Below, piece after piece: positions 1 to 64,000 of a DNA stretch of 64,000 bases. Origin of the DNA: Syncephalis fuscata S228 (lineage: Eukaryota; Fungi; Zoopagomycota); NCBI GenBank assembly GCA_025786725.1, contig JAHLTZ010000030.1, positions 124,001-188,000 on the forward strand. The letters are read 5' to 3'. Under the pieces are notes generated by a model that made no database searches, was not told the origin of the DNA, and saw only the letters and a program-made list of their open reading frames with translations. A program made the translations under genes and the position numbers. Numbering within the stretch: the first letter of the stretch is position 1; each line of letters opens with the position of its first letter.

Positions 1-378
1 GCACCTAGAACATGTGTGTATCAACGGGTGGGCAATGTGTGTGTGTGTGTAGGTGAATGGGTAGACAGTGTACGTCCATTATGGCTACACGAAAATATGC
101 CAACTACCTTTGATTCATTCTAGCATATAAAAAACTATATATATATGGGAGTGTCATATCGGCGTATGTAAAAGAAGCCTACTTTCATTGTTCCTCCCCT
201 TGTTTTCAATACACTGTTCTTTCTCCTGAAGTTTTAGTCGTTTAGTATTTTTTTCTGTTGCTCATTTTTTGCTTTGCGATCATTACCAACAAGTAGTTTA
301 TTATTGATGTTTATTCATAGTATTTCATCCTTGGGCGGCTTACAATACAGCCACGAATCACCGCCTGCTATATCCCAT

Positions 379-1534
379 ATGTCAATGACTCCTTCTGGCA
401 TGACCGCGACCTCAATGGTGGGTGCCACCGGCACTCGTAAGACGGGCCGTGTCAAGTTCTTTAATAGCCAGAAAGGCTTTGGCTTTGTAATTCCAGACGA
501 TAAAGGTACCTTTGGTAACGCAGAAGGTAAGTAATAGTTGCAAACAGTTGTCGTTGCTAGTAGGGTCATTTCTACTGCACGACCGCATCAGTCATTAATA
601 TTAACAAACAATCTGATACAGTGTTTGTTCACCATACGGCTATTCATAACGACGGCGGTTTCAAAAGTCTTGCTGAGGTAGGTACAGGTTATCACGGTGT
701 GATCGCAGATCATGGCTAATAAGTTCTATTTTTGGATGGTTGTACAGGGTGAAGATGTAGAATTTGATATGGTTAAAGGTCCAAAGGGCTTCCAAGCCGC
801 CAATGTGACCGGTCCATCTGGCACTTCCGTTAAAGGTGATCCTAACGCCGGTCGCAGTCATACAGGCAATCCTGGTAATGGCAATCACGGCGGTCAAATG
901 ACATCGAGTCCACAGCTCAACTTTAATGCATTTGGTGGATTGCCTATGACTGGCTATGGCATGCCAGGCCAGACAGCGGCGTTCGGCATTCCGTTCGGCC
1001 AAAGCCCACCATTTAACAATGCAGCCATGTTCCCTGGTGCATTTGGACAGGGCCAATTCCCCGGTAAGTAGCAATGGACTGATATTATGCACAATATTTT
1101 CACAATAAACTAACTCCGGTTATTGATAGTCTTTGGCGGTCTACCAACGGGTAATTTCCAGATGCAGCCAGCCGCAGCATTTGGCAGTAAGTTTGGATGA
1201 ATAACCATTTAATTCTTTAACCAAAAGTGGTAGATTCTTCACAATTCCCTACAACGCTATCGAATGGATCTGCTGCCACTTTCTCCACGGCTGGCATGCA
1301 AAATCCATCTGGATTTGTTGTACAACCTGGACAGGCAGCTCCACAAGTGTCGATGGGCCAAGATCCGCTAGCCAGTAAGTTACCATTGGCCCTCTACAGT
1401 ATCTGTAGAACATAGTTACTTATCTGTCTTTGTTACTATTTGATAATACAGGTTTATCGCAATCGGATTTTGATCTTACACCCCATTTCCAAGGTGCAGC
1501 AGATCAGCAATACCGCCGTCCATCGCAACAATAA
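379..1534 (+). CDS. Cold-shock domain (CSD) nucleic-acid-binding protein with a G/Q/P/F-rich low-complexity C-terminus, multi-exon
   Basis: Splicing introns 527-621 and 678-747 gives TGRVKFFNSQKGFGFVIP...[42 protein letters not shown], with RNP1 and RNP2 of a CSD. The 3' exons are less certain; likely stop TAA 1532-1534. Confidence 0.9.
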
Positions 1535-2634
1535 GTAAATAGCGATACGGCATTGTTGTGCAAATTACCGCTGTCTTATTTGCACACACAAACACACACA
1601 CATACACATGCTATACACGTAGGACCATAGGTATTCTATCAGTGTGCTGTTTGTAATTTTGATAGATTTCAACGGGATGCTTTTTAGCTATCTGTGCTCA
1701 TTATGAAGCAGTTGGCAAACAGTGTTTCCAGATGCTCTTTCTTGTTTCTCGCTTTCTGTTGCCACCATCACACATCCGCTATTTCTATTTCCTTCGTTTC
1801 CCTTTTTATCACTGTTATCGTTGTGTGCTACACTTGTTCTACACAGCATATCTATATTTCATCTTTCCGAATCGTGGTATATCTTATGCTTTACTCTATC
1901 TCTTTACCTATCTCTCTCTATCTCTCTATCTACCTCCCCATCTACCTCTCTCTCTCTCTCTCTACATTTGCTAATATTCCGATAGCATGCCGTTGTGGTA
2001 GTTGTCTGGACAATGGTCATTGGTGCTAGTATAAGCATTGTGACAAATGTCCATAAGTTGCCAGCATTTTACTTTCATTCCGTGTATATCACCAGCAGAC
2101 TTTATTTCGCGTCTTTGCGTAACAACTACAGCTTTGTTCGCAGTTATCTTTCGTCGTCTAATCGTCTTAGGTTTACCTTTGCATCACTTTTCGTCCATTT
2201 AGCTTTACCGATCATATGTCGTGGCCTCTATACTGATCTTCAACGATATATAATATTAATACAAGCGTGGATACTTACGTGTTTGTTTGTTGTAATGGCG
2301 GCAGTACCTAATAATGGCAGGCTGACCAGGTGCACTACTCGTTTGTGTTAACTTCAGCGATGGCATCCGTTACTCTGCTCAAGTTACTTGCCGTAATTCT
2401 AATAGCCGTTACACGATCTATTCCCTCGTTATAGATCAGATAAGGCGCTGCATTTACTTTTATTCTTCTTGCCTTCTCTATCTCTTTCCAGTACTAGCTT
2501 TGACTGTTATCGTGCAATTTTGGCAATATACACCGAGTTTACCGAATTTTAATTATATATTTCATAATGTGTATATGTGTGTATATAGAATTGGTATTAT
2601 TATTGTTATTATATAACTTTATTGTTATATAAAC

Positions 2635-4348
2635 TTATTTCACATTCACGCCAACCAATTCCATTAATGACTGTGTCAATAAATCACGATCTAGTCCACG
2701 TCCAATAAGCACCAATTTGCCTACATCTGAGGTGGCCATCACCTCTTCAGTTGTAGCAGTGGCCGCTACTACCATCGCTGGCTCGGTTGTAATTGTGCGT
2801 ACTTCATATAATTCCTGAACACCTTGTATAACATGCAACTGACTAATAGAATCTTCTCTACAATGAAAAGCACCCTTTAATCGCAATACATCAAGTGGTG
2901 GCGATGATGGTGTGTAGTTGTGCCATTATCCTTTGATGATGATGACGATGACGACGATGTAATATGCTTTTCCCATAGTATCATCTGTATCCATCGCTCC
3001 AATCGAACTGCCAACGATGAATCTGTTCTATGGGCGGTATCAGTTGTAGCTGTCCATTCAAGACATACAGTTGTTACATCCTAATACTAGTGTTTTAGTA
3101 ATACTAGTAGCAAAATGCATCAATATATTTACCTGTAAATGATTTGCAGTCGATACACTCGTATGTATATGTGGTGGATCAGGTGCTGAATCGTAGGCAC
3201 CTAGATTTAATACAAACTCTACTGGTACTCTAGATAATACATTAGTTTAGTGTTAAGCAGTTTACTTTACCATTATATAAAATACCTTGATTGTTCAGAT
3301 CGCTGCAATTGTGCTGCAGCATTGATTAAACTATTTAGAATCAAATACATTGTTAGCAGCTGAGTATAAGATAGTTGTGAGTAACATACGAGATCTGTTG
3401 TTCGATCTCCAATAGCTCTTGCTCAGTCAGCAAATCAATCTTGTTTAATAGCAACCGATCTGCCATGGCAATTTGTCTAAATATAGTGACAGTATAAATA
3501 ACAGTAATGGCAACGTGGCAGTACACTACTTACCTTACGGCTGTATTCACCGGATTGTTATCATTAACCTCGGCCAAATACTATGGCTACTATTAACAAG
3601 CCGAAAACCAGCATCATTCTGCATGACTTGCCTGTCTAATATGCTTAGCATCAACAAGTGTTACAATGCCATCTAGATAGACTTCACTGCAAAGCGCATC
3701 ATCAAGCCAAACATTGAGGCAATAGGTCCTAGCATCAAGTTATACAAACCACTGCTAACTAATTTATATCTATAACTTACCAGGATCGGCAAGACCTATA
3801 TGATTCATTCATTTATTAGTGCATAATGAATGGATCGATAAACATCGACATTACCTGTGGTTTCCAGTAAAATGTAGTCAAATTTACCACGCTTCTTCAT
3901 TAAATTCTCAATAGCCTGCACACCAATATCTCTATGCAATTAAATAACGTTTATTTAAATACAGTATTTAGATATAGGTAAATAGACCACTTACTTTACA
4001 TTGCAACATAAACAGCCATTGCGCAATTCCAGCCACTCTTCGTATAGCTGACCATCTTGTCCCGCAACTTGTAAAGACTTTTCAATAGCACTACCTAGCA
4101 TGCCTGAGTTTAGCGTACTTTTCAACCATGGATTCGCGTCTTACTGTCACCAAATTCGTTTAAGATAACGGCAATACGTTTGCCATGTTGTGCAGTAAGT
4201 ATATAGTTAAGTAAGGTGTTTTGCCTGCTCCAAGAAATCCAGTCACTATGGTAATTGGAATCTTGGCCACCGTTTCCTCTGTCTCCAAAGGATTACGGTC
4301 TTCGAAAGACAAGTCAATAAGGTCTGGGCAATCTTGATCTATTTCCAT
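2635..4348 (-). CDS. ZNG1: CobW/COG0523 family zinc-chaperone GTPase (ZNG1/CBWD-like), multi-exon
   Basis: [15 protein letters not shown] Walker [23 protein letters not shown] (CxCC motif, ~4000-4040), [14 protein letters not shown], and C-terminal LRLKG...IQGVQELY...[10 protein letters not shown]. Two apparent 1-nt deletions (~4217, ~2915). Confidence 0.88.
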
Positions 4349-4532
4349 AGTGGTAGAAATGAAAAGTATGAATGACGTACACTACTAATAATTACTATTG
4401 CTTTACTACCAAGATATTGACTATTCAAGTCGTATTAGTAACACAGTAATTAATCATTAGAATTATTTAGTCTATAGTCATTTGATAATTATTGTTGTAT
4501 TTTATTACATCGTATAAACTAGTATGTTATAG

Positions 4533-5453
4533 CTAAATAACACGCTCATTAGCAATGAATTGTTCAAGTACTCTAATAGCTGGACGTATTTTAACACCTT
4601 CAATATGTTTTTTTGCAATATCTACAGCATGGCCTAGACTAGTAGCACTATCTGCCATAACTTGACCAGCTAGCATAGTTATTGTTATTAACTGCTAATA
4701 TGCTAATATGTCTCATACCATTCATTACTATGTCTGAATTTGCAACTGCCATAACTGCATGGACTGCTTGGCCAACTTCGTATGAAGCTAATTGAATTTG
4801 GTCTATTAAGTTTAGTTAAAGTTAACAAATATTATTAGACTTAATACCTTCACAATCCAGTTGAGAACGAGTACAGTTTACCAACTCGATTATTAAAGCG
4901 GTCACTTGCTCTGTATCGTGAATTATGTGCAACTGAAGATCACTTGCCTCCATTAAAAGCCTATCATTGCTAAGCATATGATTTTATCAGTAGATATGTA
5001 ATTACCATAGCTGAAATTTGGAAAAATCATTAATACAAACGGGATACCGCTGAATAATAATGAGATGCACATGTAAATATTGCTCCAATGCCATCTGATG
5101 TCTAAATACCATAGTAAGTCCATCTATTTTCTATTGGTTACTATTTTATACCGATGCTTCTCGGTCATTATTGTATCTATAGAAGATGCAAGTCCAACAA
5201 AGAACACTAGCGACACTTCAGAAAATGTAATATCCTACTACAAGCTATTAAATATTGACGTGTAATGACTGTATGCTTACTCCAGGATGTGTAGATGTTG
5301 GATATATATCTATGAGGGATATATCCATTTAACTTGGCTCCTTTATCAATATTAAAGCATACTTACTCGAGAGACTATATCCATAAATACTTAAATCGCC
5401 TACTAGTCCCAGTAAGAATGGTGACAATTTCCGATTGACTAACACGGTATTCA
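4533..5453 (-). CDS. Small multi-exon hypothetical protein (not in the ORF track)
   Basis: A series of GT..AG-bounded segments. The 3' exons read open: LLMEASDLQLHIIHDTEQVTALIIELVNCTRSQLDCE / DQIQLASYEVGQAVHAVMAVANSDIVMN / AGQVMADSATSLGHAVDIAKKHIEGVKIRPAIRVLEQFIANERVI*. The 5' exons and start are uncertain. Confidence 0.5.
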
Positions 5454-5565
5454 TTATAAAGTAGACCAGTTTAATAAAAATAGAATAATACAAATGTAAA
5501 TCATTAATTGTTTTTTTACTTCATTTTTTTGTTTTTTTTTGTCATTACAATTGCTACATTGCCAT

Positions 5566-7364
5566 ATGAAATTCTTTACTGGTGACGAAATCGGCCTGTT
5601 ACGGTGTAAATAGAAGGCGTCTATGCTTGTTTCCTTTAACTAACCGTCTGAATCACTATTGATAGCAATCAACGTGCGTCTTGGTGCTCCAGCGACTCCG
5701 GCTAACGAGAGTGATCATGACGACGAAGCAGACTCGGCGCAACAAAAGAAACGCCCACGTAAGCCAGACCTAGAGGTGAATCAGTGGGGCAAGGCCGATA
5801 GAAACGGTGCCTTTCAGCAATTAAGTTGGGCGTCGAATCTAAAGGTCGATTGGTCGTCAGAAGATAAATTGGTATGCAACTACAAAAAACCCATTGTATA
5901 ATAGCTGTACTAACTAGAACTATAGCTTTTACTGGCCCGAAAGAATGGCAAAATAGAGTATCATTCATCAGAGACTGGAGAAATAGTTAAGGAGTACCAA
6001 GAGGATAATATAGTACAACAGGCCGGCAAGGATCGCTTTGTTGGATGCTGGAGTGGTGACAAGTAAGTTGTATTTATATAAACATAATGGGATACTGATA
6101 TGGAATGTACAGTCGATTGGTCACTTGTACAGAAAATGGCTGTGTACAATATCGCAAATTAGATGCTAATAGCAATGATAATGACTCGGTAAATAACCAT
6201 AATAGTTATATATACATATACATATATATATATTATTTATTATTAACACTTGCAATATGTAGTTGGTACGTGCATTGGTACCAGGTTCAGTGGCTGTTAT
6301 GCGAGTTCATCCTAAACAGCACCATCTATTTGCTACTGGTGGCAAAGATCAAAACTTGACCATTTGGGATATTAACCAATTGGACAATGGGCGTCCAAAG
6401 GCAGAACAGAAAGCCAAGAATGTAAATACAATTAAATAATGATACGTAAATATAATCTAATGATCATCAAGTTACCAAATGACTTTTTAGATCTAAAACG
6501 GCCCATATGGATCACTGATATGGCATTTACCAGTCCTGATGATCCATCATGTGTAGCATTAACCACGGCTAATCATGAGGTACAGTTCTATGGTGGTATT
6601 AATAAGTAGTTTTTTAACTGTTTAAAATATAGGTTCAAATATATGATTTCCGTCAAAAACGTCGTCCAGTCATTAATAATGTCATTGGAAAGCACGCATT
6701 GAATGTAATGACTTTATCTCCTAATCACAAGTAAGCAAATCATTCCAGTTTTATATCCTACATATTTATATGTATATTTTGTAATTAATTGTCAGTGAGT
6801 TATATTGCGCGGATAATTATAGCAATGTCCATTGTGTTGATATACGCACGGGTAAGTCGTAACACTGATAACAATGAATAACAAAGCTAATTTAATTTAA
6901 TTTAGGCAAATTACGTTGCTCTTTTAAAGGTATTATTGATTGGCCAGTAACTTGGTATTATTTATCTAATTGATATGTATGTATATAGGATTTTCAGGCG
7001 CTGTCACATCTATGGCATGTACCGACAAGCACTTGGTAACTGTAGCACTGGATCGTCATCTTCGTATTCATGAAACTAAAGGAGCACGAAAGCTATTGAA
7101 GAAAGTATATCTTAAACAACGACTAAGCCATGTAGTAGTCGATGATAACGGTAATTATTGAGTTAAACAAAGTGCTTATTGACTATATTAATCATAACTA
7201 TTCTATAGGAGAGGATGAGACAGAGGAGCATGATGAAGATGACGAAATCTGGGCATCTATGGAAACCACAAAGAAAGCGAGTAAGTATCAATATTAATGA
7301 TACCAATATTAGTTAATTAATTAATTAATGAACTATAATTGTAGAAAAACGCACCAAAAACTAA
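5566..7364 (+). CDS. NSA1: WD40 ribosome biogenesis protein NSA1/WDR74, multi-exon
   Basis: N-terminus MKFFTGDEIGLLR; LPNDFLDLKRPIWITDMAF; YDFRQKRRPV; GFSGAVTSM...TVALDRHLRIHET...KVYLKQRL; acidic tail DDEIWASME. Confidence 0.85.
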
Positions 7365-7551
7365 TAACAACATTTTAATATTAATAATAAACGATAATAA
7401 TAAATGAACTACAATGACGTATTTATTTAATTACAAATCAATATGATTTCTTCGTATTATTGTTCCGGTATTGCCCGAACCTTATGGACTAATAAATATG
7501 TGCTGTAACCTTTGAACCATGTAATATTGGCTAATTAGCACATATTATAAC

Positions 7552-9618
7552 ATGAATCTACTATTGAAGCAAACGATTGTTCGGTCCATTCCATACTGTC
7601 GACCACTGTCAACGCAGGGTAGCGGTAAAGGCAAGCTAGCCAGGCTATTGGTGTAGTTATTTTACCTAATCATATAGTTACAGAACGACTCGTTATTTTA
7701 GGCTCAGGCTGGGCCGGTAAGCCATACTACTTAGTGAACACCGCTCTACTAATACGCATAGGAATGCAATACAGGCTTTCGTATGTTACGATCCATCAAT
7801 CGAAAGCTCTATGACGTTGTACTCGTATCGCCACGAAATCATTTCGGTAGGGTGTATATATAGCACACGTAAAAGTATGATTAAACATATTGTATACATC
7901 AGTATTTACACCGTTACTGGCCAGTTCTGCCGTGGGTACACTCGAGTTCCGATGTGTGGCTGAACCTATACGCGCCTTTAGCCATAACGTTACCTACTAC
8001 GAGGCCCGTTGTAAAGATATAGGCAGGTGTGCATAGTAGTGATAGCCGGCAAAGTAATACTAACGGGGAATTTGTCATAGATTTTACTAATCGCAAATTA
8101 CACTGTACAAATAGTGTACCAAATACAAATGATGCACAGAATAACTTTACGGTTGACTTTGATCGTCTGGTCATCGCCGTTGGTGCTCAGTCAAATACGT
8201 TTAATATACCGGGTGTACAGGAACATGCACTTGCTCTACGCGATGTACATGATGCCCGACAAGTACGCCGTCGTATTATCGATTGTAAGTTTATTATCGT
8301 TTGCTAGTGAGTGGTTGTACTGCATATTGACCGATAATGTAGGTTTTGAGAAGGCAGCTCAGCCAAACGTATCGGATGAAGAACAGCGTCAACTGCTACA
8401 CTTTGCCGGTACGTTTTCAAACCACCATCTATATCCAATAGATGTATTAATAAAGACGATACAGTGGTGGGTGGCGGGCCGACTGGTATTGAATTGTCGG
8501 CCGAGTTGACCGATTTAGTGAGAGAAGATTTAACGCGCAGCTATCCTCATTTAAGTGCCAAGTGGCGATTGTCTATTTATGATGTGGCACCACGTATTCT
8601 GGGTGGATTCGACGCCAGTCTAAGTGATTATACAGTGCGTAAATTCTCTCGTCAAGGCATTGAAATACGTACTGGTAAGTAGTGGTGCAATAAGAATATA
8701 TAGAATGCAATCTAATAAAGAATACGCTTATATCTATAGGCTCGATTGTAGAAAGGGTTAAAGAAAATGCATTGGTAATTAAAGATGTCGGTGAAGGTAG
8801 GCCTTATTCAATAATACTTAGTAAGTTGTAACTTATGTGTATACAGTGCCATTTGGTATGCTTGTTTGGTCAACGGGTCTATCGCCCAATCCATTAATTG
8901 ATTTAATGGATAAGAATTTGGCACGAGATCGTGGTGGTCGTCTAATTACCGATAATCGTATGTCGGTCATTGATAAAGCAACTGGTAAACCTATGGAGCA
9001 AGTGTAAGTAGTAGCTTATTCAATAATATATATACAATATATACAATATGTACATGCACTAAATAAACAATCTAGCTATGCTATTGGCGACTGTGCCACT
9101 ATTCAGGATAGTCCATTACCGGCCACTGCTCAAGTAGCCAACCAGGAAGCAGGCTATTTAAGCCGAGGTAATTAAACAAATCTATTAATTAATCAGCATT
9201 AACATTAGTATGAATATTTAATCACTAGCATTAAATAAATTGGCTCGTAAAAGACAAACTAATCCTGAAATCAAAGTGGCTCAAAAAACATTCACTTTCC
9301 ACAATCTTGGCATGATGGCGTATATTGGTGGTAATAAAGGTAAATATATTTAATACAAATAGCAATCTATTAACTATTCATATAATGAATATTAGCCATT
9401 GCTGAATATAAAACACCAACTGATGTACGCCAATCTGGATTACTGGCCTGGATCATGTGGCGTTCAGCCTATCTTACTTATAGTGTATCGTGGCGCAATA
9501 AATTCCTTATTCCAATGCATTGGTAAGTATCCAGCCACTAATTGATACAGTATACACTAACCAGCCCATTAATAGGATTGCCAAAACATTATTTGGTAGA
9601 GATCTTAGTCGATTCTAG
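7552..9618 (+). CDS. Type II (alternative, NDE/NDI-like) NADH:ubiquinone oxidoreductase, multi-exon
   Basis: [93 protein letters not shown], and C-terminal FGRDLSRF*. Confidence 0.92.
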
Positions 9619-11161
9619 TATAGAAAAGCAATAAATTAAATGTCTAGTTTATGATGAATAATTGATACCGGTATTCTTGTCACTATAAACGATGGTTGTT
9701 TGAATGGTTGTACCACGCGTGCGCCACATGTCACCTTGGCCGTTTAAGTTTCGCTGGAATGTGTAACACACCACTTTTCTAAATCTTCATCTACATTCCC
9801 TTTATTTACACATTTCATAACACTTTACTATTGTTGACTATTGACTATTACGAGAGAAAGAAACAAGAAACAAGACAGTAAAGAGAAGAGAAACGAACTG
9901 TCGAACGAACAAATACACCACCAACCTACAAAAACGGATAAATAAACTTGCTAATAAAGCAATAAATAAGTAAGTAAATAGTGACAATTTATTAGTATTG
10001 GTGCCAGTGTTATTGGTATTACTAGTAGTATTACTAGAATTGTTATTGTCGTATAAATTGCTATACAGATAGATGTATATATATATATATATACGTATTC
10101 ATAATTGTAATATTGATCGCAATAGTTGCAGTGTAATATTTACTCCATGTTTCATGACGCTTTCTATTGAAACACAGCTATTGTTCCGCATTTACAATAG
10201 AGGATAGTGAAGGAAGATATACTGCTTATTGCAACATATACATGGTCTATTGATGATGACTTTGGAGATAGCCATGTTGTGTTGCACGCTATTATGATAC
10301 ATGCGACTAGCTCCTTTTTTTACCTTTAATACCGTGCGTGTGTATCGTTTGCTTACACTTATCGATGTGTATTCATCTATCTATATGCATAAATACATAT
10401 GTATGTGTATGGGTGTGTGGGTGTATGAGTGCGTGCACTTGTGTATGTAGAAACGCATGTGCTAGCATCTTTGTATCATTATTGCTGAAATACCTTTTAA
10501 TGGGCTCTTCAAACTGATACACTACAAGCTGCTCTATACCAGTAACAATACCAAGTACTGTTCCCCTCAAGCCTTACGTTTCTGTGCCTCGTTCCACTGC
10601 GTTCTTTTCTTTCTATCTTGTACTCCTGAGTCTTTAGCCTCATTTGCGTGTTAATACGCTTGCGAATGTTCTAACTGCCCGGTTCTACAAAAGCTATATT
10701 AGTCGCGTGTGCACTGTTCAAGTCGTGGTGTGTTAGAGGCGAATTGACACTTTTGGCTCCGCTTTCCTTTTTACTTGAACTGCGATAACAACACAGCACA
10801 CTTGTCATCTTATAAGCTTCTATCTTTTTCTACTTTTTTAGCCTACACGCTTGCTAGTTAGTTATTGTGTATTTGGCGGTTTACAGGCACAGAATACGTA
10901 CGCATCTACATACATATGACTATTACCTTATTTGTGTTTGCAGCATCGATCGTATTATTGTTTAATAGTTGCTAACTCAGTTGTTTGTTAGTTGTGGCGT
11001 TGAATAGGCTATATCGTTAAAACAGTACCTATTGCTATACATACATATATATATATATTAAATAGTATATTGTCTCAACACCTTTAGCTTATTGGCTTCA
11101 ATTCCTACGTACTTTGTCGATCTGTCAAGTTTATTCAATTAAATTACGCTTTGTTAACTTA

Positions 11162-12163
11162 ATGAAGATGTCGCAAGAAGACCATCAAACTGGACAAGTT
11201 GCCGCGGACGACATCCGTTCTAGATCACATAGCGATCTTCGTAAGGCATCTGAAGCGGCTGGTTTAGCTGCGACAGCAGCACGTTCATCCGTAGAAAAAT
11301 CACCGCCAGCAGCGGCTAATCATTTATCAGGCACGACAACAACTGAAATTGCCCCTGAAGGCAGTGTCATATCAGCAACTACCACGAATTCGCCGAATAG
11401 CCACACACCCAAAGATGTTACCATTACAGATATTCGTGATCAAGGACTTCGTGTGCTATTGCGATCACGGCTTCCATTGTGCTACTTTTTACGCTTTCTA
11501 CTCGAGGAGCATAGCTGCGAGAACTTGATCTGCTATCTGGAGATTGAACACTACGAATCGCAACAATACGACACGACGTTTGAGCAGCAAACGGCCGCAC
11601 TACAAATACTCGATGTTTATTTATCGCCGCGTAGTCCATTTGAAGTCAATGTAACTGAACGGGCTCATGCGCAATGCCAAGCGGCTATTGCGTCAGAAGA
11701 TGCCGAGAAGATTGCCACGTGTTTCGTTAATGTGAAGCCAGCGGTATTCCAACTGCTGCTTGATGCATATATGCGATTTGCCCGCAGTGAATGGTGGCGT
11801 AGTATGGTCGGCCAACTCGACGGCAAGCATTTCTACTCGATTGAAGATCGTAACGCGACCGTGGGCCATTTAATCGGCTATTTGGATCGATTGCACAAGC
11901 ACGACCTTGTACATGCACCAGATCGAGCGGCATTGTTCCGCGAACTTATTGCGGACTTTTGTCGCACAGTGGTTGGCGTTGAAATTATTATTACTTCATC
12001 TCCGCCTGTTTCTAATAGAACACGACTGAATGGACAAGGCCCGGGTATTCCCTCGGGCTATCCCTCGAATGAAGCACTTGATGCTGCTGCTCAAGCAGCG
12101 ATGCGCAAGGCGAAGAGCAATCCATTGATCAAACTGAAGAATAACTTCCGCAAATGGGGATAA
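11162..12163 (+). CDS. RGS (regulator of G-protein signalling) domain protein, paralogue 1
   Basis: Intronless ORF; FLRFLLEEHSCENLICYLEIEHY...ILDVYLSPRSPFEVNV...LLLDAYMRF is the RGS fold signature. Confidence 0.85.
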   Translation: MKMSQEDHQTGQVAADDIRSRSHSDLRKASEAAGLAATAARSSVEKSPPAAANHLSGTTTTEIAPEGSVISATTTNSPNSHTPKDVTITDIRDQGLRVLLRSRLPLCYFLRFLLEEHSCENLICYLEIEHYESQQYDTTFEQQTAALQILDVYLSPRSPFEVNVTERAHAQCQAAIASEDAEKIATCFVNVKPAVFQLLLDAYMRFARSEWWRSMVGQLDGKHFYSIEDRNATVGHLIGYLDRLHKHDLVHAPDRAALFRELIADFCRTVVGVEIIITSSPPVSNRTRLNGQGPGIPSGYPSNEALDAAAQAAMRKAKSNPLIKLKNNFRKWG

Positions 12164-12654
12164 TCACCATGGATACTCGCTCCAATTCATTTACTTAGAC
12201 GCGGGACCTTTAAATTGAATGTACATTCTTTTACATTCCATTTATTTCAATTCAATTCAACGCTATTACTATATTCTTTATTTTTATTTTTACTATTAGG
12301 CAATGCGTTGCTCTCACTCACTCACTATATAAATCTGTGTATACAACACTAATGAACACGTCTATCTTCGATGATATGGGTCATGACAAGTGTATACCTT
12401 TTTAGAACAGTCATTCTCTTCTCTTTTACTATCCAATGTATTGTGTATGACTATGACTTGCCATGATAAACAAGTTAAATACAGTAAAGTGATTCATGTT
12501 ACGCATTTTATTTCACTGTTTATTAATATAATTAGATGTCTATTAATACAATAATAACAATAATATACATGTTATATTTGCTATTAAGTATTAATTAAAT
12601 AAAGATAACTTTTCCTTGTTGCAACAATTAGATTTATTATCCACTTGGTATAAT

Positions 12655-13200
12655 TTAATGGTCAAATGACTATATCTACTAGTATTTTCACAGCTGAACT
12701 AGATATTCAATCTATTGAACATGATGGTGGGTAGTGAGTGACATCAGGGACTAAATAGTCATCATGATAGATTTATTATCCAGTATGCATATATCACTTC
12801 CATTCTATTACATACCACTATATATTATTCTATGATATACTAAACACATTCTATTTATAAATTTCAACTCATTATAAATCAATGAGTCAAATTCTATAAT
12901 TAATAAAGCTTGAGCTAGCAAATAGCAACCTTGAATAAAGTATGATCACACACAATGAATCAGTATAAAAAGACAAGTATACAATAGGGAAGCATAAATA
13001 ATGGCAATGAGATTATAGTGCATATAACGCAATAGGCTAACTGAATGAAGTGTACTGAAAACTACAATGAATAGAATGTATTCAGTATATGATAAAATGA
13101 TATAAATAAATAGAGGATATATTTATACTAAATAATAAATGTATGATAATAAGCATTTGGATCGCTGGTGTCACTCACCATTCAGCTCCATGTTCATTAG
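12655..13200. mobile_element. Degenerate non-autonomous TIR (MITE/foldback-like) element, family C
   Basis: Begins TGGTCAAATGACT...TCTATTGAACATGATGGTGGGTAGTGAGTGACATC. The imperfect reverse complement GTCACTCACC...CATGTTCA lies at ~13170-13198. Similar to 47424-48445 and 54791-55705. Confidence 0.55.
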
Positions 13201-13940
13201 CACGAATATATAATTTAACTGTAAAGATATTTAACAAATCGCACTGAATTGTTAATAGATTATTTAACATTGGTGTAACAGCCATAACACAAATAAGCCA
13301 ACTAAATAAATTACTGGTATCATTACTAAAGTGACTAATGTGAGTGTGGCTATACCGAATACAATCCAGGTAAATGAATGACATACCAAACTACTGAAGA
13401 TTCCATTAGTATTGCTTTTATATAAAGTTACTATTTAAATATGCTAGATGTTAGAGTAGCTATAAGAAAGTGGCTGTATTTGATATTATTTATAAACAAG
13501 GTAGGCATGGCACCATGATGGAAATCAACATTACAATATAAATATCATACTAAACAGTTGACATCCATATATACACACATCCAATGATACACGAAAGCAA
13601 CAGCAATGATCATGTTTGTTAGCGGATATAAAAACAGCAACCACTGCTTGTTATAGTTGCAGACCTGTCGATAACATTCAACTGGCATGGATGGCGATCA
13701 GTGTCAATATACGTCAGCAATATGCACATATTGGATGCAGTACTAGCAAACATGCAGTTGAGCAATGTACAACAACGTGAAATATATGTTAGTGCGCACA
13801 CAATACCAACGATTAATACGATTGTTATAATCACAAAATAATAGTAGTGCCATTGCAATTGATTGTGATCAAAATGCGTGCCAATAGCCATTATATATTA
13901 AATAGTATCAATACTCTAATGCTATTCATATGCTACTAAT
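13022..13940 (-). repeat. Repeat family A copy, inverted relative to ~17899-18820
   Basis: Near-identical reverse complement; the same spurious ORFs MAIGTHFDHNQ.. and MSFIYLDCIRY.. recur at 17948 and 18456. Confidence 0.9.
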
Positions 13941-14158
13941 GATAAGTAATAAACCGATCATGGTATCAGTAATGTTAGTTTAGACAAAATAAACAAACAG
14001 TAATTAATTAATACACATTTGTTTTTCAATAAGCAAGTGTGTCAAATATTTAATAACAGGCAGATTTATAACAAACTAATTCATCATCCATACAATGTAT
14101 CAAAGGGCAAAGTTAATCGGTTCATGTCCCTTGGATCCATAGCAAAAGACATTTCTTA

Positions 14159-14725
14159 TTATTGTGGGCACGTAATAGTAATGTCTTTGCTAATGGTTGG
14201 TTTGTAAGCCCAGTCAATTCCCTTGATCCATAGTTTGGCTTCGATCTTGGCGGGCAACGATGTACGTGGTGGCGCACAGATGGCCACAAGACGAGCGACT
14301 TCTGGGTCGTTCTTATCGCCTTTGTAGTTAATATCGATGGGAATTGTAAGGTTATACATGTCACGCTTTGGAATATCAATATCAATCAGTGTGCCGTTGC
14401 CAATAAGCTTATCATTTGACTTGTCGTAGACGTTGGTCTCCACCTTGTTAATGGTCCAGCCAATATAGTTTCTGTTATTGATTTGAATAGTTGCGTTATA
14501 TTTGCCGGAGAACGAACTATCTGTGATACTGGGTGCGTTCACCGTGCGAATACCCAAATATTGCACGTCTGGTATGCGTGGCCAGAGGAAGAACAGCGTA
14601 AGTGCAATGCCAACCAATATAATAAGAAGTACAATGCAGCAAATGAGGCAGGTACAGCAGCAGCAAGACCGCTTATGAACCGGCTTGGATCGTTCTTGAT
14701 AGGAGAATACGGTGGGTGGTGCCAT
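14159..14725 (-). CDS. Single-pass membrane protein with a LEA_2/NDR1-HIN1-like lumenal domain
   Basis: Cys-rich juxtamembrane SCCCCTCLICC, a TM helix, WPRIP, then INNRNY.. and a beta-rich domain typical of LEA_2. Confidence 0.7.
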   Translation of the reverse strand: MAPPTVFSYQERSKPVHKRSCCCCTCLICCIVLLIILVGIALTLFFLWPRIPDVQYLGIRTVNAPSITDSSFSGKYNATIQINNRNYIGWTINKVETNVYDKSNDKLIGNGTLIDIDIPKRDMYNLTIPIDINYKGDKNDPEVARLVAICAPPRTSLPAKIEAKLWIKGIDWAYKPTISKDITITCPQ

Positions 14726-16965
14726 GATAGTAGTGTGTGCGTGTTAAAGGGTAGAAACAAACAATACGGCAGTTAGAAACTAATGGGTTGGTTAATGGGT
14801 TGGGTTTAAAGCGGCGAAAATATTGCGTTGGAAAGAGTTACGTGTCCTAGAGCGCAATGGGGTAGCAAGCAGCAATAATGACGCTGCAGATGAAAATGCC
14901 AAAAGCACAGACTATGCCAGTCAAGTTTGTAAATGCAGAAGTTTCAAGGTGGTTCGTACACGTAGAGTTACGTATATACGAAAGATGCACGAAAAAAGGA
15001 ATGCAAGACGAGGAACAATGCAGCAAATAGAAGAGGGCAATGGTGGCAACAGCAGTTCGAGTATAACATGGGCACCGCTTTTTATTGCCATCAAAGGTCG
15101 TAGCAATAGTGCTGAGAAAGTGGCTACACAGCATTGTTAACGATAGCAAGTGAAAAACGTGCATGCTACTATATAAAGGTAGAATAATCGTCAAAAGCAA
15201 AGGCGGTACCAAAAAATATCTATTTTTAGTAGCAAACGGAGTAAACTTTGGACGCCAAGAAACATCATAGAATTCTGATATATTCAAAAGTATTGAGTGC
15301 TATTGCAAATCTTCTCAGTGCATAAATATTTAATGCTTCTCTTTATTTGGCAAAAGAAGCACTGTTCGTGCCAAGAGATAGCATTGACCAGTATTTCATA
15401 ACCATGCAAGCTATGCTATGCAGTTTAATAAAATATGTGTTGGGCTAGCTGGAATGGGGTAATATGACGATAATTAATACGTAGCCAAGTCGAATATTAA
15501 ATGCTTGGTTCAACAGGGAAATCTAGCTATTAAAAATAATATACAGACAAAATAAGGCCTTTAGTTTGAAAATAGTTTCTGAAAGTTAAGTACCATTAAA
15601 TGGGTAATACAATATGTGTAAATATAGAATACCTATTGCGTTGCTCTTGTTGCTGCCTTTGGTATTACTTTTAAGCTAATTAACTGCCAGTACTCATTGA
15701 ATTGTTTTGTTTAGTAGCAAAGGCAGTTACTAATGAATGAATCAATAAATATTGTGTAGCACTAGTACTTAGACCATTAAAATGTAATGTTACTACTATG
15801 TAGTGAAATAGTTTAAACGAATAAATAATTGCTTATTTTTAGCAGGCAAAAAATGATATTCAATGATTTGATCGAATAAATAATGCCTATAACAAAATCT
15901 AACGTTTCATTAATAAATAGTACGGAACTATGGTTATTTACATTCGTACTGAAGTGGTAGCTGATTCAACAGCTATATCAGCGCATGGACTGGCACAGTT
16001 CCTAGTAGTAACACCATGCTGGTTTGAAAGAACCTGTGCGGTCATAGCAGGCGACCAGTGTTTAAACAACATGGATACCTCTCCTTCTCGCCAAGTCTCA
16101 TAGCAATGACTTGGCCAGAAATGTGGCATTTTGGCTTAAGTAGTGCAACACCACCAATAATCTTGTAGACATTTTCAAAAGCGCCACCACTTATGGAATA
16201 GTTTAGAATGTTATCAGTGAGATTATACACATGAATTTGATTGCAATAAAATACAATAAACTTACCAATATTTGTACAAACACATATAATGCGAAACGCC
16301 ACTTAACGTTAATCTTCCATTATATCTTATTTGTCGCCTCTTTATTATTAATAATCCAATTGTTAAAACTATACTCATGCCGATACAAAACACAGATAAT
16401 CTCTTTGAATGCTTGGCTTTAATACTTTTAAAATATTTAATTTGTAACATGTTAGAAATGTAAAAATAAGCAACAGTTGCTACCACTTTACCTGTGACCT
16501 TTCATATGCGTATGTTATAATCAGCTATTAAAATTTGATGAAAACAAGCCGGTAATCAATTAAATAGATATTGTTACTATCTAGATTATTAATATTGAGC
16601 AAAATAATATTTGCTTTTAATATGTATCATTAATTAAAAGCAATAGCGATCGTGCCTTTATACTATTAGTTCTAATTGTAAAATATGCACTATATCTACA
16701 TTTAGTTTATTGATTTGATCTTATATAGACACCGCTGTAGGCAGTATAAAATAGAACAAGGTCAGTATATTCGCGACTATCAACGCATTATGGGCGTAAG
16801 CCAAGCCATTTGTGACGATGTATTAATCTCTTTTATTCGTTGTCGCCCATCATTGCTCAACCTGCCTATTTTACGTTAAAATAATAACACGTGTTAGCCT
16901 TTTAATTACGTATTCATTCTTCATTAGTATTCATTGCTGTTTCGTATCTATAGCAATTATATCGT

Positions 16966-18820
16966 AACATTACAATGTTTATGGCTATTCTGCATTGCTG
17001 GTAAAGTGTCCATACAGGCATGCTGAATATAAACAAATAAACAGAATCAGCATGATATTCGTGCAATTAGCATAGGTATAAACAAATAGTCTATTTGCTA
17101 AACTATACTTTATTATTAAAAGCGGCGATTACTATTAACTGCATGATGTATCAACACATATAGGCATTGCCGATACTTTTATCAGCGGGTGCCAATAGCT
17201 ACATGGCAGACATTAGCATGCCGTATACCTACACGTCCTACCGGTCGTGGTGATTACATTTGATGTACACTACCATTTATGTCAATAAAGCAGACATACA
17301 CATAAATAACACATCGTTATAAAATGCGTAATCAATTATTTATCTGTGCATACCACCGTACTATTGTATACTTCATTATGCCCACATAATCTTGGAGTGT
17401 CGGCACATATAAATTACGTGTTTTTGAAAAATCGTGAGAGTGCTACAAATAGAAATGGCAATATAATCGTGAGAAATGACATTTTCAAACACGTTTTGGT
17501 TGCTAGCACTTTCTCATGATTATCAAAAGCACGTAATTTATATGTGCCGACACTCCAAGATTATGTGGTCATAATGAATGATATTACGTATCTCTAGTTA
17601 TATTATTAATTGAACTACAAATCGGTAAGAATTGCCTGATTTATCCAAAAAAGCAGTAATGGTTTTTATTTGCCATTTTGCCATTATAACCGCACACAAT
17701 ACCAATCGAAAGTGTATTAAATATTTAACTAACTAATTGCAGTAAACAGTCGCTTGTATGTTGGCAGCATTGATTGATGTAGCAATAACTGGCCATTGCT
17801 AGTTAGTGTACATACATTACCATCCATTATTAGCGTTGATCATGTGTCCGTGTTGTCTGGCTAGTACGACTAATAGTATAGCTGGCCTATTAAGCTATAT
17901 TAGTAGCATATGAATAGCATTGGAGTATTGATACTATTTAATATATAATGGCTATTGGCACGCATTTTGATCACAATCAATCGCAATGGCACTACTATTA
18001 TTTTGTGATTATAACAATCGTATTAATCGTTGGTATTGTGTGCGCACTAACATATATTTCACGTTGTTGTACATTGCTCAACTGCATGTTTGCTAGTACT
18101 GCATCCAATATGTGCATATTGCTGACGTATATTGACACTGATCGCCATCCATGCCAGTTGAATGTTATCGACAGGTCTGCAACTATAACAAGCAGTGGTT
18201 GCTGTTTTTATATCCGCTAACAAACATGATCATTGCTGTTGCTTTCGTGTATCATTGGATGTGTGTATATATGGATGTCAACTGTTTAGTATGATATTTA
18301 TATTGTAATGTTGATTTCCATCATGGTGCCATGCCTACCTTGTTTATAAATAATATCAAATACAGCCACTTTCTTATAGCTACTCTAACATCTAGCATAT
18401 TTAAATAGTAACTTTATTATAAAAGCAATACTAATGGAATCTTCAGTAGTTTGGTATGTCATTCATTTACCTGGATTGTATTCGGTATAGCCACACTCAC
18501 ATTAGTCACTTTAGTAATGATACCAGTAATTTATTTAGTTGGCTTATTTGTGTTAAGACTGTTACACCAATGTTAAATAATATATTAACAATTCAGTGCG
18601 ATTTGTTAAATATCTTTACAGTTAAATTATATATTCGTGCTAATGAACATGGAGCTGAATGGTGAGTGACACCAGCGATCCAAATGCTTATTATCATACA
18701 TTTATTATTTAGTATGAATATATCCTCTATTTATTTATATCATTTTATCATATACTGAATACATTCTATTCATTGTAGTTTTCAGTACACTTCATTCAGT
18801 TAGCCTATTGCGTTATATAT
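16966..18820 (+). repeat. Repeat family A, longest copy
   Basis: Direct match to 31962-33561; inverted match to 26801-28122 and 13022-13940. Confidence 0.9.
17372..17578. mobile_element. ~205-bp MITE-like hairpin (about 75-bp inverted arms) inside family A; further copies at 27510-27716 and 32368-32573
   Basis: TTCATTATGCCCACATAATCTTGGAGTGTCGGCACATATAAATTACGTG... is mirrored by ...CACGTAATTTATATGTGCCGACACTCCAAGATTATGTGGTCATAATGAA. Confidence 0.85.
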
Positions 18821-19952
18821 TGTAACACCCACACCGCAACTCATGTCTATTACTATATATTCATTCTACTGTACATCACTGTACTATATACTGGTCACAT
18901 ACCACTAATAAAGGGTGTCTGTTTATCATTAGCTGCATTTATTATAAGCGTCAAAGCAATGCACTTATTTTACCCACTTAAACGTATAAATAAATACTAT
19001 ACTTTTGTTGTTAGTATTACACGCTTCCTTTGATTATTCAATTAAATTTACATTAGTTAATACTAAATAAAGACAAATAAGAAGACTTTTGGAGACATAA
19101 CTTAAACCTATATTTTGCATGATATCGTTTATGTTTAATAAATGCATACCAGATTCAATAAACCGCAGCAAGATTTACTCGAGAATCTAAAGAAATGATG
19201 CACGTTTGAACTGTAAAATAATAGGATATAGCAAAGAAAACAATCGGTGGAAAGTTAACAGCGCATACAGCAGCTGTCCATGATGGCTGCGGTGGCTATA
19301 TGCTGCCAAAAACACTGTATACTCTGTTTTGCTATAGATTGCCATGGCAGATCGTACTAACAGCAGTTTAAGCAGCCTCAACAGTAGCAGATCCCACTGC
19401 CACTGTTGAGATTGCAGAGTTGCTGTTAGATGAACTGCAATTGCAGTCCATACTAAAACAAAGCAGACAACAAGATTTTAACAGCATATACTCTATATGG
19501 CATAAAAACAAGTTAGAAATGCACTTACTGTGTCAATAAAGCTGCCAACACCAATGATCAAAGTAATTAAAGCGACTTGTAAAAAAGGTCATATTAAAAA
19601 GAGCAATGCAAGTACATAGTATAAAAAGTGTTAGAGCTTAACTAATAGTCAGTCAACTACTAACAATATCTATATAGTATATATAGAGTGTACAAGTATA
19701 TGCAATGGATATATGCTGTCAAGTGTGAAGAAAGAGAAAGAGAAAGTGTGATGACGTAGATTGTGAGATGTGTAGTTAATATTAATGGAATTGTGAATAA
19801 AATCATCATTAATGCGTATTAAAGGATAAGTCAATGGATACCAAAACACTCATTATTGTAGAACGTATGTTCAATATTGATCAGTATATTAGAAAGCTTA
19901 ATTAAATATAATAAAAGTCATTTGGCCACCAAAACTACGCATTATTATAGAA
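18761..19952 (-). repeat. Repeat family B copy, inverted relative to 35890-37028
   Basis: Shared spurious ORF MRLLKLLLVRSAMAIYSKTEY at 19187(-) and 36458(+). Shared terminus AGTCATTTGGCCACCAAAACTACGCATTATTATAGAA. Confidence 0.88.
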
Positions 19953-20152
19953 CATATATTCAGTATAATAGCGAATGTATTAAAAGAATAAAAATCATTT
20001 AACGCCAAATGTTATCATTATAAAATAATATCCAATTAAATAACGAATTTATAAAGAAGGATGGATATTAATGAATAAAGACATATTACTATTATTATAA
20101 TCAAAAATTGATTTATTAATGTATTTGTATATACGAATAGGAAGAACATATT

Positions 20153-23100
20153 TTACCAGGCAAGCTGCTCTTGACCGTCATTACAAGCAGCATTGGCAGC
20201 TGGAGCATCGCCGCTACCACAGCCACCTTGACTGGCAGCTGCCTCGCCATTATCTTGCATAGCTACACGGAATAGACGACCGCCATAGCGTTTATACATC
20301 TCGGTAACACCGCCACCAGCCATTAGACGTTCTTCCATAAGACTTAGGCCGAATGGGAAGCGTTCACCGCCACATTCGACTACACGCTGTTTAACATCAA
20401 TACGAATATCGGCACCTTCTTGGGCCAGTTCGTAGAAACGGTCATCAGTAATAATAATGCCCAAAAGCGACATCATAGGCTGGTTACGGCCGTAGATAAA
20501 GGCATATGATCGAGCAATGACTGCTTGAATACCAGCGCCGCGCAAAGCACGTGGTGCTTCTTCACGCGATGAGCCCGAGCCAAATCCAACGCCAGCTACA
20601 ATGATGTTACGGCCTTCAGCAACGCGTGGCACAAACTCCGGTCGGAAATACTGGAAGGCATGCGTGCCCAAATCTTCATCGCTAACACCAGGCATAAACT
20701 CGGCTGGAATAATAGCATCTGTGTCGACATGGTCATCAAATCGTTGTACTTTGCCACTAATCTCTGTTTCAAATTTGGGCAATGAAGCAGCATCTTCGCT
20801 GGCACTTGATGCATTGCCGTCCGATTCAACAGCAGTGGCCAGGACAGGATTGGGCTCGGAAATAACAATAGGATCGCCCTTTTCCATCCAGATCTCCAAC
20901 ATACGTTGGTAGCGTGTTTGGTCGATAACATTAAGCAATTCACGTGGATTGCGTACTTTCATCTCAAAGCTACTGGCAGCAACAGTAGCAGCACTGGCCA
21001 AGTTACCAATCGATCCCTTGCCCATACGATTCTTGAAGTTACGGTTCTGTGAGCTAAGCCATACTTCACCTTCACCGGCACGATCAGCAGCAACAGCAAT
21101 GCAGTAAGAACAGCCTGGTGCACCAATCTCAAAGCCGCACTTTTCGTACACTTCAAGTAGGCCAAGACGGCGTAGTTTGGCAACAATAGGCACGGAGCCC
21201 GGCGTTACCTTACGTTTGCCATTAACGGATGGTACCCAGCCACGGGCCAAACCAGCTTCAAGTACCAAGGCAGCCAAAATCAAATCTTCTTCGGCTGTGG
21301 TGCAAGCACCGATGAAACAGCCATCTAACTGCATACCCGCCACTTCATCAACTGGCACAACATTATCAGGCGATGGATAAAGAGCAATCAATGAATCGAC
21401 CTTGCTAAGATCGATAACATGCGATTCGGCATATTCAGCATCTGGATCGGAACGGAAGTAAAGTGCACTATTCTTATGCTGTGGATCTTTGCGCTTAGCA
21501 ATATAGGCTGCAGTCACTTCATCCGCTTCAAAGACACCGGCAATACCGCCAAATTCGGTTGCCATATTGGAGATGGCGAAGCGAGCATCGCAGCTTAAAT
21601 GACGCAGACCAGATCCGGTAAATTCAACAGCACGTTCAAATGCTACTGTATTACGCTTCAATTCACCAAGTACGTAAAGAATGGCATCTTTTCCACCAAT
21701 ACCAAATGGCGGCCGACCAACAAAGCTATTAGATATTAATTAATTAATTAAATAATTAAGTAAATAAGTAATTAAATAAATGAGTAAGTAAATAAGTAAA
21801 TAAGTAATAATACGCTATTGCTATATATTTGCTTACCGAATTTCAACAGTTTCAGGCACTTTAAACCAAGTCTCGCCTGTAACCAATGGCATAACAACAT
21901 CGGCCGCACCAAGACCAACGGCAAATGCACCTACATTACCGGCCGAACAACTATGCGAATCAGCGCCAATAACAATCATACCAGGCTGAGCACGTTCACG
22001 ACAGAATTCGGTGTGTAAAATGGTATAGTTGGGCTCGTAGAAATCAACCAACTCAGCTTCTTTGGCAAATGATGCACTTGCTTCGATAAGCTCTCGTGGC
22101 TTTGGCTGGTCATTAATACGTGGATCGACCGTGTGGTCAATAGCAAGCCAGAAACGATCATTGCGACGAATCTTTGGTCGTTCCATTTGATCGTATGTCT
22201 TCTCCATACCTTTCCAGGTAAGTTCGCTGGCTAGTGTCCAGTCAACGCTGACACACACCATATCACCAGGCTTGACTTGGCCAGGTCCTTCCAAACCAAT
22301 AGCACCATGGCAGATAATCTTTTCGCAAAGTGTCATGGGACGACGACCAACTGGACGAGTAAGCAAAAGACCCCGGTCTTCAGCCTTGCATAGCGATTGT
22401 AGTTCTGCACGCAAAAGCTCAACAATACGGCTACCAGTTTCAACTGTCGATTTGTCGCCTGCTAAATCGCGTGTACGATAACCGTGACCACCTTCATCAA
22501 CTGGGTCAAGTACACGTCGTACAGCATTCTCAACGGCATGTGCTTCAGCTTCCATCTTCAATGAGTAGCGCAGCATCAAAGCAACGCTTAGAATGGTACC
22601 GATTGGATTGGCAATGCCTTTACCGGCAATATCGGGTGCACTGCCGTGAATTGGCTCGTACAAACCGATACCTTCACCGTTAGGAAGACCATTCAACGAG
22701 GCGCTGGGCAATAAGCCAAGGCTGCCTGGAATAACACTGGCTTCATCACTTAGAATATCACCAAACATATTCTCAGTAAGTACAACGCCGTTAAGTGCAC
22801 GTGGATTCTTGACCATAAGCATAGCAGCTGAATCAACCAGATGGTGGTCAAGTGCTACCTTAGGGAATTCCTGCGCAAATGTTTCGGTGACAATGCGACG
22901 CCACAAGCGTGATGTAGCTAGTACATTGGCCTTGTCAATGCTGTGAACAGCTAGGTGTGGGCGTTGTTGCATAGCAAGGTGGCCAGCCAAACGAGCAATA
23001 CGACGAATTTCGTCGGCGCTGTATGGCATTGTATCCAAAGCTATTAATAGCAATTATAAGCAACTATTAATTTATGAATATATTGTATTATAGCTTACCA

Positions 23101-23694
23101 TGTCCATCAATGTCACCTTCTTTATGTTCGCCAAAGTAGACACCGCCGCATAACTCGCGTACTACGGTGAATTCAGTGCCACGTACTATTTCTTCCTTCA
23201 ATGGACTGCAAGCTACCAGCGACTCACTGGCAAATGATGCTGGACGCAGATTGGCGTATAAATCAAGTGATTTACGCAATTGAAGAATGCCTTCTTCTGG
23301 TCGTGGAGTCATACCCTTGCTGGGATCGGCTGGATCAACTGGATGTGGCCATTGAGGACCACCCACGGCACCTAGCAGAATTGCTTTGGCCGATCGACAA
23401 GCCTCTAGCGTTTCTGTTGGTAGTGGGACGCCTATAAATTAAAATCAATAACAATTAAATAGACAGCTACTATTAGTAACATTTTTATTATTACACGTAG
23501 TTCAGATACTTGCCTGTTGCTTCGATAGCTGCACCACCAATTAAAGCGTGCTCAATCTTTAGTGACGTGCCTAGACGGGCACCGCGTAGCTCGTTTACGG
23601 CTTCGAGCACTTTAATTGCTTCAGTACAGACTTCAGGGCCGATGCCATCGCCCGATACGACGACAATCTTTTCTTCGCGTAAATTATTCGACAT
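20153..23694 (-). CDS. LEU2-LEU1: Fusion protein (~1096 aa): 3-isopropylmalate dehydrogenase (LEU2/LeuB) + aconitase-family dehydratase large domain (LeuC/HacA-like) + swivel small domain (LeuD/HacB-like)
   Basis: Exons 23694-23514, 23431-23099, 23040-21837 and 21725-20153 total 3291 nt in one frame. IPMDH motifs: [63 protein letters not shown]. Dehydratase motifs: [40 protein letters not shown]; [30 protein letters not shown]. Confidence 0.93.
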
Positions 23695-23798
23695 TTTTTT
23701 TGAATACAAGCAATGAGACCAATGACAGCAAATGAGACAAGATGCAATAGCTTACTAAGCTTGCTTTGTTTTAAAAGCAGCCACAACTAAGACCGTGC

Positions 23799-23810
23799 GA
23801 CTCGGAGTCA
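23799..23810 (-). promoter_or_regulatory. Putative Gcn4/CpcA-type site (TGACTC) upstream of LEU2-LEU1
   Basis: GAGTCA at 23805-23810, within the near-palindrome GACTCGGAGTC, ~110 bp upstream of the ATG. Confidence 0.4.
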
Positions 23811-24307
23811 ACAAATATACACGAACTTGTGCAGAACAATACAATAGAAGCCGAAGTTCAATAAGAACCGTTGTTATACGAGAACTAGCAAACAAGAAGG
23901 AGATAAAGAGGTGGGCGCTACTACTTGTAAACACCTATAGTTATACGTGCGCTATCGTCATACTTTTATACTTTGTACGTCGGAGTCCTTCAATGGGAAT
24001 ACGTATTTCTATTTGTGTGCATGTGTGTGGTGTGTGTGTGTGTGTAGAATGTTTGCTATGATGTGTTTTAATCATAGATGTAAAGATGAGATCGATAAGT
24101 ACCAATCAGACATCAGAATCAATTACCACGCTTTATCAATGATCAGCTCAGCGATATGGAAGATTGAGTAAGTGTTTATTGTAATAGATAAGAATAGTTG
24201 GTGTATTAGTTGGTTAGTAATATTAAACAAGTGAACAGTAGTAGTAGTAATAATAACAAAATACTATTATAATCATATTAGATAACTAGCAGTTTATTTA
24301 ATTAATA

Positions 24308-25521
24308 TTAACCAGGTGGGAGCATTGTAGCATCGACCTTGGGCGAGTCATCTGTCGCAGCATCCACTTCATCTGCGTCTTCTCCAAGAATAGGTGCTCG
24401 AGGCATTGCCATAGCGCCTAGAAATAAATAAATAAACAAGTTACACGTCTAAAGACAATATATCTAATAGTATGGCTTACCACTACGAGCTGCTTCCAAA
24501 ATACCAAATGGCTGTACCAATTTAACAAAGGCGTCAATGCGATTGGGCTTGGCACATAGCTCAATAACCACCGAACCAGAACTAACATCAATTACACGAC
24601 CACGGAAAAGACTCGTTAGTTCAGAAAGACCTCGCAGATTGAACTGTGTCTCTTGTAGCATGGCTAATGGATCAACCATATCATTTTGGTCCTATAATCA
24701 ATAATATAATCAATAAATTGATTATTATCTTTAATGTCTTTTTATTACTTACTTGCTCAAGTGATTCTTCCGTATCTTTCTTATGTATTAATCGTTGGCG
24801 AATCATTTCTTGTGCAGCACCCAATGTCGATACCTTGATCAATAGCAATTCTCGTTCAACTAAACGTGAATTTGTATAATCAATGACGGCCCATACTGGT
24901 ACCTAATCCCTTGTTAGATTAACATACACTATTTACATACTATATCTTTATTCATCTTACCAAATCTTCAAGCTGACGTCTAGCTTGTTCAACGACCGAC
25001 TCTTGCCCTTTAACAATAATCGTCATACGACTTAAATCACGTACTTCAGTGCGAGATACAACTAAGCTTTCAATGTTAAAGCCACGTCCAGCAAGAATGC
25101 CGCTCACTCGGCTAAGTACACCCGGCTCGTCTTGGACAAGACAGCTAAGTACACGACGCTGAGATGGCTGTGCAGCATTCTCTGGCGTGTTGTACAGTAT
25201 ATTAGTTACCGCTTCCTCGGCCGTGGGCGTTGGTGGAGTCGGTAGCGGTGGAAAGTGCCGGCGATGGTGGTGCAACTTGAATGCAATGGCCGAGGTCGAC
25301 GGGACCGTTGATTCAGAACGGCATTGGATGCTATTACGTTGATGACCAACGACCGTTGAATTGCTGTTGCTTGATGAACTAACGACGGCTGGTAGTATCG
25401 TACGCTATAATGGCACCATTAGTATCACGTCAAATAGTCTCATTAAACGCGTGTCATTTACCTGAGCAATACGAGCACACGCCAGGCGCGTTACAGCACT
25501 AGACGTTTTAAGTAGAAGCAT
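24308..25521 (-). CDS. ILV6: Acetolactate synthase regulatory (small) subunit, mitochondrial; 5 exons
   Basis: Presequence MLLLKTSSAVTRLACARIAQ; AVTNILYNTP; LSCLVQDEPGVLSRVSGILAGRGFNIESLVV..LSRMTI..VEQARRQLEDLVPVWAVIDY; ERELLLIKV; C-terminal LPPG*. Confidence 0.95.
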
Positions 25522-25582
25522 GCCGTAAAAATAAACGGCAACCAAGTAAGTAATAGATAGATAGATAGATAGACGAGCAGTG

Positions 25583-25588
25583 GAGTCA
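25583..25588 (-). promoter_or_regulatory. Putative Gcn4/CpcA-type site (TGACTC) upstream of ILV6
   Basis: GAGTCA at 25583-25588, ~60 bp upstream of the ATG at 25521. Confidence 0.35.
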
Positions 25589-28500
25589 CAAAGTGGATAA
25601 ACAAGTGGCGTGAAGGAAGTAGCAAAGGAGGGCGGGAAATGAGCGGCTGTCGTAAGGCCAATTTTATACACATCAAATAGAAAGATGCTGATGCTGATGC
25701 TGCTGATGCTGCTGATCGATCAGTAAACAATGCTTTAGACATTGCCAATCAATTTACATTATTAAATTAAGTAATCTATTTACAACATTATAAATGGGTC
25801 AATGAACACAATGAGCCAAGATTTATAAATAATAAAAAGCCAAAATGAAGCAGAAAATAGTTCTAATAACACATAACCAGTACATAATAAACTGATGTAT
25901 AGTAGTTTGGGTATACGATGGAAATGCTATTAATAGATAGAGTATATACTGGATATGTGCGAGCTGAACAAATAAATCTATAATAATGAGTATTTTGGAC
26001 CCTGACGTCGCTCACCATTTAGCTTCGTGTCCAATAGAAAGAATTTCCAGTTCAATTGTGAAAGTGCTATCAAGTGTATTCATTTGACCCACAAATCATA
26101 ATAAATGTGATGATATAATGATTAATATCATTGTAATGATTTTAACACAAATAAAATAACAAAATAAAACATGGCTATTATTGTTTACATAAGTAACGTG
26201 AGTGTAGCTAGTTGTATATGTTAGTAGTCCAATATAATCCAGATAACTGGATGACGTACGAAAGCTGTTGAGCATTATATGCTATTGATTTATAATAAAA
26301 CCAATTATTTAAAGAAATGCTAAATGTTAAAACATCTATGCGAAAGTAGTCGCATTTTCATACCTGTAATTAAGGCGGGTACAATAACAAAGCAGTGTGG
26401 CTTATTGCCTAGTGTGTTGGCTGGTTTGCCAATTACCTTAGCGCTGATATCATTATTGTTAGCAACAATCGGCAGTTATATATACTAGCTTATTAATACA
26501 TCAGCTGTTAAACAATTAAATAAGTATATGTACTATTGCAATCACTTAACGTGTAAGCAGCTGTTTGTTGATCGGTAACATTTATTAGCAATATTTGCAG
26601 CTGTAGATATAGTCAATGTTACTATACTTGCTATGATTCGTACTAGCTATAGGCAATATCGTTTGCATGACTTGCTAGCTGTAGTTAGTAGTAGCACATT
26701 CATATGCACTGACGACTAACGGGAGTATTGCGTTGCCAATTATACTGATGTGGTAGCTATTAATAGTGCTTTGATGGTGCTACAGTATAAATATCATAAT
26801 AAACAATTGACATCCATATATACACACATCCAATGATACACGAAAGCAACAGCAATGATCATGTTTGTTAGCGGATATAAAAACAGCAACCACTGCTTGT
26901 TATAGTTGCAGACCTGTCGATAACATTCAACTGGCATGGATGGCGATCAGTGTCAATATACGTCAGCAATATGCACATATTGGATGCAGTACTAGCAAAC
27001 ATGCAGTTGAGCAATATACAACAACGTGAAATATATGTTAGTGCGCACACAATACCAACGATTAATACGATTGTTATAATCACAAAATAATAGTAGTGCC
27101 ATTGCAATTGATTGTGATCAAAATGCGTGCCAATAGCCATTATATATTAAATAGTATCAATACTCCAATGCTATTCATATGCTACTAATATAGCTTAATA
27201 GGCCAGCTATACTATTAGTCGTACTAGCCAGACAACACGGACACATGATCAACGCTAATAATGGATGGTAATGCATGTACACTAACTAGCAATGGCCAAT
27301 TATTGCTACATCAATCAATGTTGCCAACATACAAGCGACTGTTTACTGCAATTAGTTAGTTAAATATTTAATACACTTTCGATTGGTATTGTGTGCGGTT
27401 ATAATGGCAAAATGGCAAATAAAAACCATTACTGCTTTTTTGGATAAATCAGGCAATTCTTACCGATTTGTAGTTCAATTAATAATATAACTAGAGATAC
27501 GTAATATCATTCATTATGACCACATAATCTTGGAGTGTCGGCACATATAAATTACGTGCTTTTGATAATCATGAGAAAGTGCTAGCAACCAAAACGTGTT
27601 TGAAAATGTCATTTCTCACGATTATATTGCCATTTCTATTTGTAGCACTCTCACGATTTTTCAAAAACACGTAATTTATATGTGCCGACACTCCAAGATT
27701 ATGTGGGCATAATGAAGTATACAATAGTACGGTGGTATGCACAGATAAATAATTGATTACGCATTTTATAACGATGTGTTATTTATGTGTATGTCTGCTT
27801 TATTGACATAAATGGTAGTGTGCATCAAATGTAATCACCACGACCGGTAGGACGTGTAGGTATACGGCATGCTAATGTCTGCCATGTAGCTATTGGCACC
27901 CGCTGATAAAAGTATCGGCAATGCCTATATGTGTTGATACATCATGCAGTTAATAGTAATCGCCGCTTTTAATAATAAAGTATAGTTTAGCAAATAGACT
28001 ATTTGTTTATACCTATGCTAATTGCACGAATATCATGCTGATTCTGTTTATTTGTTTATATTCAGCATGCCTGTATGGACACTTTACCAGCAATGCAGAA
28101 TAGCCATAAACATTGTAATGTTGCACTATTTGTTATTTTTAACGCATATAATTATTGTAAAATGCAATATCTTATGCATAATAATTATGATTGTAGCAAA
28201 AATAACGTATTTCCGTTTCTAGTACTTTGAATACCAACAGAGTGTTGGCTTGTAAATTTAAACGCAAAACCATTGAGTTAATGCTATGATAATATGCAGC
28301 AGTATATAAAGGGTGCGTTCAGTGCCATCAGGCGGTAAACATTTGATGAAATATGCGTTAAAAAGTAATAGCAATCATTTAATTAATAAAGCGTTCCTAA
28401 GATTATTTACAACTTTACGTATAATAAAGCAAATTGCTTGATATTTTGCACAAATATGCACATACTCTATAGGTAGCTATTGACAAAGTATACCGTAATT

Positions 28501-29299
28501 TTATTGTGTTACTGTGCAATGGCAGTGATAATACGCTAATAAATGTACAAAAATAGCAGTTTTTAGCCAACCATGGGCTGTATAACTAAAATACAGCAGA
28601 ATGGCTATTGGATTCGAGTCCTCCATGCTTCGCCGTATCGATTGGTATAAGAAATGGAGCAATGATTTTTGCAAAAAATATTAGCCAAAAATGCGATTTA
28701 CGATATCTAAATTTACTTAAAAAGCATTGTTAAGATTACGTATAACTTTACGTATAATAAAGTAAATCGCTTGATATTTTGCATGAGTATACGTATAACA
28801 TATCTACGACTATTGGCAAAGTATAACGCAACTGCATTGAGTAATGATGTAATGGTTGTGCTAGTATGCTAATAAATGTACAAAAATAACAGTTTTTTAC
28901 CATCCATGACTGATATACTTAAAAGATAGCAAAATGACTGCTGGATTCGAGTTCTTCATGCTTAGCTGTAAGGAATGGCATAAAATATGAAGCAATGATT
29001 TTTGCAACAAAAGTAAGTCAAAAATGCAATTTATGTGTTATTAGTTAACGAAGAATTAAGCTATATGTATATCTATGACATGAATTGCCGATTTTCATTG
29101 ATATTTAACATAATAACTTTCTATTATAATTGCTATACTATTTTAGAACGTTTCAAATTTACTTAGATTGAATTTCATATTTATTATTAAAATTTAAAAT
29201 TTTGAAATTTACTTTTTTTGCAAACAAATAATACGTAAATTGCATTTTGACTGCTGGTCGCAAATGCGTTTATGCTCATTTTCGTTGTCTTTTTTGGCT

Positions 29300-31030
29300 T
29301 TATTTGTCCTAGCTGTTTTTGTCGTTCAGCTGGTGTATGCGTCGCGTCGTCCATTTCCACGTCGTTTTATTGTTGTTATCTTCTTCTGTTTGGTGTTGAC
29401 TTGTCATTTCTACGTCTTCTACTTCTATATCACCCTCTTCTCTCTCTGCCATTGCTGGTTCGTCTTCCAGCGTCATTTTTCCCCATGTCACACATCATTG
29501 TTATCCTCTTGCTTACTTGATCCGTTGGTGGTTAGTAAGTTACTAAAATTTCTTAAGTAATTAACGATTACACTAGCTTATATAATTTTAAGCTAGATAA
29601 CACTTGTAATAAAACTAAGAAAAATAAAATGAAGTAACTGATAATGTTTATTTAAGATAATAAAATGTATGCTTTTTTATACTAAAATGAGCTGAAGTTA
29701 AGAGATATTTGTAAAGGAAGAACTTGTTCGTTCCTTCCGTTTGATGTTGTATATGGTATTATGTTACTTAAATGAATTAGTATCCATGTCTTGTACTAGT
29801 TATTGATTAAAGTTAGCAAGCCCCTTGTAAAGGTCCTGACTTGTTTGCTTGATATGTTAGTTGGGGTACTAACCGCGTGTTAAATAAAAGCTACACAAGT
29901 GTAGTTCCTGACTAAATCACGTGATTTAATGCCAAATAAATTACCATTACCATATTTAGTAATAAATAAATAATTTGATCACATGATCAATTGTTGTATT
30001 TTAGTGTTTGTAACACCATTGTCTCTGCTATTCCTTCTTCCGTTATTTCAACGACAGCTGCTACGGTAGTTAACCACCTTGCTGTCTTTTCTAGCTCTTC
30101 CGTTTGATGTCGCGTTTTCACAACCCCACTAGCTAGATTTACTCCTGCTACTGGTTTTGTCTTTCTTTAATTTACTTTTTTTACTGGTGATGGTACCTCT
30201 TCTTTCTCTTCTGCTACTAGCTTTCCTCCTTTCCTTTTTTCTTCTTCCACCGCTTCACTTTCTTCACCTTCATTCGCCTCTGTCTCTTTTGGCGTTTGCT
30301 GTTGTTCTTCTTGTTGCTTTTCGTGTTCGGCTGCCACTGTATTGTTGGCTGGTGTTGTGTTTCTCTGCTGCCAGCTTTCCGATATACAGTTGGCCGCGAT
30401 ATGTCCCACCATGTGGCACCTGAAGCACGCGTCTCTTGTTCCGATCTTCAGCATCATCGCCTCTACTTTTATTCTTGTCGGTATTCTTTCTCGTCTGCTT
30501 CGACTTTACACACTACTATTGGAGACTCCAATACGCAGTCATAAATCTCTTTTCTAGTCTGTGTATCGCTCAGACTTTGCTGTTTGGCCCCAATTCTTCT
30601 CTCAATTTTTGTGCCACGTGCTCCAACTCTGTTGCCGCGTCCACCCCTATCACTTTCAGTGGTATTGGTGCTGGCCCTTCATAGCTTCTTACTTTGATGT
30701 GCTCTTCTCCAATATAGAATCCTTCTTCACCATCAAATTTACTTGTTGTTTAGAGAATAAGCTAAACACATATTCCCCTGCTGCATTATCAATACTGTAC
30801 TTAATTTTTTTTCCTTCTTTTAATTTCTTAACGATTGCCTGCGCAACCTCTGCTATTCTGTTGACATTTGTCATCTATATACCGATGTAATGTTTTAATA
30901 CTATTTCCTTTCTTAATTTCTTCGCTTCATTTTACATCGTTTTCGCGATGTTGTTTGTTACTTTTTTTCTGAGTAAAGCTGGCGTTGTCGCGTTGCCTTT
31001 TTGTTGCCTTTTTTCTTCTCCTTTTTCCTT
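29300..31030 (-). pseudogene. Decayed gag/LINE-ORF1-like gene with a CCHC zinc knuckle
   Basis: CFRCHMVGHIAANC (CX2CX4HX4C) in ORF 30167-30457, flanked by K/E-rich coding-like fragments in several frames (30689-30874, 29309-29491) with stops and frameshifts. Confidence 0.65.
29486..30015. mobile_element. Solo-LTR-like insertion (530 bp, TG...CA)
   Basis: Ends TGTCACA...TGTAACA (6/7 inverted match). The flanks CCCCA / CCA resemble a target-site duplication. It interrupts E-rich coding sequence (..GIAETM | GKMTLEDE..). Confidence 0.55.
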
Positions 31031-33816
31031 TAAAAAAATATAAATAGAAAGAGTTTGGCATTTTGGCTTACTTTTGTTGCAAAAATCATTGCTTCATATT
31101 TTATGCCATTCCTTACAGCTAAGCATGAAGAACTCGAATCCAGCAGTCATTTTGCTATCTTTTAAGTATATCAGTCATGGATGGTAAAAAACTGTTATTT
31201 TTGTACATTTATTAGCATACTAGCACAACCATTACATCATTACTCAATGCAGTTGCGTTATACTTTGCCAATAGTCGTAGATATGTTATACGTATACTCA
31301 TGCAAAATATCAAGCGATTTACTTTATTATACGTAAAGTTATACGTAATCTTAACAATGCTTTTTAAGTAAATTTAGATATCGTAAATCGCATTTTTGGC
31401 TAATATTTTTTGCAAAAATCATTGCTCCATTTCTTATACCAATCGATACGGCGAAGCATGGAGGACTCGAATCCAATAGCCATTCTGCTGTATTTTAGTT
31501 ATACAGCCCATGGTTGGCTAAAAACTGCTATTTTTGTACATTTATTAGCGTATTATCACTGCCATTGCACAGTAACACAATAAAATTACGGTATACTTTG
31601 TCAATAGCTACCTATAGAGTATGTGCATATTTGTGCAAAATATCAAGCAATTTGCTTTATTATACGTAAAGTTGTAAATAATCTTAGGAACGCTTTATTA
31701 ATTAAATGATTGCTATTACTTTTTAACGCATATTTCATCAAATGTTTACCGCCTGATGGCACTGAACGCACCCTTTATATACTGCTGCATATTATCATAG
31801 CATTAACTCAATGGTTTTGCGTTTAAATTTACAAGCCAACACTCTGTTGGTATTCAAAGTACTAGAAACGGAAATACGTTATTTTTGCTACAATCATAAT
31901 TATTATGCATAAGATATTGCATTTTACAATAATTATATGCGTTAAAAATAACAAATAGTGCAACATTACAATGTTTATGGCTATTCTGCATTGCTGGTAA
32001 AGTGTCCATACAGGCATGCTGAATATAAACAAATAAACAGAATCAGCATGATATTCGTGCAATTAGCATAGGTATAAACAAATAGTCTATTTGCTAAACT
32101 ATACTTTATTATTAAAAGCGGCGATTACTATTAACTGCATGATGTATCAACACATATAGGCATTGCCGATACTTTTATCAGCGGGTGCCAATAGCTACAT
32201 GGCAGACATTAGCATGCCGTATACCTACACGTCCTACCGGTCGTGGTGATTACATTTGATGTACACTACCATTTATGTCAATAAAGCAGACATACACATA
32301 AATAACACATCGTTATAAAATGCGTAATCAATTATTTATCTGTGCATACCACCGTACTATTGTATACTTCATTATGCCACATAATCTTGGAGTGTCGGCA
32401 CATATAAATTACGTGTTTTTGAAAAATCGTGAGAGTGCTACAAATAGAAATGGCAATATAATCGTGAGAAATGACATTTTCAAACACGTTTTGGTTGCTA
32501 GCACTTTCTCATGATTATCAAAAGCACGTAATTTATATGTGCCGACACTCCAAGATTATGTGGTCATAATGAATGATATTACGTATCTCTAGTTATATTA
32601 TTAATTGAACTACAAATCGGTAAGAATTGCCTGATTTATCCAAAAAAGCAGTAATGGTTTTTATTTGCCATTTTGCCATTATAACCGCACACAATACCAA
32701 TCGAAAGTGTATTAAATATTTAACTAACTAATTGCAGTAAACAGTCGCTTGTATGTTGGCAACATTGATTGATGTAGCAATAACTGGCCATTGCTAGTTA
32801 GTGTACATACATTACCATCCATTATTAGCGTTGATCATGTGTCCGTGTTGTCTGGCTAGTACGACTAATAGTATAGCTGGCCTATTAAGCTATATTAGTA
32901 GCATATGAATAGCATTGGAGTATTGATACTATTTAATATATAATGGCTATTGGCACGCATTTTGATCACAATCAATCGCAATGGCACTACTATTATTTTG
33001 TGATTATAACAATCGTATTAATCGTTGGTATTGTGTGCGCACTAACATATATTTCACGTTGTTGTACATTGCTCAACTGCATGTTTGCTAGTACTGCATC
33101 CAATATGTGCATATTGCTGACGTATATTGACACTGATCGCCATCCATGCCAGTTGAATGTTATCGACAGGTCTGCAACTATAACAAGCAGTGGTTGCTGT
33201 TTTTATATCCGCTAACAAACATGATCATTGCTGTTGCTTTCGTGTATCATTGGATGTGTGTATATATGGATGTCAACTGTTTAGTATGATATTTATATTG
33301 TAATGTTGATTTCCATCATGGTGCCATGCCTACCTTGTTTATAAATAATATCAAATACAGCCACTTTCTTATAGCTACTCTAACATCTAGCATATTTAAA
33401 TAGTAACTTTATTATAAAAGCAATACTAATGGAATCTTCAGTAGTTTGGTATGTCATTCATTTACCTGGATTGTATTCGGTATAGCCACACTCACATTAG
33501 TCACTTTAGTAATGATACCAGTAATTTATTTAGTTGGCTTATTTGTGTTATGGCTGTTACATTAGTATTATTAAAAAATCATCTGATTTCCAAATCACAC
33601 TAAATCATGAATTTAGCGATTTAAATTTTATTTTATTTTTTATTTTATTTTACAACTTTTACGTTAAACTCGTCGCATAGTTTGAATTCACTTTCTTTAT
33701 TACTCGTAACTCAGTAGGAATTGGTACCGAACTTTTATAAGCTATTTAAGATTCTGCGATCTTGGTTATAATTGTGATCCTAAATCATTCTAGTTAATAG
33801 TAAAATAACTATTACT

Positions 33817-34401
33817 ATGTCGTCTACAGATCTTTTGGTTGATGCTTCGGCCGCAAAAACAAGCCTTTCAGTATCAGAGGCAATGCCTACATTAAAAACA
33901 CGGGTATCAGGTAGATAGAATAATGCGTATTGTAGAAAGGATGTTTTATTAATAATATGATAACTGGTACATATTTGCTGATAGGCCGTACATGGCGTGT
34001 AGTAAAACAGCCAGCTCATCGCAGTATGATGGCAAAGTCACTAAAGACAACATGGTCGGCCAGACAAGCAGAAAAGACTAAGCAAATGCAACTAAAACGT
34101 CGAGAAGATGCTATTAAAACAAAAACAGAGTTGGAACGCCAAGTATGTAGCTTATAAGCAATTAAATGATAATAATAATAATAATAATAATAATCAACTA
34201 TTAATTATCTTTATATGTATATAGAAACGCAATGATGCACTTCGACAGAAACGCTTGGCTAAAGAAGAAAAGGAAAGACTTGAAAAGCAACAAGCTATTG
34301 TAAGTAGAAACTCCCCTTTGTTTAGCTTGTTATTGACGTGCATTTAGTACTCGGCCAAGAAACTTGATAGACTTCGCAGAAAACAAAAGAAAAAGAACTA
34401 A
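33817..34401 (+). CDS. CGR1: rRNA-processing protein Cgr1, 4 exons
   Basis: Spliced RVSGRTWRVVKQP..KTTWSARQ..; K/E/R-rich coiled coil ending YSAKKLDRLRRKQKKKN*. Confidence 0.8.
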
Positions 34402-34501
34402 GCGTTATAATATTAAATAATATATTTTCGTATATTACTGGTGTAGCCTATGCAATGATTGCTGGTGTGTCATGAACCAATAAACAATAGTAATAGCTTT
34501 A

Positions 34502-35621
34502 TTAAACAGGCAAGGGACGTCGTTCACTCGATGTGCCATCATCTTCATCAGGTGCTTGATTCCAGTATCGGCGTATTGTAGCATTCCAAGTAATAATAAA
34601 TAAACCGCCTAAGTCATACGCTTCTACAGGTGCACTATTAGAATATCTTGGCCGTTCCTCGTCCAAGCTATTACGAACTGTATCGGCAAGCCGTTCATAA
34701 CGAGCATTGCCCCGATGCAAATTTGCTGCTTCCCATATACGATCGATAACACGACGTCGGGTATTTAAGCTTTGATGTTCGTCTCCATCTAGTGTTGTAC
34801 TATTGCCATGTAATAACGATTCGCTGTTCTGTATCGATGATATTGTCGGCGATACACGAGCACTGGCCGTGTTATCACGTAGGTTATTTTGCGTTGAGCT
34901 ATTAATACGGCCACGATAATTATCACGGTTAGCAATAAATTCCGACGATCCTCTTTGTGGCGATTGACGAGATGGTTGTGACTGTTCTGCATTGCCTACA
35001 TTACGTCTCCAAAATGCCCACCAATGACGTGTTGTCGTCGTATCTGTTCTATGCGAATGCTCGGATAATCGGCCAATTCCATGACCATGGTGGTCATAGG
35101 TATTAGTATTCTGATGGATAGCTACTATCATTACTAATTGTGCACAACATATTATTACATCGTAGAATAATAGCATTAAACGGCCTGAGTTGGGAGCTAA
35201 AATCATTCAATGTATGTATAAATATGAGTTACGTCATTAAGCATAACGCAAATAAATAGTATTTACTCGTTACTTGAGTGAGTGCTACTTACCGGAACCA
35301 ATAAAATCAATAATTATACCGCGATCCCCCAGTGGCTGTATCCGACGTAGTGCACATAATATATTGGTTGCCAAGATTATGCCAAAGGAAGAGCGCAGTG
35401 TTTTAGATTGAGGATCTGTAATTAAATACTGTAACAATAACGGCGATGAATGAGTATACAATCTAGCTTCTGTCAACACATGTACTTACCAGGTTGATGC
35501 CTCCACGTAGAGCTAGAAAAATAACACTGTAGTCCAGGTAATAGACTGCAGACAGCTGAACATACAATAACCAGAGCAATGCCTGGTTAAGATTGTGTTT
35601 GGCCAAGATTGCCGTGTCCAT
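34502..35621 (-). CDS. DUF1746 (Dsc4-like) membrane protein, 3 exons
   Basis: YYLDYS..LALRG, TNILC, GIIIDFIG, LLFYDVIICCAQLVM match the DUF1746 pattern, followed by a disordered tail. Confidence 0.7.
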
Positions 35622-35889
35622 CAACAAGCAATATTACTACTAATAGCACGCGAATAGTTGACAACAGTGATACGGCCAATGTGGTAATGTTCAGCGTGAT
35701 TGCCTGTCCAACATGAACAGGAAGAGTAAATGAGAAGGTAAATAAGAAGGAAGGAGAGAGAGAAGCCTTTTTCAGTAAAATATTTAATCCAGTTGTTTCA
35801 TGTTAAATAATGTTTATATTAATAATGGTGATGGTGCCATTTATATATTGCTATTCATTTTATAACGCTTATTTTCTACTATTAATCTA

Positions 35890-37028
35890 TTCTATAATAA
35901 TGCGTAGTTTTGGTGGCCAAATGACTTTTATTATATTTAATTAAGCTTTCTAATATACTGATCAATATTGAACATACGTTCTACAATAATGAGTGTTTTG
36001 GTATCCATTGACTTATCCTTTAATACGCATTAATGATGATTTTATTCACAATTCCATTAATATTACTACACATCTCACAATCTACGTCATCACACTTTCC
36101 TTTCTCTTTCTTCACACTTGACAGCATATATCCATTGCATATACTTGTACACTCATATATACTATATAGATATTGTTAGTAGTTGACTGACTATTAGTTA
36201 AGCTCTAACACTTTTTATACTATGTACTTGCATTGCTCTTTTTAATATGACCTTTTTTACAAGTCGCTTTAATTACTTTGATCATTGGTGTTGGCAGCTT
36301 TATTGACACAGTAAGTGCATTTCTAACTTGTTTTTATGCCATATAGAGTATATGCTGTTAAAATCTCGTTGTCTGCTTTGTTTTACTATGAACTACAATT
36401 GCAGTTCATCTAACAGCAACTCTGCAATCTCAACAGTGGCAGTGGGATCTGCTACTGTTGAGGCTGCTTAAACTGCTGTTAGTACGATCTGCCATGGCAA
36501 TCTATAGCAAAACAGAGTATACGGTGTTTTTGGCAGCATATAGTCACCGATTGTTTTCTTGCTATATCCTATTATTTTACAGTTCAAACGTGCATCATTT
36601 CTTTAGATTCTCGAGTAAATCTTGCTGCGGTTTATTGAATCTGGTATGCATTTATTAAACATAAACGATATCATGCAAAATATAGGTTTAAGTTATGTCT
36701 TAAAAGTCTTCTTATTTGTCTTTATTTAGTATTAACTAATGTAAATTTAATTGAATAATCAAAGGAAGCGTGTAATACTAACAACAAAAGTATAGTATTT
36801 ATTTATACGTTTAAGTGAGTAAATAAGCGCATTGCTTTGACGCTTATAATAAATGCAGCTAATGATAAACAGACACCCTTTATTAGTGGTATGTGACCAG
36901 TATATAGTACAGTGATGTACAGTAGAATGAATATATAGTAATAGCATGAGTTGCGGTGTGGGTGTTACAATATATAACGCAATAGGCTAATTGAATAAAA
37001 TGTACTGAAAACTACAATGAATAGAATG
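35890..37028 (+). repeat. Repeat family B copy
   Basis: Reverse complement of 18761-19952, lacking a ~45-bp segment present in that copy. Confidence 0.88.
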
Positions 37029-38673
37029 TTTTTATCATATAATAGAATAAAATGAATGAATAGAAAATATTGTATGTTTTAGCAGTTGACAAAATATACT
37101 ATATAAAATACTCATATCTACAATATTTAGAAACAAACAAAAATGTCGGTAGTATCGTTATAGTACTAGTCAATAAACTATTCGACAGCATTCCACTCCA
37201 AGAGCTATCGTCGGATGATGCCGTATCTGGTAAATACCAACAACAACTATAATTGATATGTCAGTGTAACAATTGTTGCATAATGTTTCAACAACAATCA
37301 ATCAAGTACCCCTAAATGCTTACTGTCAAATATTATACAAAATGGTTTCAACGAGTCGCCTTAGCATAATGTTGACTCGGCAAATGAAATTGCAATTACC
37401 ATTAATAGGATTAGTTGTTGGATTGGGCGTAATTGCAATATCTGCACGGCGCAATAAGGGCTCATTAAGACCATGATTACACATGTACTGGCCAAAGCCG
37501 GGTGTTGAATCAAAGCATATGTAATAGTGTAATGGTGATTCTTGTCTATTAGACATGGTATTATTAAAACTAGTATTTAGATTAAATAGTATCAATAATA
37601 CCGCAAGTCAGTATATATTGGACGCCTTAGGTATCTTACGAGCAAATTATTATTTAATGACTATTGCGTTGTTTGATACAATTATGGATATTGGTAGATT
37701 GTCGAATTGGCCATTTTGAATATGCATGATGATGTTTTCCCCTAGCTCACGGCATTGAAAGCTTGCTAAAACGTGAGTTGGTTTACAGTACACGCACAAT
37801 TAGCGTGATACTATGTTTTAAACGCAGAACAAGACCACACTAATTATTTAATTTCAACGTTTATGTTTCATCTTGCAGCAATATTTTCACAAAAAGTTGC
37901 TTATCACGTTCTATAACTTGTTTAAGCCGATACCATTTAAAGAAATTGCTATGAATTACACAAGCCTTTTGTCTTTAACTGTAGGGGTACCTATATATGT
38001 TCAAAACTATTACTTTGTTCTATTGCTATTGAATCTGAACTAGTATAAAATAAAGTAATAGCTCGCTATTATATATTAATTATTGTGGACTAATATCGTA
38101 TTTAAATATCAACATAGTATGTAAAATCAAAGTCAATGATGCAAGGGTAGACGGCAGCAAATGTTGCCATTTAGCGAGTGCATGTGGATAGATTTCAGCT
38201 AGAATGGGCCTGAACTTTAGGGGGTGATGTCCCGTTGTATTGAACATTTATGGAACATAAGCTGATAATAAAAAGGTTACACAATATAGTAACGAATACA
38301 GGTATGCAATGTATGGTATGTGCGTGTTCCAGATACGTTGTCCATTGAACTGGGTACATGCCAACTTACTGGGCTATTTTTTAAATGTTGTTTAATGGTA
38401 TCCATGACTTAATCCAGAATAAAAATTTAGAAGTTTGATGCTATAAAAGTATAAGCAAATAACCAAGTTCAGCATAATCTATATTCATACTCCATTCTCT
38501 ATTACCTCGACTCTTCCTCTATCACCAAGTGTAATTTAATTTTTGATAAATAACACTTAACTACCGTTTTTTTGTTAAAGTTTGCCATTACAATTACTAG
38601 CTCATATAGTATTGCGCAATCTTAACATTCCCTTTACGACAAAACACTATTATTTATAAATAACTACACCATC

Positions 38674-39825
38674 ATGTCAGATGATTTTAGTTCAAACTCT
38701 ATTGATGGTGTGACTCCAACAAGATCTCCATTGCCTGGAACTAACCCAATTGGAGACATTATTATGGCAGTTCTATTTCTTATAGTTGGCTGCCTTCACC
38801 TTTGGCGCTACAGCCAGACACATACTAAATACCATGTAGTGATGGCCGGTGCTGTATTAGTCGCTATACTTGCCTATTGCGTAACCTTTGTTGCTGCATA
38901 TAGTTTCAATGCTATAGTGGTAAATTACATGTCACCAGTATTACTTTTTTCAGAGTGGATAATTATGATTATTATTGCGCATTTGACAATATTATGGTAG
39001 GTTATATTTGCTTTTTTGCTTTACTTAATTATCACGCATCCACGTAAATATTGTATCGATATTATAATAGCACGTATTTAACTATATTTTTGCAACAGGA
39101 GTCGCTCTATGGGAAAGGTAATTAACCAACGAGCCCAATTGGTTTATCGATTTGGAATCGGTGGAATAGTTGTCCATAGCATTAGCAGCGCATTGATGAT
39201 TAGCAGTTGGGTCATTTATCTTAATCCTACTACTCTAGCGGCGTTTAAGGCAATACTTATTCTTACTTATCTTGGTTATGGCATAGCTTTAGCATTCAAT
39301 CTTCTCTCAATCTGTTTGTTTATTTGGCAATTTGTGGAAACCAAAAAATATGGTATTCCAGGATTGGGCTTTAAGCGTAGACAACTGCTCGTATTGACAG
39401 TCCATTGCATTTTAATATTCATAGTTGATATGTTCTACTTCCTTGGCCCCGTCAGGGCTGGTCATGTTTTCCATGTTCTTGTTTTGAGTGTCGGTGTCTA
39501 TACACGTGAGGCGTTAACAGGATTTGACGAAGAACCTGTTGTTACCAGTTGCATTCCTGCTGTTATACCCACTGCTGCTTACGATCAACAAACGGTAAAT
39601 ATGATAGATGATCCTAATGTGGTGTTCAAACAGCCTGGTGCTTGTCAACATCATATCGGCACTAAAGAAGCTATTACAACTACTCCAGCTACCGATTCTA
39701 ATGTGCAAACTGCCAGCTTTCCTAAATCTAATACTTCGCCATTTAGTGATGACTATGCTCTTGCGGTTGAGGATCCAGTTTCAAATTCAATCCAAATGTT
39801 GGACCTTATCCACAAAAATAGCTGA
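38674..39825 (+). CDS. Multi-pass (6-7 TM) membrane protein, RTA1-like/7TM, 2 exons
   Basis: Intron ~38997-39098 joins ORFs 38674 and 39109. The first helices IIMAVLFLIVGCLHLWRY..KYHVVM..G resemble the RTA1 N-terminus. Confidence 0.65.
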
Positions 39826-40903
39826 TTTTGAGGCTATTTATGATATATTCGCATTGCATTAACATTGATTAATTCAAATGAATAAACAATAAGGAGCAGC
39901 AGTTTAATATAAAAATGTCTATTTGAAAGTGTGTGCTTTTGCTCAGAGCTTTACCCTATTATGCTTTATTTGTAACTATTGTCTGTTCAAATCCAGCTTT
40001 ACTATTTATGAAAGTGTGTTGTTTTGCTCATCAAGTCATACGCAGCAATAGAACAAACTATATTGTAAATAACATTGCAGTATAAGGAAAATGAAATATG
40101 AAAATAAATAATATATGTATACTAAATACTAAATCTATAATAATGAGTATTTATATCATTTTATTTTGCATTTTATAAAAGCAGTCTACCAATCACATAG
40201 TGTATGATTTATTTCATAACTTCCTTTTTCTCTTTTTTACACTTGATAATATTTATCGATTGTACACATTATGCATTTATATGATATTTAGATAGTGCCA
40301 GTAGCTGACTGATTAATAGTTAGGTGCAAACACATTTTACATTACTCTTTTGTAATTTGACCTTTTCTATTGTATTTTTTTACATACTAATCAACGATTA
40401 ACAAGTAAAAGTTTGCAATGACATTGGATTGCCTTCTATTTTGCTATATCGCATCCTTTTCAATTGTGGCAGTGGCCAATAAGCAGCCAAAGCGAGTGAA
40501 AATCTTTTTATGTCGAATTATTCCATACATTTGCATTTGTATATTGATATTAGTAATAATGACAATAGTGACCACAATACTATTAGAAACAATAAAATTA
40601 AAGATAGCATTTGATTTAGTTGATTTAGTTATAATAATAGTAATTTTATAGATTTTATATAATAACAATAATACAGGTTTATTATTTTTTTGGTAGAGTA
40701 GTAATACCGAAAACAACTAAATAGTGTGTATTTGATTTTATAGTTGGTGTCTGGTTTATAAAACACTGAATCTGTGAGCGATTAAAACTAGTCTCTTTTT
40801 CTCCGTGTTCCACTATCGTTTCCTTTTCTTCTTTCTATTATATAACCATAACCATCAATTGGTGCAGCGATTGCTGCCTGTCTCTCTACATTACTCAGCT
40901 ATT

Positions 40904-41732
40904 ATGGGGCCCAAACCACGCGTAAACACCACTAGTCGAGGTGGCAATTATAGCTCGGCCGCTCATGCTAGTGGCGGCGGAGGCGATACTAGCAATAGTC
41001 ACTCATCAATGCATGCTCATAACACTGGCCATGGCAGTGGCAGTGGCAGTGGCAATACGGGTGGACATGGTGCTGGCAGTGGCGCTACTGCTCGTGGCAA
41101 GGCAAAGCCTCGAGGCAGTAGTCATAGTCATGCGGCTCATGCTATGGAGGATGCTTACGGAGCAAACGGTATGTCTGGAATGGCCAGTGATATGGCAAAT
41201 GGTAGTTATGGTCATAGTGAATTTTTGTCCTCTGCTAATACTGCTGCAGTTAGTGGTAATAGTGCCGTCAATGGCGGTGTAAGCTCAAAATATGATCCAA
41301 AAGGCCAAGCAACTGATCAGGTAAGCCACAAGCCGATTATTGTCTGCTAATGATGCATTAGAATAGTATTAGCACGATTTAGCGTCTATGCAATAATAGC
41401 AAATTAACTAACAAAAATCTAAAAAAACAATAGCTTGATTTTTCAACATTGCCGGCTCCGACATTACGTCGCTATCAACGTGTACATAAGCTGCATTATG
41501 GCAAGGTGCGAGGTGGCCATAGAGAAGATTTGGCCAGTGCTGTTACTAAGCATTTTAACAATCAACTGGTTAATGAACTCGAATCAATTGCCTGGTTTAT
41601 TTATGCCGCTCGTAGTCGAGGCAAGTACTATTTATCGTTTAGCTAACTACTACTTTATTAATATTTTGCATATTTATTTTGCATATTTATTTAGATAATG
41701 AACTTAAATTATCCCAAAAACCGCCGACTTAA
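40904..41732 (+). CDS. SAP30: Sin3/HDAC complex subunit with a SAP30 Sin3-binding domain, 3 exons
   Basis: G/S/H-rich N-terminus, then LDFSTLPAPTLRRYQRVHKL...LASAVTKHFNNQLVNELESIAWFIY. Confidence 0.8.
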
Positions 41733-42380
41733 TCGTAAATCGCTAGCATGTGTATTTCACATTCCGGTTTCACATTGTTTTTAGATTGAACTATACCTTG
41801 ACTCCCACATCTGTCCCCAAAGCACAATTCGTTCCAATCAAAGTCATGCCGTTATGATGCACAACATAGTTATATCGATTTCTATTAAAATATTGTTAAT
41901 AAATTGATTTGAATAAACAATGTAACATACTATTTGATTTTTTGAAACATTTGAGGCCGATTATTATTATTATTGTTGTTGCTGGTCATGTGTAGAAAGA
42001 TTGATCGGATATTAATAAAAGCCATATGATTGCAATTCCATATCGTTCTTCATTAGTTCTGTTGCCTGTTTGTCATACTGCACATCAAATTGTTGTATGG
42101 TCTATTTCTTTTCTATCTTGTTTCTGTTTACTTGAACCACGTTCGCATATTATAATAATCATATTTAATAATTGCAATTATTTTTAATTCATTTCACACA
42201 CACACGCACGCAATAAATATATTCATTTGATACATTCAATTAAACTAATTGATTTATAAATCAGAATTTACGTTGAGCTATAAAAGTAAGGGGTAATAAA
42301 GAAGAAGCCAGCTAAATACAAAAATCTCGCCTAAACACACACATGCATACGACGTATTCTATGTACAAGTATGGTCTCGA

Positions 42381-44605
42381 TTATTGAGGTGGACCAAGTA
42401 CCATTTCATGAAGCGCCTTGCCAGCCGGTACCATCGGGTAGACGTGCTCGCTTGGATCACACATAGCTTCAAGCACCACAGGTCCATCGTGATTCAAGAA
42501 CTCGGCCATTATTTGTGGTAGTTCGGCTTGGCTACGAACACGTAGACCGCGACAGCCCATAGATTCGGCCAATAGAACAAAGTCTGGATTGCGCATAGGT
42601 GTGCCAGAATAGCGTTCTTCGTAGAATAAATCCTGCCATTGCTTAACCATACCTTGGAAGTCGTTGTTAAGCACGAGGGCTTTTACGCCAATGTTATACT
42701 GTGATGCGGTGGCCAATTCCATAGCCGTCATACTAAATGATGCATCACCATCAATGTCAATGACCATTTTTTCTGGTTGGGCCACTTTAGCACCAATGGC
42801 GGCCGGTAAGCCGTAGCCCATTGTGCCTAGCCCGCCCGAAGTGACCATAGTGCGTGGATGACGCCAGCGATAGTATTGAGCTGCCCACATTTGATGCTGG
42901 CCAACACCCGTGGAAAGAATGACATTTTCTTTGCAGTGGGCCAATTGACGATTCATTTCGGCCAAGACGGCTTGTGGCTTTAGTCGTGCAGTGACTTCAT
43001 CACTCGCATGTGGCTTATATGTGAATGGATATTTCTGCTTCCACTCGGTTACTTGGTTAAACCAATCACGACGTTCGGCGTGTTGAAGCAACGGTAGTAG
43101 GCGTGCAACATTGACAGTCACGTCGCCTTCAACCGCCTCGGTTGCTTGCACAACTTTGTTAATATTCTTTGGCATAATTTCAAAGTGAATAATGCCACCA
43201 CGACCTTGTTCAGCTGCCAAGCGAGCTTGTGGAGCAAATCCTATATCGTATCAATATTAGTATTAATAAAATACGCTTTCGTATTCATTATAACTTACGG
43301 TTAACATCGCCTGTTACACGATCATCAAAACGAGCACCCAATGCAATGACAACATCGGCCTCTTGCATGGCCAGGTTAGCATATGCACTGCCATGCATAC
43401 CTAGCATATGCAAACTACGTGGATCTTCTTCGTCAAAGGCACCTAGCCCCATGAGCGTGGTAGTAACTGGGATATTGGCCTGATCGACCAATTGACGTAG
43501 CAATTGAGGACCTTGCTCGTTTGCTAGCATACCTTGGCCTACGTAAAGCAACGGACGTTTTGCGGCATTAATAAGCTTGGCCGCTCGTAGAATCGATTCA
43601 TGAACGCTTTGCTCGCCCGCTTCCATTCTCGAATTAGCTGTGGAGAATGGTGCTGGACGGGAGGGAATAGCACGAGGTGGCGGAATTGGCTTATTGAGAA
43701 TAGCTGCTGTCACGTTTTTGGGTAAATCTACCAATACTGGACCTGGTCTACCTGTTGTGGCAATCTGGAATGCTTCATCGATACGAAGTGGCAGATCGGC
43801 AATATCTTTTACCATAACATTCCACTATTAATATAGTCATTATATATTAATACTATTATAAGCCAAATCATAAATATGCTTACCTTGGTACAAGCACGTG
43901 AAATGCCAACAATGTCGGCTTCTTGGAATGCATCTGTGCCGATTGACGACGTAGGCACTTGACCGCAAAATACTACTAGTGGCGTACCGTCCGAGTAGGC
44001 ATCCTGCATAGCCGTAACGACATTGGTAGCACCAGGACCTGAGGTAACTAGAACAACACCTGGTTTACCACTATAAACATATTATTATCATTATTATTAT
44101 TATTAGTTAATCAAATAAAGTTAAGTGTTGTATCTACTCACCTTGCCCGTGCATAACCTTCGGCCATATGGCCAGCTCCTTGTTCATGGCGTGGCAGCAC
44201 GAAATCAAAGTGTTTCGACTGGTAGATGGCATCAAATACGGGTAGAATAGCACCACCCGGATAACCAAAGACGTGCTTAACATTATGGCGTAGCATCATC
44301 TCGTGAAATATCTGACCACCAGACATGCCAATGAAGCTAGTATCTTCCGCTTCAATCTTGGACGTAAAAGATGTATTATTCAGCTTAATAGGTGCTGGTG
44401 CTTTAGCCATTGTCGCCGCTGCCGGTGCTGTAGACGACGGCTTTAGCGCAGTGGCCGTTGCATCTCGAGACGTCGATTGCCAGCGCAAAGCCGATACGGC
44501 CAACGACTTGTTTGCTACGCTATTAGCCGTTGCCGCACATACACGACGTTGGCCTAGCGCAGAGCCACACCGAGCCGTACGAGATAGCTGACGCACAGAT
44601 AACAT
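42381..44605 (-). CDS. ILV2: Acetolactate synthase catalytic subunit, mitochondrial; 4 exons
   Basis: [88 protein letters not shown], ThDP motif GDASF..NN. Confidence 0.97.
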
Positions 44606-45888
44606 AGTAAAAGACGTGACTCAAGTAAGTAAGACTAATCAGTAAAAGAAGTCAAAAGATTACAAAATAATAGGCGGAAATAGATAGGCAAACAGTTGCG
44701 CTATTTAACTATTATACTCAAGGATTAACACTGCCAATAACTATTATTATAAATCCTATTGGTGAAACACCTGCATATATTATACGTACGTAGGTGGTAT
44801 AGAGGTATATAGTGAACAGCAGGATATGCGTGAATCAAACGTAGGCGTGCGTGTGTGTCTGTGTCTGTCTGTGTACTTTGCAAATACTGCTCATAAATAC
44901 CAATATTTATTTAGAATTTGCTGATGGCTGATGATCTTTGCTGATTGGTTAGATCTTATCAAATTTGCCTGGGTGTGAGCATGTGCGGTGTGTGTGTATG
45001 TATTGGCATATGTGTGTGACTCGGATAACACCATTCAAGTCATGCGAAGATGGATCATCTTGTTTTTACCAAAATGGTTTTATACCAATCATTATCAAGT
45101 ATGAAAGGCGACGGATCAATTGGTTTACTCGTCATTGTTGTCAAATCGTCACGTTTAATTATGAGATAGCACGTCGTTAACAATAAGCTATGCTTAAAAT
45201 AGATAAAAAAACAAGTAGTAATTAGCTGTAACATAATGCGTATTCGATTGTTTAATTAATGAAAAAACACTGGTTTATGTATTATCTGTTTGTTTGCTAT
45301 ACTTATATTGGTATTAGTATTTAATAGCGCTGTTAACAATAGCAATCACCTGGTTATTAGTCGTGTGATGAGTGTAAACCTGGCGTTGAGTTATTAAATG
45401 GTCTAGATTGCCGGCTAATAGTTGCTGATTAGTTAGGCGTGTGCTGTGAATTCCAGTCAGGTGTGCAATTCAAGATCCGTTAATCACTATTTGCCCACGA
45501 ACGTGTAAAAATAACCGCTGATGAGATTAAACATCAGTGATGCAATCGTTGATTAGTTCAATGGGGGAAAAGGCCATACACACATACAGCAGACACACGA
45601 TAACAGATGATCAGTGGTTCTTTAAATGGAAACCTTAACACTGATTGGATGAATACTATCGTCTTTACGCGTCTTTGGTGTGATACCGCCTATTTTTCCA
45701 TCTTGTGTATACACACGCCGAAACATTGACCTCAGCAAGTTACTGCTTTTAAAAACCGGCGCGTTGTCCATTCATCGCCGGTCTTTCCTTCAACAACTAC
45801 TGCGAATATTACTATCTGTTTTTTTACTTTTAACCTTTAAAGCCTTTATTACTTGACTATCTACGCTACTACAACTAGTACCACTGCT
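44606..45888. promoter_or_regulatory. Bidirectional intergenic region shared by ILV2 and ILV5, with TGACTCA (44617-44623) and TGACTC (45017-45022)
   Basis: Head-to-head gene orientation; the motifs are visible in the sequence. Confidence 0.55.
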
Positions 45889-47172
45889 ATGGCTTCCTTT
45901 GCTCGTCAGCTTCTACGTTCGGCGCCACGTACAACGGCCACCTTGACTTCCCGTGTCGCTGCTCGTGCCACACTTACCACACTTGCTCGCCGTTCAACTC
46001 TGCAAGCCGTGTCGCGTCGTGCTCCTGTTGCTGCCATCGGTTCGGTAAGTAGAAGCCGCGTTAATACTGGTCCGACAACTATATTTACTTATGTTTTGAC
46101 TATTATTTTCATAATAGGTACGCACTTTTAAAACACTCGACTTTGGCGGTACCAAAGAAGTCGTTTACGAACGATCGATTATCCAAATGAGAAGCTTAAG
46201 AAAATCTTTGCTCAAGATACACTTGCCGTGATCGGCTATGGTCCTCAGGGCCGTGGTCAATCGCTCAACTTGCGCGACAATGGCCTTAATGTTGTTGTAG
46301 GCGTGCGTAAAGACGGTCGCTCCTGGAAACAAGCCGTTGAAGAAGGCTGGACACCCGGTAAGAACCTTTTCGAAATTGAAGAGGCTTGCTCGCGCGGTAC
46401 CGTCATCATGAATCTACTTTCTGATGCGGCCCAGACTCAATTGTGGTCAACAGTGAAGAAATATCTTACAAAGGGCAAAACCCTTTACTTCAGCCACGGC
46501 TTCTCTGTTGTCTATCACGATCAGACAAAGATTACGCCACCAGCAGACATTGATGTCGTCCTCGTAGCGCCTAAGGGATCTGGATTTACGGTCCGTCGTC
46601 TCTTTGAACAAGGCCGTGGTATCAACTCGTCGTATGCCGTCTACCAAGATGTATCTGGCCAGGCTAGCGAGCGTGCCCGTGCTCTAGGCATTGCCGTCGG
46701 CAGTGGCTATCTCTACGAGACGACCTTTGAAAAGGAAGTCTACTCGGATTTGGCTGGTGAGCGTGGTGCGTTGATGGGTGGTATTTACGGCCTATTCCTC
46801 GCTCAGTATGAAGTATTGCGCGCACGTGGTCACTCGCCATCCGAAGCGTTTAATGAGACTGTCGAAGAGGCAACTCAATCGCTCTATCCACTCATTGGTG
46901 AAAAGGGCATGGACTGGATGTACTCGAACTGCTCGACCACTGCTCAACGTGGTGCTCTCGACTGGTACCGTCCATTCCACGACGCATGCAAGCCAGTGTT
47001 TGAACGTCTATATGATCAAGTAGAAAATGGTGCCGAAACACGCCGTAGTCTCGTTGAGAACTCACGTCCCGACTACCGTGAACGTTTGGAGGCTGAGCTC
47101 AAGGAGATTGACGAGCATGAGATGTGGCGTGCTGGCAAGACTGTGCGCAGTCTTCGCCCAGAGAATCAATAA
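45889..47172 (+). CDS. ILV5: Ketol-acid reductoisomerase, mitochondrial; 2 exons
   Basis: R/A/T-rich presequence; intron 46045-46117; LDFGGTKEVVYER; IGYGPQGRGQSLNLRDNG; SHGF; VAPKGSG; EVYSDLAGERG; NCSTTAQRGALDW; VRSLRPENQ*. One apparent 1-nt deletion at ~46177. Confidence 0.96.
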
Positions 47173-47423
47173 GGTTCATGTCGGTTCTATTTCTACTACT
47201 TCTACTACTGTCACTTTCTTCGTCATTTCATTGATCTTTATTCAAAATTCCCAATAAACAACACTTGTAGATGGCCAACTATAATGATAAATACGATTAT
47301 AAATGGTATTTTTGTTTGATAATAACAACACACATTCAATAGATTCATAAATGATTAAAAACAAAGCCAATTTACATCAGATAATTAAATTGTTAATAAT
47401 TTATATCAGTAACTATTTGGTTT

Positions 47424-48445
47424 TTATTAACAATCCAATGTGATTTAGTGGTCAAATGACTGAACTTGATAACATTCGCGTAACTGAACTAGAAAGTCGT
47501 TCTATTGAACATGGGACTGGATGGTGAGTTTTATTGATGGATCACATCATTTAATCCATTATCACTTGGGGTGCCAAATGACTACATTTAATAACAGTTG
47601 CGTAATTGAACTAAACATTTGTTCCATGAACATGAGGATGGGTGGTGAGTGGTGTCAAGGATCAAAATACTTATTATTGTAGCTTTACTATTCAGCACGA
47701 GTATATTTAGTATGCATATATCCAATATACACATATATCTATTATTTACGCATATATCTATTATTTACGCATACCATCCCCGTTGTATATCCCAACTACT
47801 ATATACCAGTCTACGAGATACTAAACATAATTTATTCACTGTATATTTCAATAAACTCTACTCATTCCAGTCATTGCGCTATATATACTGTAGCTTTCTC
47901 CTTGCTATTCGTACACTACTTATTGTATATATATATATATCCTATTACATATACTTCTACTGTATAGTAGCCATGTACTGTTCAGAACTGTTGTTCTTTT
48001 GTCGCTAGCTCTAATATTTATAAGTTTCAACTTATTCCGACTCAACATTCTATAATGAGTCGAGTTTTATAACCATTAAAGTCAGAGCCAAACAAACAAC
48101 AATTTTGAATAAAGGTTTGCCACAATACAACAAAATAGTATGAAATAAAACAAATACATAGTAGGAAAGTATAGGCCATAGTAATGAAGTTATAGTACAT
48201 ATAACGCGATGACTGGAAGGAATAAAGGCTATTAAACTATATAGTAAATAAATTGTATTTAACATATCGTATAATGCTATATAGTAGTATAGACATACAT
48301 TGTTGGCGATATAGGTGAATAGAGGATATATGCATACTGGATAATGAATCTACAATGATGAGTATTTTGATGATTGATGTCACTCACCACCCATCATCAT
48401 GTTCAATAGATTTGAATGTTATTAAATTTAGTCATTTGGCCACCA
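47424..48445. mobile_element. Non-autonomous TIR element, family C; direct copy at 54791-55705
   Basis: Starts TGGTCAAATGACT and ends AGTCATTTGGCCA, with imperfect sub-terminal inverted repeats. About 930 bp are near-identical to 54791-55705. Confidence 0.75.
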
Positions 48446-51400
48446 AAAAATAATAATTAATTAAAAGATCCGGTTAGTGATTAAAATAGTATTATTAATC
48501 CGTTCAATATTAAAAGTCATTTATTTACATTGTGTATTTTATACTAATTTAATTCGTAAATCAGTATTATTGGGGTTGTTTACCTTATCCTTTTACTTAT
48601 TAATTCGATGGTTTGACAAACGACGGCTAAATAGTTATAGCTATGTGCATGCATATACATCATTGCTGCATGCACCACTATTATTCCCAGCATTATTGAT
48701 ATGCTAGCCGTAAGGCAAATCATTTAAAACAAATGCACAGGTAAATGGCAAATCTTGCCGGAAAAGGCGCTGCCCATGAAATCATCTAGGCCAATAGCAC
48801 ATTGTGTACATGGGTACACGCATTATACATTGTATAGAAAATCGCTCAAATCACTAGAATATCAGTATAAATGCAAACAAGGGCCTGCCATATGGCAAAT
48901 GCTCTTCGATACAAGGTCGATGAAGAACAAGAAGCGAGGAGAGAAAGGAGAAAATCAAGGAACTCATATGAAGGATTCGCCATGATTATCCTCTATTATT
49001 ATTATGGTTTTATGTCTGCTACTGCCACCTGGCTAGTCAGTCATTGCATGCAAACCAGTATCCATTTGAAACATGCCATTTTTATAATCTACTGTTCTGA
49101 ATTCGTGTTACAGTGTGCACATCCCGTATGAATGCGGCTATGCCATGCGATCTTCCATGCTTTCAACCACCGTGTCGCTGGTCAGTGAGCAAGTGAGCCT
49201 ATACGATTACTACAGAAGAGGAGTATCACTACTGAACCATGTGGCAGTATATTTGCATCGTGGCCAATGACTGATATCGGAAGAATAATACAGCAACTGC
49301 TATTTTATAGAATAAACACACGACCATAGCAATCATAAATTATCCGAGTCTAATAAATTACCATGAACTATTATCGGTGACATTTAGCCATGGTCATGGC
49401 AACTATCGTTATCGCTACTACATTGAATTGTAACGTATTTATCAATGATTAAATTCCTTTTATTATCGTAATCTAATTAACAAATAATAAAAAATATTAC
49501 AAACAACATTGCTACTTCTGGCGCGTCATTTCTCTTGCACAAGACTTTGGAGGTGTACCATGATATTTGCATATTACCGCAGATAACATAGCGTAGATAG
49601 CACGGGTAGCGACAGGTCGATAAGCGCGAGTAGTATGCATACACACGACGAAGGATGATACTTGCTTGCTTTGCTTTGCTCGCTTGCCCTGGCCTGTCGC
49701 CTTGTCACGCCTTTCCCCTGCTCCCACTCGCTCTTCTGTTCTATTATCTCTGCTCTATTACAAGGTTGTATCGCTGCTTTCCTTTCTTGCTCATTCAATT
49801 GTGCCTGTTTATTTTACTCTTTCTGTCCGAATGGTCAGTGACACCTACACGCATCTACACAGATCACACTAGGCGCGCTCTCACTCACTCACTCACTCAT
49901 TCATTCATTCAGTCTTACTCCCCTTTTCTCCTCGTCTCCACACCTCTCCATTGTTATTCCATCTGTATTCAATCTATTCGCTAAAACAATACACGCTCAC
50001 ACATTCACACACTCACACAACTATCCGCACTCACACTCACCTGCACACACTCACACACCTCATTCTCCCTTTATACAATCTCGTCGCACTTGCACATTCT
50101 GTTTTCTACAGACTCCATCGCTGCTTGCTGCCACGGCCAAAAAGACTTATTTGCTTTTCCTTGTTCGCCGTTTACATACACCTGCCCCTTTTCTCTTACT
50201 TGGTTTCCTCATCCTTTTCACGCAACGTAGACGAACGTACGCATACGATCCAGCTTTCTCTCTCTCACTCTCGGTGCTTCTGTGTTCACATCTACAAGAT
50301 CAGAACACTATTTGCGTGTCTCAATTCTTTCGTAGTCTTTTGTCATTCCTCATACACTGCGTTTCATTAATTGAGTATTTAGTACGTGTGTGTGTGCTCT
50401 TAGTGTTCTTTATATTTTGATTTGCTTCTCTCTACTATCCACATTATTACTTAGTGATTGTGATACTAGTAGCTGAATAATCGTATATACACTTTTTATT
50501 ACCCCATTGAATTATTCACTCTCAATTTATTTACCACCACACACATTCATCGACCAACTCACCACACGCACACTATAAACAACCTACTCGGTACGGCTCT
50601 TTACACGCTTCTATTTTCCACGCTCTAGTTGCACTTACCGTTTCCCATACTCTCTTCTATCCTACTATCTGCCCTCACTATTATACAACCGCGAACGCTT
50701 TACGCCACTTGTTGACGCACCGCGTTCCAGTGATTGGCCTAGTATTCCCCGCAATTGCTGTATACAACACCTGGATTTCACGTGTACTTTTGACTCCGCT
50801 ACCGTTGGTGTTATTGACTGTCGTTTGTTTTTTTTTTCACTCGTCGGTACACCTTTCTCGTAGCCATATTAGCAACGTGCCTCAACACTAATTTTGTTAT
50901 ATTATTATTATTGTTGTTGTTGCTGTTGCCGTTATTTTGTCCTACCAGTATTTTTTACCTGTGTAGTACATTTTGCGATTCCGTGTAGTCACACTCGTGT
51001 ATCTGTGTGTTGACTGCGTCCACGTTATCGTACTGCGAGTCACGCTATATAATAATATATATAGTGACATATAGCACACACATATCTATCTTTACACACA
51101 TACGCTCTCCAACCGGTATACACATCTCACGCCCTTCTATCTTCTTCTTTCTTTCACCTCGCTGGTCCTCTATTTACGCACCATTATACAAACGCTTGGC
51201 AGAGATATTATTATATCCTGCTTGTTATTAGTTTCACTACTATATTTGCTAACGTTGCGTGCCTTTCATTCCTCTACATCACGCTTTGCTTTGTCTTCTT
51301 TGGTCTTTGGCTATACGGCACCGTACTAAACATACAACGACACTACTACTACCGCCACTACTACCACCACCACTACTACTATTGTCGGTCTAGTGTCAGT

Positions 51401-51601
51401 GCGACTCTATACTCCATCGTCTATTCACGTTTCTCTATTCATTCTATTATCCACTAGTTTATCACCATTATTTCTCGTATACAAGCTCTTATTATACAGT
51501 TAGTGCTGGCCATTATTATCCTATTTGACGCCCTTTATTATTACCTATCCTTCACGTTTATTCGTGTCTGTTATTATATATTACATCCCGTTCGAAACAA
51601 C

Positions 51602-53571
51602 ATGTATCCGCTACCCGCCGTGGCTATGAATCGATCACGCGCACAAGTTCCAAAGTCGCGTGCTTCACCGGTCGTCCAGTATATCGATGTAGTCAGCATT
51701 GGTAAACGCACTGTCTCGTTAGAACCATTGCTTGCACAACACTCGTTTAGTATGGACGCCAACAACATGACCGATTACGTATCTTCGGTACATGCATTAG
51801 TAAATCTATCACCGGAGCGCCTTTACACGCTAGGTGAAGCGCATTTACTTCGTCGTTTGCCCAATGCCAGTTTACGTTTGGCATTTGCATACTTGTTCCG
51901 CGCGGCATCCGCACACGGCTATCGTCCCGCGTGTGCATTGCTCGGCCTTTGTTACGAGTTTGGACTCGGCGTTGTCGGTGCCTACTCGACCGCCGTTGAC
52001 TGGTACGTTGCTGCCGGTCGTGACCAACCTATTGCACTTGCTCGCTTGGCCTTTTTGAAGAAATACGGCCGTCCAGGCGTCCCTACAGATCGTCGCTCTG
52101 CAGATGACTTTGCAAAGACCCTGGCCGCACTTCCACGCCCACTCGACTGGTTCCGAAAGGCAGCTGATCAGCACAACTTTGCTCCTGCCCACTACTGCAT
52201 GGCCGCATGCCATCACGATGGTTTGTGCGCCCCAAAATCACCAACACGTGCATTCGAATATTATGCTCGTGCAGCTGCCCAAAAGCTGCCACAAGGTCTT
52301 GCGGTGTTGGCTACTGCTACGCAGAAGGACTCGGTTGTGAGCATTCAGATGCTTTGGCTGTTCGTCACTACAAAGAAGCTGCTCGTTTGGGCGACACTGT
52401 GGCCATGTACAACCTTGGTTACTGCTACGAAACCGGTTTAGGCGGTTGCCATTCGCCAAGCAGCGCAGTTGCACTCTATCGACAAGCAGCTGAACTCGGC
52501 AATGCAGTTGCACAGAATGCACTTGGCTACTGCTATGAAGATGGTGTTGGTGTTTCGCAGTGCCCGGAGGCAGCTGTGGCATGGTATCGTCGTGCTGCTG
52601 CCGCTGGCTATATGTGGGCTCAATGCAATTTGGGCTATTGCTACCAAAACGCTGTGGGTGTACGTCGCGACCCAGCCGAAGGTGCCCGTTGGTATCGTTT
52701 GGCAGCCGAGCAAGGTCATGCTCGTGCTCAACACAATCTAGGCCATTGCTATCAACATGGAAATGGTGTACCACAAGACTTAAAGGTTGCTGTTTCATGG
52801 TATAGACGCAGCGCCACTGCAGGTAATTGCTATGCATGGCATTCACTCGGCTACTGCTACCAGCATGGATTGGGCGTGTCTCGTCGCGATTTGCAAGAAG
52901 CAGTTCGCTGTTATCGTCGTTCCGCCAATCTTGGCCATGTACCAGCTATGCTAGCACTTGCCTATTGCTTGCGCGATGGCACTGGCTGTTCCATAGACTT
53001 GGTACGTGCTGCCAGCTGGTTTGCTAAAGCAGCCGAGAAAGGCGACCCAGCCGGTATGAATGCTCTTGGCCATGCCTATGAATGCGGCCGTGGTGTTGAA
53101 CGTAATCACCAGCTAGCCGTTAAATGGTATGCACGCGCTGCCGCTAAAGACAACGCTTGGGCTCAATGCAATCTTGGCGGTATGTATGCCGATGGTCGTG
53201 GCGTTCCCCGTGATCCATTTGCCGCTGTATCTTGGTACCGTAAGGCAGCTGAACGCGGCCACACTCGCGGTATGGATCTACTTGGCCGCTGTCTACTTGC
53301 CGGCATTGGATGCCAACGCGATGAAGTACAAGCTGTCCGTTGGTTCCGCACAGCCGCTGAACGCGACCACGTTGCGGCCCAGCTCCATTTGGGCGAATGT
53401 CTAGAAAAAGGTATTGGCTGTTCCGTTGATTTAGAAGAAGCTGCACATTGGTTCCAACGCGCAGCTGCTCGCGGCAATTCCGAGGCCAGTGAACGCCTAA
53501 TGTGGCTAGTAGCATGTGCCAAGCTTATTCATCATGCCCGCTACCACGCCTACGTGCCTCCGTGTGCCTAA
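51602..53571 (+). CDS. SEL1-like repeat protein (Chs4/HCP-like solenoid), intronless
   Basis: More than 10 repeats of A..LG.CY..G.GV..D...A..WY..AA..G. The two ORFs join by a 1-nt deletion at ~52309 (GTGTTG[G]GCTAC = AVLGYCY). Confidence 0.88.
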
Positions 53572-54064
53572 TTTAATAGTATATCGTCATTACATACAGC
53601 CAACATTATAGACCGACCACGCTATGCATGTATTCATTTCAATAGACGCCACTTTATCTTTACGACCATTGGAGCTTATACACGCTCCGTATTGGTTTTG
53701 ATAAACACTTGTACGAATAGGCTATCCATCCTTGCCACAGAGTACCCATTCACAGCCGCCTTGACCAAACAACAACTACTATGGCCACCGAACGGCAATG
53801 AAAACGACGACTTTTGCCATATCTTCAATGTATGCTTCGGGATTTTACTTTTACGCTATTATTTTATTAGACCGGTTGCATATAACTTGTGTATCTCTAT
53901 GGCTATAGTGTTTGATTCATTTATTGTTTCGTTACGTTTATATTACTTATTCTTTGAAATGGGTTTATTTTTTACTTACGCATTATTACGCGCCCTGCCA
54001 GCTGCGCACTTTAGTTTTATCCACACGCGATCTACTTATGTCTTACTACTACATCGCTATTACT

Positions 54065-54096
<32 letters not shown>

Positions 54097-54790
54097 ACCG
54101 CTACTACTACACCTCTTAATGCTACTATTATCAGTGCTGCTACGCTATCGTCATGACCACTTGTAGTATCATCGTCCCTATTCTACAAGGTACATTCAAT
54201 TTCAGGTCCTTGAATGACTGGTACAGTACTTATCCGTCCTTCTATCTATTTACCTATCTTTTCAGTGCCGATTTTCTTTGCCGGCAATATTCTTTACTTT
54301 AGTACTTTGCCGTTAAATTGATATTTCTTTCCGTCTTTGGTGTTGGTAGTACCATCTTACGTTTGCTTTTTTCTCTGAATTGCTCAGTATCAATAGTATA
54401 ACTATACTCGTGGACATCAGCCCTGTATCGTTTAATAACAATACTAGTTATACTTTTATTATTGATGATGATACAGCAACTGGTTCCACGTACTAATATA
54501 GCTATAGCATTTGTACTAGCAAGTCACACCCATACACATAGCTCTTAACTTTTTATCAATTTTCTGGTTTTTAATAGATTTATGTTTTGAGTTATATATA
54601 TATATGTTACAATGTTTTAAATAGTGTTAGTGTTTTGACTTGTATTTATTATACAATAGGGATGAAACACTAATGGCCGATTCTAATTTGATCATTATTA
54701 TTAGCTATAATTAATAGCTACTCATGCTTGTTTTAACCAGTATATAAGTAATTTATTTAATTAGAACTAGGCTTATTAATATTAAGCAGC

Positions 54791-55705
54791 TTATTAACAA
54801 TCCAATGTGATTTAGTGGTCAAATGACTAAACTTGATAACATTCGCGTAACTGAACTAGAAAGTCGTTCTATTGAACATGGGACTGGATGGTGAGTTTTA
54901 TTGATGGATCACATCATTTAATCCATTATCACTTGGGGTGCCAAATGACTACATTTAATAACAGTTGCGTAATTGAACTAAACATTTGTTCCATGAACAT
55001 GAGGATGGGTGGTGAGTGGTGTCAAGGATCAAAATACTTATTATTGTAGCTTTACTATTCAGCACGAGTATATTTAGTATGCATATATCCAATATACACA
55101 TATATCTATTATTTACGCATACCATCCCCGTTGTATATCCCAACTACTATATACCAGTCTACGAGATACTAAACATAATTTATTCACTGTATATTTCAAT
55201 AAACTCTACTCATTCCAGTCATTGCGCTATATATACTGTAGCTTTCTCCTTGCTATTCGTACACTACTTATTGTATATATATATATCCTATTACATATAC
55301 TTCTACTGTATAGTAGCCATGTACTGTTCAGAACTGTTGTTCTTTTGTCGCTAGCTCTAATATTTATAAGTTTCAACTTATTCCGACTCAACATTCTATA
55401 ATGAGTCGAGTTTTATAACCATTAAAGTCAGAGCCAAACAAACAACAATTTTGAATAAAGGTTTGCCACAATACAACAAAATAGTATGAAATAAAACAAA
55501 TACATAGTAGGAAAGTATAGGCCATAGTAATGAAGTTATAGTACATATAACGCGATGACTGGAAGGAATAAAGGCTATTAAACTATATAGTAAATAAATT
55601 GTATTTAACATATCGTATAATGCTATATAGTAGTATAGACATACATTGTTGGCGATATAGGTGAATAGAGGATATATGCATACTGGATAATGAATCTACA
55701 ATGAT
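54791..55705. mobile_element. Family C element copy, 3'-truncated
   Basis: Direct repeat of 47424-48359; lacks a ~19-nt tandem duplication present in the first copy. Confidence 0.8.
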
Positions 55706-56954
55706 TTGATGACTAATATTATTTGCCACTCAGCTTCATTCTCACTAAAATAATGCGTAGTTTGTGTATGAATATTATTAAGTGCGATTATTTGGTACTT
55801 AAATCATGTTAAATTACTAATAACTACTGATAGCTTACTAACAAAAACACCATTGCAATTGTTATTTAAAGGGGCAATAGAGCGATGCATGCCAATGCAA
55901 GTATTCACAAACTCGCAATATTACTCGGTGTATTTTGATCTACTTATGATTTGCTATACATATGTCCTTAATGGTCATATTCTCAAACAACGTTACATCA
56001 ACAACAAAAAACTGGCTATTCTCTAACATGTTAAATTCCAGTTTGGACATCTTTTCATTGCAAAAACTAGAAGGCTGCCCTCTTTTCCCCTTTATAGATT
56101 TATAAACTCCGTACTTTGTCGTTAAAGGTAACACTGGTTTCTTGTTTCGTCAATTTTCCCAGCAATAAAGCAGATAACGGCAGCGCTATAGCCATAATAG
56201 AGCTCTTTTAACCATTCATGGCATTACAGCCCACCATTCAGCATATCTTTTGTATTAGCACATAGCATATAAACTACCGCTAGTATTTGATTCTCCGCTT
56301 TATTCTACTTGCTCACACACTAGATACAAACACCGCTCTATGCACTTCACTTCGGCTTTAGTTATAGCTTTCTCTTTCTCTCGCTAACTCTTTCTTCTTT
56401 ATTTCTTTCGGCTGATCAATTGGTTGGTTAGTCAGTTCAAATATTGCCTTTGCTTCTTCGTTGTCTTTCATTAACGGTGTCAGTGTCGTCGTTGTTGTTC
56501 AAGGTTACTGTCTTTGTTAACAATAACGAGTGAATAAGTGCACAAGACCAGTTTGTGTGTGTATCACCAATAACCGCAGTCTTTTATTTAACGGTCTCTA
56601 CAAGTATCACTACTTCTTCCTTTTTCTATTCCTCCATATTGCTAAACTTTATTCCTGCATTATTCGCTGCATTGCTACTAATTCTTTAACCTGTACTATT
56701 GTTATTACTACAACAATAGCTTCTTTTTTAGTTGCAACTGGCGTTGACCGTTTAGTGGCATACTGCACGCTGACTTGTTTAGCACGCATCTAGTTACTCA
56801 TCCTTCTGGTTAAGGTTCATACCTTTTTCTACTGCACCTTTCTACTATTCATATTGCTATACAGCTACAGCTATCACCACTCTATTTCTGTTATTACTAG
56901 TAATATTTCTATTCTTAGATTACAGCTTAAACTTTTATAAAAAATAGCTGCTCA

Positions 56955-59078
56955 ATGCCAACAGCAACAACTATGCAAAATAGCATTAGCACTTCTGGTA
57001 AGCTAACAATAACATGACCAATTATATACATTGTTAATCGATTTTATGTGTGTGTATATATAGATTGTACGTCACTGCTAGGCCAATCTAGGCTTGGTCA
57101 CGCAGAAAAGGATGCATCAATAGCTATAGGCTCACTACCAGCGCTAAACAAAGCCTTGGGTGGAATAACTATTGAACCAATCGACCTAGCAACAAGTCTA
57201 CCATCGGCATCCACTATAGATACATTTGTATCCGAAAGAAGCGATACTGAAAACGGAGACAACGATGTTTGCGCATCACATGCAAGACATGGTGCCCCGA
57301 TATGGGCTCTACAAGATCATGGAGATGATACGGAAACAAACGCACCCGTATCATGGATTGCACCATTGCCTAATATGGCACTTGACTGCAAAGTACACAC
57401 TCATAAACAATCTCGAACTACCGATCAGTCAATATACAAACAACCAGGTGTTACAACGATAGTATCACGTTCGTGTACAGCTTTAAATGCAGTGAAACGG
57501 CCAGCAAATATACTTATCACTGAACGGCCAGCCACTGTTTATTTGCAACCCCTGACACGCCCAGTCATCGTCAGCGCTCATTATCCGTCTCACATATTGA
57601 TCATACAATGCCTTTGATGTCATCGCCATTAGTTTCCATGAAACCAAAGGATATTGAGGACTATTTTTCAGCCAATCATGATCCAAGTCTATTTCGGAAA
57701 GTAGTATATTTTAACTGGTTCAAACTGCTTGCCATTGGATTCAGCACCTAGCACGATAAGCAGCAATGGATCAGCTTCTACCGCCTCAATGTCTTCTACA
57801 GCAACACGATATTCTTGCTTATTGGAACGTGCATTATCACGATGTGAATATCCTAAAACACCTGGTATTTGTACAACAGTCCGGTTACAGCGATCGGCAA
57901 AGAAACTGGCCGATTTCTTTGGTGATACACCACCAATGGATGTGTCGGTTAGCGAAGTGGCACGCAATGGACTAGCCATGATGTTAAAAGCCAAACTACC
58001 ATTATGCTACTTTCTACGCTGTCTACTGGATGAATTTTGTAGTGAAAATTTATTCTTTTACATGGAAATTGAACAATATCAAACATTTCCCTTTGGTACA
58101 TGGCGTGAACGACGAGCCGCTGCCAATGATCTATACCAGATGTATTTGTCGACCAATTCACGTATTGAAGTTAATTTGACTGAACGGTGTCGTCGCAGTG
58201 TTGCTGATCGTATTCGACGTGCCGATAATGATGAAGCACTTCATTATTGCTTCGACGAAGCCAAGGCGGCCGTTCTTCGCCTACTTGAAGATAGTTTTAT
58301 GCGTTTCCGCGCCGGTGTTTATTGGACACGTATGGAACAGGAACTTGGTGATACTAATCTCTATGCTGAACCAGCTCGAGATCGTGCAGTAGCGCAATTA
58401 ACACGCCACGCAGCACGACGTACACTTCGTCCACAACGCGTACCAGCAAAAACACAGGGACAACAACAACCAGATGTTGCGCCACACGATGGTGATCCAT
58501 TATTATCTAAGCTTATTGATGAGTTTCTACATAGTAAATTGGATAACTACTCAATAGTCAATTTAAACACCACGAATATGAATACTACCAGTGGTAATAA
58601 CAACAGCCATAGTCCTAACCATGTCACGCGACAAATGGCTGGCCATATACGCAGTGCATCAGCTGCACCCACGCCACTACCACAGAATACACATAAACCA
58701 CCGCCCCGTTCAAATTCACCGTCTATTAAGGTGTCAACGCGACAACAGGAAGGAAAGAAACTTCAGCGTAGTCGATCAGTATCATTAGGCCCCAATAAGA
58801 CTACTAAGCAGCAACAACAACAACAACGCAATATTATAAAACCTATTGCTACTGCACCGTCACCACCAGCACCACGGCAGCATAAAAATATTGATAAACA
58901 ACACACTTCTAGTAATTTACAGCAAAACGATAAAAAGCCGGTGCGTATAGAAGATATTTGTCAATTGACGACTTTTCTACACCCGAGTCCTGAACGCACT
59001 CGTAGTAATCATCGACTATTTGGCGCTGCCTCCATGGCCATTAAACGAAGTGTTGACAACCTACGTGGTCGTCGCTAA
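56955..59078 (+). CDS. RGS domain protein, paralogue 2; N-terminal structure uncertain
   Basis: ORF 57729-59078: KKLADFFG..LPLCYFLRCLLDEFCSENLFFYMEIEQY..YLSTNSRIEVNL..LLEDSFMRF. A probable upstream exon (ATG 56955, intron to ~57063) needs frameshifts near 57600-57710 to join. Confidence 0.75.
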
Positions 59079-59249
59079 TTATCTATGCTTATATGCATTT
59101 TGCTCGTAGCTATTATTTTTATTAAATATTATGTAATTGTTTTTCATTTGTGACCATATTATTGATAATACATATTAATGAGCTCATTTCAATGATAATA
59201 ATAGACAATTATCATAATTATGCTATTATAGTAATATGACTAAAAATAA

Positions 59250-59565
59250 TTTTTAGTGTCAAATGACTTTTATTCCTTTAATACATTCATTATTATGCTG
59301 ATAAACATGTTTTACAAAATACGTAGCTTTAGTGTCAAATGACCTTTATTCTTAATGAATTAACAAGATATAATCTACGTCATCACACTTTATTTTCTCC
59401 TTCTTCACACTTGATAGTATGTATCCATTGTATATGCATACTAGATAATAAATCTACGATAATGATTATTTTAATGGCTGGTGTTATTCACTACCCAGCT
59501 TCATGTTTACTAGTACAAATATTAGTTCAATTACGCAAATGTTATTGATTTTAGTTATTTGACTT
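59250..59565. repeat. Degenerate fragments of families B and C
   Basis: TTAGTGTCAAATGAC occurs twice; AATCTACGTCATCACACTT..CTTCACACTTGA matches ~36080-36120. Confidence 0.55.
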
Positions 59566-60321
59566 AAAAAATATACTAAATCATTAACAAGCTGTTTAAA
59601 TTGTAATTAAAAAAGATTAATTAATAATATAAATTATGGTACAAACCAACTAGTTAGATCTTAATTTTATTATTATAATTTTTTGCTCAGTCGTTCAGTG
59701 TTTTGACTAGTATAGTCTACAAGCATTTTAATAATAATTAAATTTTAAAATAAGCGACCTAGCTAGCCAAAAAGCATAAACAAGCTAAACAAACGTGAAT
59801 ATCAAAGCCAGACCTACAGCCATTCACTTGCTTTCATGTGCAATTAACAATGTTAAACAAGTTATACAGGAACGCATGATAAAAAACTGCCCATTGACAT
59901 GAAACAAACCTGATAAGAATAATGGCCTTGTTACATTGATATCTATTCACGCCCTGTGCACAATAGATAGCATAATGCTTTGTGCTATATTTGATGTAGC
60001 ACATGCAATGCTAATAAAACAAAGACCATTGATCATTCTACTTCAAGAAAGACACAGCAACAACAGCCATCTATATTTAATTAGCGCTCTTTGTTTCAAC
60101 CGGTTATGAAATATACAATGATTTGACTTGACTATTTCAAAAGTGTTCTCGGTCCCTATGTAGCAAACTACTTGATAATATTTTTATTATAAATAATCCA
60201 TTGCTAATGATTACAAGACTTTTTTTATTTATCAGCTCAAATAACTAATCAACTCTGCTATTTAACTTGAAAACTGCGCTTTTAATTGCTATTTTAATTT
60301 TCAAATTAACACTTCATCAAC

Positions 60322-61017
60322 ATGGTGCATTTTACTTCAATCATTCAAGTGGTTCTATACGCCACTGCATTAATTAGCATTCCGTCAACTGCTCTCGCAG
60401 CTCTTGATACCACTATATTGCTTCCTCCACTTAATACTGTTCAAAACACGTCACTTCTTGACGCCAGCAACATCGCAACTCTTTTGGACACGTGCGGGGT
60501 TAATGAGTTGATCCAACTTCCTTCCAAGGTTGCTCGCAACGTTAATCTTGAATTTGTTAGCGACGTTGTGCAGACTGGCTTATGCACGGTCTATCTTTTA
60601 AACGAATCACTTGGCAATCCCATCAAGCTTATGTCCAATAATACTTGTACTGTTTCAAAGGGTCTTAACTCATGGCAAGTTCCAATTCCCGAAGGTGTTG
60701 TCGGGCCCAAGGTGCTTCGTGTGGTATTCGAAGTGGTGGCAGCTGCAAGTACAGCAGTTCAAAAGCTTGTACAATGTGTTGGTGTCAACATTGTCAACAA
60801 TCCGCTTCTCCATCCGGCCCTTGATCTTATAAAGAGAGACGAGGACACAAATACAAGCATCTTTGATATGATCCTTGGTTATGATCATTGTAAACCGGAA
60901 CAAGTCATGTGCAGAGATCAAATGTTTGCAAAGTGTGACCATGGTAAGTTTGTATGGCTCACCTGTGGTCCTGGAACTACCTGTGAATACACGGGCGACT
61001 CGGTATACTGCAAATAG
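60322..61017 (+). CDS. Secreted protein with a C-terminal Cys-rich chitin-binding-like (CBM19-type) module
   Basis: Signal peptide, KR dibasic site (LIKRDED), then CKPEQVMCRDQMFAKCDHGKFVWLTCGPGTTC. Confidence 0.7.
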   Translation: MVHFTSIIQVVLYATALISIPSTALAALDTTILLPPLNTVQNTSLLDASNIATLLDTCGVNELIQLPSKVARNVNLEFVSDVVQTGLCTVYLLNESLGNPIKLMSNNTCTVSKGLNSWQVPIPEGVVGPKVLRVVFEVVAAASTAVQKLVQCVGVNIVNNPLLHPALDLIKRDEDTNTSIFDMILGYDHCKPEQVMCRDQMFAKCDHGKFVWLTCGPGTTCEYTGDSVYCK

Positions 61018-62204
61018 CAAAATGTAGACTGCAGATGGCCAATATCATTGACAGCTCTATCGATAATGCGTTTACATCCAATAACATGTCTAACCAACTG
61101 TAAAGACATTTCCTAATTTTTTATAATAAACAGTATAAAGTACTTTTGATTTTAATATATGTATATAGCATATTGACCAATAGATATGTTATAGCAATGC
61201 TATTTATTTGGTATAAAAATTCACATTTACTAATTGCTAATCTGACGCGACTCATATATTTATCTATACCATTCACATTTATATCCAAGCCATTATATAT
61301 CATTCTAGTGATCATAATATACAATTATCAATGCAGTATTAGATTTATTATGTCTATTGTGGCTATTGTACTACATTTAGCATATTTATTGTACGTAATG
61401 TATTGAATTACAAGTGTATTGGTCTAATTGTATGTAATGCTACTGTATTCAATCATTATTAATGATCGCACTCTCAAACTGGCCTGTGAATTCTTGACAA
61501 GGCGAAAGGTAGAATGGGCCAGTCACAAAGCAATCATCATTCTAAGAATCGAATACAAGTATATGCATACAAATACGCCCATACACCCACACACCCACAC
61601 AGATTAAGAAGTGAGAAAGTGAGTGTAAATCATTCAACTTCTTTTTTCCATCAACACACACACACACCAGTATAGTTTGCTGCTTTCTTCCTTTTATTCA
61701 GTATTGCTATTGTTGTTGCTGTGTTGCTATTGTTTGTCACGTTCATTGACACTATTATCATCGATAATACAACTAAATATTTTATCGTTAAACGGCCTCA
61801 TTTAACTTGGTCAGCCTTTACAAGATCCAATCTTTTTATTGATAAACGCGTGTCAAGGTGAACTCTCCTTTTACTTCAGCGAAACACACCTTAACAGCCG
61901 CACCAACTCAGATAAATATACGGATTGCTATTGCATCATCATAAAAGGCTTAACAACTTGATCACCATCTTAACTACGTAAACTGCAACAAAACAAGATT
62001 CGTACAGTAGCACTGACTCAATAGTAGCAGTCATTGCATACACTGTTGATAGCGATTGCTGCCATCACCGCTATTAGCAATAATCGTATACTGATTAGCT
62101 ACAGTTATTAGATCGACTATTAGACTTTGGTTGGTTATCGTTGCTATTTTAGAATAGAAGTAGTGGCGGTTATATCGGCAGTTTAATTGCCAGTAGCCAC
62201 TATT

Positions 62205-64000
<1,796 letters not shown>

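Follow-up and report, generated by a model that had tools for sequence, protein, structure and literature searches.

Four genes for branched-chain amino acid (BCAA) synthesis form a real cluster in Syncephalis fuscata (Zoopagomycota). ILV2, ILV5, ILV6 and a 1096-aa LEU2–isomerase fusion, all intact, span 27,020 bp of the window (the whole 64,000-nucleotide stretch of DNA that was analysed). This arrangement is probably a vertically inherited primary-metabolism cluster that is ancestral to Zoopagomycota and Mucoromycota and has repeatedly decayed.

Gene content and co-location

ILV2 with ILV6, followed by ILV5, carries out the first two shared steps of valine, isoleucine and leucine synthesis in mitochondria, and the isomerase and dehydrogenase catalyse the second and third steps of the leucine branch, which are cytosolic. 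The gene models agree with the positions and orientations proposed for these genes in the first-pass annotation:

20153–23694, minus strand: fusion of LEU2/LeuB (3-isopropylmalate dehydrogenase) and an archaeal-like LeuC/LeuD-type isomerase; 1096 aa; Pfam Iso_dh, Aconitase and Aconitase_C
23694–23514, 23431–23099, 23040–21837 and 21725–20153, minus strand: the four fusion exons; first intron GC-AG, no internal stop
23695–24307: ILV6–fusion gap, 613 bp; one TGACTC (Gcn4-like) ~116 bp upstream of the fusion start
24308–25521, minus strand: ILV6, acetolactate synthase regulatory subunit; 324 aa, 5 exons
42381–44605, minus strand: ILV2, acetolactate synthase catalytic subunit; 678 aa, 4 exons; fungal-type ALS
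44606–45888: ILV2/ILV5 divergent promoter region, 1283 bp; two TGACTC, one kept in S. plumigaleata
45889–47172, plus strand: ILV5, ketol-acid reductoisomerase; ~403 aa, intron 46045–46117

The fusion and ILV6 are in tandem, with 613 bp between the ILV6 stop and the fusion start (~610 bp had been proposed), and ILV2 and ILV5 diverge head-to-head across 1283 bp. Both acetolactate synthase subunits, catalytic and regulatory, are encoded in the window. A 17-kb split separates the ILV2/ILV5 pair from the ILV6/LEU pair. In a search of the assembly, ILV2, ILV5, ILV6 and the LEU2 domain were each found as a single copy. The remaining pathway genes lie outside the window, as had been stated, on other contigs: ILV3 on C40, C129 and C322, a LEU4-type synthase on C13, ILV1 on C113 and BAT-family genes on C46 and C57. 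The chance that four of nine pathway loci would fall within 27 kb of 29.4 Mb is ~4e-7 by an analytic approximation. At least three non-paralogous genes of one pathway are thus close together, within 27 kb in S. fuscata and 10.5–12.3 kb in relatives, and their co-location is above chance.

Native genes, with separate ILV2 and ILV5 transcripts

All four genes contain introns, and their nearest matches are fungal. In one assembled RNA-like run, ILV2 and ILV5 are spliced and expressed, and a single spliced 2385-nt contig spans all four ILV2 exons. ILV5 carries a 1-base frameshift near position 46175 in the assembly; since the missing base is present both in a transcript contig and in S. plumigaleata, the frameshift is an assembly error, and a pseudogene is ruled out. 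Because the ILV2 and ILV5 transcript contigs are separate and come from opposite strands, the locus is not a polycistronic operon. The earlier description of an operon-like BCAA cluster therefore stands for a cluster of native genes and fails for the operon. Recent import of a bacterial ilv-leu operon is ruled out by the spliceosomal introns, the fungal-type ALS, trees that follow fungal groups and the linkage in relatives, in agreement with the native origin first proposed. The three ILV proteins also have presequence-like N-termini, in line with the mitochondrial presequences first proposed: their initial 40 residues contain 4–7 Arg/Lys and no acidic residue, while the fusion has 7 acidic residues in the same stretch. 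These N-termini suggest a mitochondrial location for the ILV proteins and a cytosolic one for the fusion.

The LEU2–isomerase fusion

The fusion shares 90.5% identity with S. plumigaleata P0332, and the junction of its dehydrogenase and isomerase domains lies within a single exon. Profile and database searches used individual exons or stored homologues, and joined spliced models were used for frame checks and trees. Against leuB TIGR00169 (equivalog cut-off 353.2), P0332 scores 374.8 bits and Mortierella P0289 480.1 bits; a single S. fuscata exon alone scores 256.8 bits in the exon-by-exon search, and the dehydrogenase half reaches equivalog level through its ~90% identical orthologue P0332. 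The isomerase half retains the three cysteines of the Fe-S motifs and the GSSRE motif, and both cysteine motifs are present in 84 of 86 homologues. P0332 scores only 145 bits against leuC TIGR00170 (cut-off 560) and 268–302 bits against archaeal-type isomerase models (cut-offs 385–410). The best solved-structure matches of this half (E about 1e-55) are to Methanocaldococcus isopropylmalate/citramalate isomerase, which ranks first, and homoaconitase (PDB set 4nqy, 4kp2, 3vba, 2pkp). In most fusions the specificity loop reads FMPG, with no Arg, as against YLRT in homoaconitase and YLVY in isomerase.

As judged from these motifs and scores, the isomerase half belongs with the archaeal LeuC/HacA enzymes and is not an orthologue of yeast LEU1. 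It resembles yeast LEU1 and bacterial LeuC in its aconitase-family fold, [4Fe-4S] cysteines, GSSRE motif and presumed reaction, but belongs to another subfamily and is fused behind LeuB; it differs from the Methanocaldococcus isomerase and homoaconitase in sharing one chain with LeuB and, in most fusions, in the FMPG loop. Of the "LEU2-LEU1 fusion" first described, the fusion of LEU2 to an isomerase is upheld and the name LEU1 is not. No match to canonical LEU1 (TIGR00170 above 560) occurs anywhere in the S. fuscata genome, which has separate LYS4, ACO1-like and ACO2-like genes. Because canonical LEU1 is absent, the fused domain is the only candidate isopropylmalate isomerase, and the fusion would stand in for LEU1.

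The fusion is both old and widespread. Full-length versions occur in blastoclads, chytrids, Piromyces, Entomophthorales, Kickxellales, Dimargaritales, Mortierellales, Glomeromycotina, Neolecta and some Pezizomycotina, and in protists such as Salpingoeca and Petalomonas, which rules out a Syncephalis novelty; LeuA-LeuB-isomerase triple fusions are present in other eukaryotes. In zoosporic fungi, a gene annotated only as "mitochondrial carrier" adjoins the fusion. Its identification as the isopropylmalate exporter OAC1 is not supported, and its motifs look closer to those of the SAM-carrier group.

Conservation across two phyla

The linkage is kept in relatives, as a conserved cluster had been expected to show. 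In S. plumigaleata, ILV2 (minus), ILV5 (plus), ILV6 (plus) and the fusion (plus) follow one another within 10.5 kb with no intervening gene. Thamnocephalis has the same order until its contig ends inside LEU2, and a metagenome contig from a Zoopagales relative carries ILV5, ILV6 and LEU2. In the Mucoromycota, Actinomortierella ambigua has the same four-gene order in 12.3 kb with ILV6 flipped and unrelated flanking genes; linkage is thus kept between Syncephalis and Actinomortierella while the flanks change. Head-to-head ILV2/ILV5 is also seen in L013 (Thamnocephalis), L019 and L020. In further Mortierellales, the accessions or locus tags of ILV5 and ILV6, or of ILV6 and the fusion, follow one another directly, and head-to-head pairs persist in Calcarisporiella (ILV6/fusion) and Dimargaris (ILV6/ILV5). 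At the Coemansia, Neoconidiobolus and Basidiobolus loci checked, no cluster was seen over a distance of 10 kb, and none was seen at the chytrid or blastoclad loci checked. Separately, the fusion has long-kept unrelated neighbours: NDH2/RGS in Syncephalis and Coemansia, and ADA2 in Actinomortierella and Calcarisporiella.

A 2022 report mentions in one sentence two three-gene clusters in M. alpina, ilvB-ilvF1-ilvE1 and ilvF2-ilvE2-leuB1 (PMC8880518). They comprise the same genes (ILV2, ILV6, ILV5 and LEU2) and very probably represent this cluster in two incomplete copies. That report concerns one species, and its main text contains neither the fusion nor a cross-species comparison, whereas the four-gene form described here extends over two phyla. 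It was the only related report in our literature search, which had subscription journals outside its scope and found no account of cross-phylum conservation or of the fusion, a predicted bifunctional enzyme common in early-diverging fungi.

Regulation and retention of linkage

Each cluster gene would have its own transcript, and linkage may persist through promoter or chromatin control common to neighbours under amino-acid limitation, with the ILV2/ILV5 and ILV6/LEU pairs under the tighter constraint. Four TGACTC sites occur in 2.7 kb of S. fuscata promoter DNA, compared with 0.25 per kb in the window, and these hint weakly at co-regulation. TGACTC was not found in the S. plumigaleata ILV6 and LEU promoters, and the S. 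fuscata cluster promoters contain no Leu3-type CCG-N4-CGG site. In a k-mer scan, 10 of the 15 promoter regions may share a CATCAGC-like word, a raw count on which no conclusion here is based. In M. alpina, BCAA feeding shifted these genes at most 4-fold (PMC8880518).

Alternatively, the cluster may have formed once, by chance or past selection, and now be kept passively in slowly eroding microsynteny with no current co-regulation. This is unlikely, though it has the most to recommend it among the alternatives: S. fuscata tolerates the 17-kb split with ILV2 and ILV5 still expressed, unrelated neighbours also show long-lived synteny, and the cluster is absent from many lineages. However, four genes and their order are kept from Syncephalis to Actinomortierella although both flanks differ, and passive retention leaves the original co-location (~4e-7) unexplained.

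Origin of the cluster

In the fusion tree, Mortierellales join Glomeromycotina and Jimgerdemannia (SH-aLRT 99), apart from Zoopagales. In the ILV5 tree, all 10 fungal groups are monophyletic, nine of them at bootstrap 88–100. An ancient horizontal move between Zoopagales, which are mycoparasites, and Mucoromycota would fit the patchy distribution and a parasitic lifestyle that puts both groups in contact, and the AU test tolerates a forced Zoopagales+Mortierellales clade (p=0.206; 0.113 with Calcarisporiella added). We nevertheless consider it improbable: the best trees keep the groups apart, forcing them together costs 19 log-likelihood units, and partial clusters occur in Dimargaris and Calcarisporiella. 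A recent transfer is excluded because the Syncephalis fusion is 0.6–0.7 changes per site from any non-Zoopagales sequence. The trees thus favour vertical descent, with AU p=0.21 for the transfer tree. Under vertical descent, native genes would have come together no later than the last shared ancestor of Zoopagomycota and Mucoromycota, and the resulting cluster would have been inherited as ILV2, ILV5, ILV6 and LEU2–isomerase and then broken up independently in many lineages; many losses are needed because it was not seen at the Coemansia, Neoconidiobolus and Basidiobolus loci.

An addition to vertical descent, not exclusive of it, is that the genes form a consecutive module of the citramalate route to isoleucine, in which a broad-specificity isomerase and LeuB make 2-oxobutyrate for subsequent use by ILV2/ILV6 and ILV5. 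Such a module would account for the clustering of these four genes and the exclusion of ILV3 and LEU4. The isopropylmalate/citramalate isomerase structure match agrees with it, as does the LEU1 homologue (E=0) that M. alpina is reported to have apart from the clustered leuB1 (PMC8880518, Table 1). We give it little credence, since in S. fuscata the fused domain is the sole isopropylmalate isomerase candidate, an ILV1-type gene is present and no citramalate synthase was identified; moreover, the fusion and the ILV proteins appear to occupy different compartments, and the same two domains are fused to LeuA in other eukaryotes.

Convergent assembly, in which Zoopagales and Mucoromycota each gathered the same genes, could account for the differing ILV6 orientation and the intermediate lineages checked without the cluster. 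It is very improbable given that the ILV2-ILV5-ILV6-LEU order and head-to-head ILV2/ILV5 are identical in both groups, and that both left ILV3, LEU4, ILV1 and BAT out of the four-gene block.

A probable inversion within the S. fuscata cluster

The two-pair 27-kb layout of S. fuscata is a derived, broken form of the compact 10–12 kb cluster. One ~14 kb inversion turns the compact Thamnocephalis order into that of the window, with the following landmarks:

25888–26128: diverged dispersed repeat at the left breakpoint, inverted relative to a copy at 47.4–47.7 kb, 72–74% identity (self-BLAST)
26781–33302: large foldback element in the left breakpoint zone; 2243-bp arms (26781–29023 and 31061–33302) of 99.6% identity, 2-kb core
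33865–35627: passengers of the inverted block, an unnamed conserved gene (plus strand) and a DUF1746 gene (minus strand); tblastn against Thamnocephalis L013, annotation of L013 and L019
40805–41628, plus strand: SAP30 gene, a conserved ILV2 neighbour in Zoopagales
47424–48469: repeat element at the right inversion breakpoint; second copy at 54.8–55.7 kb
51467–53571, plus strand: Sel1-repeat gene, whose orthologue in Thamnocephalis delimits the inverted block on its far side

The inversion was probably repeat-mediated and cut between the ILV2/ILV5 and ILV6/LEU pairs. An assembly mis-join at the 26.8–37 kb repeats is scarcely credible even in a region full of near-identical repeats: linkage cannot be an artefact because relatives hold the four genes adjacent, so that at most the inversion and not the cluster would be in doubt, and the copies common to both breakpoints are only 68–74% identical (self-BLAST) and thus unable to mislead an assembler.

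Comparison with known clusters

Known fungal primary-metabolism clusters include GAL, DAL, nitrate and biotin (review PMC7539958). The BCAA cluster resembles them in its adjacent, unrelated enzymes of one pathway, separate transcripts, divergent promoters and patchy retention. Unlike them, it serves core anabolic amino-acid synthesis, covers only part of a pathway, in two compartments, has neither a regulator nor a transporter gene within it and seems to predate the split between Zoopagomycota and Mucoromycota. Bacterial ilvBNC-leu operons likewise combine the ALS large and small subunits, KARI, LeuB and LeuC/D, but the S. fuscata cluster is divergent, intron-bearing and not polycistronic, has leuA outside the block, and carries fungal-type ILV genes with presequence-like N-termini.

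The linkage in S. fuscata and in distant relatives of two phyla suggests that early land fungi kept BCAA genes clustered and that yeasts and moulds scattered them later, which reverses the yeast-based picture: for this pathway, the clustered state seems to be the older one in land fungi and the dispersed state the derived one. We hold at even odds the broader proposal that the ancestor of all terrestrial fungi, including Dikarya, had a co-regulated ILV2-ILV5-ILV6-LEU2/isomerase cluster centred on a bifunctional enzyme whose isomerase is archaeal-like, with yeast and mould scattering and a separate LEU1 as derived states. If true, the cluster would rank among the most ancient ones for core anabolism in eukaryotes, and its stepwise break-up could be followed in living genomes. 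The natural series runs from intact (S. plumigaleata, Actinomortierella) through inversion-split (S. fuscata) and paired (Calcarisporiella, Dimargaris) to absent elsewhere, and it allows the question of why eukaryotic metabolic genes cluster to be tested, most directly by contrasting S. fuscata with S. plumigaleata.

Branched-chain amino-acid genes of S. fuscata

The mycoparasite Syncephalis fuscata (Zoopagales, Zoopagomycota) carries four linked genes in which all five branched-chain activities claimed by the first-pass annotation were found by Pfam:

23694-20153, - strand: fusion of LEU2/LeuB with an isomerase; intact model, 1096 aa, first intron GC-AG
25521-24308, - strand: ILV6; intact model, 324 aa
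44605-42381, - strand: ILV2; intact model, 678 aa; spliced transcript contig
45889-47172, + strand: ILV5; spliced transcript contig; assembly short of one base near 46175

Each gene is single-copy in the assembly (29.4 Mb, 371 contigs), which was searched with single exons or homologues. As had been noted, the LEU4-type isopropylmalate synthase, ILV1, BAT-family genes and ILV3 lie outside the window, all on other contigs. The chance that 4 of 9 pathway loci fall within 27 kb is approximately 4e-7. ILV3 is present as three near-identical copies (contigs C40, C129 and C322) and other genes occur twice (C96/C321, C224/C357); these may represent either redundant haplotigs or segmental duplication.

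When joined, the ILV5 exons are out of frame by a single base absent near 46175. Since contigs of an RNA-like run contain this base, the frameshift is an assembly error. At the 46175 site, about 11 conserved residues are missing from the public ILV5 protein (P0001, 392 aa), and its annotation is therefore probably wrong there. The same run holds one spliced transcript each for ILV2 and ILV5, on opposite strands, so the two genes are expressed separately. In agreement with the mitochondrial presequences first proposed, the N-termini of the three ILV proteins are basic, acid-free and presequence-like, unlike that of the fusion.

The cluster in relatives

The cluster is real and conserved in two phyla, and is a kind of fungal primary-metabolism cluster. 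In S. plumigaleata, whose fusion is 90.5% identical to that of S. fuscata, ILV2(-), ILV5(+), ILV6(+) and fusion(+) span 10.5 kb with no gene between. Thamnocephalis sphaerospora keeps this order up to the contig end, inside LEU2, and a metagenome contig of a further Zoopagales relative carries ILV5, ILV6 and LEU2. The four-gene form recurs in Actinomortierella ambigua (Mucoromycota) as ILV2(-), ILV5(+), ILV6(-) and fusion(+) in 12.3 kb, flanked by unrelated genes. Partial forms are found elsewhere: ILV5/ILV6 or ILV6/fusion are adjacent in further Mortierellales (judged from consecutive accessions or locus tags), ILV6 and fusion are head-to-head in Calcarisporiella, ILV6 and ILV5 are head-to-head in Dimargaris, and ILV6 and fusion share a contig in Geosiphon with 45 loci between. 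No partner gene was found within 10 kb at the loci checked in Basidiobolus, Neoconidiobolus, Coemansia, Paraphysoderma, Synchytrium and Entophlyctis; these absences are provisional because they rest on one anchor per species and a 10-kb view. In most Mucorales with both matches listed, ILV5 and ILV6 are on contigs differing in size; those of Rhizopus stolonifer lie 690 accessions apart on one 3-Mb contig.

The cluster was partly anticipated by a single published sentence describing two partly duplicated M. alpina clusters, ilvB-ilvF1-ilvE1 and ilvF2-ilvE2-leuB1 (PMC8880518), a paper whose main text does not use "fusion" or "fused". No other description of cluster or fusion was found in literature outside subscription journals.

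Two neighbouring arrangements were also observed. In Calcarisporiella, a BCDHK_Adom3/HATPase kinase gene of the branched-chain ketoacid or pyruvate dehydrogenase kinase family (L035:4762-6719) directly adjoins ILV6 and fusion, and in Basidiobolus meristosporus 691 bp separate a head-to-head pair of ILV5 genes (L016:8107-11203).

An inversion in S. fuscata

Whereas the linkage first claimed holds in two phyla, the layout of two pairs within 27 kb is derived, the cluster having been split by one inversion. The gene orders are:

Thamnocephalis: Sel1 gene(-), gene A(+), DUF1746(-), SAP30(+), ILV2(-), ILV5(+), ILV6(+), LEU(+)
S. fuscata: LEU fusion(-), ILV6(-), gene A(+), DUF1746(-), SAP30(+), ILV2(-), ILV5(+), Sel1 gene(+)

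A single inversion of about 14 kb, from gene A to ILV5, interconverts them. Because the genes visible at the S. plumigaleata locus follow the Thamnocephalis order, the S. fuscata layout is the derived one. Repeat DNA lies at both breakpoints and may have mediated the inversion; the dispersed family has several more copies in the window.

25.9-26.1 kb and 47.4-47.7 kb: dispersed-family copies, inverted to each other, 68-74% alike
26.8-33.3 kb: foldback element with 2.2-kb arms

Large inverted repeats with near-identical arms form a family in the window, at 13022-18818 and 26781-33561:

13022-13940 and 17899-18818: 920-bp arms enclosing ORFs at 14.2-15.3 kb
26781-33561 region: 2243-bp arms; a zinc-knuckle-like remnant lies in the core they enclose, near 30.4 kb (- strand)

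An RGS-domain gene (11066-12168) lies between the fusion and an NDH2-like gene, flipped relative to S. plumigaleata, where its place is beyond NDH2; this is a second local rearrangement. A membrane-protein-like gene without a Pfam match (38626-39825) separates DUF1746 and SAP30, an interval that lacks it in S. plumigaleata.

The fusion enzyme

The N-terminal part is a true isopropylmalate dehydrogenase, given that the S. plumigaleata and Mortierella orthologues score above the leuB cut-off and that its top structure matches are all IPMDH. The C-terminal part, first labelled LEU1, is not yeast LEU1 (leuC model, 145 bits; cut-off 560). It scores best on archaeal-type LeuC/HacA models, yet under those cut-offs too, and among solved structures it is closest to archaeal isopropylmalate/citramalate isomerase and homoaconitase. 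The Fe-S cysteines and GSSRE motif are intact. At the specificity loop (PMC7308503) the sequence is FMPG, without the arginine found in homoaconitase. The S. fuscata genome contains ACO1-, ACO2- and LYS4-like genes and no canonical LEU1, and LeuA-LeuB-isomerase triple fusions exist in some eukaryotes, such as Leptophrys. Together, these features make isopropylmalate isomerase the likely function. The triple fusions (P0351, P0355, P0360, P0123) are 1340-1820 aa and come from Leptophrys vorax and metagenome eukaryotes.

The occurrence of the fusion across early-diverging fungi, Neolecta, a few Pezizomycotina and several protists indicates that it is old. In Paraphysoderma, Synchytrium and Entophlyctis, an orthologous mitochondrial carrier is head-to-head with or one gene from the fusion (zoosporic-fungus loci L021:6670-8504, L022:3261-4757, L023:8162-9055), which may be an older linkage. 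S. fuscata has two copies of the carrier: the orthologue at G000:C224:49455-49919, separated from the fusion by 94 kb of the same contig, and another on C357.

Proposed reason for linkage

Shared cis-regulation is proposed as the most likely reason for linkage. Each of the four genomes that showed both ILV2 and ILV5 has them head-to-head. In Zoopagales, Mortierellales and Calcarisporiella, ILV6 is the neighbour of the fusion, and the S. fuscata inversion break falls between these two units. The S. fuscata promoter DNA (2.7 kb) contains four Gcn4-like TGACTC sites (about 0.7 expected; Poisson p ~0.005), a weak hint of regulation because S. plumigaleata retains only one of the four. Two observations speak against strong current selection on linkage: the split is tolerated in S. 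fuscata, and some unrelated neighbour genes likewise stay together over long times. By known chemistry, ILV2 with ILV6 and ILV5 would act in mitochondria and the fusion in the cytosol, so neither whole-pathway channelling nor polycistronic transcription would explain the linkage; the operon-like reading also fails on the divergent ILV2 and ILV5 with their separate transcripts. That the four genes serve in addition as consecutive steps of the citramalate route to isoleucine is quite improbable.

Origin

The cluster is probably ancestral to land fungi, the best fit being that it arose once, before Zoopagomycota and Mucoromycota separated, and then decayed repeatedly. As Dikarya descend from that ancestor, the scattered state in yeast would then be derived. 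In the ILV5 tree, 10 of 10 fungal groups are monophyletic (nine with bootstrap 88-100), without resolution of the deep order. The terrestrial-fungus clade of the fusion tree leaves out blastoclads and chytrids. Ancient transfer of the cluster between groups is disfavoured: the best fusion tree places Mortierellales with Glomeromycotina and Jimgerdemannia rather than with Zoopagales, and a tree constrained to unite Zoopagales with Mortierellales loses 19 log-likelihood units, although the AU test leaves that clade standing (p=0.206). Recent transfer is ruled out by sequence distance. Balamuthia mandrillaris, an amoeba, has an ILV5 (P0029) that falls within the fungal ILV5 tree beside Dimargaritales (support 86/82), through either transfer or tree artefact.

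Follow-up and report, generated by a model that had tools for sequence, protein, structure and literature searches.

Gene structure and transcript

The window, a stretch of 64,000 nt of contig JAHLTZ010000030.1 of Syncephalis fuscata S228, carries on its minus strand (23694-20153) a fusion gene of four exons, which encodes a protein of 1096 amino acids with the Pfam domain order Iso_dh, Aconitase and Aconitase_C. Exon 1 (23514..23694) begins with the ATG at 23694 and encodes residues 1-60 and the first base of codon 61, and exon 2 (23099..23431) encodes residues 61-172, with codons split at both ends. Exon 3 (23040-21837) contains the junction between dehydrogenase and dehydratase, and exon 4 (21725-20153) ends with the TAA stop at 20155-20153. 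Intron 1 (23432..23513, 82 nt) is of the GC-AG type (GCAAGT...TTATAG), and intron 2 (23041..23098, 58 nt) and intron 3 (21726..21836, 111 nt) are of the GT-AG type, both with the ends GTAAGC...TAATAG. The in-frame translations of the exons are 60, 110, 400 and 523 amino acids long with zero stops, and the codons split at the three exon joints are GGC, GCT and CGC. An earlier sequence-only reading of this DNA had described a spliced frame of 1096 amino acids without stop and a junction inside one uninterrupted exon. Both descriptions agree with the present model, in which the junction is Met407 (base 22336) within exon 3.

That reading had also proposed to check the junction with cDNA. In run X1 a single spliced transcript contig of 3688 nt, with 0 mismatches, was found across the whole fusion reading frame, including the junction, with no stop or frameshift there. 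The contig extends from 20140 to beyond 23750 and omits exactly 21726-21836, 23041-23098 and the 82-nt intron 1, which are the three predicted introns; its joint at intron 1 has a position ambiguity of 4 bases, compatible with GC..AG ends. Adaptor sequence beside base 20140, at the contig end, was not accepted as a poly(A) site.

Dehydrogenase half

Exon 1 encodes the N-terminus of the dehydrogenase with the NAD-binding motif GDGIGPEV, and exon 2 contributes the substrate-binding arginines, in a motif of 13 residues, and the catalytic Tyr region, a motif of 11 residues. The C-terminal half of the domain, residues ~172-379, is encoded by the first part of exon 3 (22418..23040, minus strand); the catalytic Lys lies here in DKANVL, and a motif of 14 residues holds the Asp residues that bind the metal. 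The roles of the Tyr, Lys, Asp and arginine residues were assigned from established IPMDH structures. The motifs (38 residues) and GDILSD were all present, in columns that either do not vary or reach at least 90% conservation among 46 orthologs.

When the exons were scored singly, leuB TIGR00169 was the top model for each of the three dehydrogenase exons, with 45.7, 126.8 and 254.8 bits, the last match covering exon-3 residues 1-207. The simple sum of these separately scored exons is 427 bits, and the curated cut-off of the model is 353.2 bits; the Syncephalis ortholog, which is 90% identical, scored 380 bits against the cut-off of 353. The closest stand-alone relatives of this half are basidiomycete LEU2 proteins. 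By its profile and motif content, the N-terminal part of 380 residues is predicted to be a true LeuB/LEU2 3-isopropylmalate dehydrogenase. A tartrate or D-malate dehydrogenase joined with a maleate-hydratase-like module was also considered and rejected, since tartrate dehydrogenase models scored far below leuB.

Linker between the two halves

Between the ends of the NCBIfam profile matches there is a gap of ~27 residues (380-406; 22337..22417, minus strand), which forms a linker with the C-terminal stretch RPxGRRP. It is conserved in the consensus of 46 sequences, with the Arg of GRRP invariant, and its codons showed synonymous changes only in the relative represented by run X2. The structure was predicted for the database ortholog P0295, which is 71% identical to the window protein; in this model (pTM 0.83) the linker is ordered, with block means of pLDDT from 74 to 96.

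The fusion could be only apparent, if two separate proteins were made from the locus through an internal promoter or a translation start at Met407. The dehydratase domain does begin exactly with a Met, and the RNA evidence is an assembled contig, which cannot prove that all transcripts are full-length and is compatible with an additional internal transcript or a start at this Met. Against two proteins, the reading frame has no stop and no frame change throughout, and the linker is constrained in all three respects given above, which is unexpected of an untranslated spacer. We consider two separate products highly improbable. A gene-model artefact as source of the fusion was ruled out by the spliced contig together with the conserved linker.

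Dehydratase half

The large dehydratase domain starts from Met407 (MTLCEKI) in the last part of exon 3 (21837..22336, minus strand), where the DSHSC motif is also found, and profile position 1 of PRK00402, IPMI_arch and hacA_fam aligned at exon-3 residue 235. The remainder of the domain in the first part of exon 4 (20936..21725, minus strand) carries the [4Fe-4S] ligands Cys714 (GACTT) and Cys778/Cys781 (GCSYC). Cys778 and Cys781 do not vary among the 46 orthologs, and conservation of Cys714 is at least 90%. The catalytic motifs and the three cluster cysteines had been described as intact, and this was confirmed: all were found, and the window protein keeps 151 of the 151 columns that are invariant in the 46 orthologs. 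A LeuD/HacB-like small (swivel) domain follows at 20282..20761 on the minus strand (residues ~895-1054), with a specificity loop (13 residues) and a GSSRE-type motif (10 residues). Nearly all fused forms retain the loop IIPAxFMPG of this domain, and stand-alone paralogs have a diverged sequence there. The small domain scored 51.1 bits with PF00694 Aconitase_C (cut-off 22.8) and 105.4 bits with TIGR02087 LEUD_arch, just short of the cut-off of 108.95.

The dehydratase half had been named LeuC-LeuD, and this part of the sequence-only reading does not hold in the sense of a Leu1-type enzyme: TIGR00170 (canonical Leu1/LeuC) gave 111 bits on exon 4 against a cut-off of 560.25, and the models that matched best were PRK07229-like and of the archaeal IPMI/HacA type. 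Across its two exons the large domain was fitted best by NF001614 PRK00402, with sub-threshold scores of 108 + 182.4 bits against 385; the Syncephalis ortholog had 285 bits to the same model. The subfamily cut-offs of NF001614 PRK00402, TIGR02086 and TIGR01343 are 385, 410 and 386 bits, and none was reached. As the dehydratase lies below every curated NCBIfam cut-off, its substrate is not assignable from sequence alone. Judged by the profiles, residues 407-1054 make up a predicted single-chain archaeal-type (type-2) LeuC-like plus LeuD-like [4Fe-4S] unit, and this half is classified as a divergent eukaryotic branch of the type-2 LeuC/HacA group. A dehydratase of this type is unexpected from the yeast textbook pathway.

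Protein ends and location

The dehydrogenase profile match begins at residue 9, and there is an upstream in-frame stop 20 codons before the start ATG with no other ATG between them, which leaves no space for a presequence. This matches the earlier statement that an N-terminal presequence is lacking, and a cytosolic location of the fusion protein is inferred.

The C-terminal tail (20153..20281, minus strand) is a low-complexity stretch of ~42 residues, disordered in the ortholog model (pLDDT ~30), which ends with Leu-Ala-Trp before the TAA. The C-terminal Trp is found in 84 of 85 full-length homologs, 42 of them with LAW. The TCR signal of the CIA targeting complex is a C-terminal [LIM]-[DES]-[WF], and yeast Leu1 carries the recognition tripeptide (bioRxiv 10.1101/2023.05.19.541488). 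The terminal L-A-W agrees with this published consensus at positions -2 and 0 and departs from it with its Ala at -1. By this analogy the disordered Leu-Ala-Trp tail probably recruits the cytosolic iron-sulfur assembly machinery, on which loading of the cluster would then depend.

Leucine genes in the genome

The inventory was made by profile searches of the 29.4-Mb assembly (371 contigs), and the absences hold for the assembled sequence. There was no canonical LeuC or LeuD signal in it, and no TIGR00170 match above 84 bits; at the fusion locus this model scored 57, 55 and 27 bits in the genome search. A second leuB-like gene was also absent from the assembly. The aconitase-family genes were four in total: two aconitase-like genes, one homoaconitase and the fusion gene. 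One of the aconitase-like genes was classified by NCBIfam, and the second, on C314, is presumed to encode the mitochondrial aconitase because Pfam Aconitase and Aconitase_C match it strongly. The leucine and branched-chain context was present with IPMS carrying LeuA_dimer, ILV3, ILV5 and ILV6; ILV6 is the gene next to the fusion gene, and ILV5 lies within the window at 23 kb from it. With canonical LeuC and a second LeuB both missing from the assembly, the fusion gene is the only candidate in it, by profile search, for steps 2 and 3 of leucine synthesis.

We consider it rather probable that this gene was inherited vertically and that its product is a cytosolic, bifunctional enzyme of leucine biosynthesis in this zoopagalean Syncephalis, being the sole LeuB-type dehydrogenase and a probable isopropylmalate isomerase. 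Residues 407-1054 would most likely be the isopropylmalate isomerase of the organism, a substrate suggested by the assembly having no Leu1-type gene, and the fusion protein would turn 2-isopropylmalate into 3-isopropylmalate and then into 4-methyl-2-oxopentanoate. Kinetic coupling or channelling between the two steps might follow from the fusion.

A different division of labour would leave the dehydrogenase half in leucine synthesis, let the dehydratase act on another hydroxy acid (citramalate, homocitrate-like or another intermediate of 2-oxoacid elongation), and place the isomerase gene outside the assembly. IPMI, homoaconitase and 'putative aconitate hydratase' models fit the dehydratase about equally well, all below cut-off, and there is little difference in score between the solved small subunits of HacB and LeuD (76 vs 71 bits). 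Stand-alone relatives of the dehydratase occur beside canonical Leu1 in Dikarya and so have another role, and a Leu1 homolog is reported in Mortierella alpina alongside LeuB1 (PMC8880518), so the fused dehydratase may be redundant or act otherwise in some lineages. Against another substrate, the assembly shows no canonical LeuC/LeuD signal and each of its four aconitase-family loci has an assignment, the fusion with LeuB is kept across fungal phyla with a near-invariant specificity loop, and one relative is additionally fused to the IPMS catalytic domain. Such a substrate is unlikely, and the bifunctional leucine enzyme is the reading that we prefer.

Distribution and conservation

A search with the junction region listed ~115 further proteins, 85 of them with at least 1000 amino acids. 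The groups which bear the fusion are Blastocladiomycota, Chytridiomycota, Neocallimastigomycota, Zoopagomycota, Mortierello-/Glomeromycotina and Neolecta, and a divergent clade of fused paralogs was found in Hypocreales, Pestalotiopsis and Pseudogymnoascus, which also have the canonical genes. Outside Dikarya, almost every fungal phylum usually has the fused form, which is also present in some Dikarya (Neolecta and the Hypocreales/Pestalotiopsis paralogs). The sequence-only reading had held that Leu1 and Leu2 are separate in Dikarya, and this stands for the canonical genes but not for Neolecta and the Hypocreales/Pestalotiopsis clade, which carry fusions. It had also asked whether the architecture PF00180+PF00330+PF00694 was already on record. 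Database proteins across the fungal phyla have the same order; the window gene is an ordinary ortholog, and the architecture is already in public databases and not new. The fusion is usual in most early-diverging fungi, yet its entries mostly have automatic names ('3-isopropylmalate dehydrogenase', 'putative aconitate hydratase', 'hypothetical protein'). No paper which describes or tests the LEU2-dehydratase fusion was found in the open-access literature (subscription journals were outside the search).

In the phylogenetic tree the window gene falls in a clade with 97% SH-aLRT support, broadly grouped by fungal lineage, and it is sister to the Syncephalis ortholog at 100%, apart from the Hypocreales paralogs. 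The fusion gene is shown to be under purifying selection. Compared with the ~95% identical relative of run X2, the gene has no indels, and the change is synonymous in 22 of the 24 codons that differ.

Some related proteins carry the IPMS catalytic domain ahead of the same dehydrogenase and dehydratase modules. Metagenome proteins of ~905-972 amino acids, apparently of two domains, stop within the small domain, at the place expected for the start of an intron. A bacterial origin was rejected on these ends and on the fungal appearance of the contigs, which have a Fungal_trans neighbour and fragmented gene calls.

Evolutionary reading

Tentatively, and as a scenario which we hold to be possible but not the likelier one, the fusion could be ancestral for leucine synthesis in fungi, perhaps even in a wider group; two fusion-bearing entries are taken by us as nucleariid and Physarum. 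The bacterial-type Leu1 and the stand-alone Leu2 of Dikarya and Mucorales would then be due to later replacement and fission. Replacement of isopropylmalate synthase is known, and a parallel can be drawn with the proposed replacement of Leu1. Under the same scenario steps 2 and 3 in the Leu1-less zoopagalean would depend on the fusion alone, and the rigid, conserved linker would fix the geometry of the active sites and favour hand-over of 3-isopropylmalate. For the window, the result would mainly be a correct annotation, with one gene for two leucine steps; beyond it, the fusion is relevant to the rebuilding of the leucine pathway in Dikarya.

Comparison with known systems

The database orthologs (Syncephalis plumigaleata, Allomyces macrogynus, Rhizophagus clarus, Piromyces finnis and Neolecta irregularis) share the three-domain order in ~1040-1130 amino acids, as well as the conserved linker, the cluster cysteines, the FMPG loop and the C-terminal Trp. 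The closest named ortholog, from S. plumigaleata, has 90% identity to the window protein, the other named orthologs have 60-72%, and there is no difference of substance between them and the window gene. Experimental work or a measured enzyme activity for any member of the fusion family was not found in the open-access literature.

The closest solved structures to the dehydratase half are the Methanocaldococcus jannaschii isopropylmalate/citramalate isomerase (4kp1/4nqy large, 3vba small) and homoaconitase (4kp2, 2pkp), with E values of 2e-32 for the large subunit and 2e-20 and 7e-19 for the small subunits. These enzymes share the compact type-2 large subunit of ~420 residues, but consist of two separate subunits with no attached dehydrogenase, whereas the fusion is a single chain. 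The fungal fused proteins have FMPG where the archaeal small subunits have their specificity loop; the archaeal loop sequences used for this comparison are reportedly those of Jeyakanthan et al. from 2010.

In Saccharomyces cerevisiae Leu2, the ortholog of the N-terminal domain of the fusion, and Leu1 are separate cytosolic proteins for steps 3 and 2, respectively. Leu1 is also a single-chain [4Fe-4S] enzyme with large and small domains and a C-terminal Trp CIA signal, but it belongs to the bacterial LeuC/LeuD type (TIGR00170), unlike the window dehydratase. The overall chemistry proposed for the fusion would be that of yeast Leu1 plus Leu2.

In M. alpina, leuB1 lies in the gene cluster ilvF2-ilvE2-leuB1, and this work on Mortierella leucine metabolism treats LeuB1, a LEU2 homolog, as a plain dehydrogenase, with a separate Leu1 homolog, LeuA2 (BLAST E = 0) (PMC8880518). 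The terms 'fusion' and 'fused' are absent from the text of that paper. Compared by the paper's description, LeuB1 is linked to ILV6 and ILV5 homologs like the window gene; M. alpina is reported with a Leu1 homolog, whereas the window genome assembly has none. Other Mortierella species carry the fusion at 70-72% identity to the window protein.

Fungi also employ paralogs of IPMS, aconitase and IPMDH for the homotyrosine of echinocandin, where the same three reaction types were recruited together (PMC7778625). On this model the fusion might be a chain-elongation module of secondary metabolism rather than a primary leucine enzyme, and the divergent fused clade of Hypocreales, Pestalotiopsis and Pseudogymnoascus, alongside canonical genes, would fit with it. 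However, the window gene belongs to the main lineage-following clade and not with the Hypocreales paralogs, ILV6 adjoins it and ILV5 is in the same window, and secondary-metabolite genes were not seen beside it. We give such a role almost no probability and retain the primary leucine enzyme. The echinocandin enzymes are separate proteins of a secondary-metabolite cluster with an aromatic 2-oxoacid substrate, whereas the window gene is the sole LeuB-type gene of its genome and stands among genes of primary branched-chain amino-acid synthesis.

Gene structure and transcription

The fusion gene is encoded on the minus strand of the window (23694-20153) by four exons, whose in-frame translations contain no stop codon: exon 1 (23694-23514, 60 residues), exon 2 (23431-23099, 110 residues), exon 3 (23040-21837, 1204 nt, 400 residues) and exon 4 (21725-20153, 523 residues), which ends with TAA. 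With the split codons GGC, GCT and CGC at the exon joints, the product has 1096 residues, which bears out the uninterrupted frame described in the sequence-only reading. Introns 2 (58 nt) and 3 (111 nt) have GT-AG boundaries. Intron 1 (23432-23513, 82 nt) has a GC-AG boundary, with GC (GCAAGT) replacing GT at the donor, and its removal was confirmed by a contig from the public RNA run X1.

That single X1 contig of 3688 nt matched the window without mismatch from 20140 to beyond 23750 and omitted precisely the three predicted introns; it was therefore derived from spliced RNA and confirmed the gene model. The complete fusion reading frame is thus carried on one assembled transcript, which, as an assembled contig, is compatible with an additional internal transcript. 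Met407 (base 22336), the first residue of the junction motif, is well within exon 3. The X1 contig crosses the junction, and the earlier view that the junction is not a gene-model artefact holds. The contig also extends about 304 nt past base 23750 toward the ILV6-like gene, which would make this stretch a long 5' leader or else an overlap between the transcript and the 3' end of this neighbour.

The organism of a second run, X2, is about 95% identical to the window, and one of its contigs spans the junction (22119-22542) without gap. In the X2 contigs, three in all, 24 codons were changed, 22 of them synonymously; the synonymous set includes exon 3 codons 232 and 234, in the linker. The fused frame is thus under purifying selection in this relative too.

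Domain identity and conserved residues

Pfam matches along the protein were in the order Iso_dh (PF00180), Aconitase (PF00330) and Aconitase_C (PF00694), in searches with single exons or database orthologs as queries. The leuB model TIGR00169 was the top NCBIfam model for each dehydrogenase exon (45.7, 126.8 and 254.8 bits). Far lower scores came from the models for homoisocitrate, tartrate and isocitrate dehydrogenases. The closest stand-alone dehydrogenase relatives are basidiomycete LEU2 proteins and one chytrid IPMDH. By exon scores and residues, the N-terminal half is best assigned to the LeuB family.

The dehydratase half reached only 111 bits with the Leu1/bacterial LeuC model TIGR00170, against a cut-off of 560, and is placed by its scores outside this equivalog. 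Its best NCBIfam fits were PRK07229, a single-chain model, and the large-subunit models of archaeal-type IPMI/homoaconitase, all under the model cut-offs. Among solved structures it is nearest to subunits of the isopropylmalate/citramalate isomerase and the homoaconitase of Methanocaldococcus. We classify it as a divergent, below-threshold member of the type-2 LeuC/HacA group. It means that, from the proposed LEU2-LeuC-LeuD fusion, LEU2 and the three-domain order stand, while a LeuC of the Leu1 kind does not.

The cluster ligands Cys714, Cys778 and Cys781 and the DSHSC and GSSRE motifs are present. The window protein retains all 151 columns invariant across 46 full-length orthologs. Of the 346 columns with at least 90% conservation it matches 342, and one of the four mismatches is a split codon at an exon boundary. 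This agrees with the intact [4Fe-4S] cysteines (GACT, GCSYC) and catalytic motifs noticed before.

Leucine pathway in the genome

The window's own assembly (29.4 Mb, 371 contigs) has four aconitase-family loci: two aconitase-like loci, one homoaconitase and the fusion gene. The aconitase-like locus on contig C345 was classified by NCBIfam, and that on C314 is presumed from strong Pfam hits to be mitochondrial aconitase. In the 29.4 Mb the canonical LeuC model scored no locus above 84 bits, and no second leuB-like locus was found. Isopropylmalate synthase with LeuA_dimer domain and dihydroxy-acid dehydratase are encoded in the assembly. In the window are an acetolactate synthase small subunit (ILV6-like, ACT_AHAS_ss and ALS_ss_C; 24308-25275, minus strand), the fusion's immediate upstream neighbour, and a ketol-acid reductoisomerase (ILV5-like, KARI_N and KARI_C; 46228-47172, plus strand) 23 kb away.

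Because there is no canonical LeuC and no other leuB in an otherwise complete pathway, the fusion is the only candidate for the isomerase and dehydrogenase steps. The case for the type-2 domain as isopropylmalate isomerase here is built mainly on this inventory and is conditional on a reasonably complete assembly. To our knowledge no member of the fusion family has been assayed, and the predicted dehydratase substrate in this organism is based on genome inventory together with conservation.

The dihydroxy-acid dehydratase gene has near-identical copies on three contigs (ILVD_EDD matches; C322, C40, C129) and an isocitrate-dehydrogenase-like gene has copies on two (Iso_dh matches; C321, C96). 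These copies represent recent duplications or else duplicates that the assembly did not collapse.

Distribution and phylogeny

The fusion architecture is very widespread. The exhaustive profile search with exon 3 returned junction-spanning proteins, including a 1092-aa protein of Pestalotiopsis fici, and the junction-region search, with a database ortholog as query, gave about 115 further proteins (85 of at least 1000 aa), nearly all with PF00180, PF00330 and PF00694. By the names given in the source databases, they belong to Blastocladiomycota (Allomyces, Blastocladiella, Paraphysoderma, Sorochytrium), Chytridiomycota (Synchytrium, Entophlyctis, Polyrhizophydium, Quaeritorhiza), Neocallimastigomycota (Piromyces), all three subphyla of Zoopagomycota, Mortierellomycotina including Mortierella species other than M. 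alpina, Glomeromycotina, Endogonales, Calcarisporiella and the early ascomycete Neolecta. Fusarium, Clonostachys, Verticillium, Pseudogymnoascus and Pestalotiopsis contribute a divergent clade at about 50% identity. The entries Nk52 and Phypoly, which we take to be a nucleariid and Physarum, are likewise fused. The same fusion is thus present many times in NCBI, UniProt and EukProt, under automatic names; a full-text search of open-access literature found no paper on it.

The closest named ortholog is from Syncephalis plumigaleata (Zoopagales; 90% identity over 1036 columns), which marks the source of the window as a Syncephalis-like fungus. Maximum-likelihood analysis of the dehydratase part placed the window gene with Syncephalis (SH-aLRT 100%), nested in a Zoopagomycota/Mucoromycota fusion clade (97%) in which most groupings follow fungal lineage. 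The fused paralogs of Hypocreales fell outside that clade, as did the stand-alone proteins from Dikarya, Mucorales and oomycetes, in a quick search with midpoint rooting that leaves deep relations unsettled. A few "stand-alone" sequences within fused clades are probably truncated gene models. Oomycetes have two stand-alone type-2 single-chain paralogs with unlike specificity loops (P0171/P0253, P0227/P0254, P0182/P0234), inconsistently named aconitate hydratase or isopropylmalate dehydratase in the sources.

Specificity loop and triple fusion

From Physarum to Neolecta, and also in the Hypocreales paralogs, almost every fused protein has A-x-F-M-P-G as the small-domain loop following DTDAIIP; each stand-alone group has diverged there. 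This fits a single conserved substrate for the fused forms. Several Dimargaritales copies, some fused, miss the FMPG loop (e.g. AQAIGAG; P0303, P0321, P0319, P0162, P0166), which may be a lineage-specific substrate change. In Tieghemiomyces the fusion is present as two paralogs.

On metagenome contigs of eukaryotic appearance, four proteins of about 1340-1570 aa (L022:585-5261 on an ENA contig of 107,653 bp; P0003, P0362, P0378), all intron-less frames, carry an IPMS catalytic domain ahead of the same dehydrogenase and dehydratase, and therefore link this dehydratase type to the synthase-isomerase-dehydrogenase triad. The synthase domain is bacterial-type (HMGL-like and HCS_D2) without the regulatory LeuA_dimer, a loss also typical of secondary-metabolism synthases, and the small-domain loop is unlike that of the two-enzyme fusions.

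Linker, C-terminal tail and localization

Sequence conservation extends to the linker of about 27 residues (RPxGRRP, then MTxCEKII). In the AlphaFold2 model of a 71%-identical ortholog (1093 residues; mean pLDDT 84.7, pTM 0.83) it is ordered and extends the last dehydrogenase helix, and the high pTM for a multi-domain chain suggests a defined domain arrangement. We infer that channelling between the isomerase and dehydrogenase sites might occur.

The dehydrogenase profile starts at residue 9, and an in-frame stop is located 20 codons 5' of the ATG with no ATG between, which leaves no space for a targeting presequence, as had been read from the sequence. Of 85 full-length homologs, 84 have a C-terminal Trp, most commonly as the last residue of Leu-Ala-Trp, which is also the ending of the window protein; the tail before it is disordered in the ortholog model. 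In yeast Leu1 and other cytosolic Fe-S proteins, a C-terminal [LIM]-[DES]-[WF] recruits the CIA targeting complex (bioRxiv 10.1101/2023.05.19.541488); the fusion protein ends with Leu-Ala-Trp instead. The Trp tail and the lack of presequence support a cytosolic enzyme that would receive its cluster from the CIA system. Ahead of Leu-Ala-Trp, the tail (20153-20281, minus strand) has a pair of cysteines spaced by about 8-14 residues (GGCGSG...AAC). Homologs both fused and stand-alone, those of oomycetes among them, also have such a pair (last ~40 columns of alignment A1).

Comparison with known systems

Mortierella alpina is reported to have a Leu1 homolog (BLAST E = 0) besides LeuB1, a LEU2 homolog in its ilvF2-ilvE2-leuB1 cluster (PMC8880518); the words "fusion" and "fused" are absent from the text of that paper. 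At least in the Mortierella lineage the fused dehydratase may coexist with a canonical isomerase, where it could be redundant or have another role. The loose ILV6/ILV5/fusion linkage in the window recalls the M. alpina cluster. The fusion protein would work like Leu2 joined in one chain to an archaeal-type isopropylmalate isomerase.
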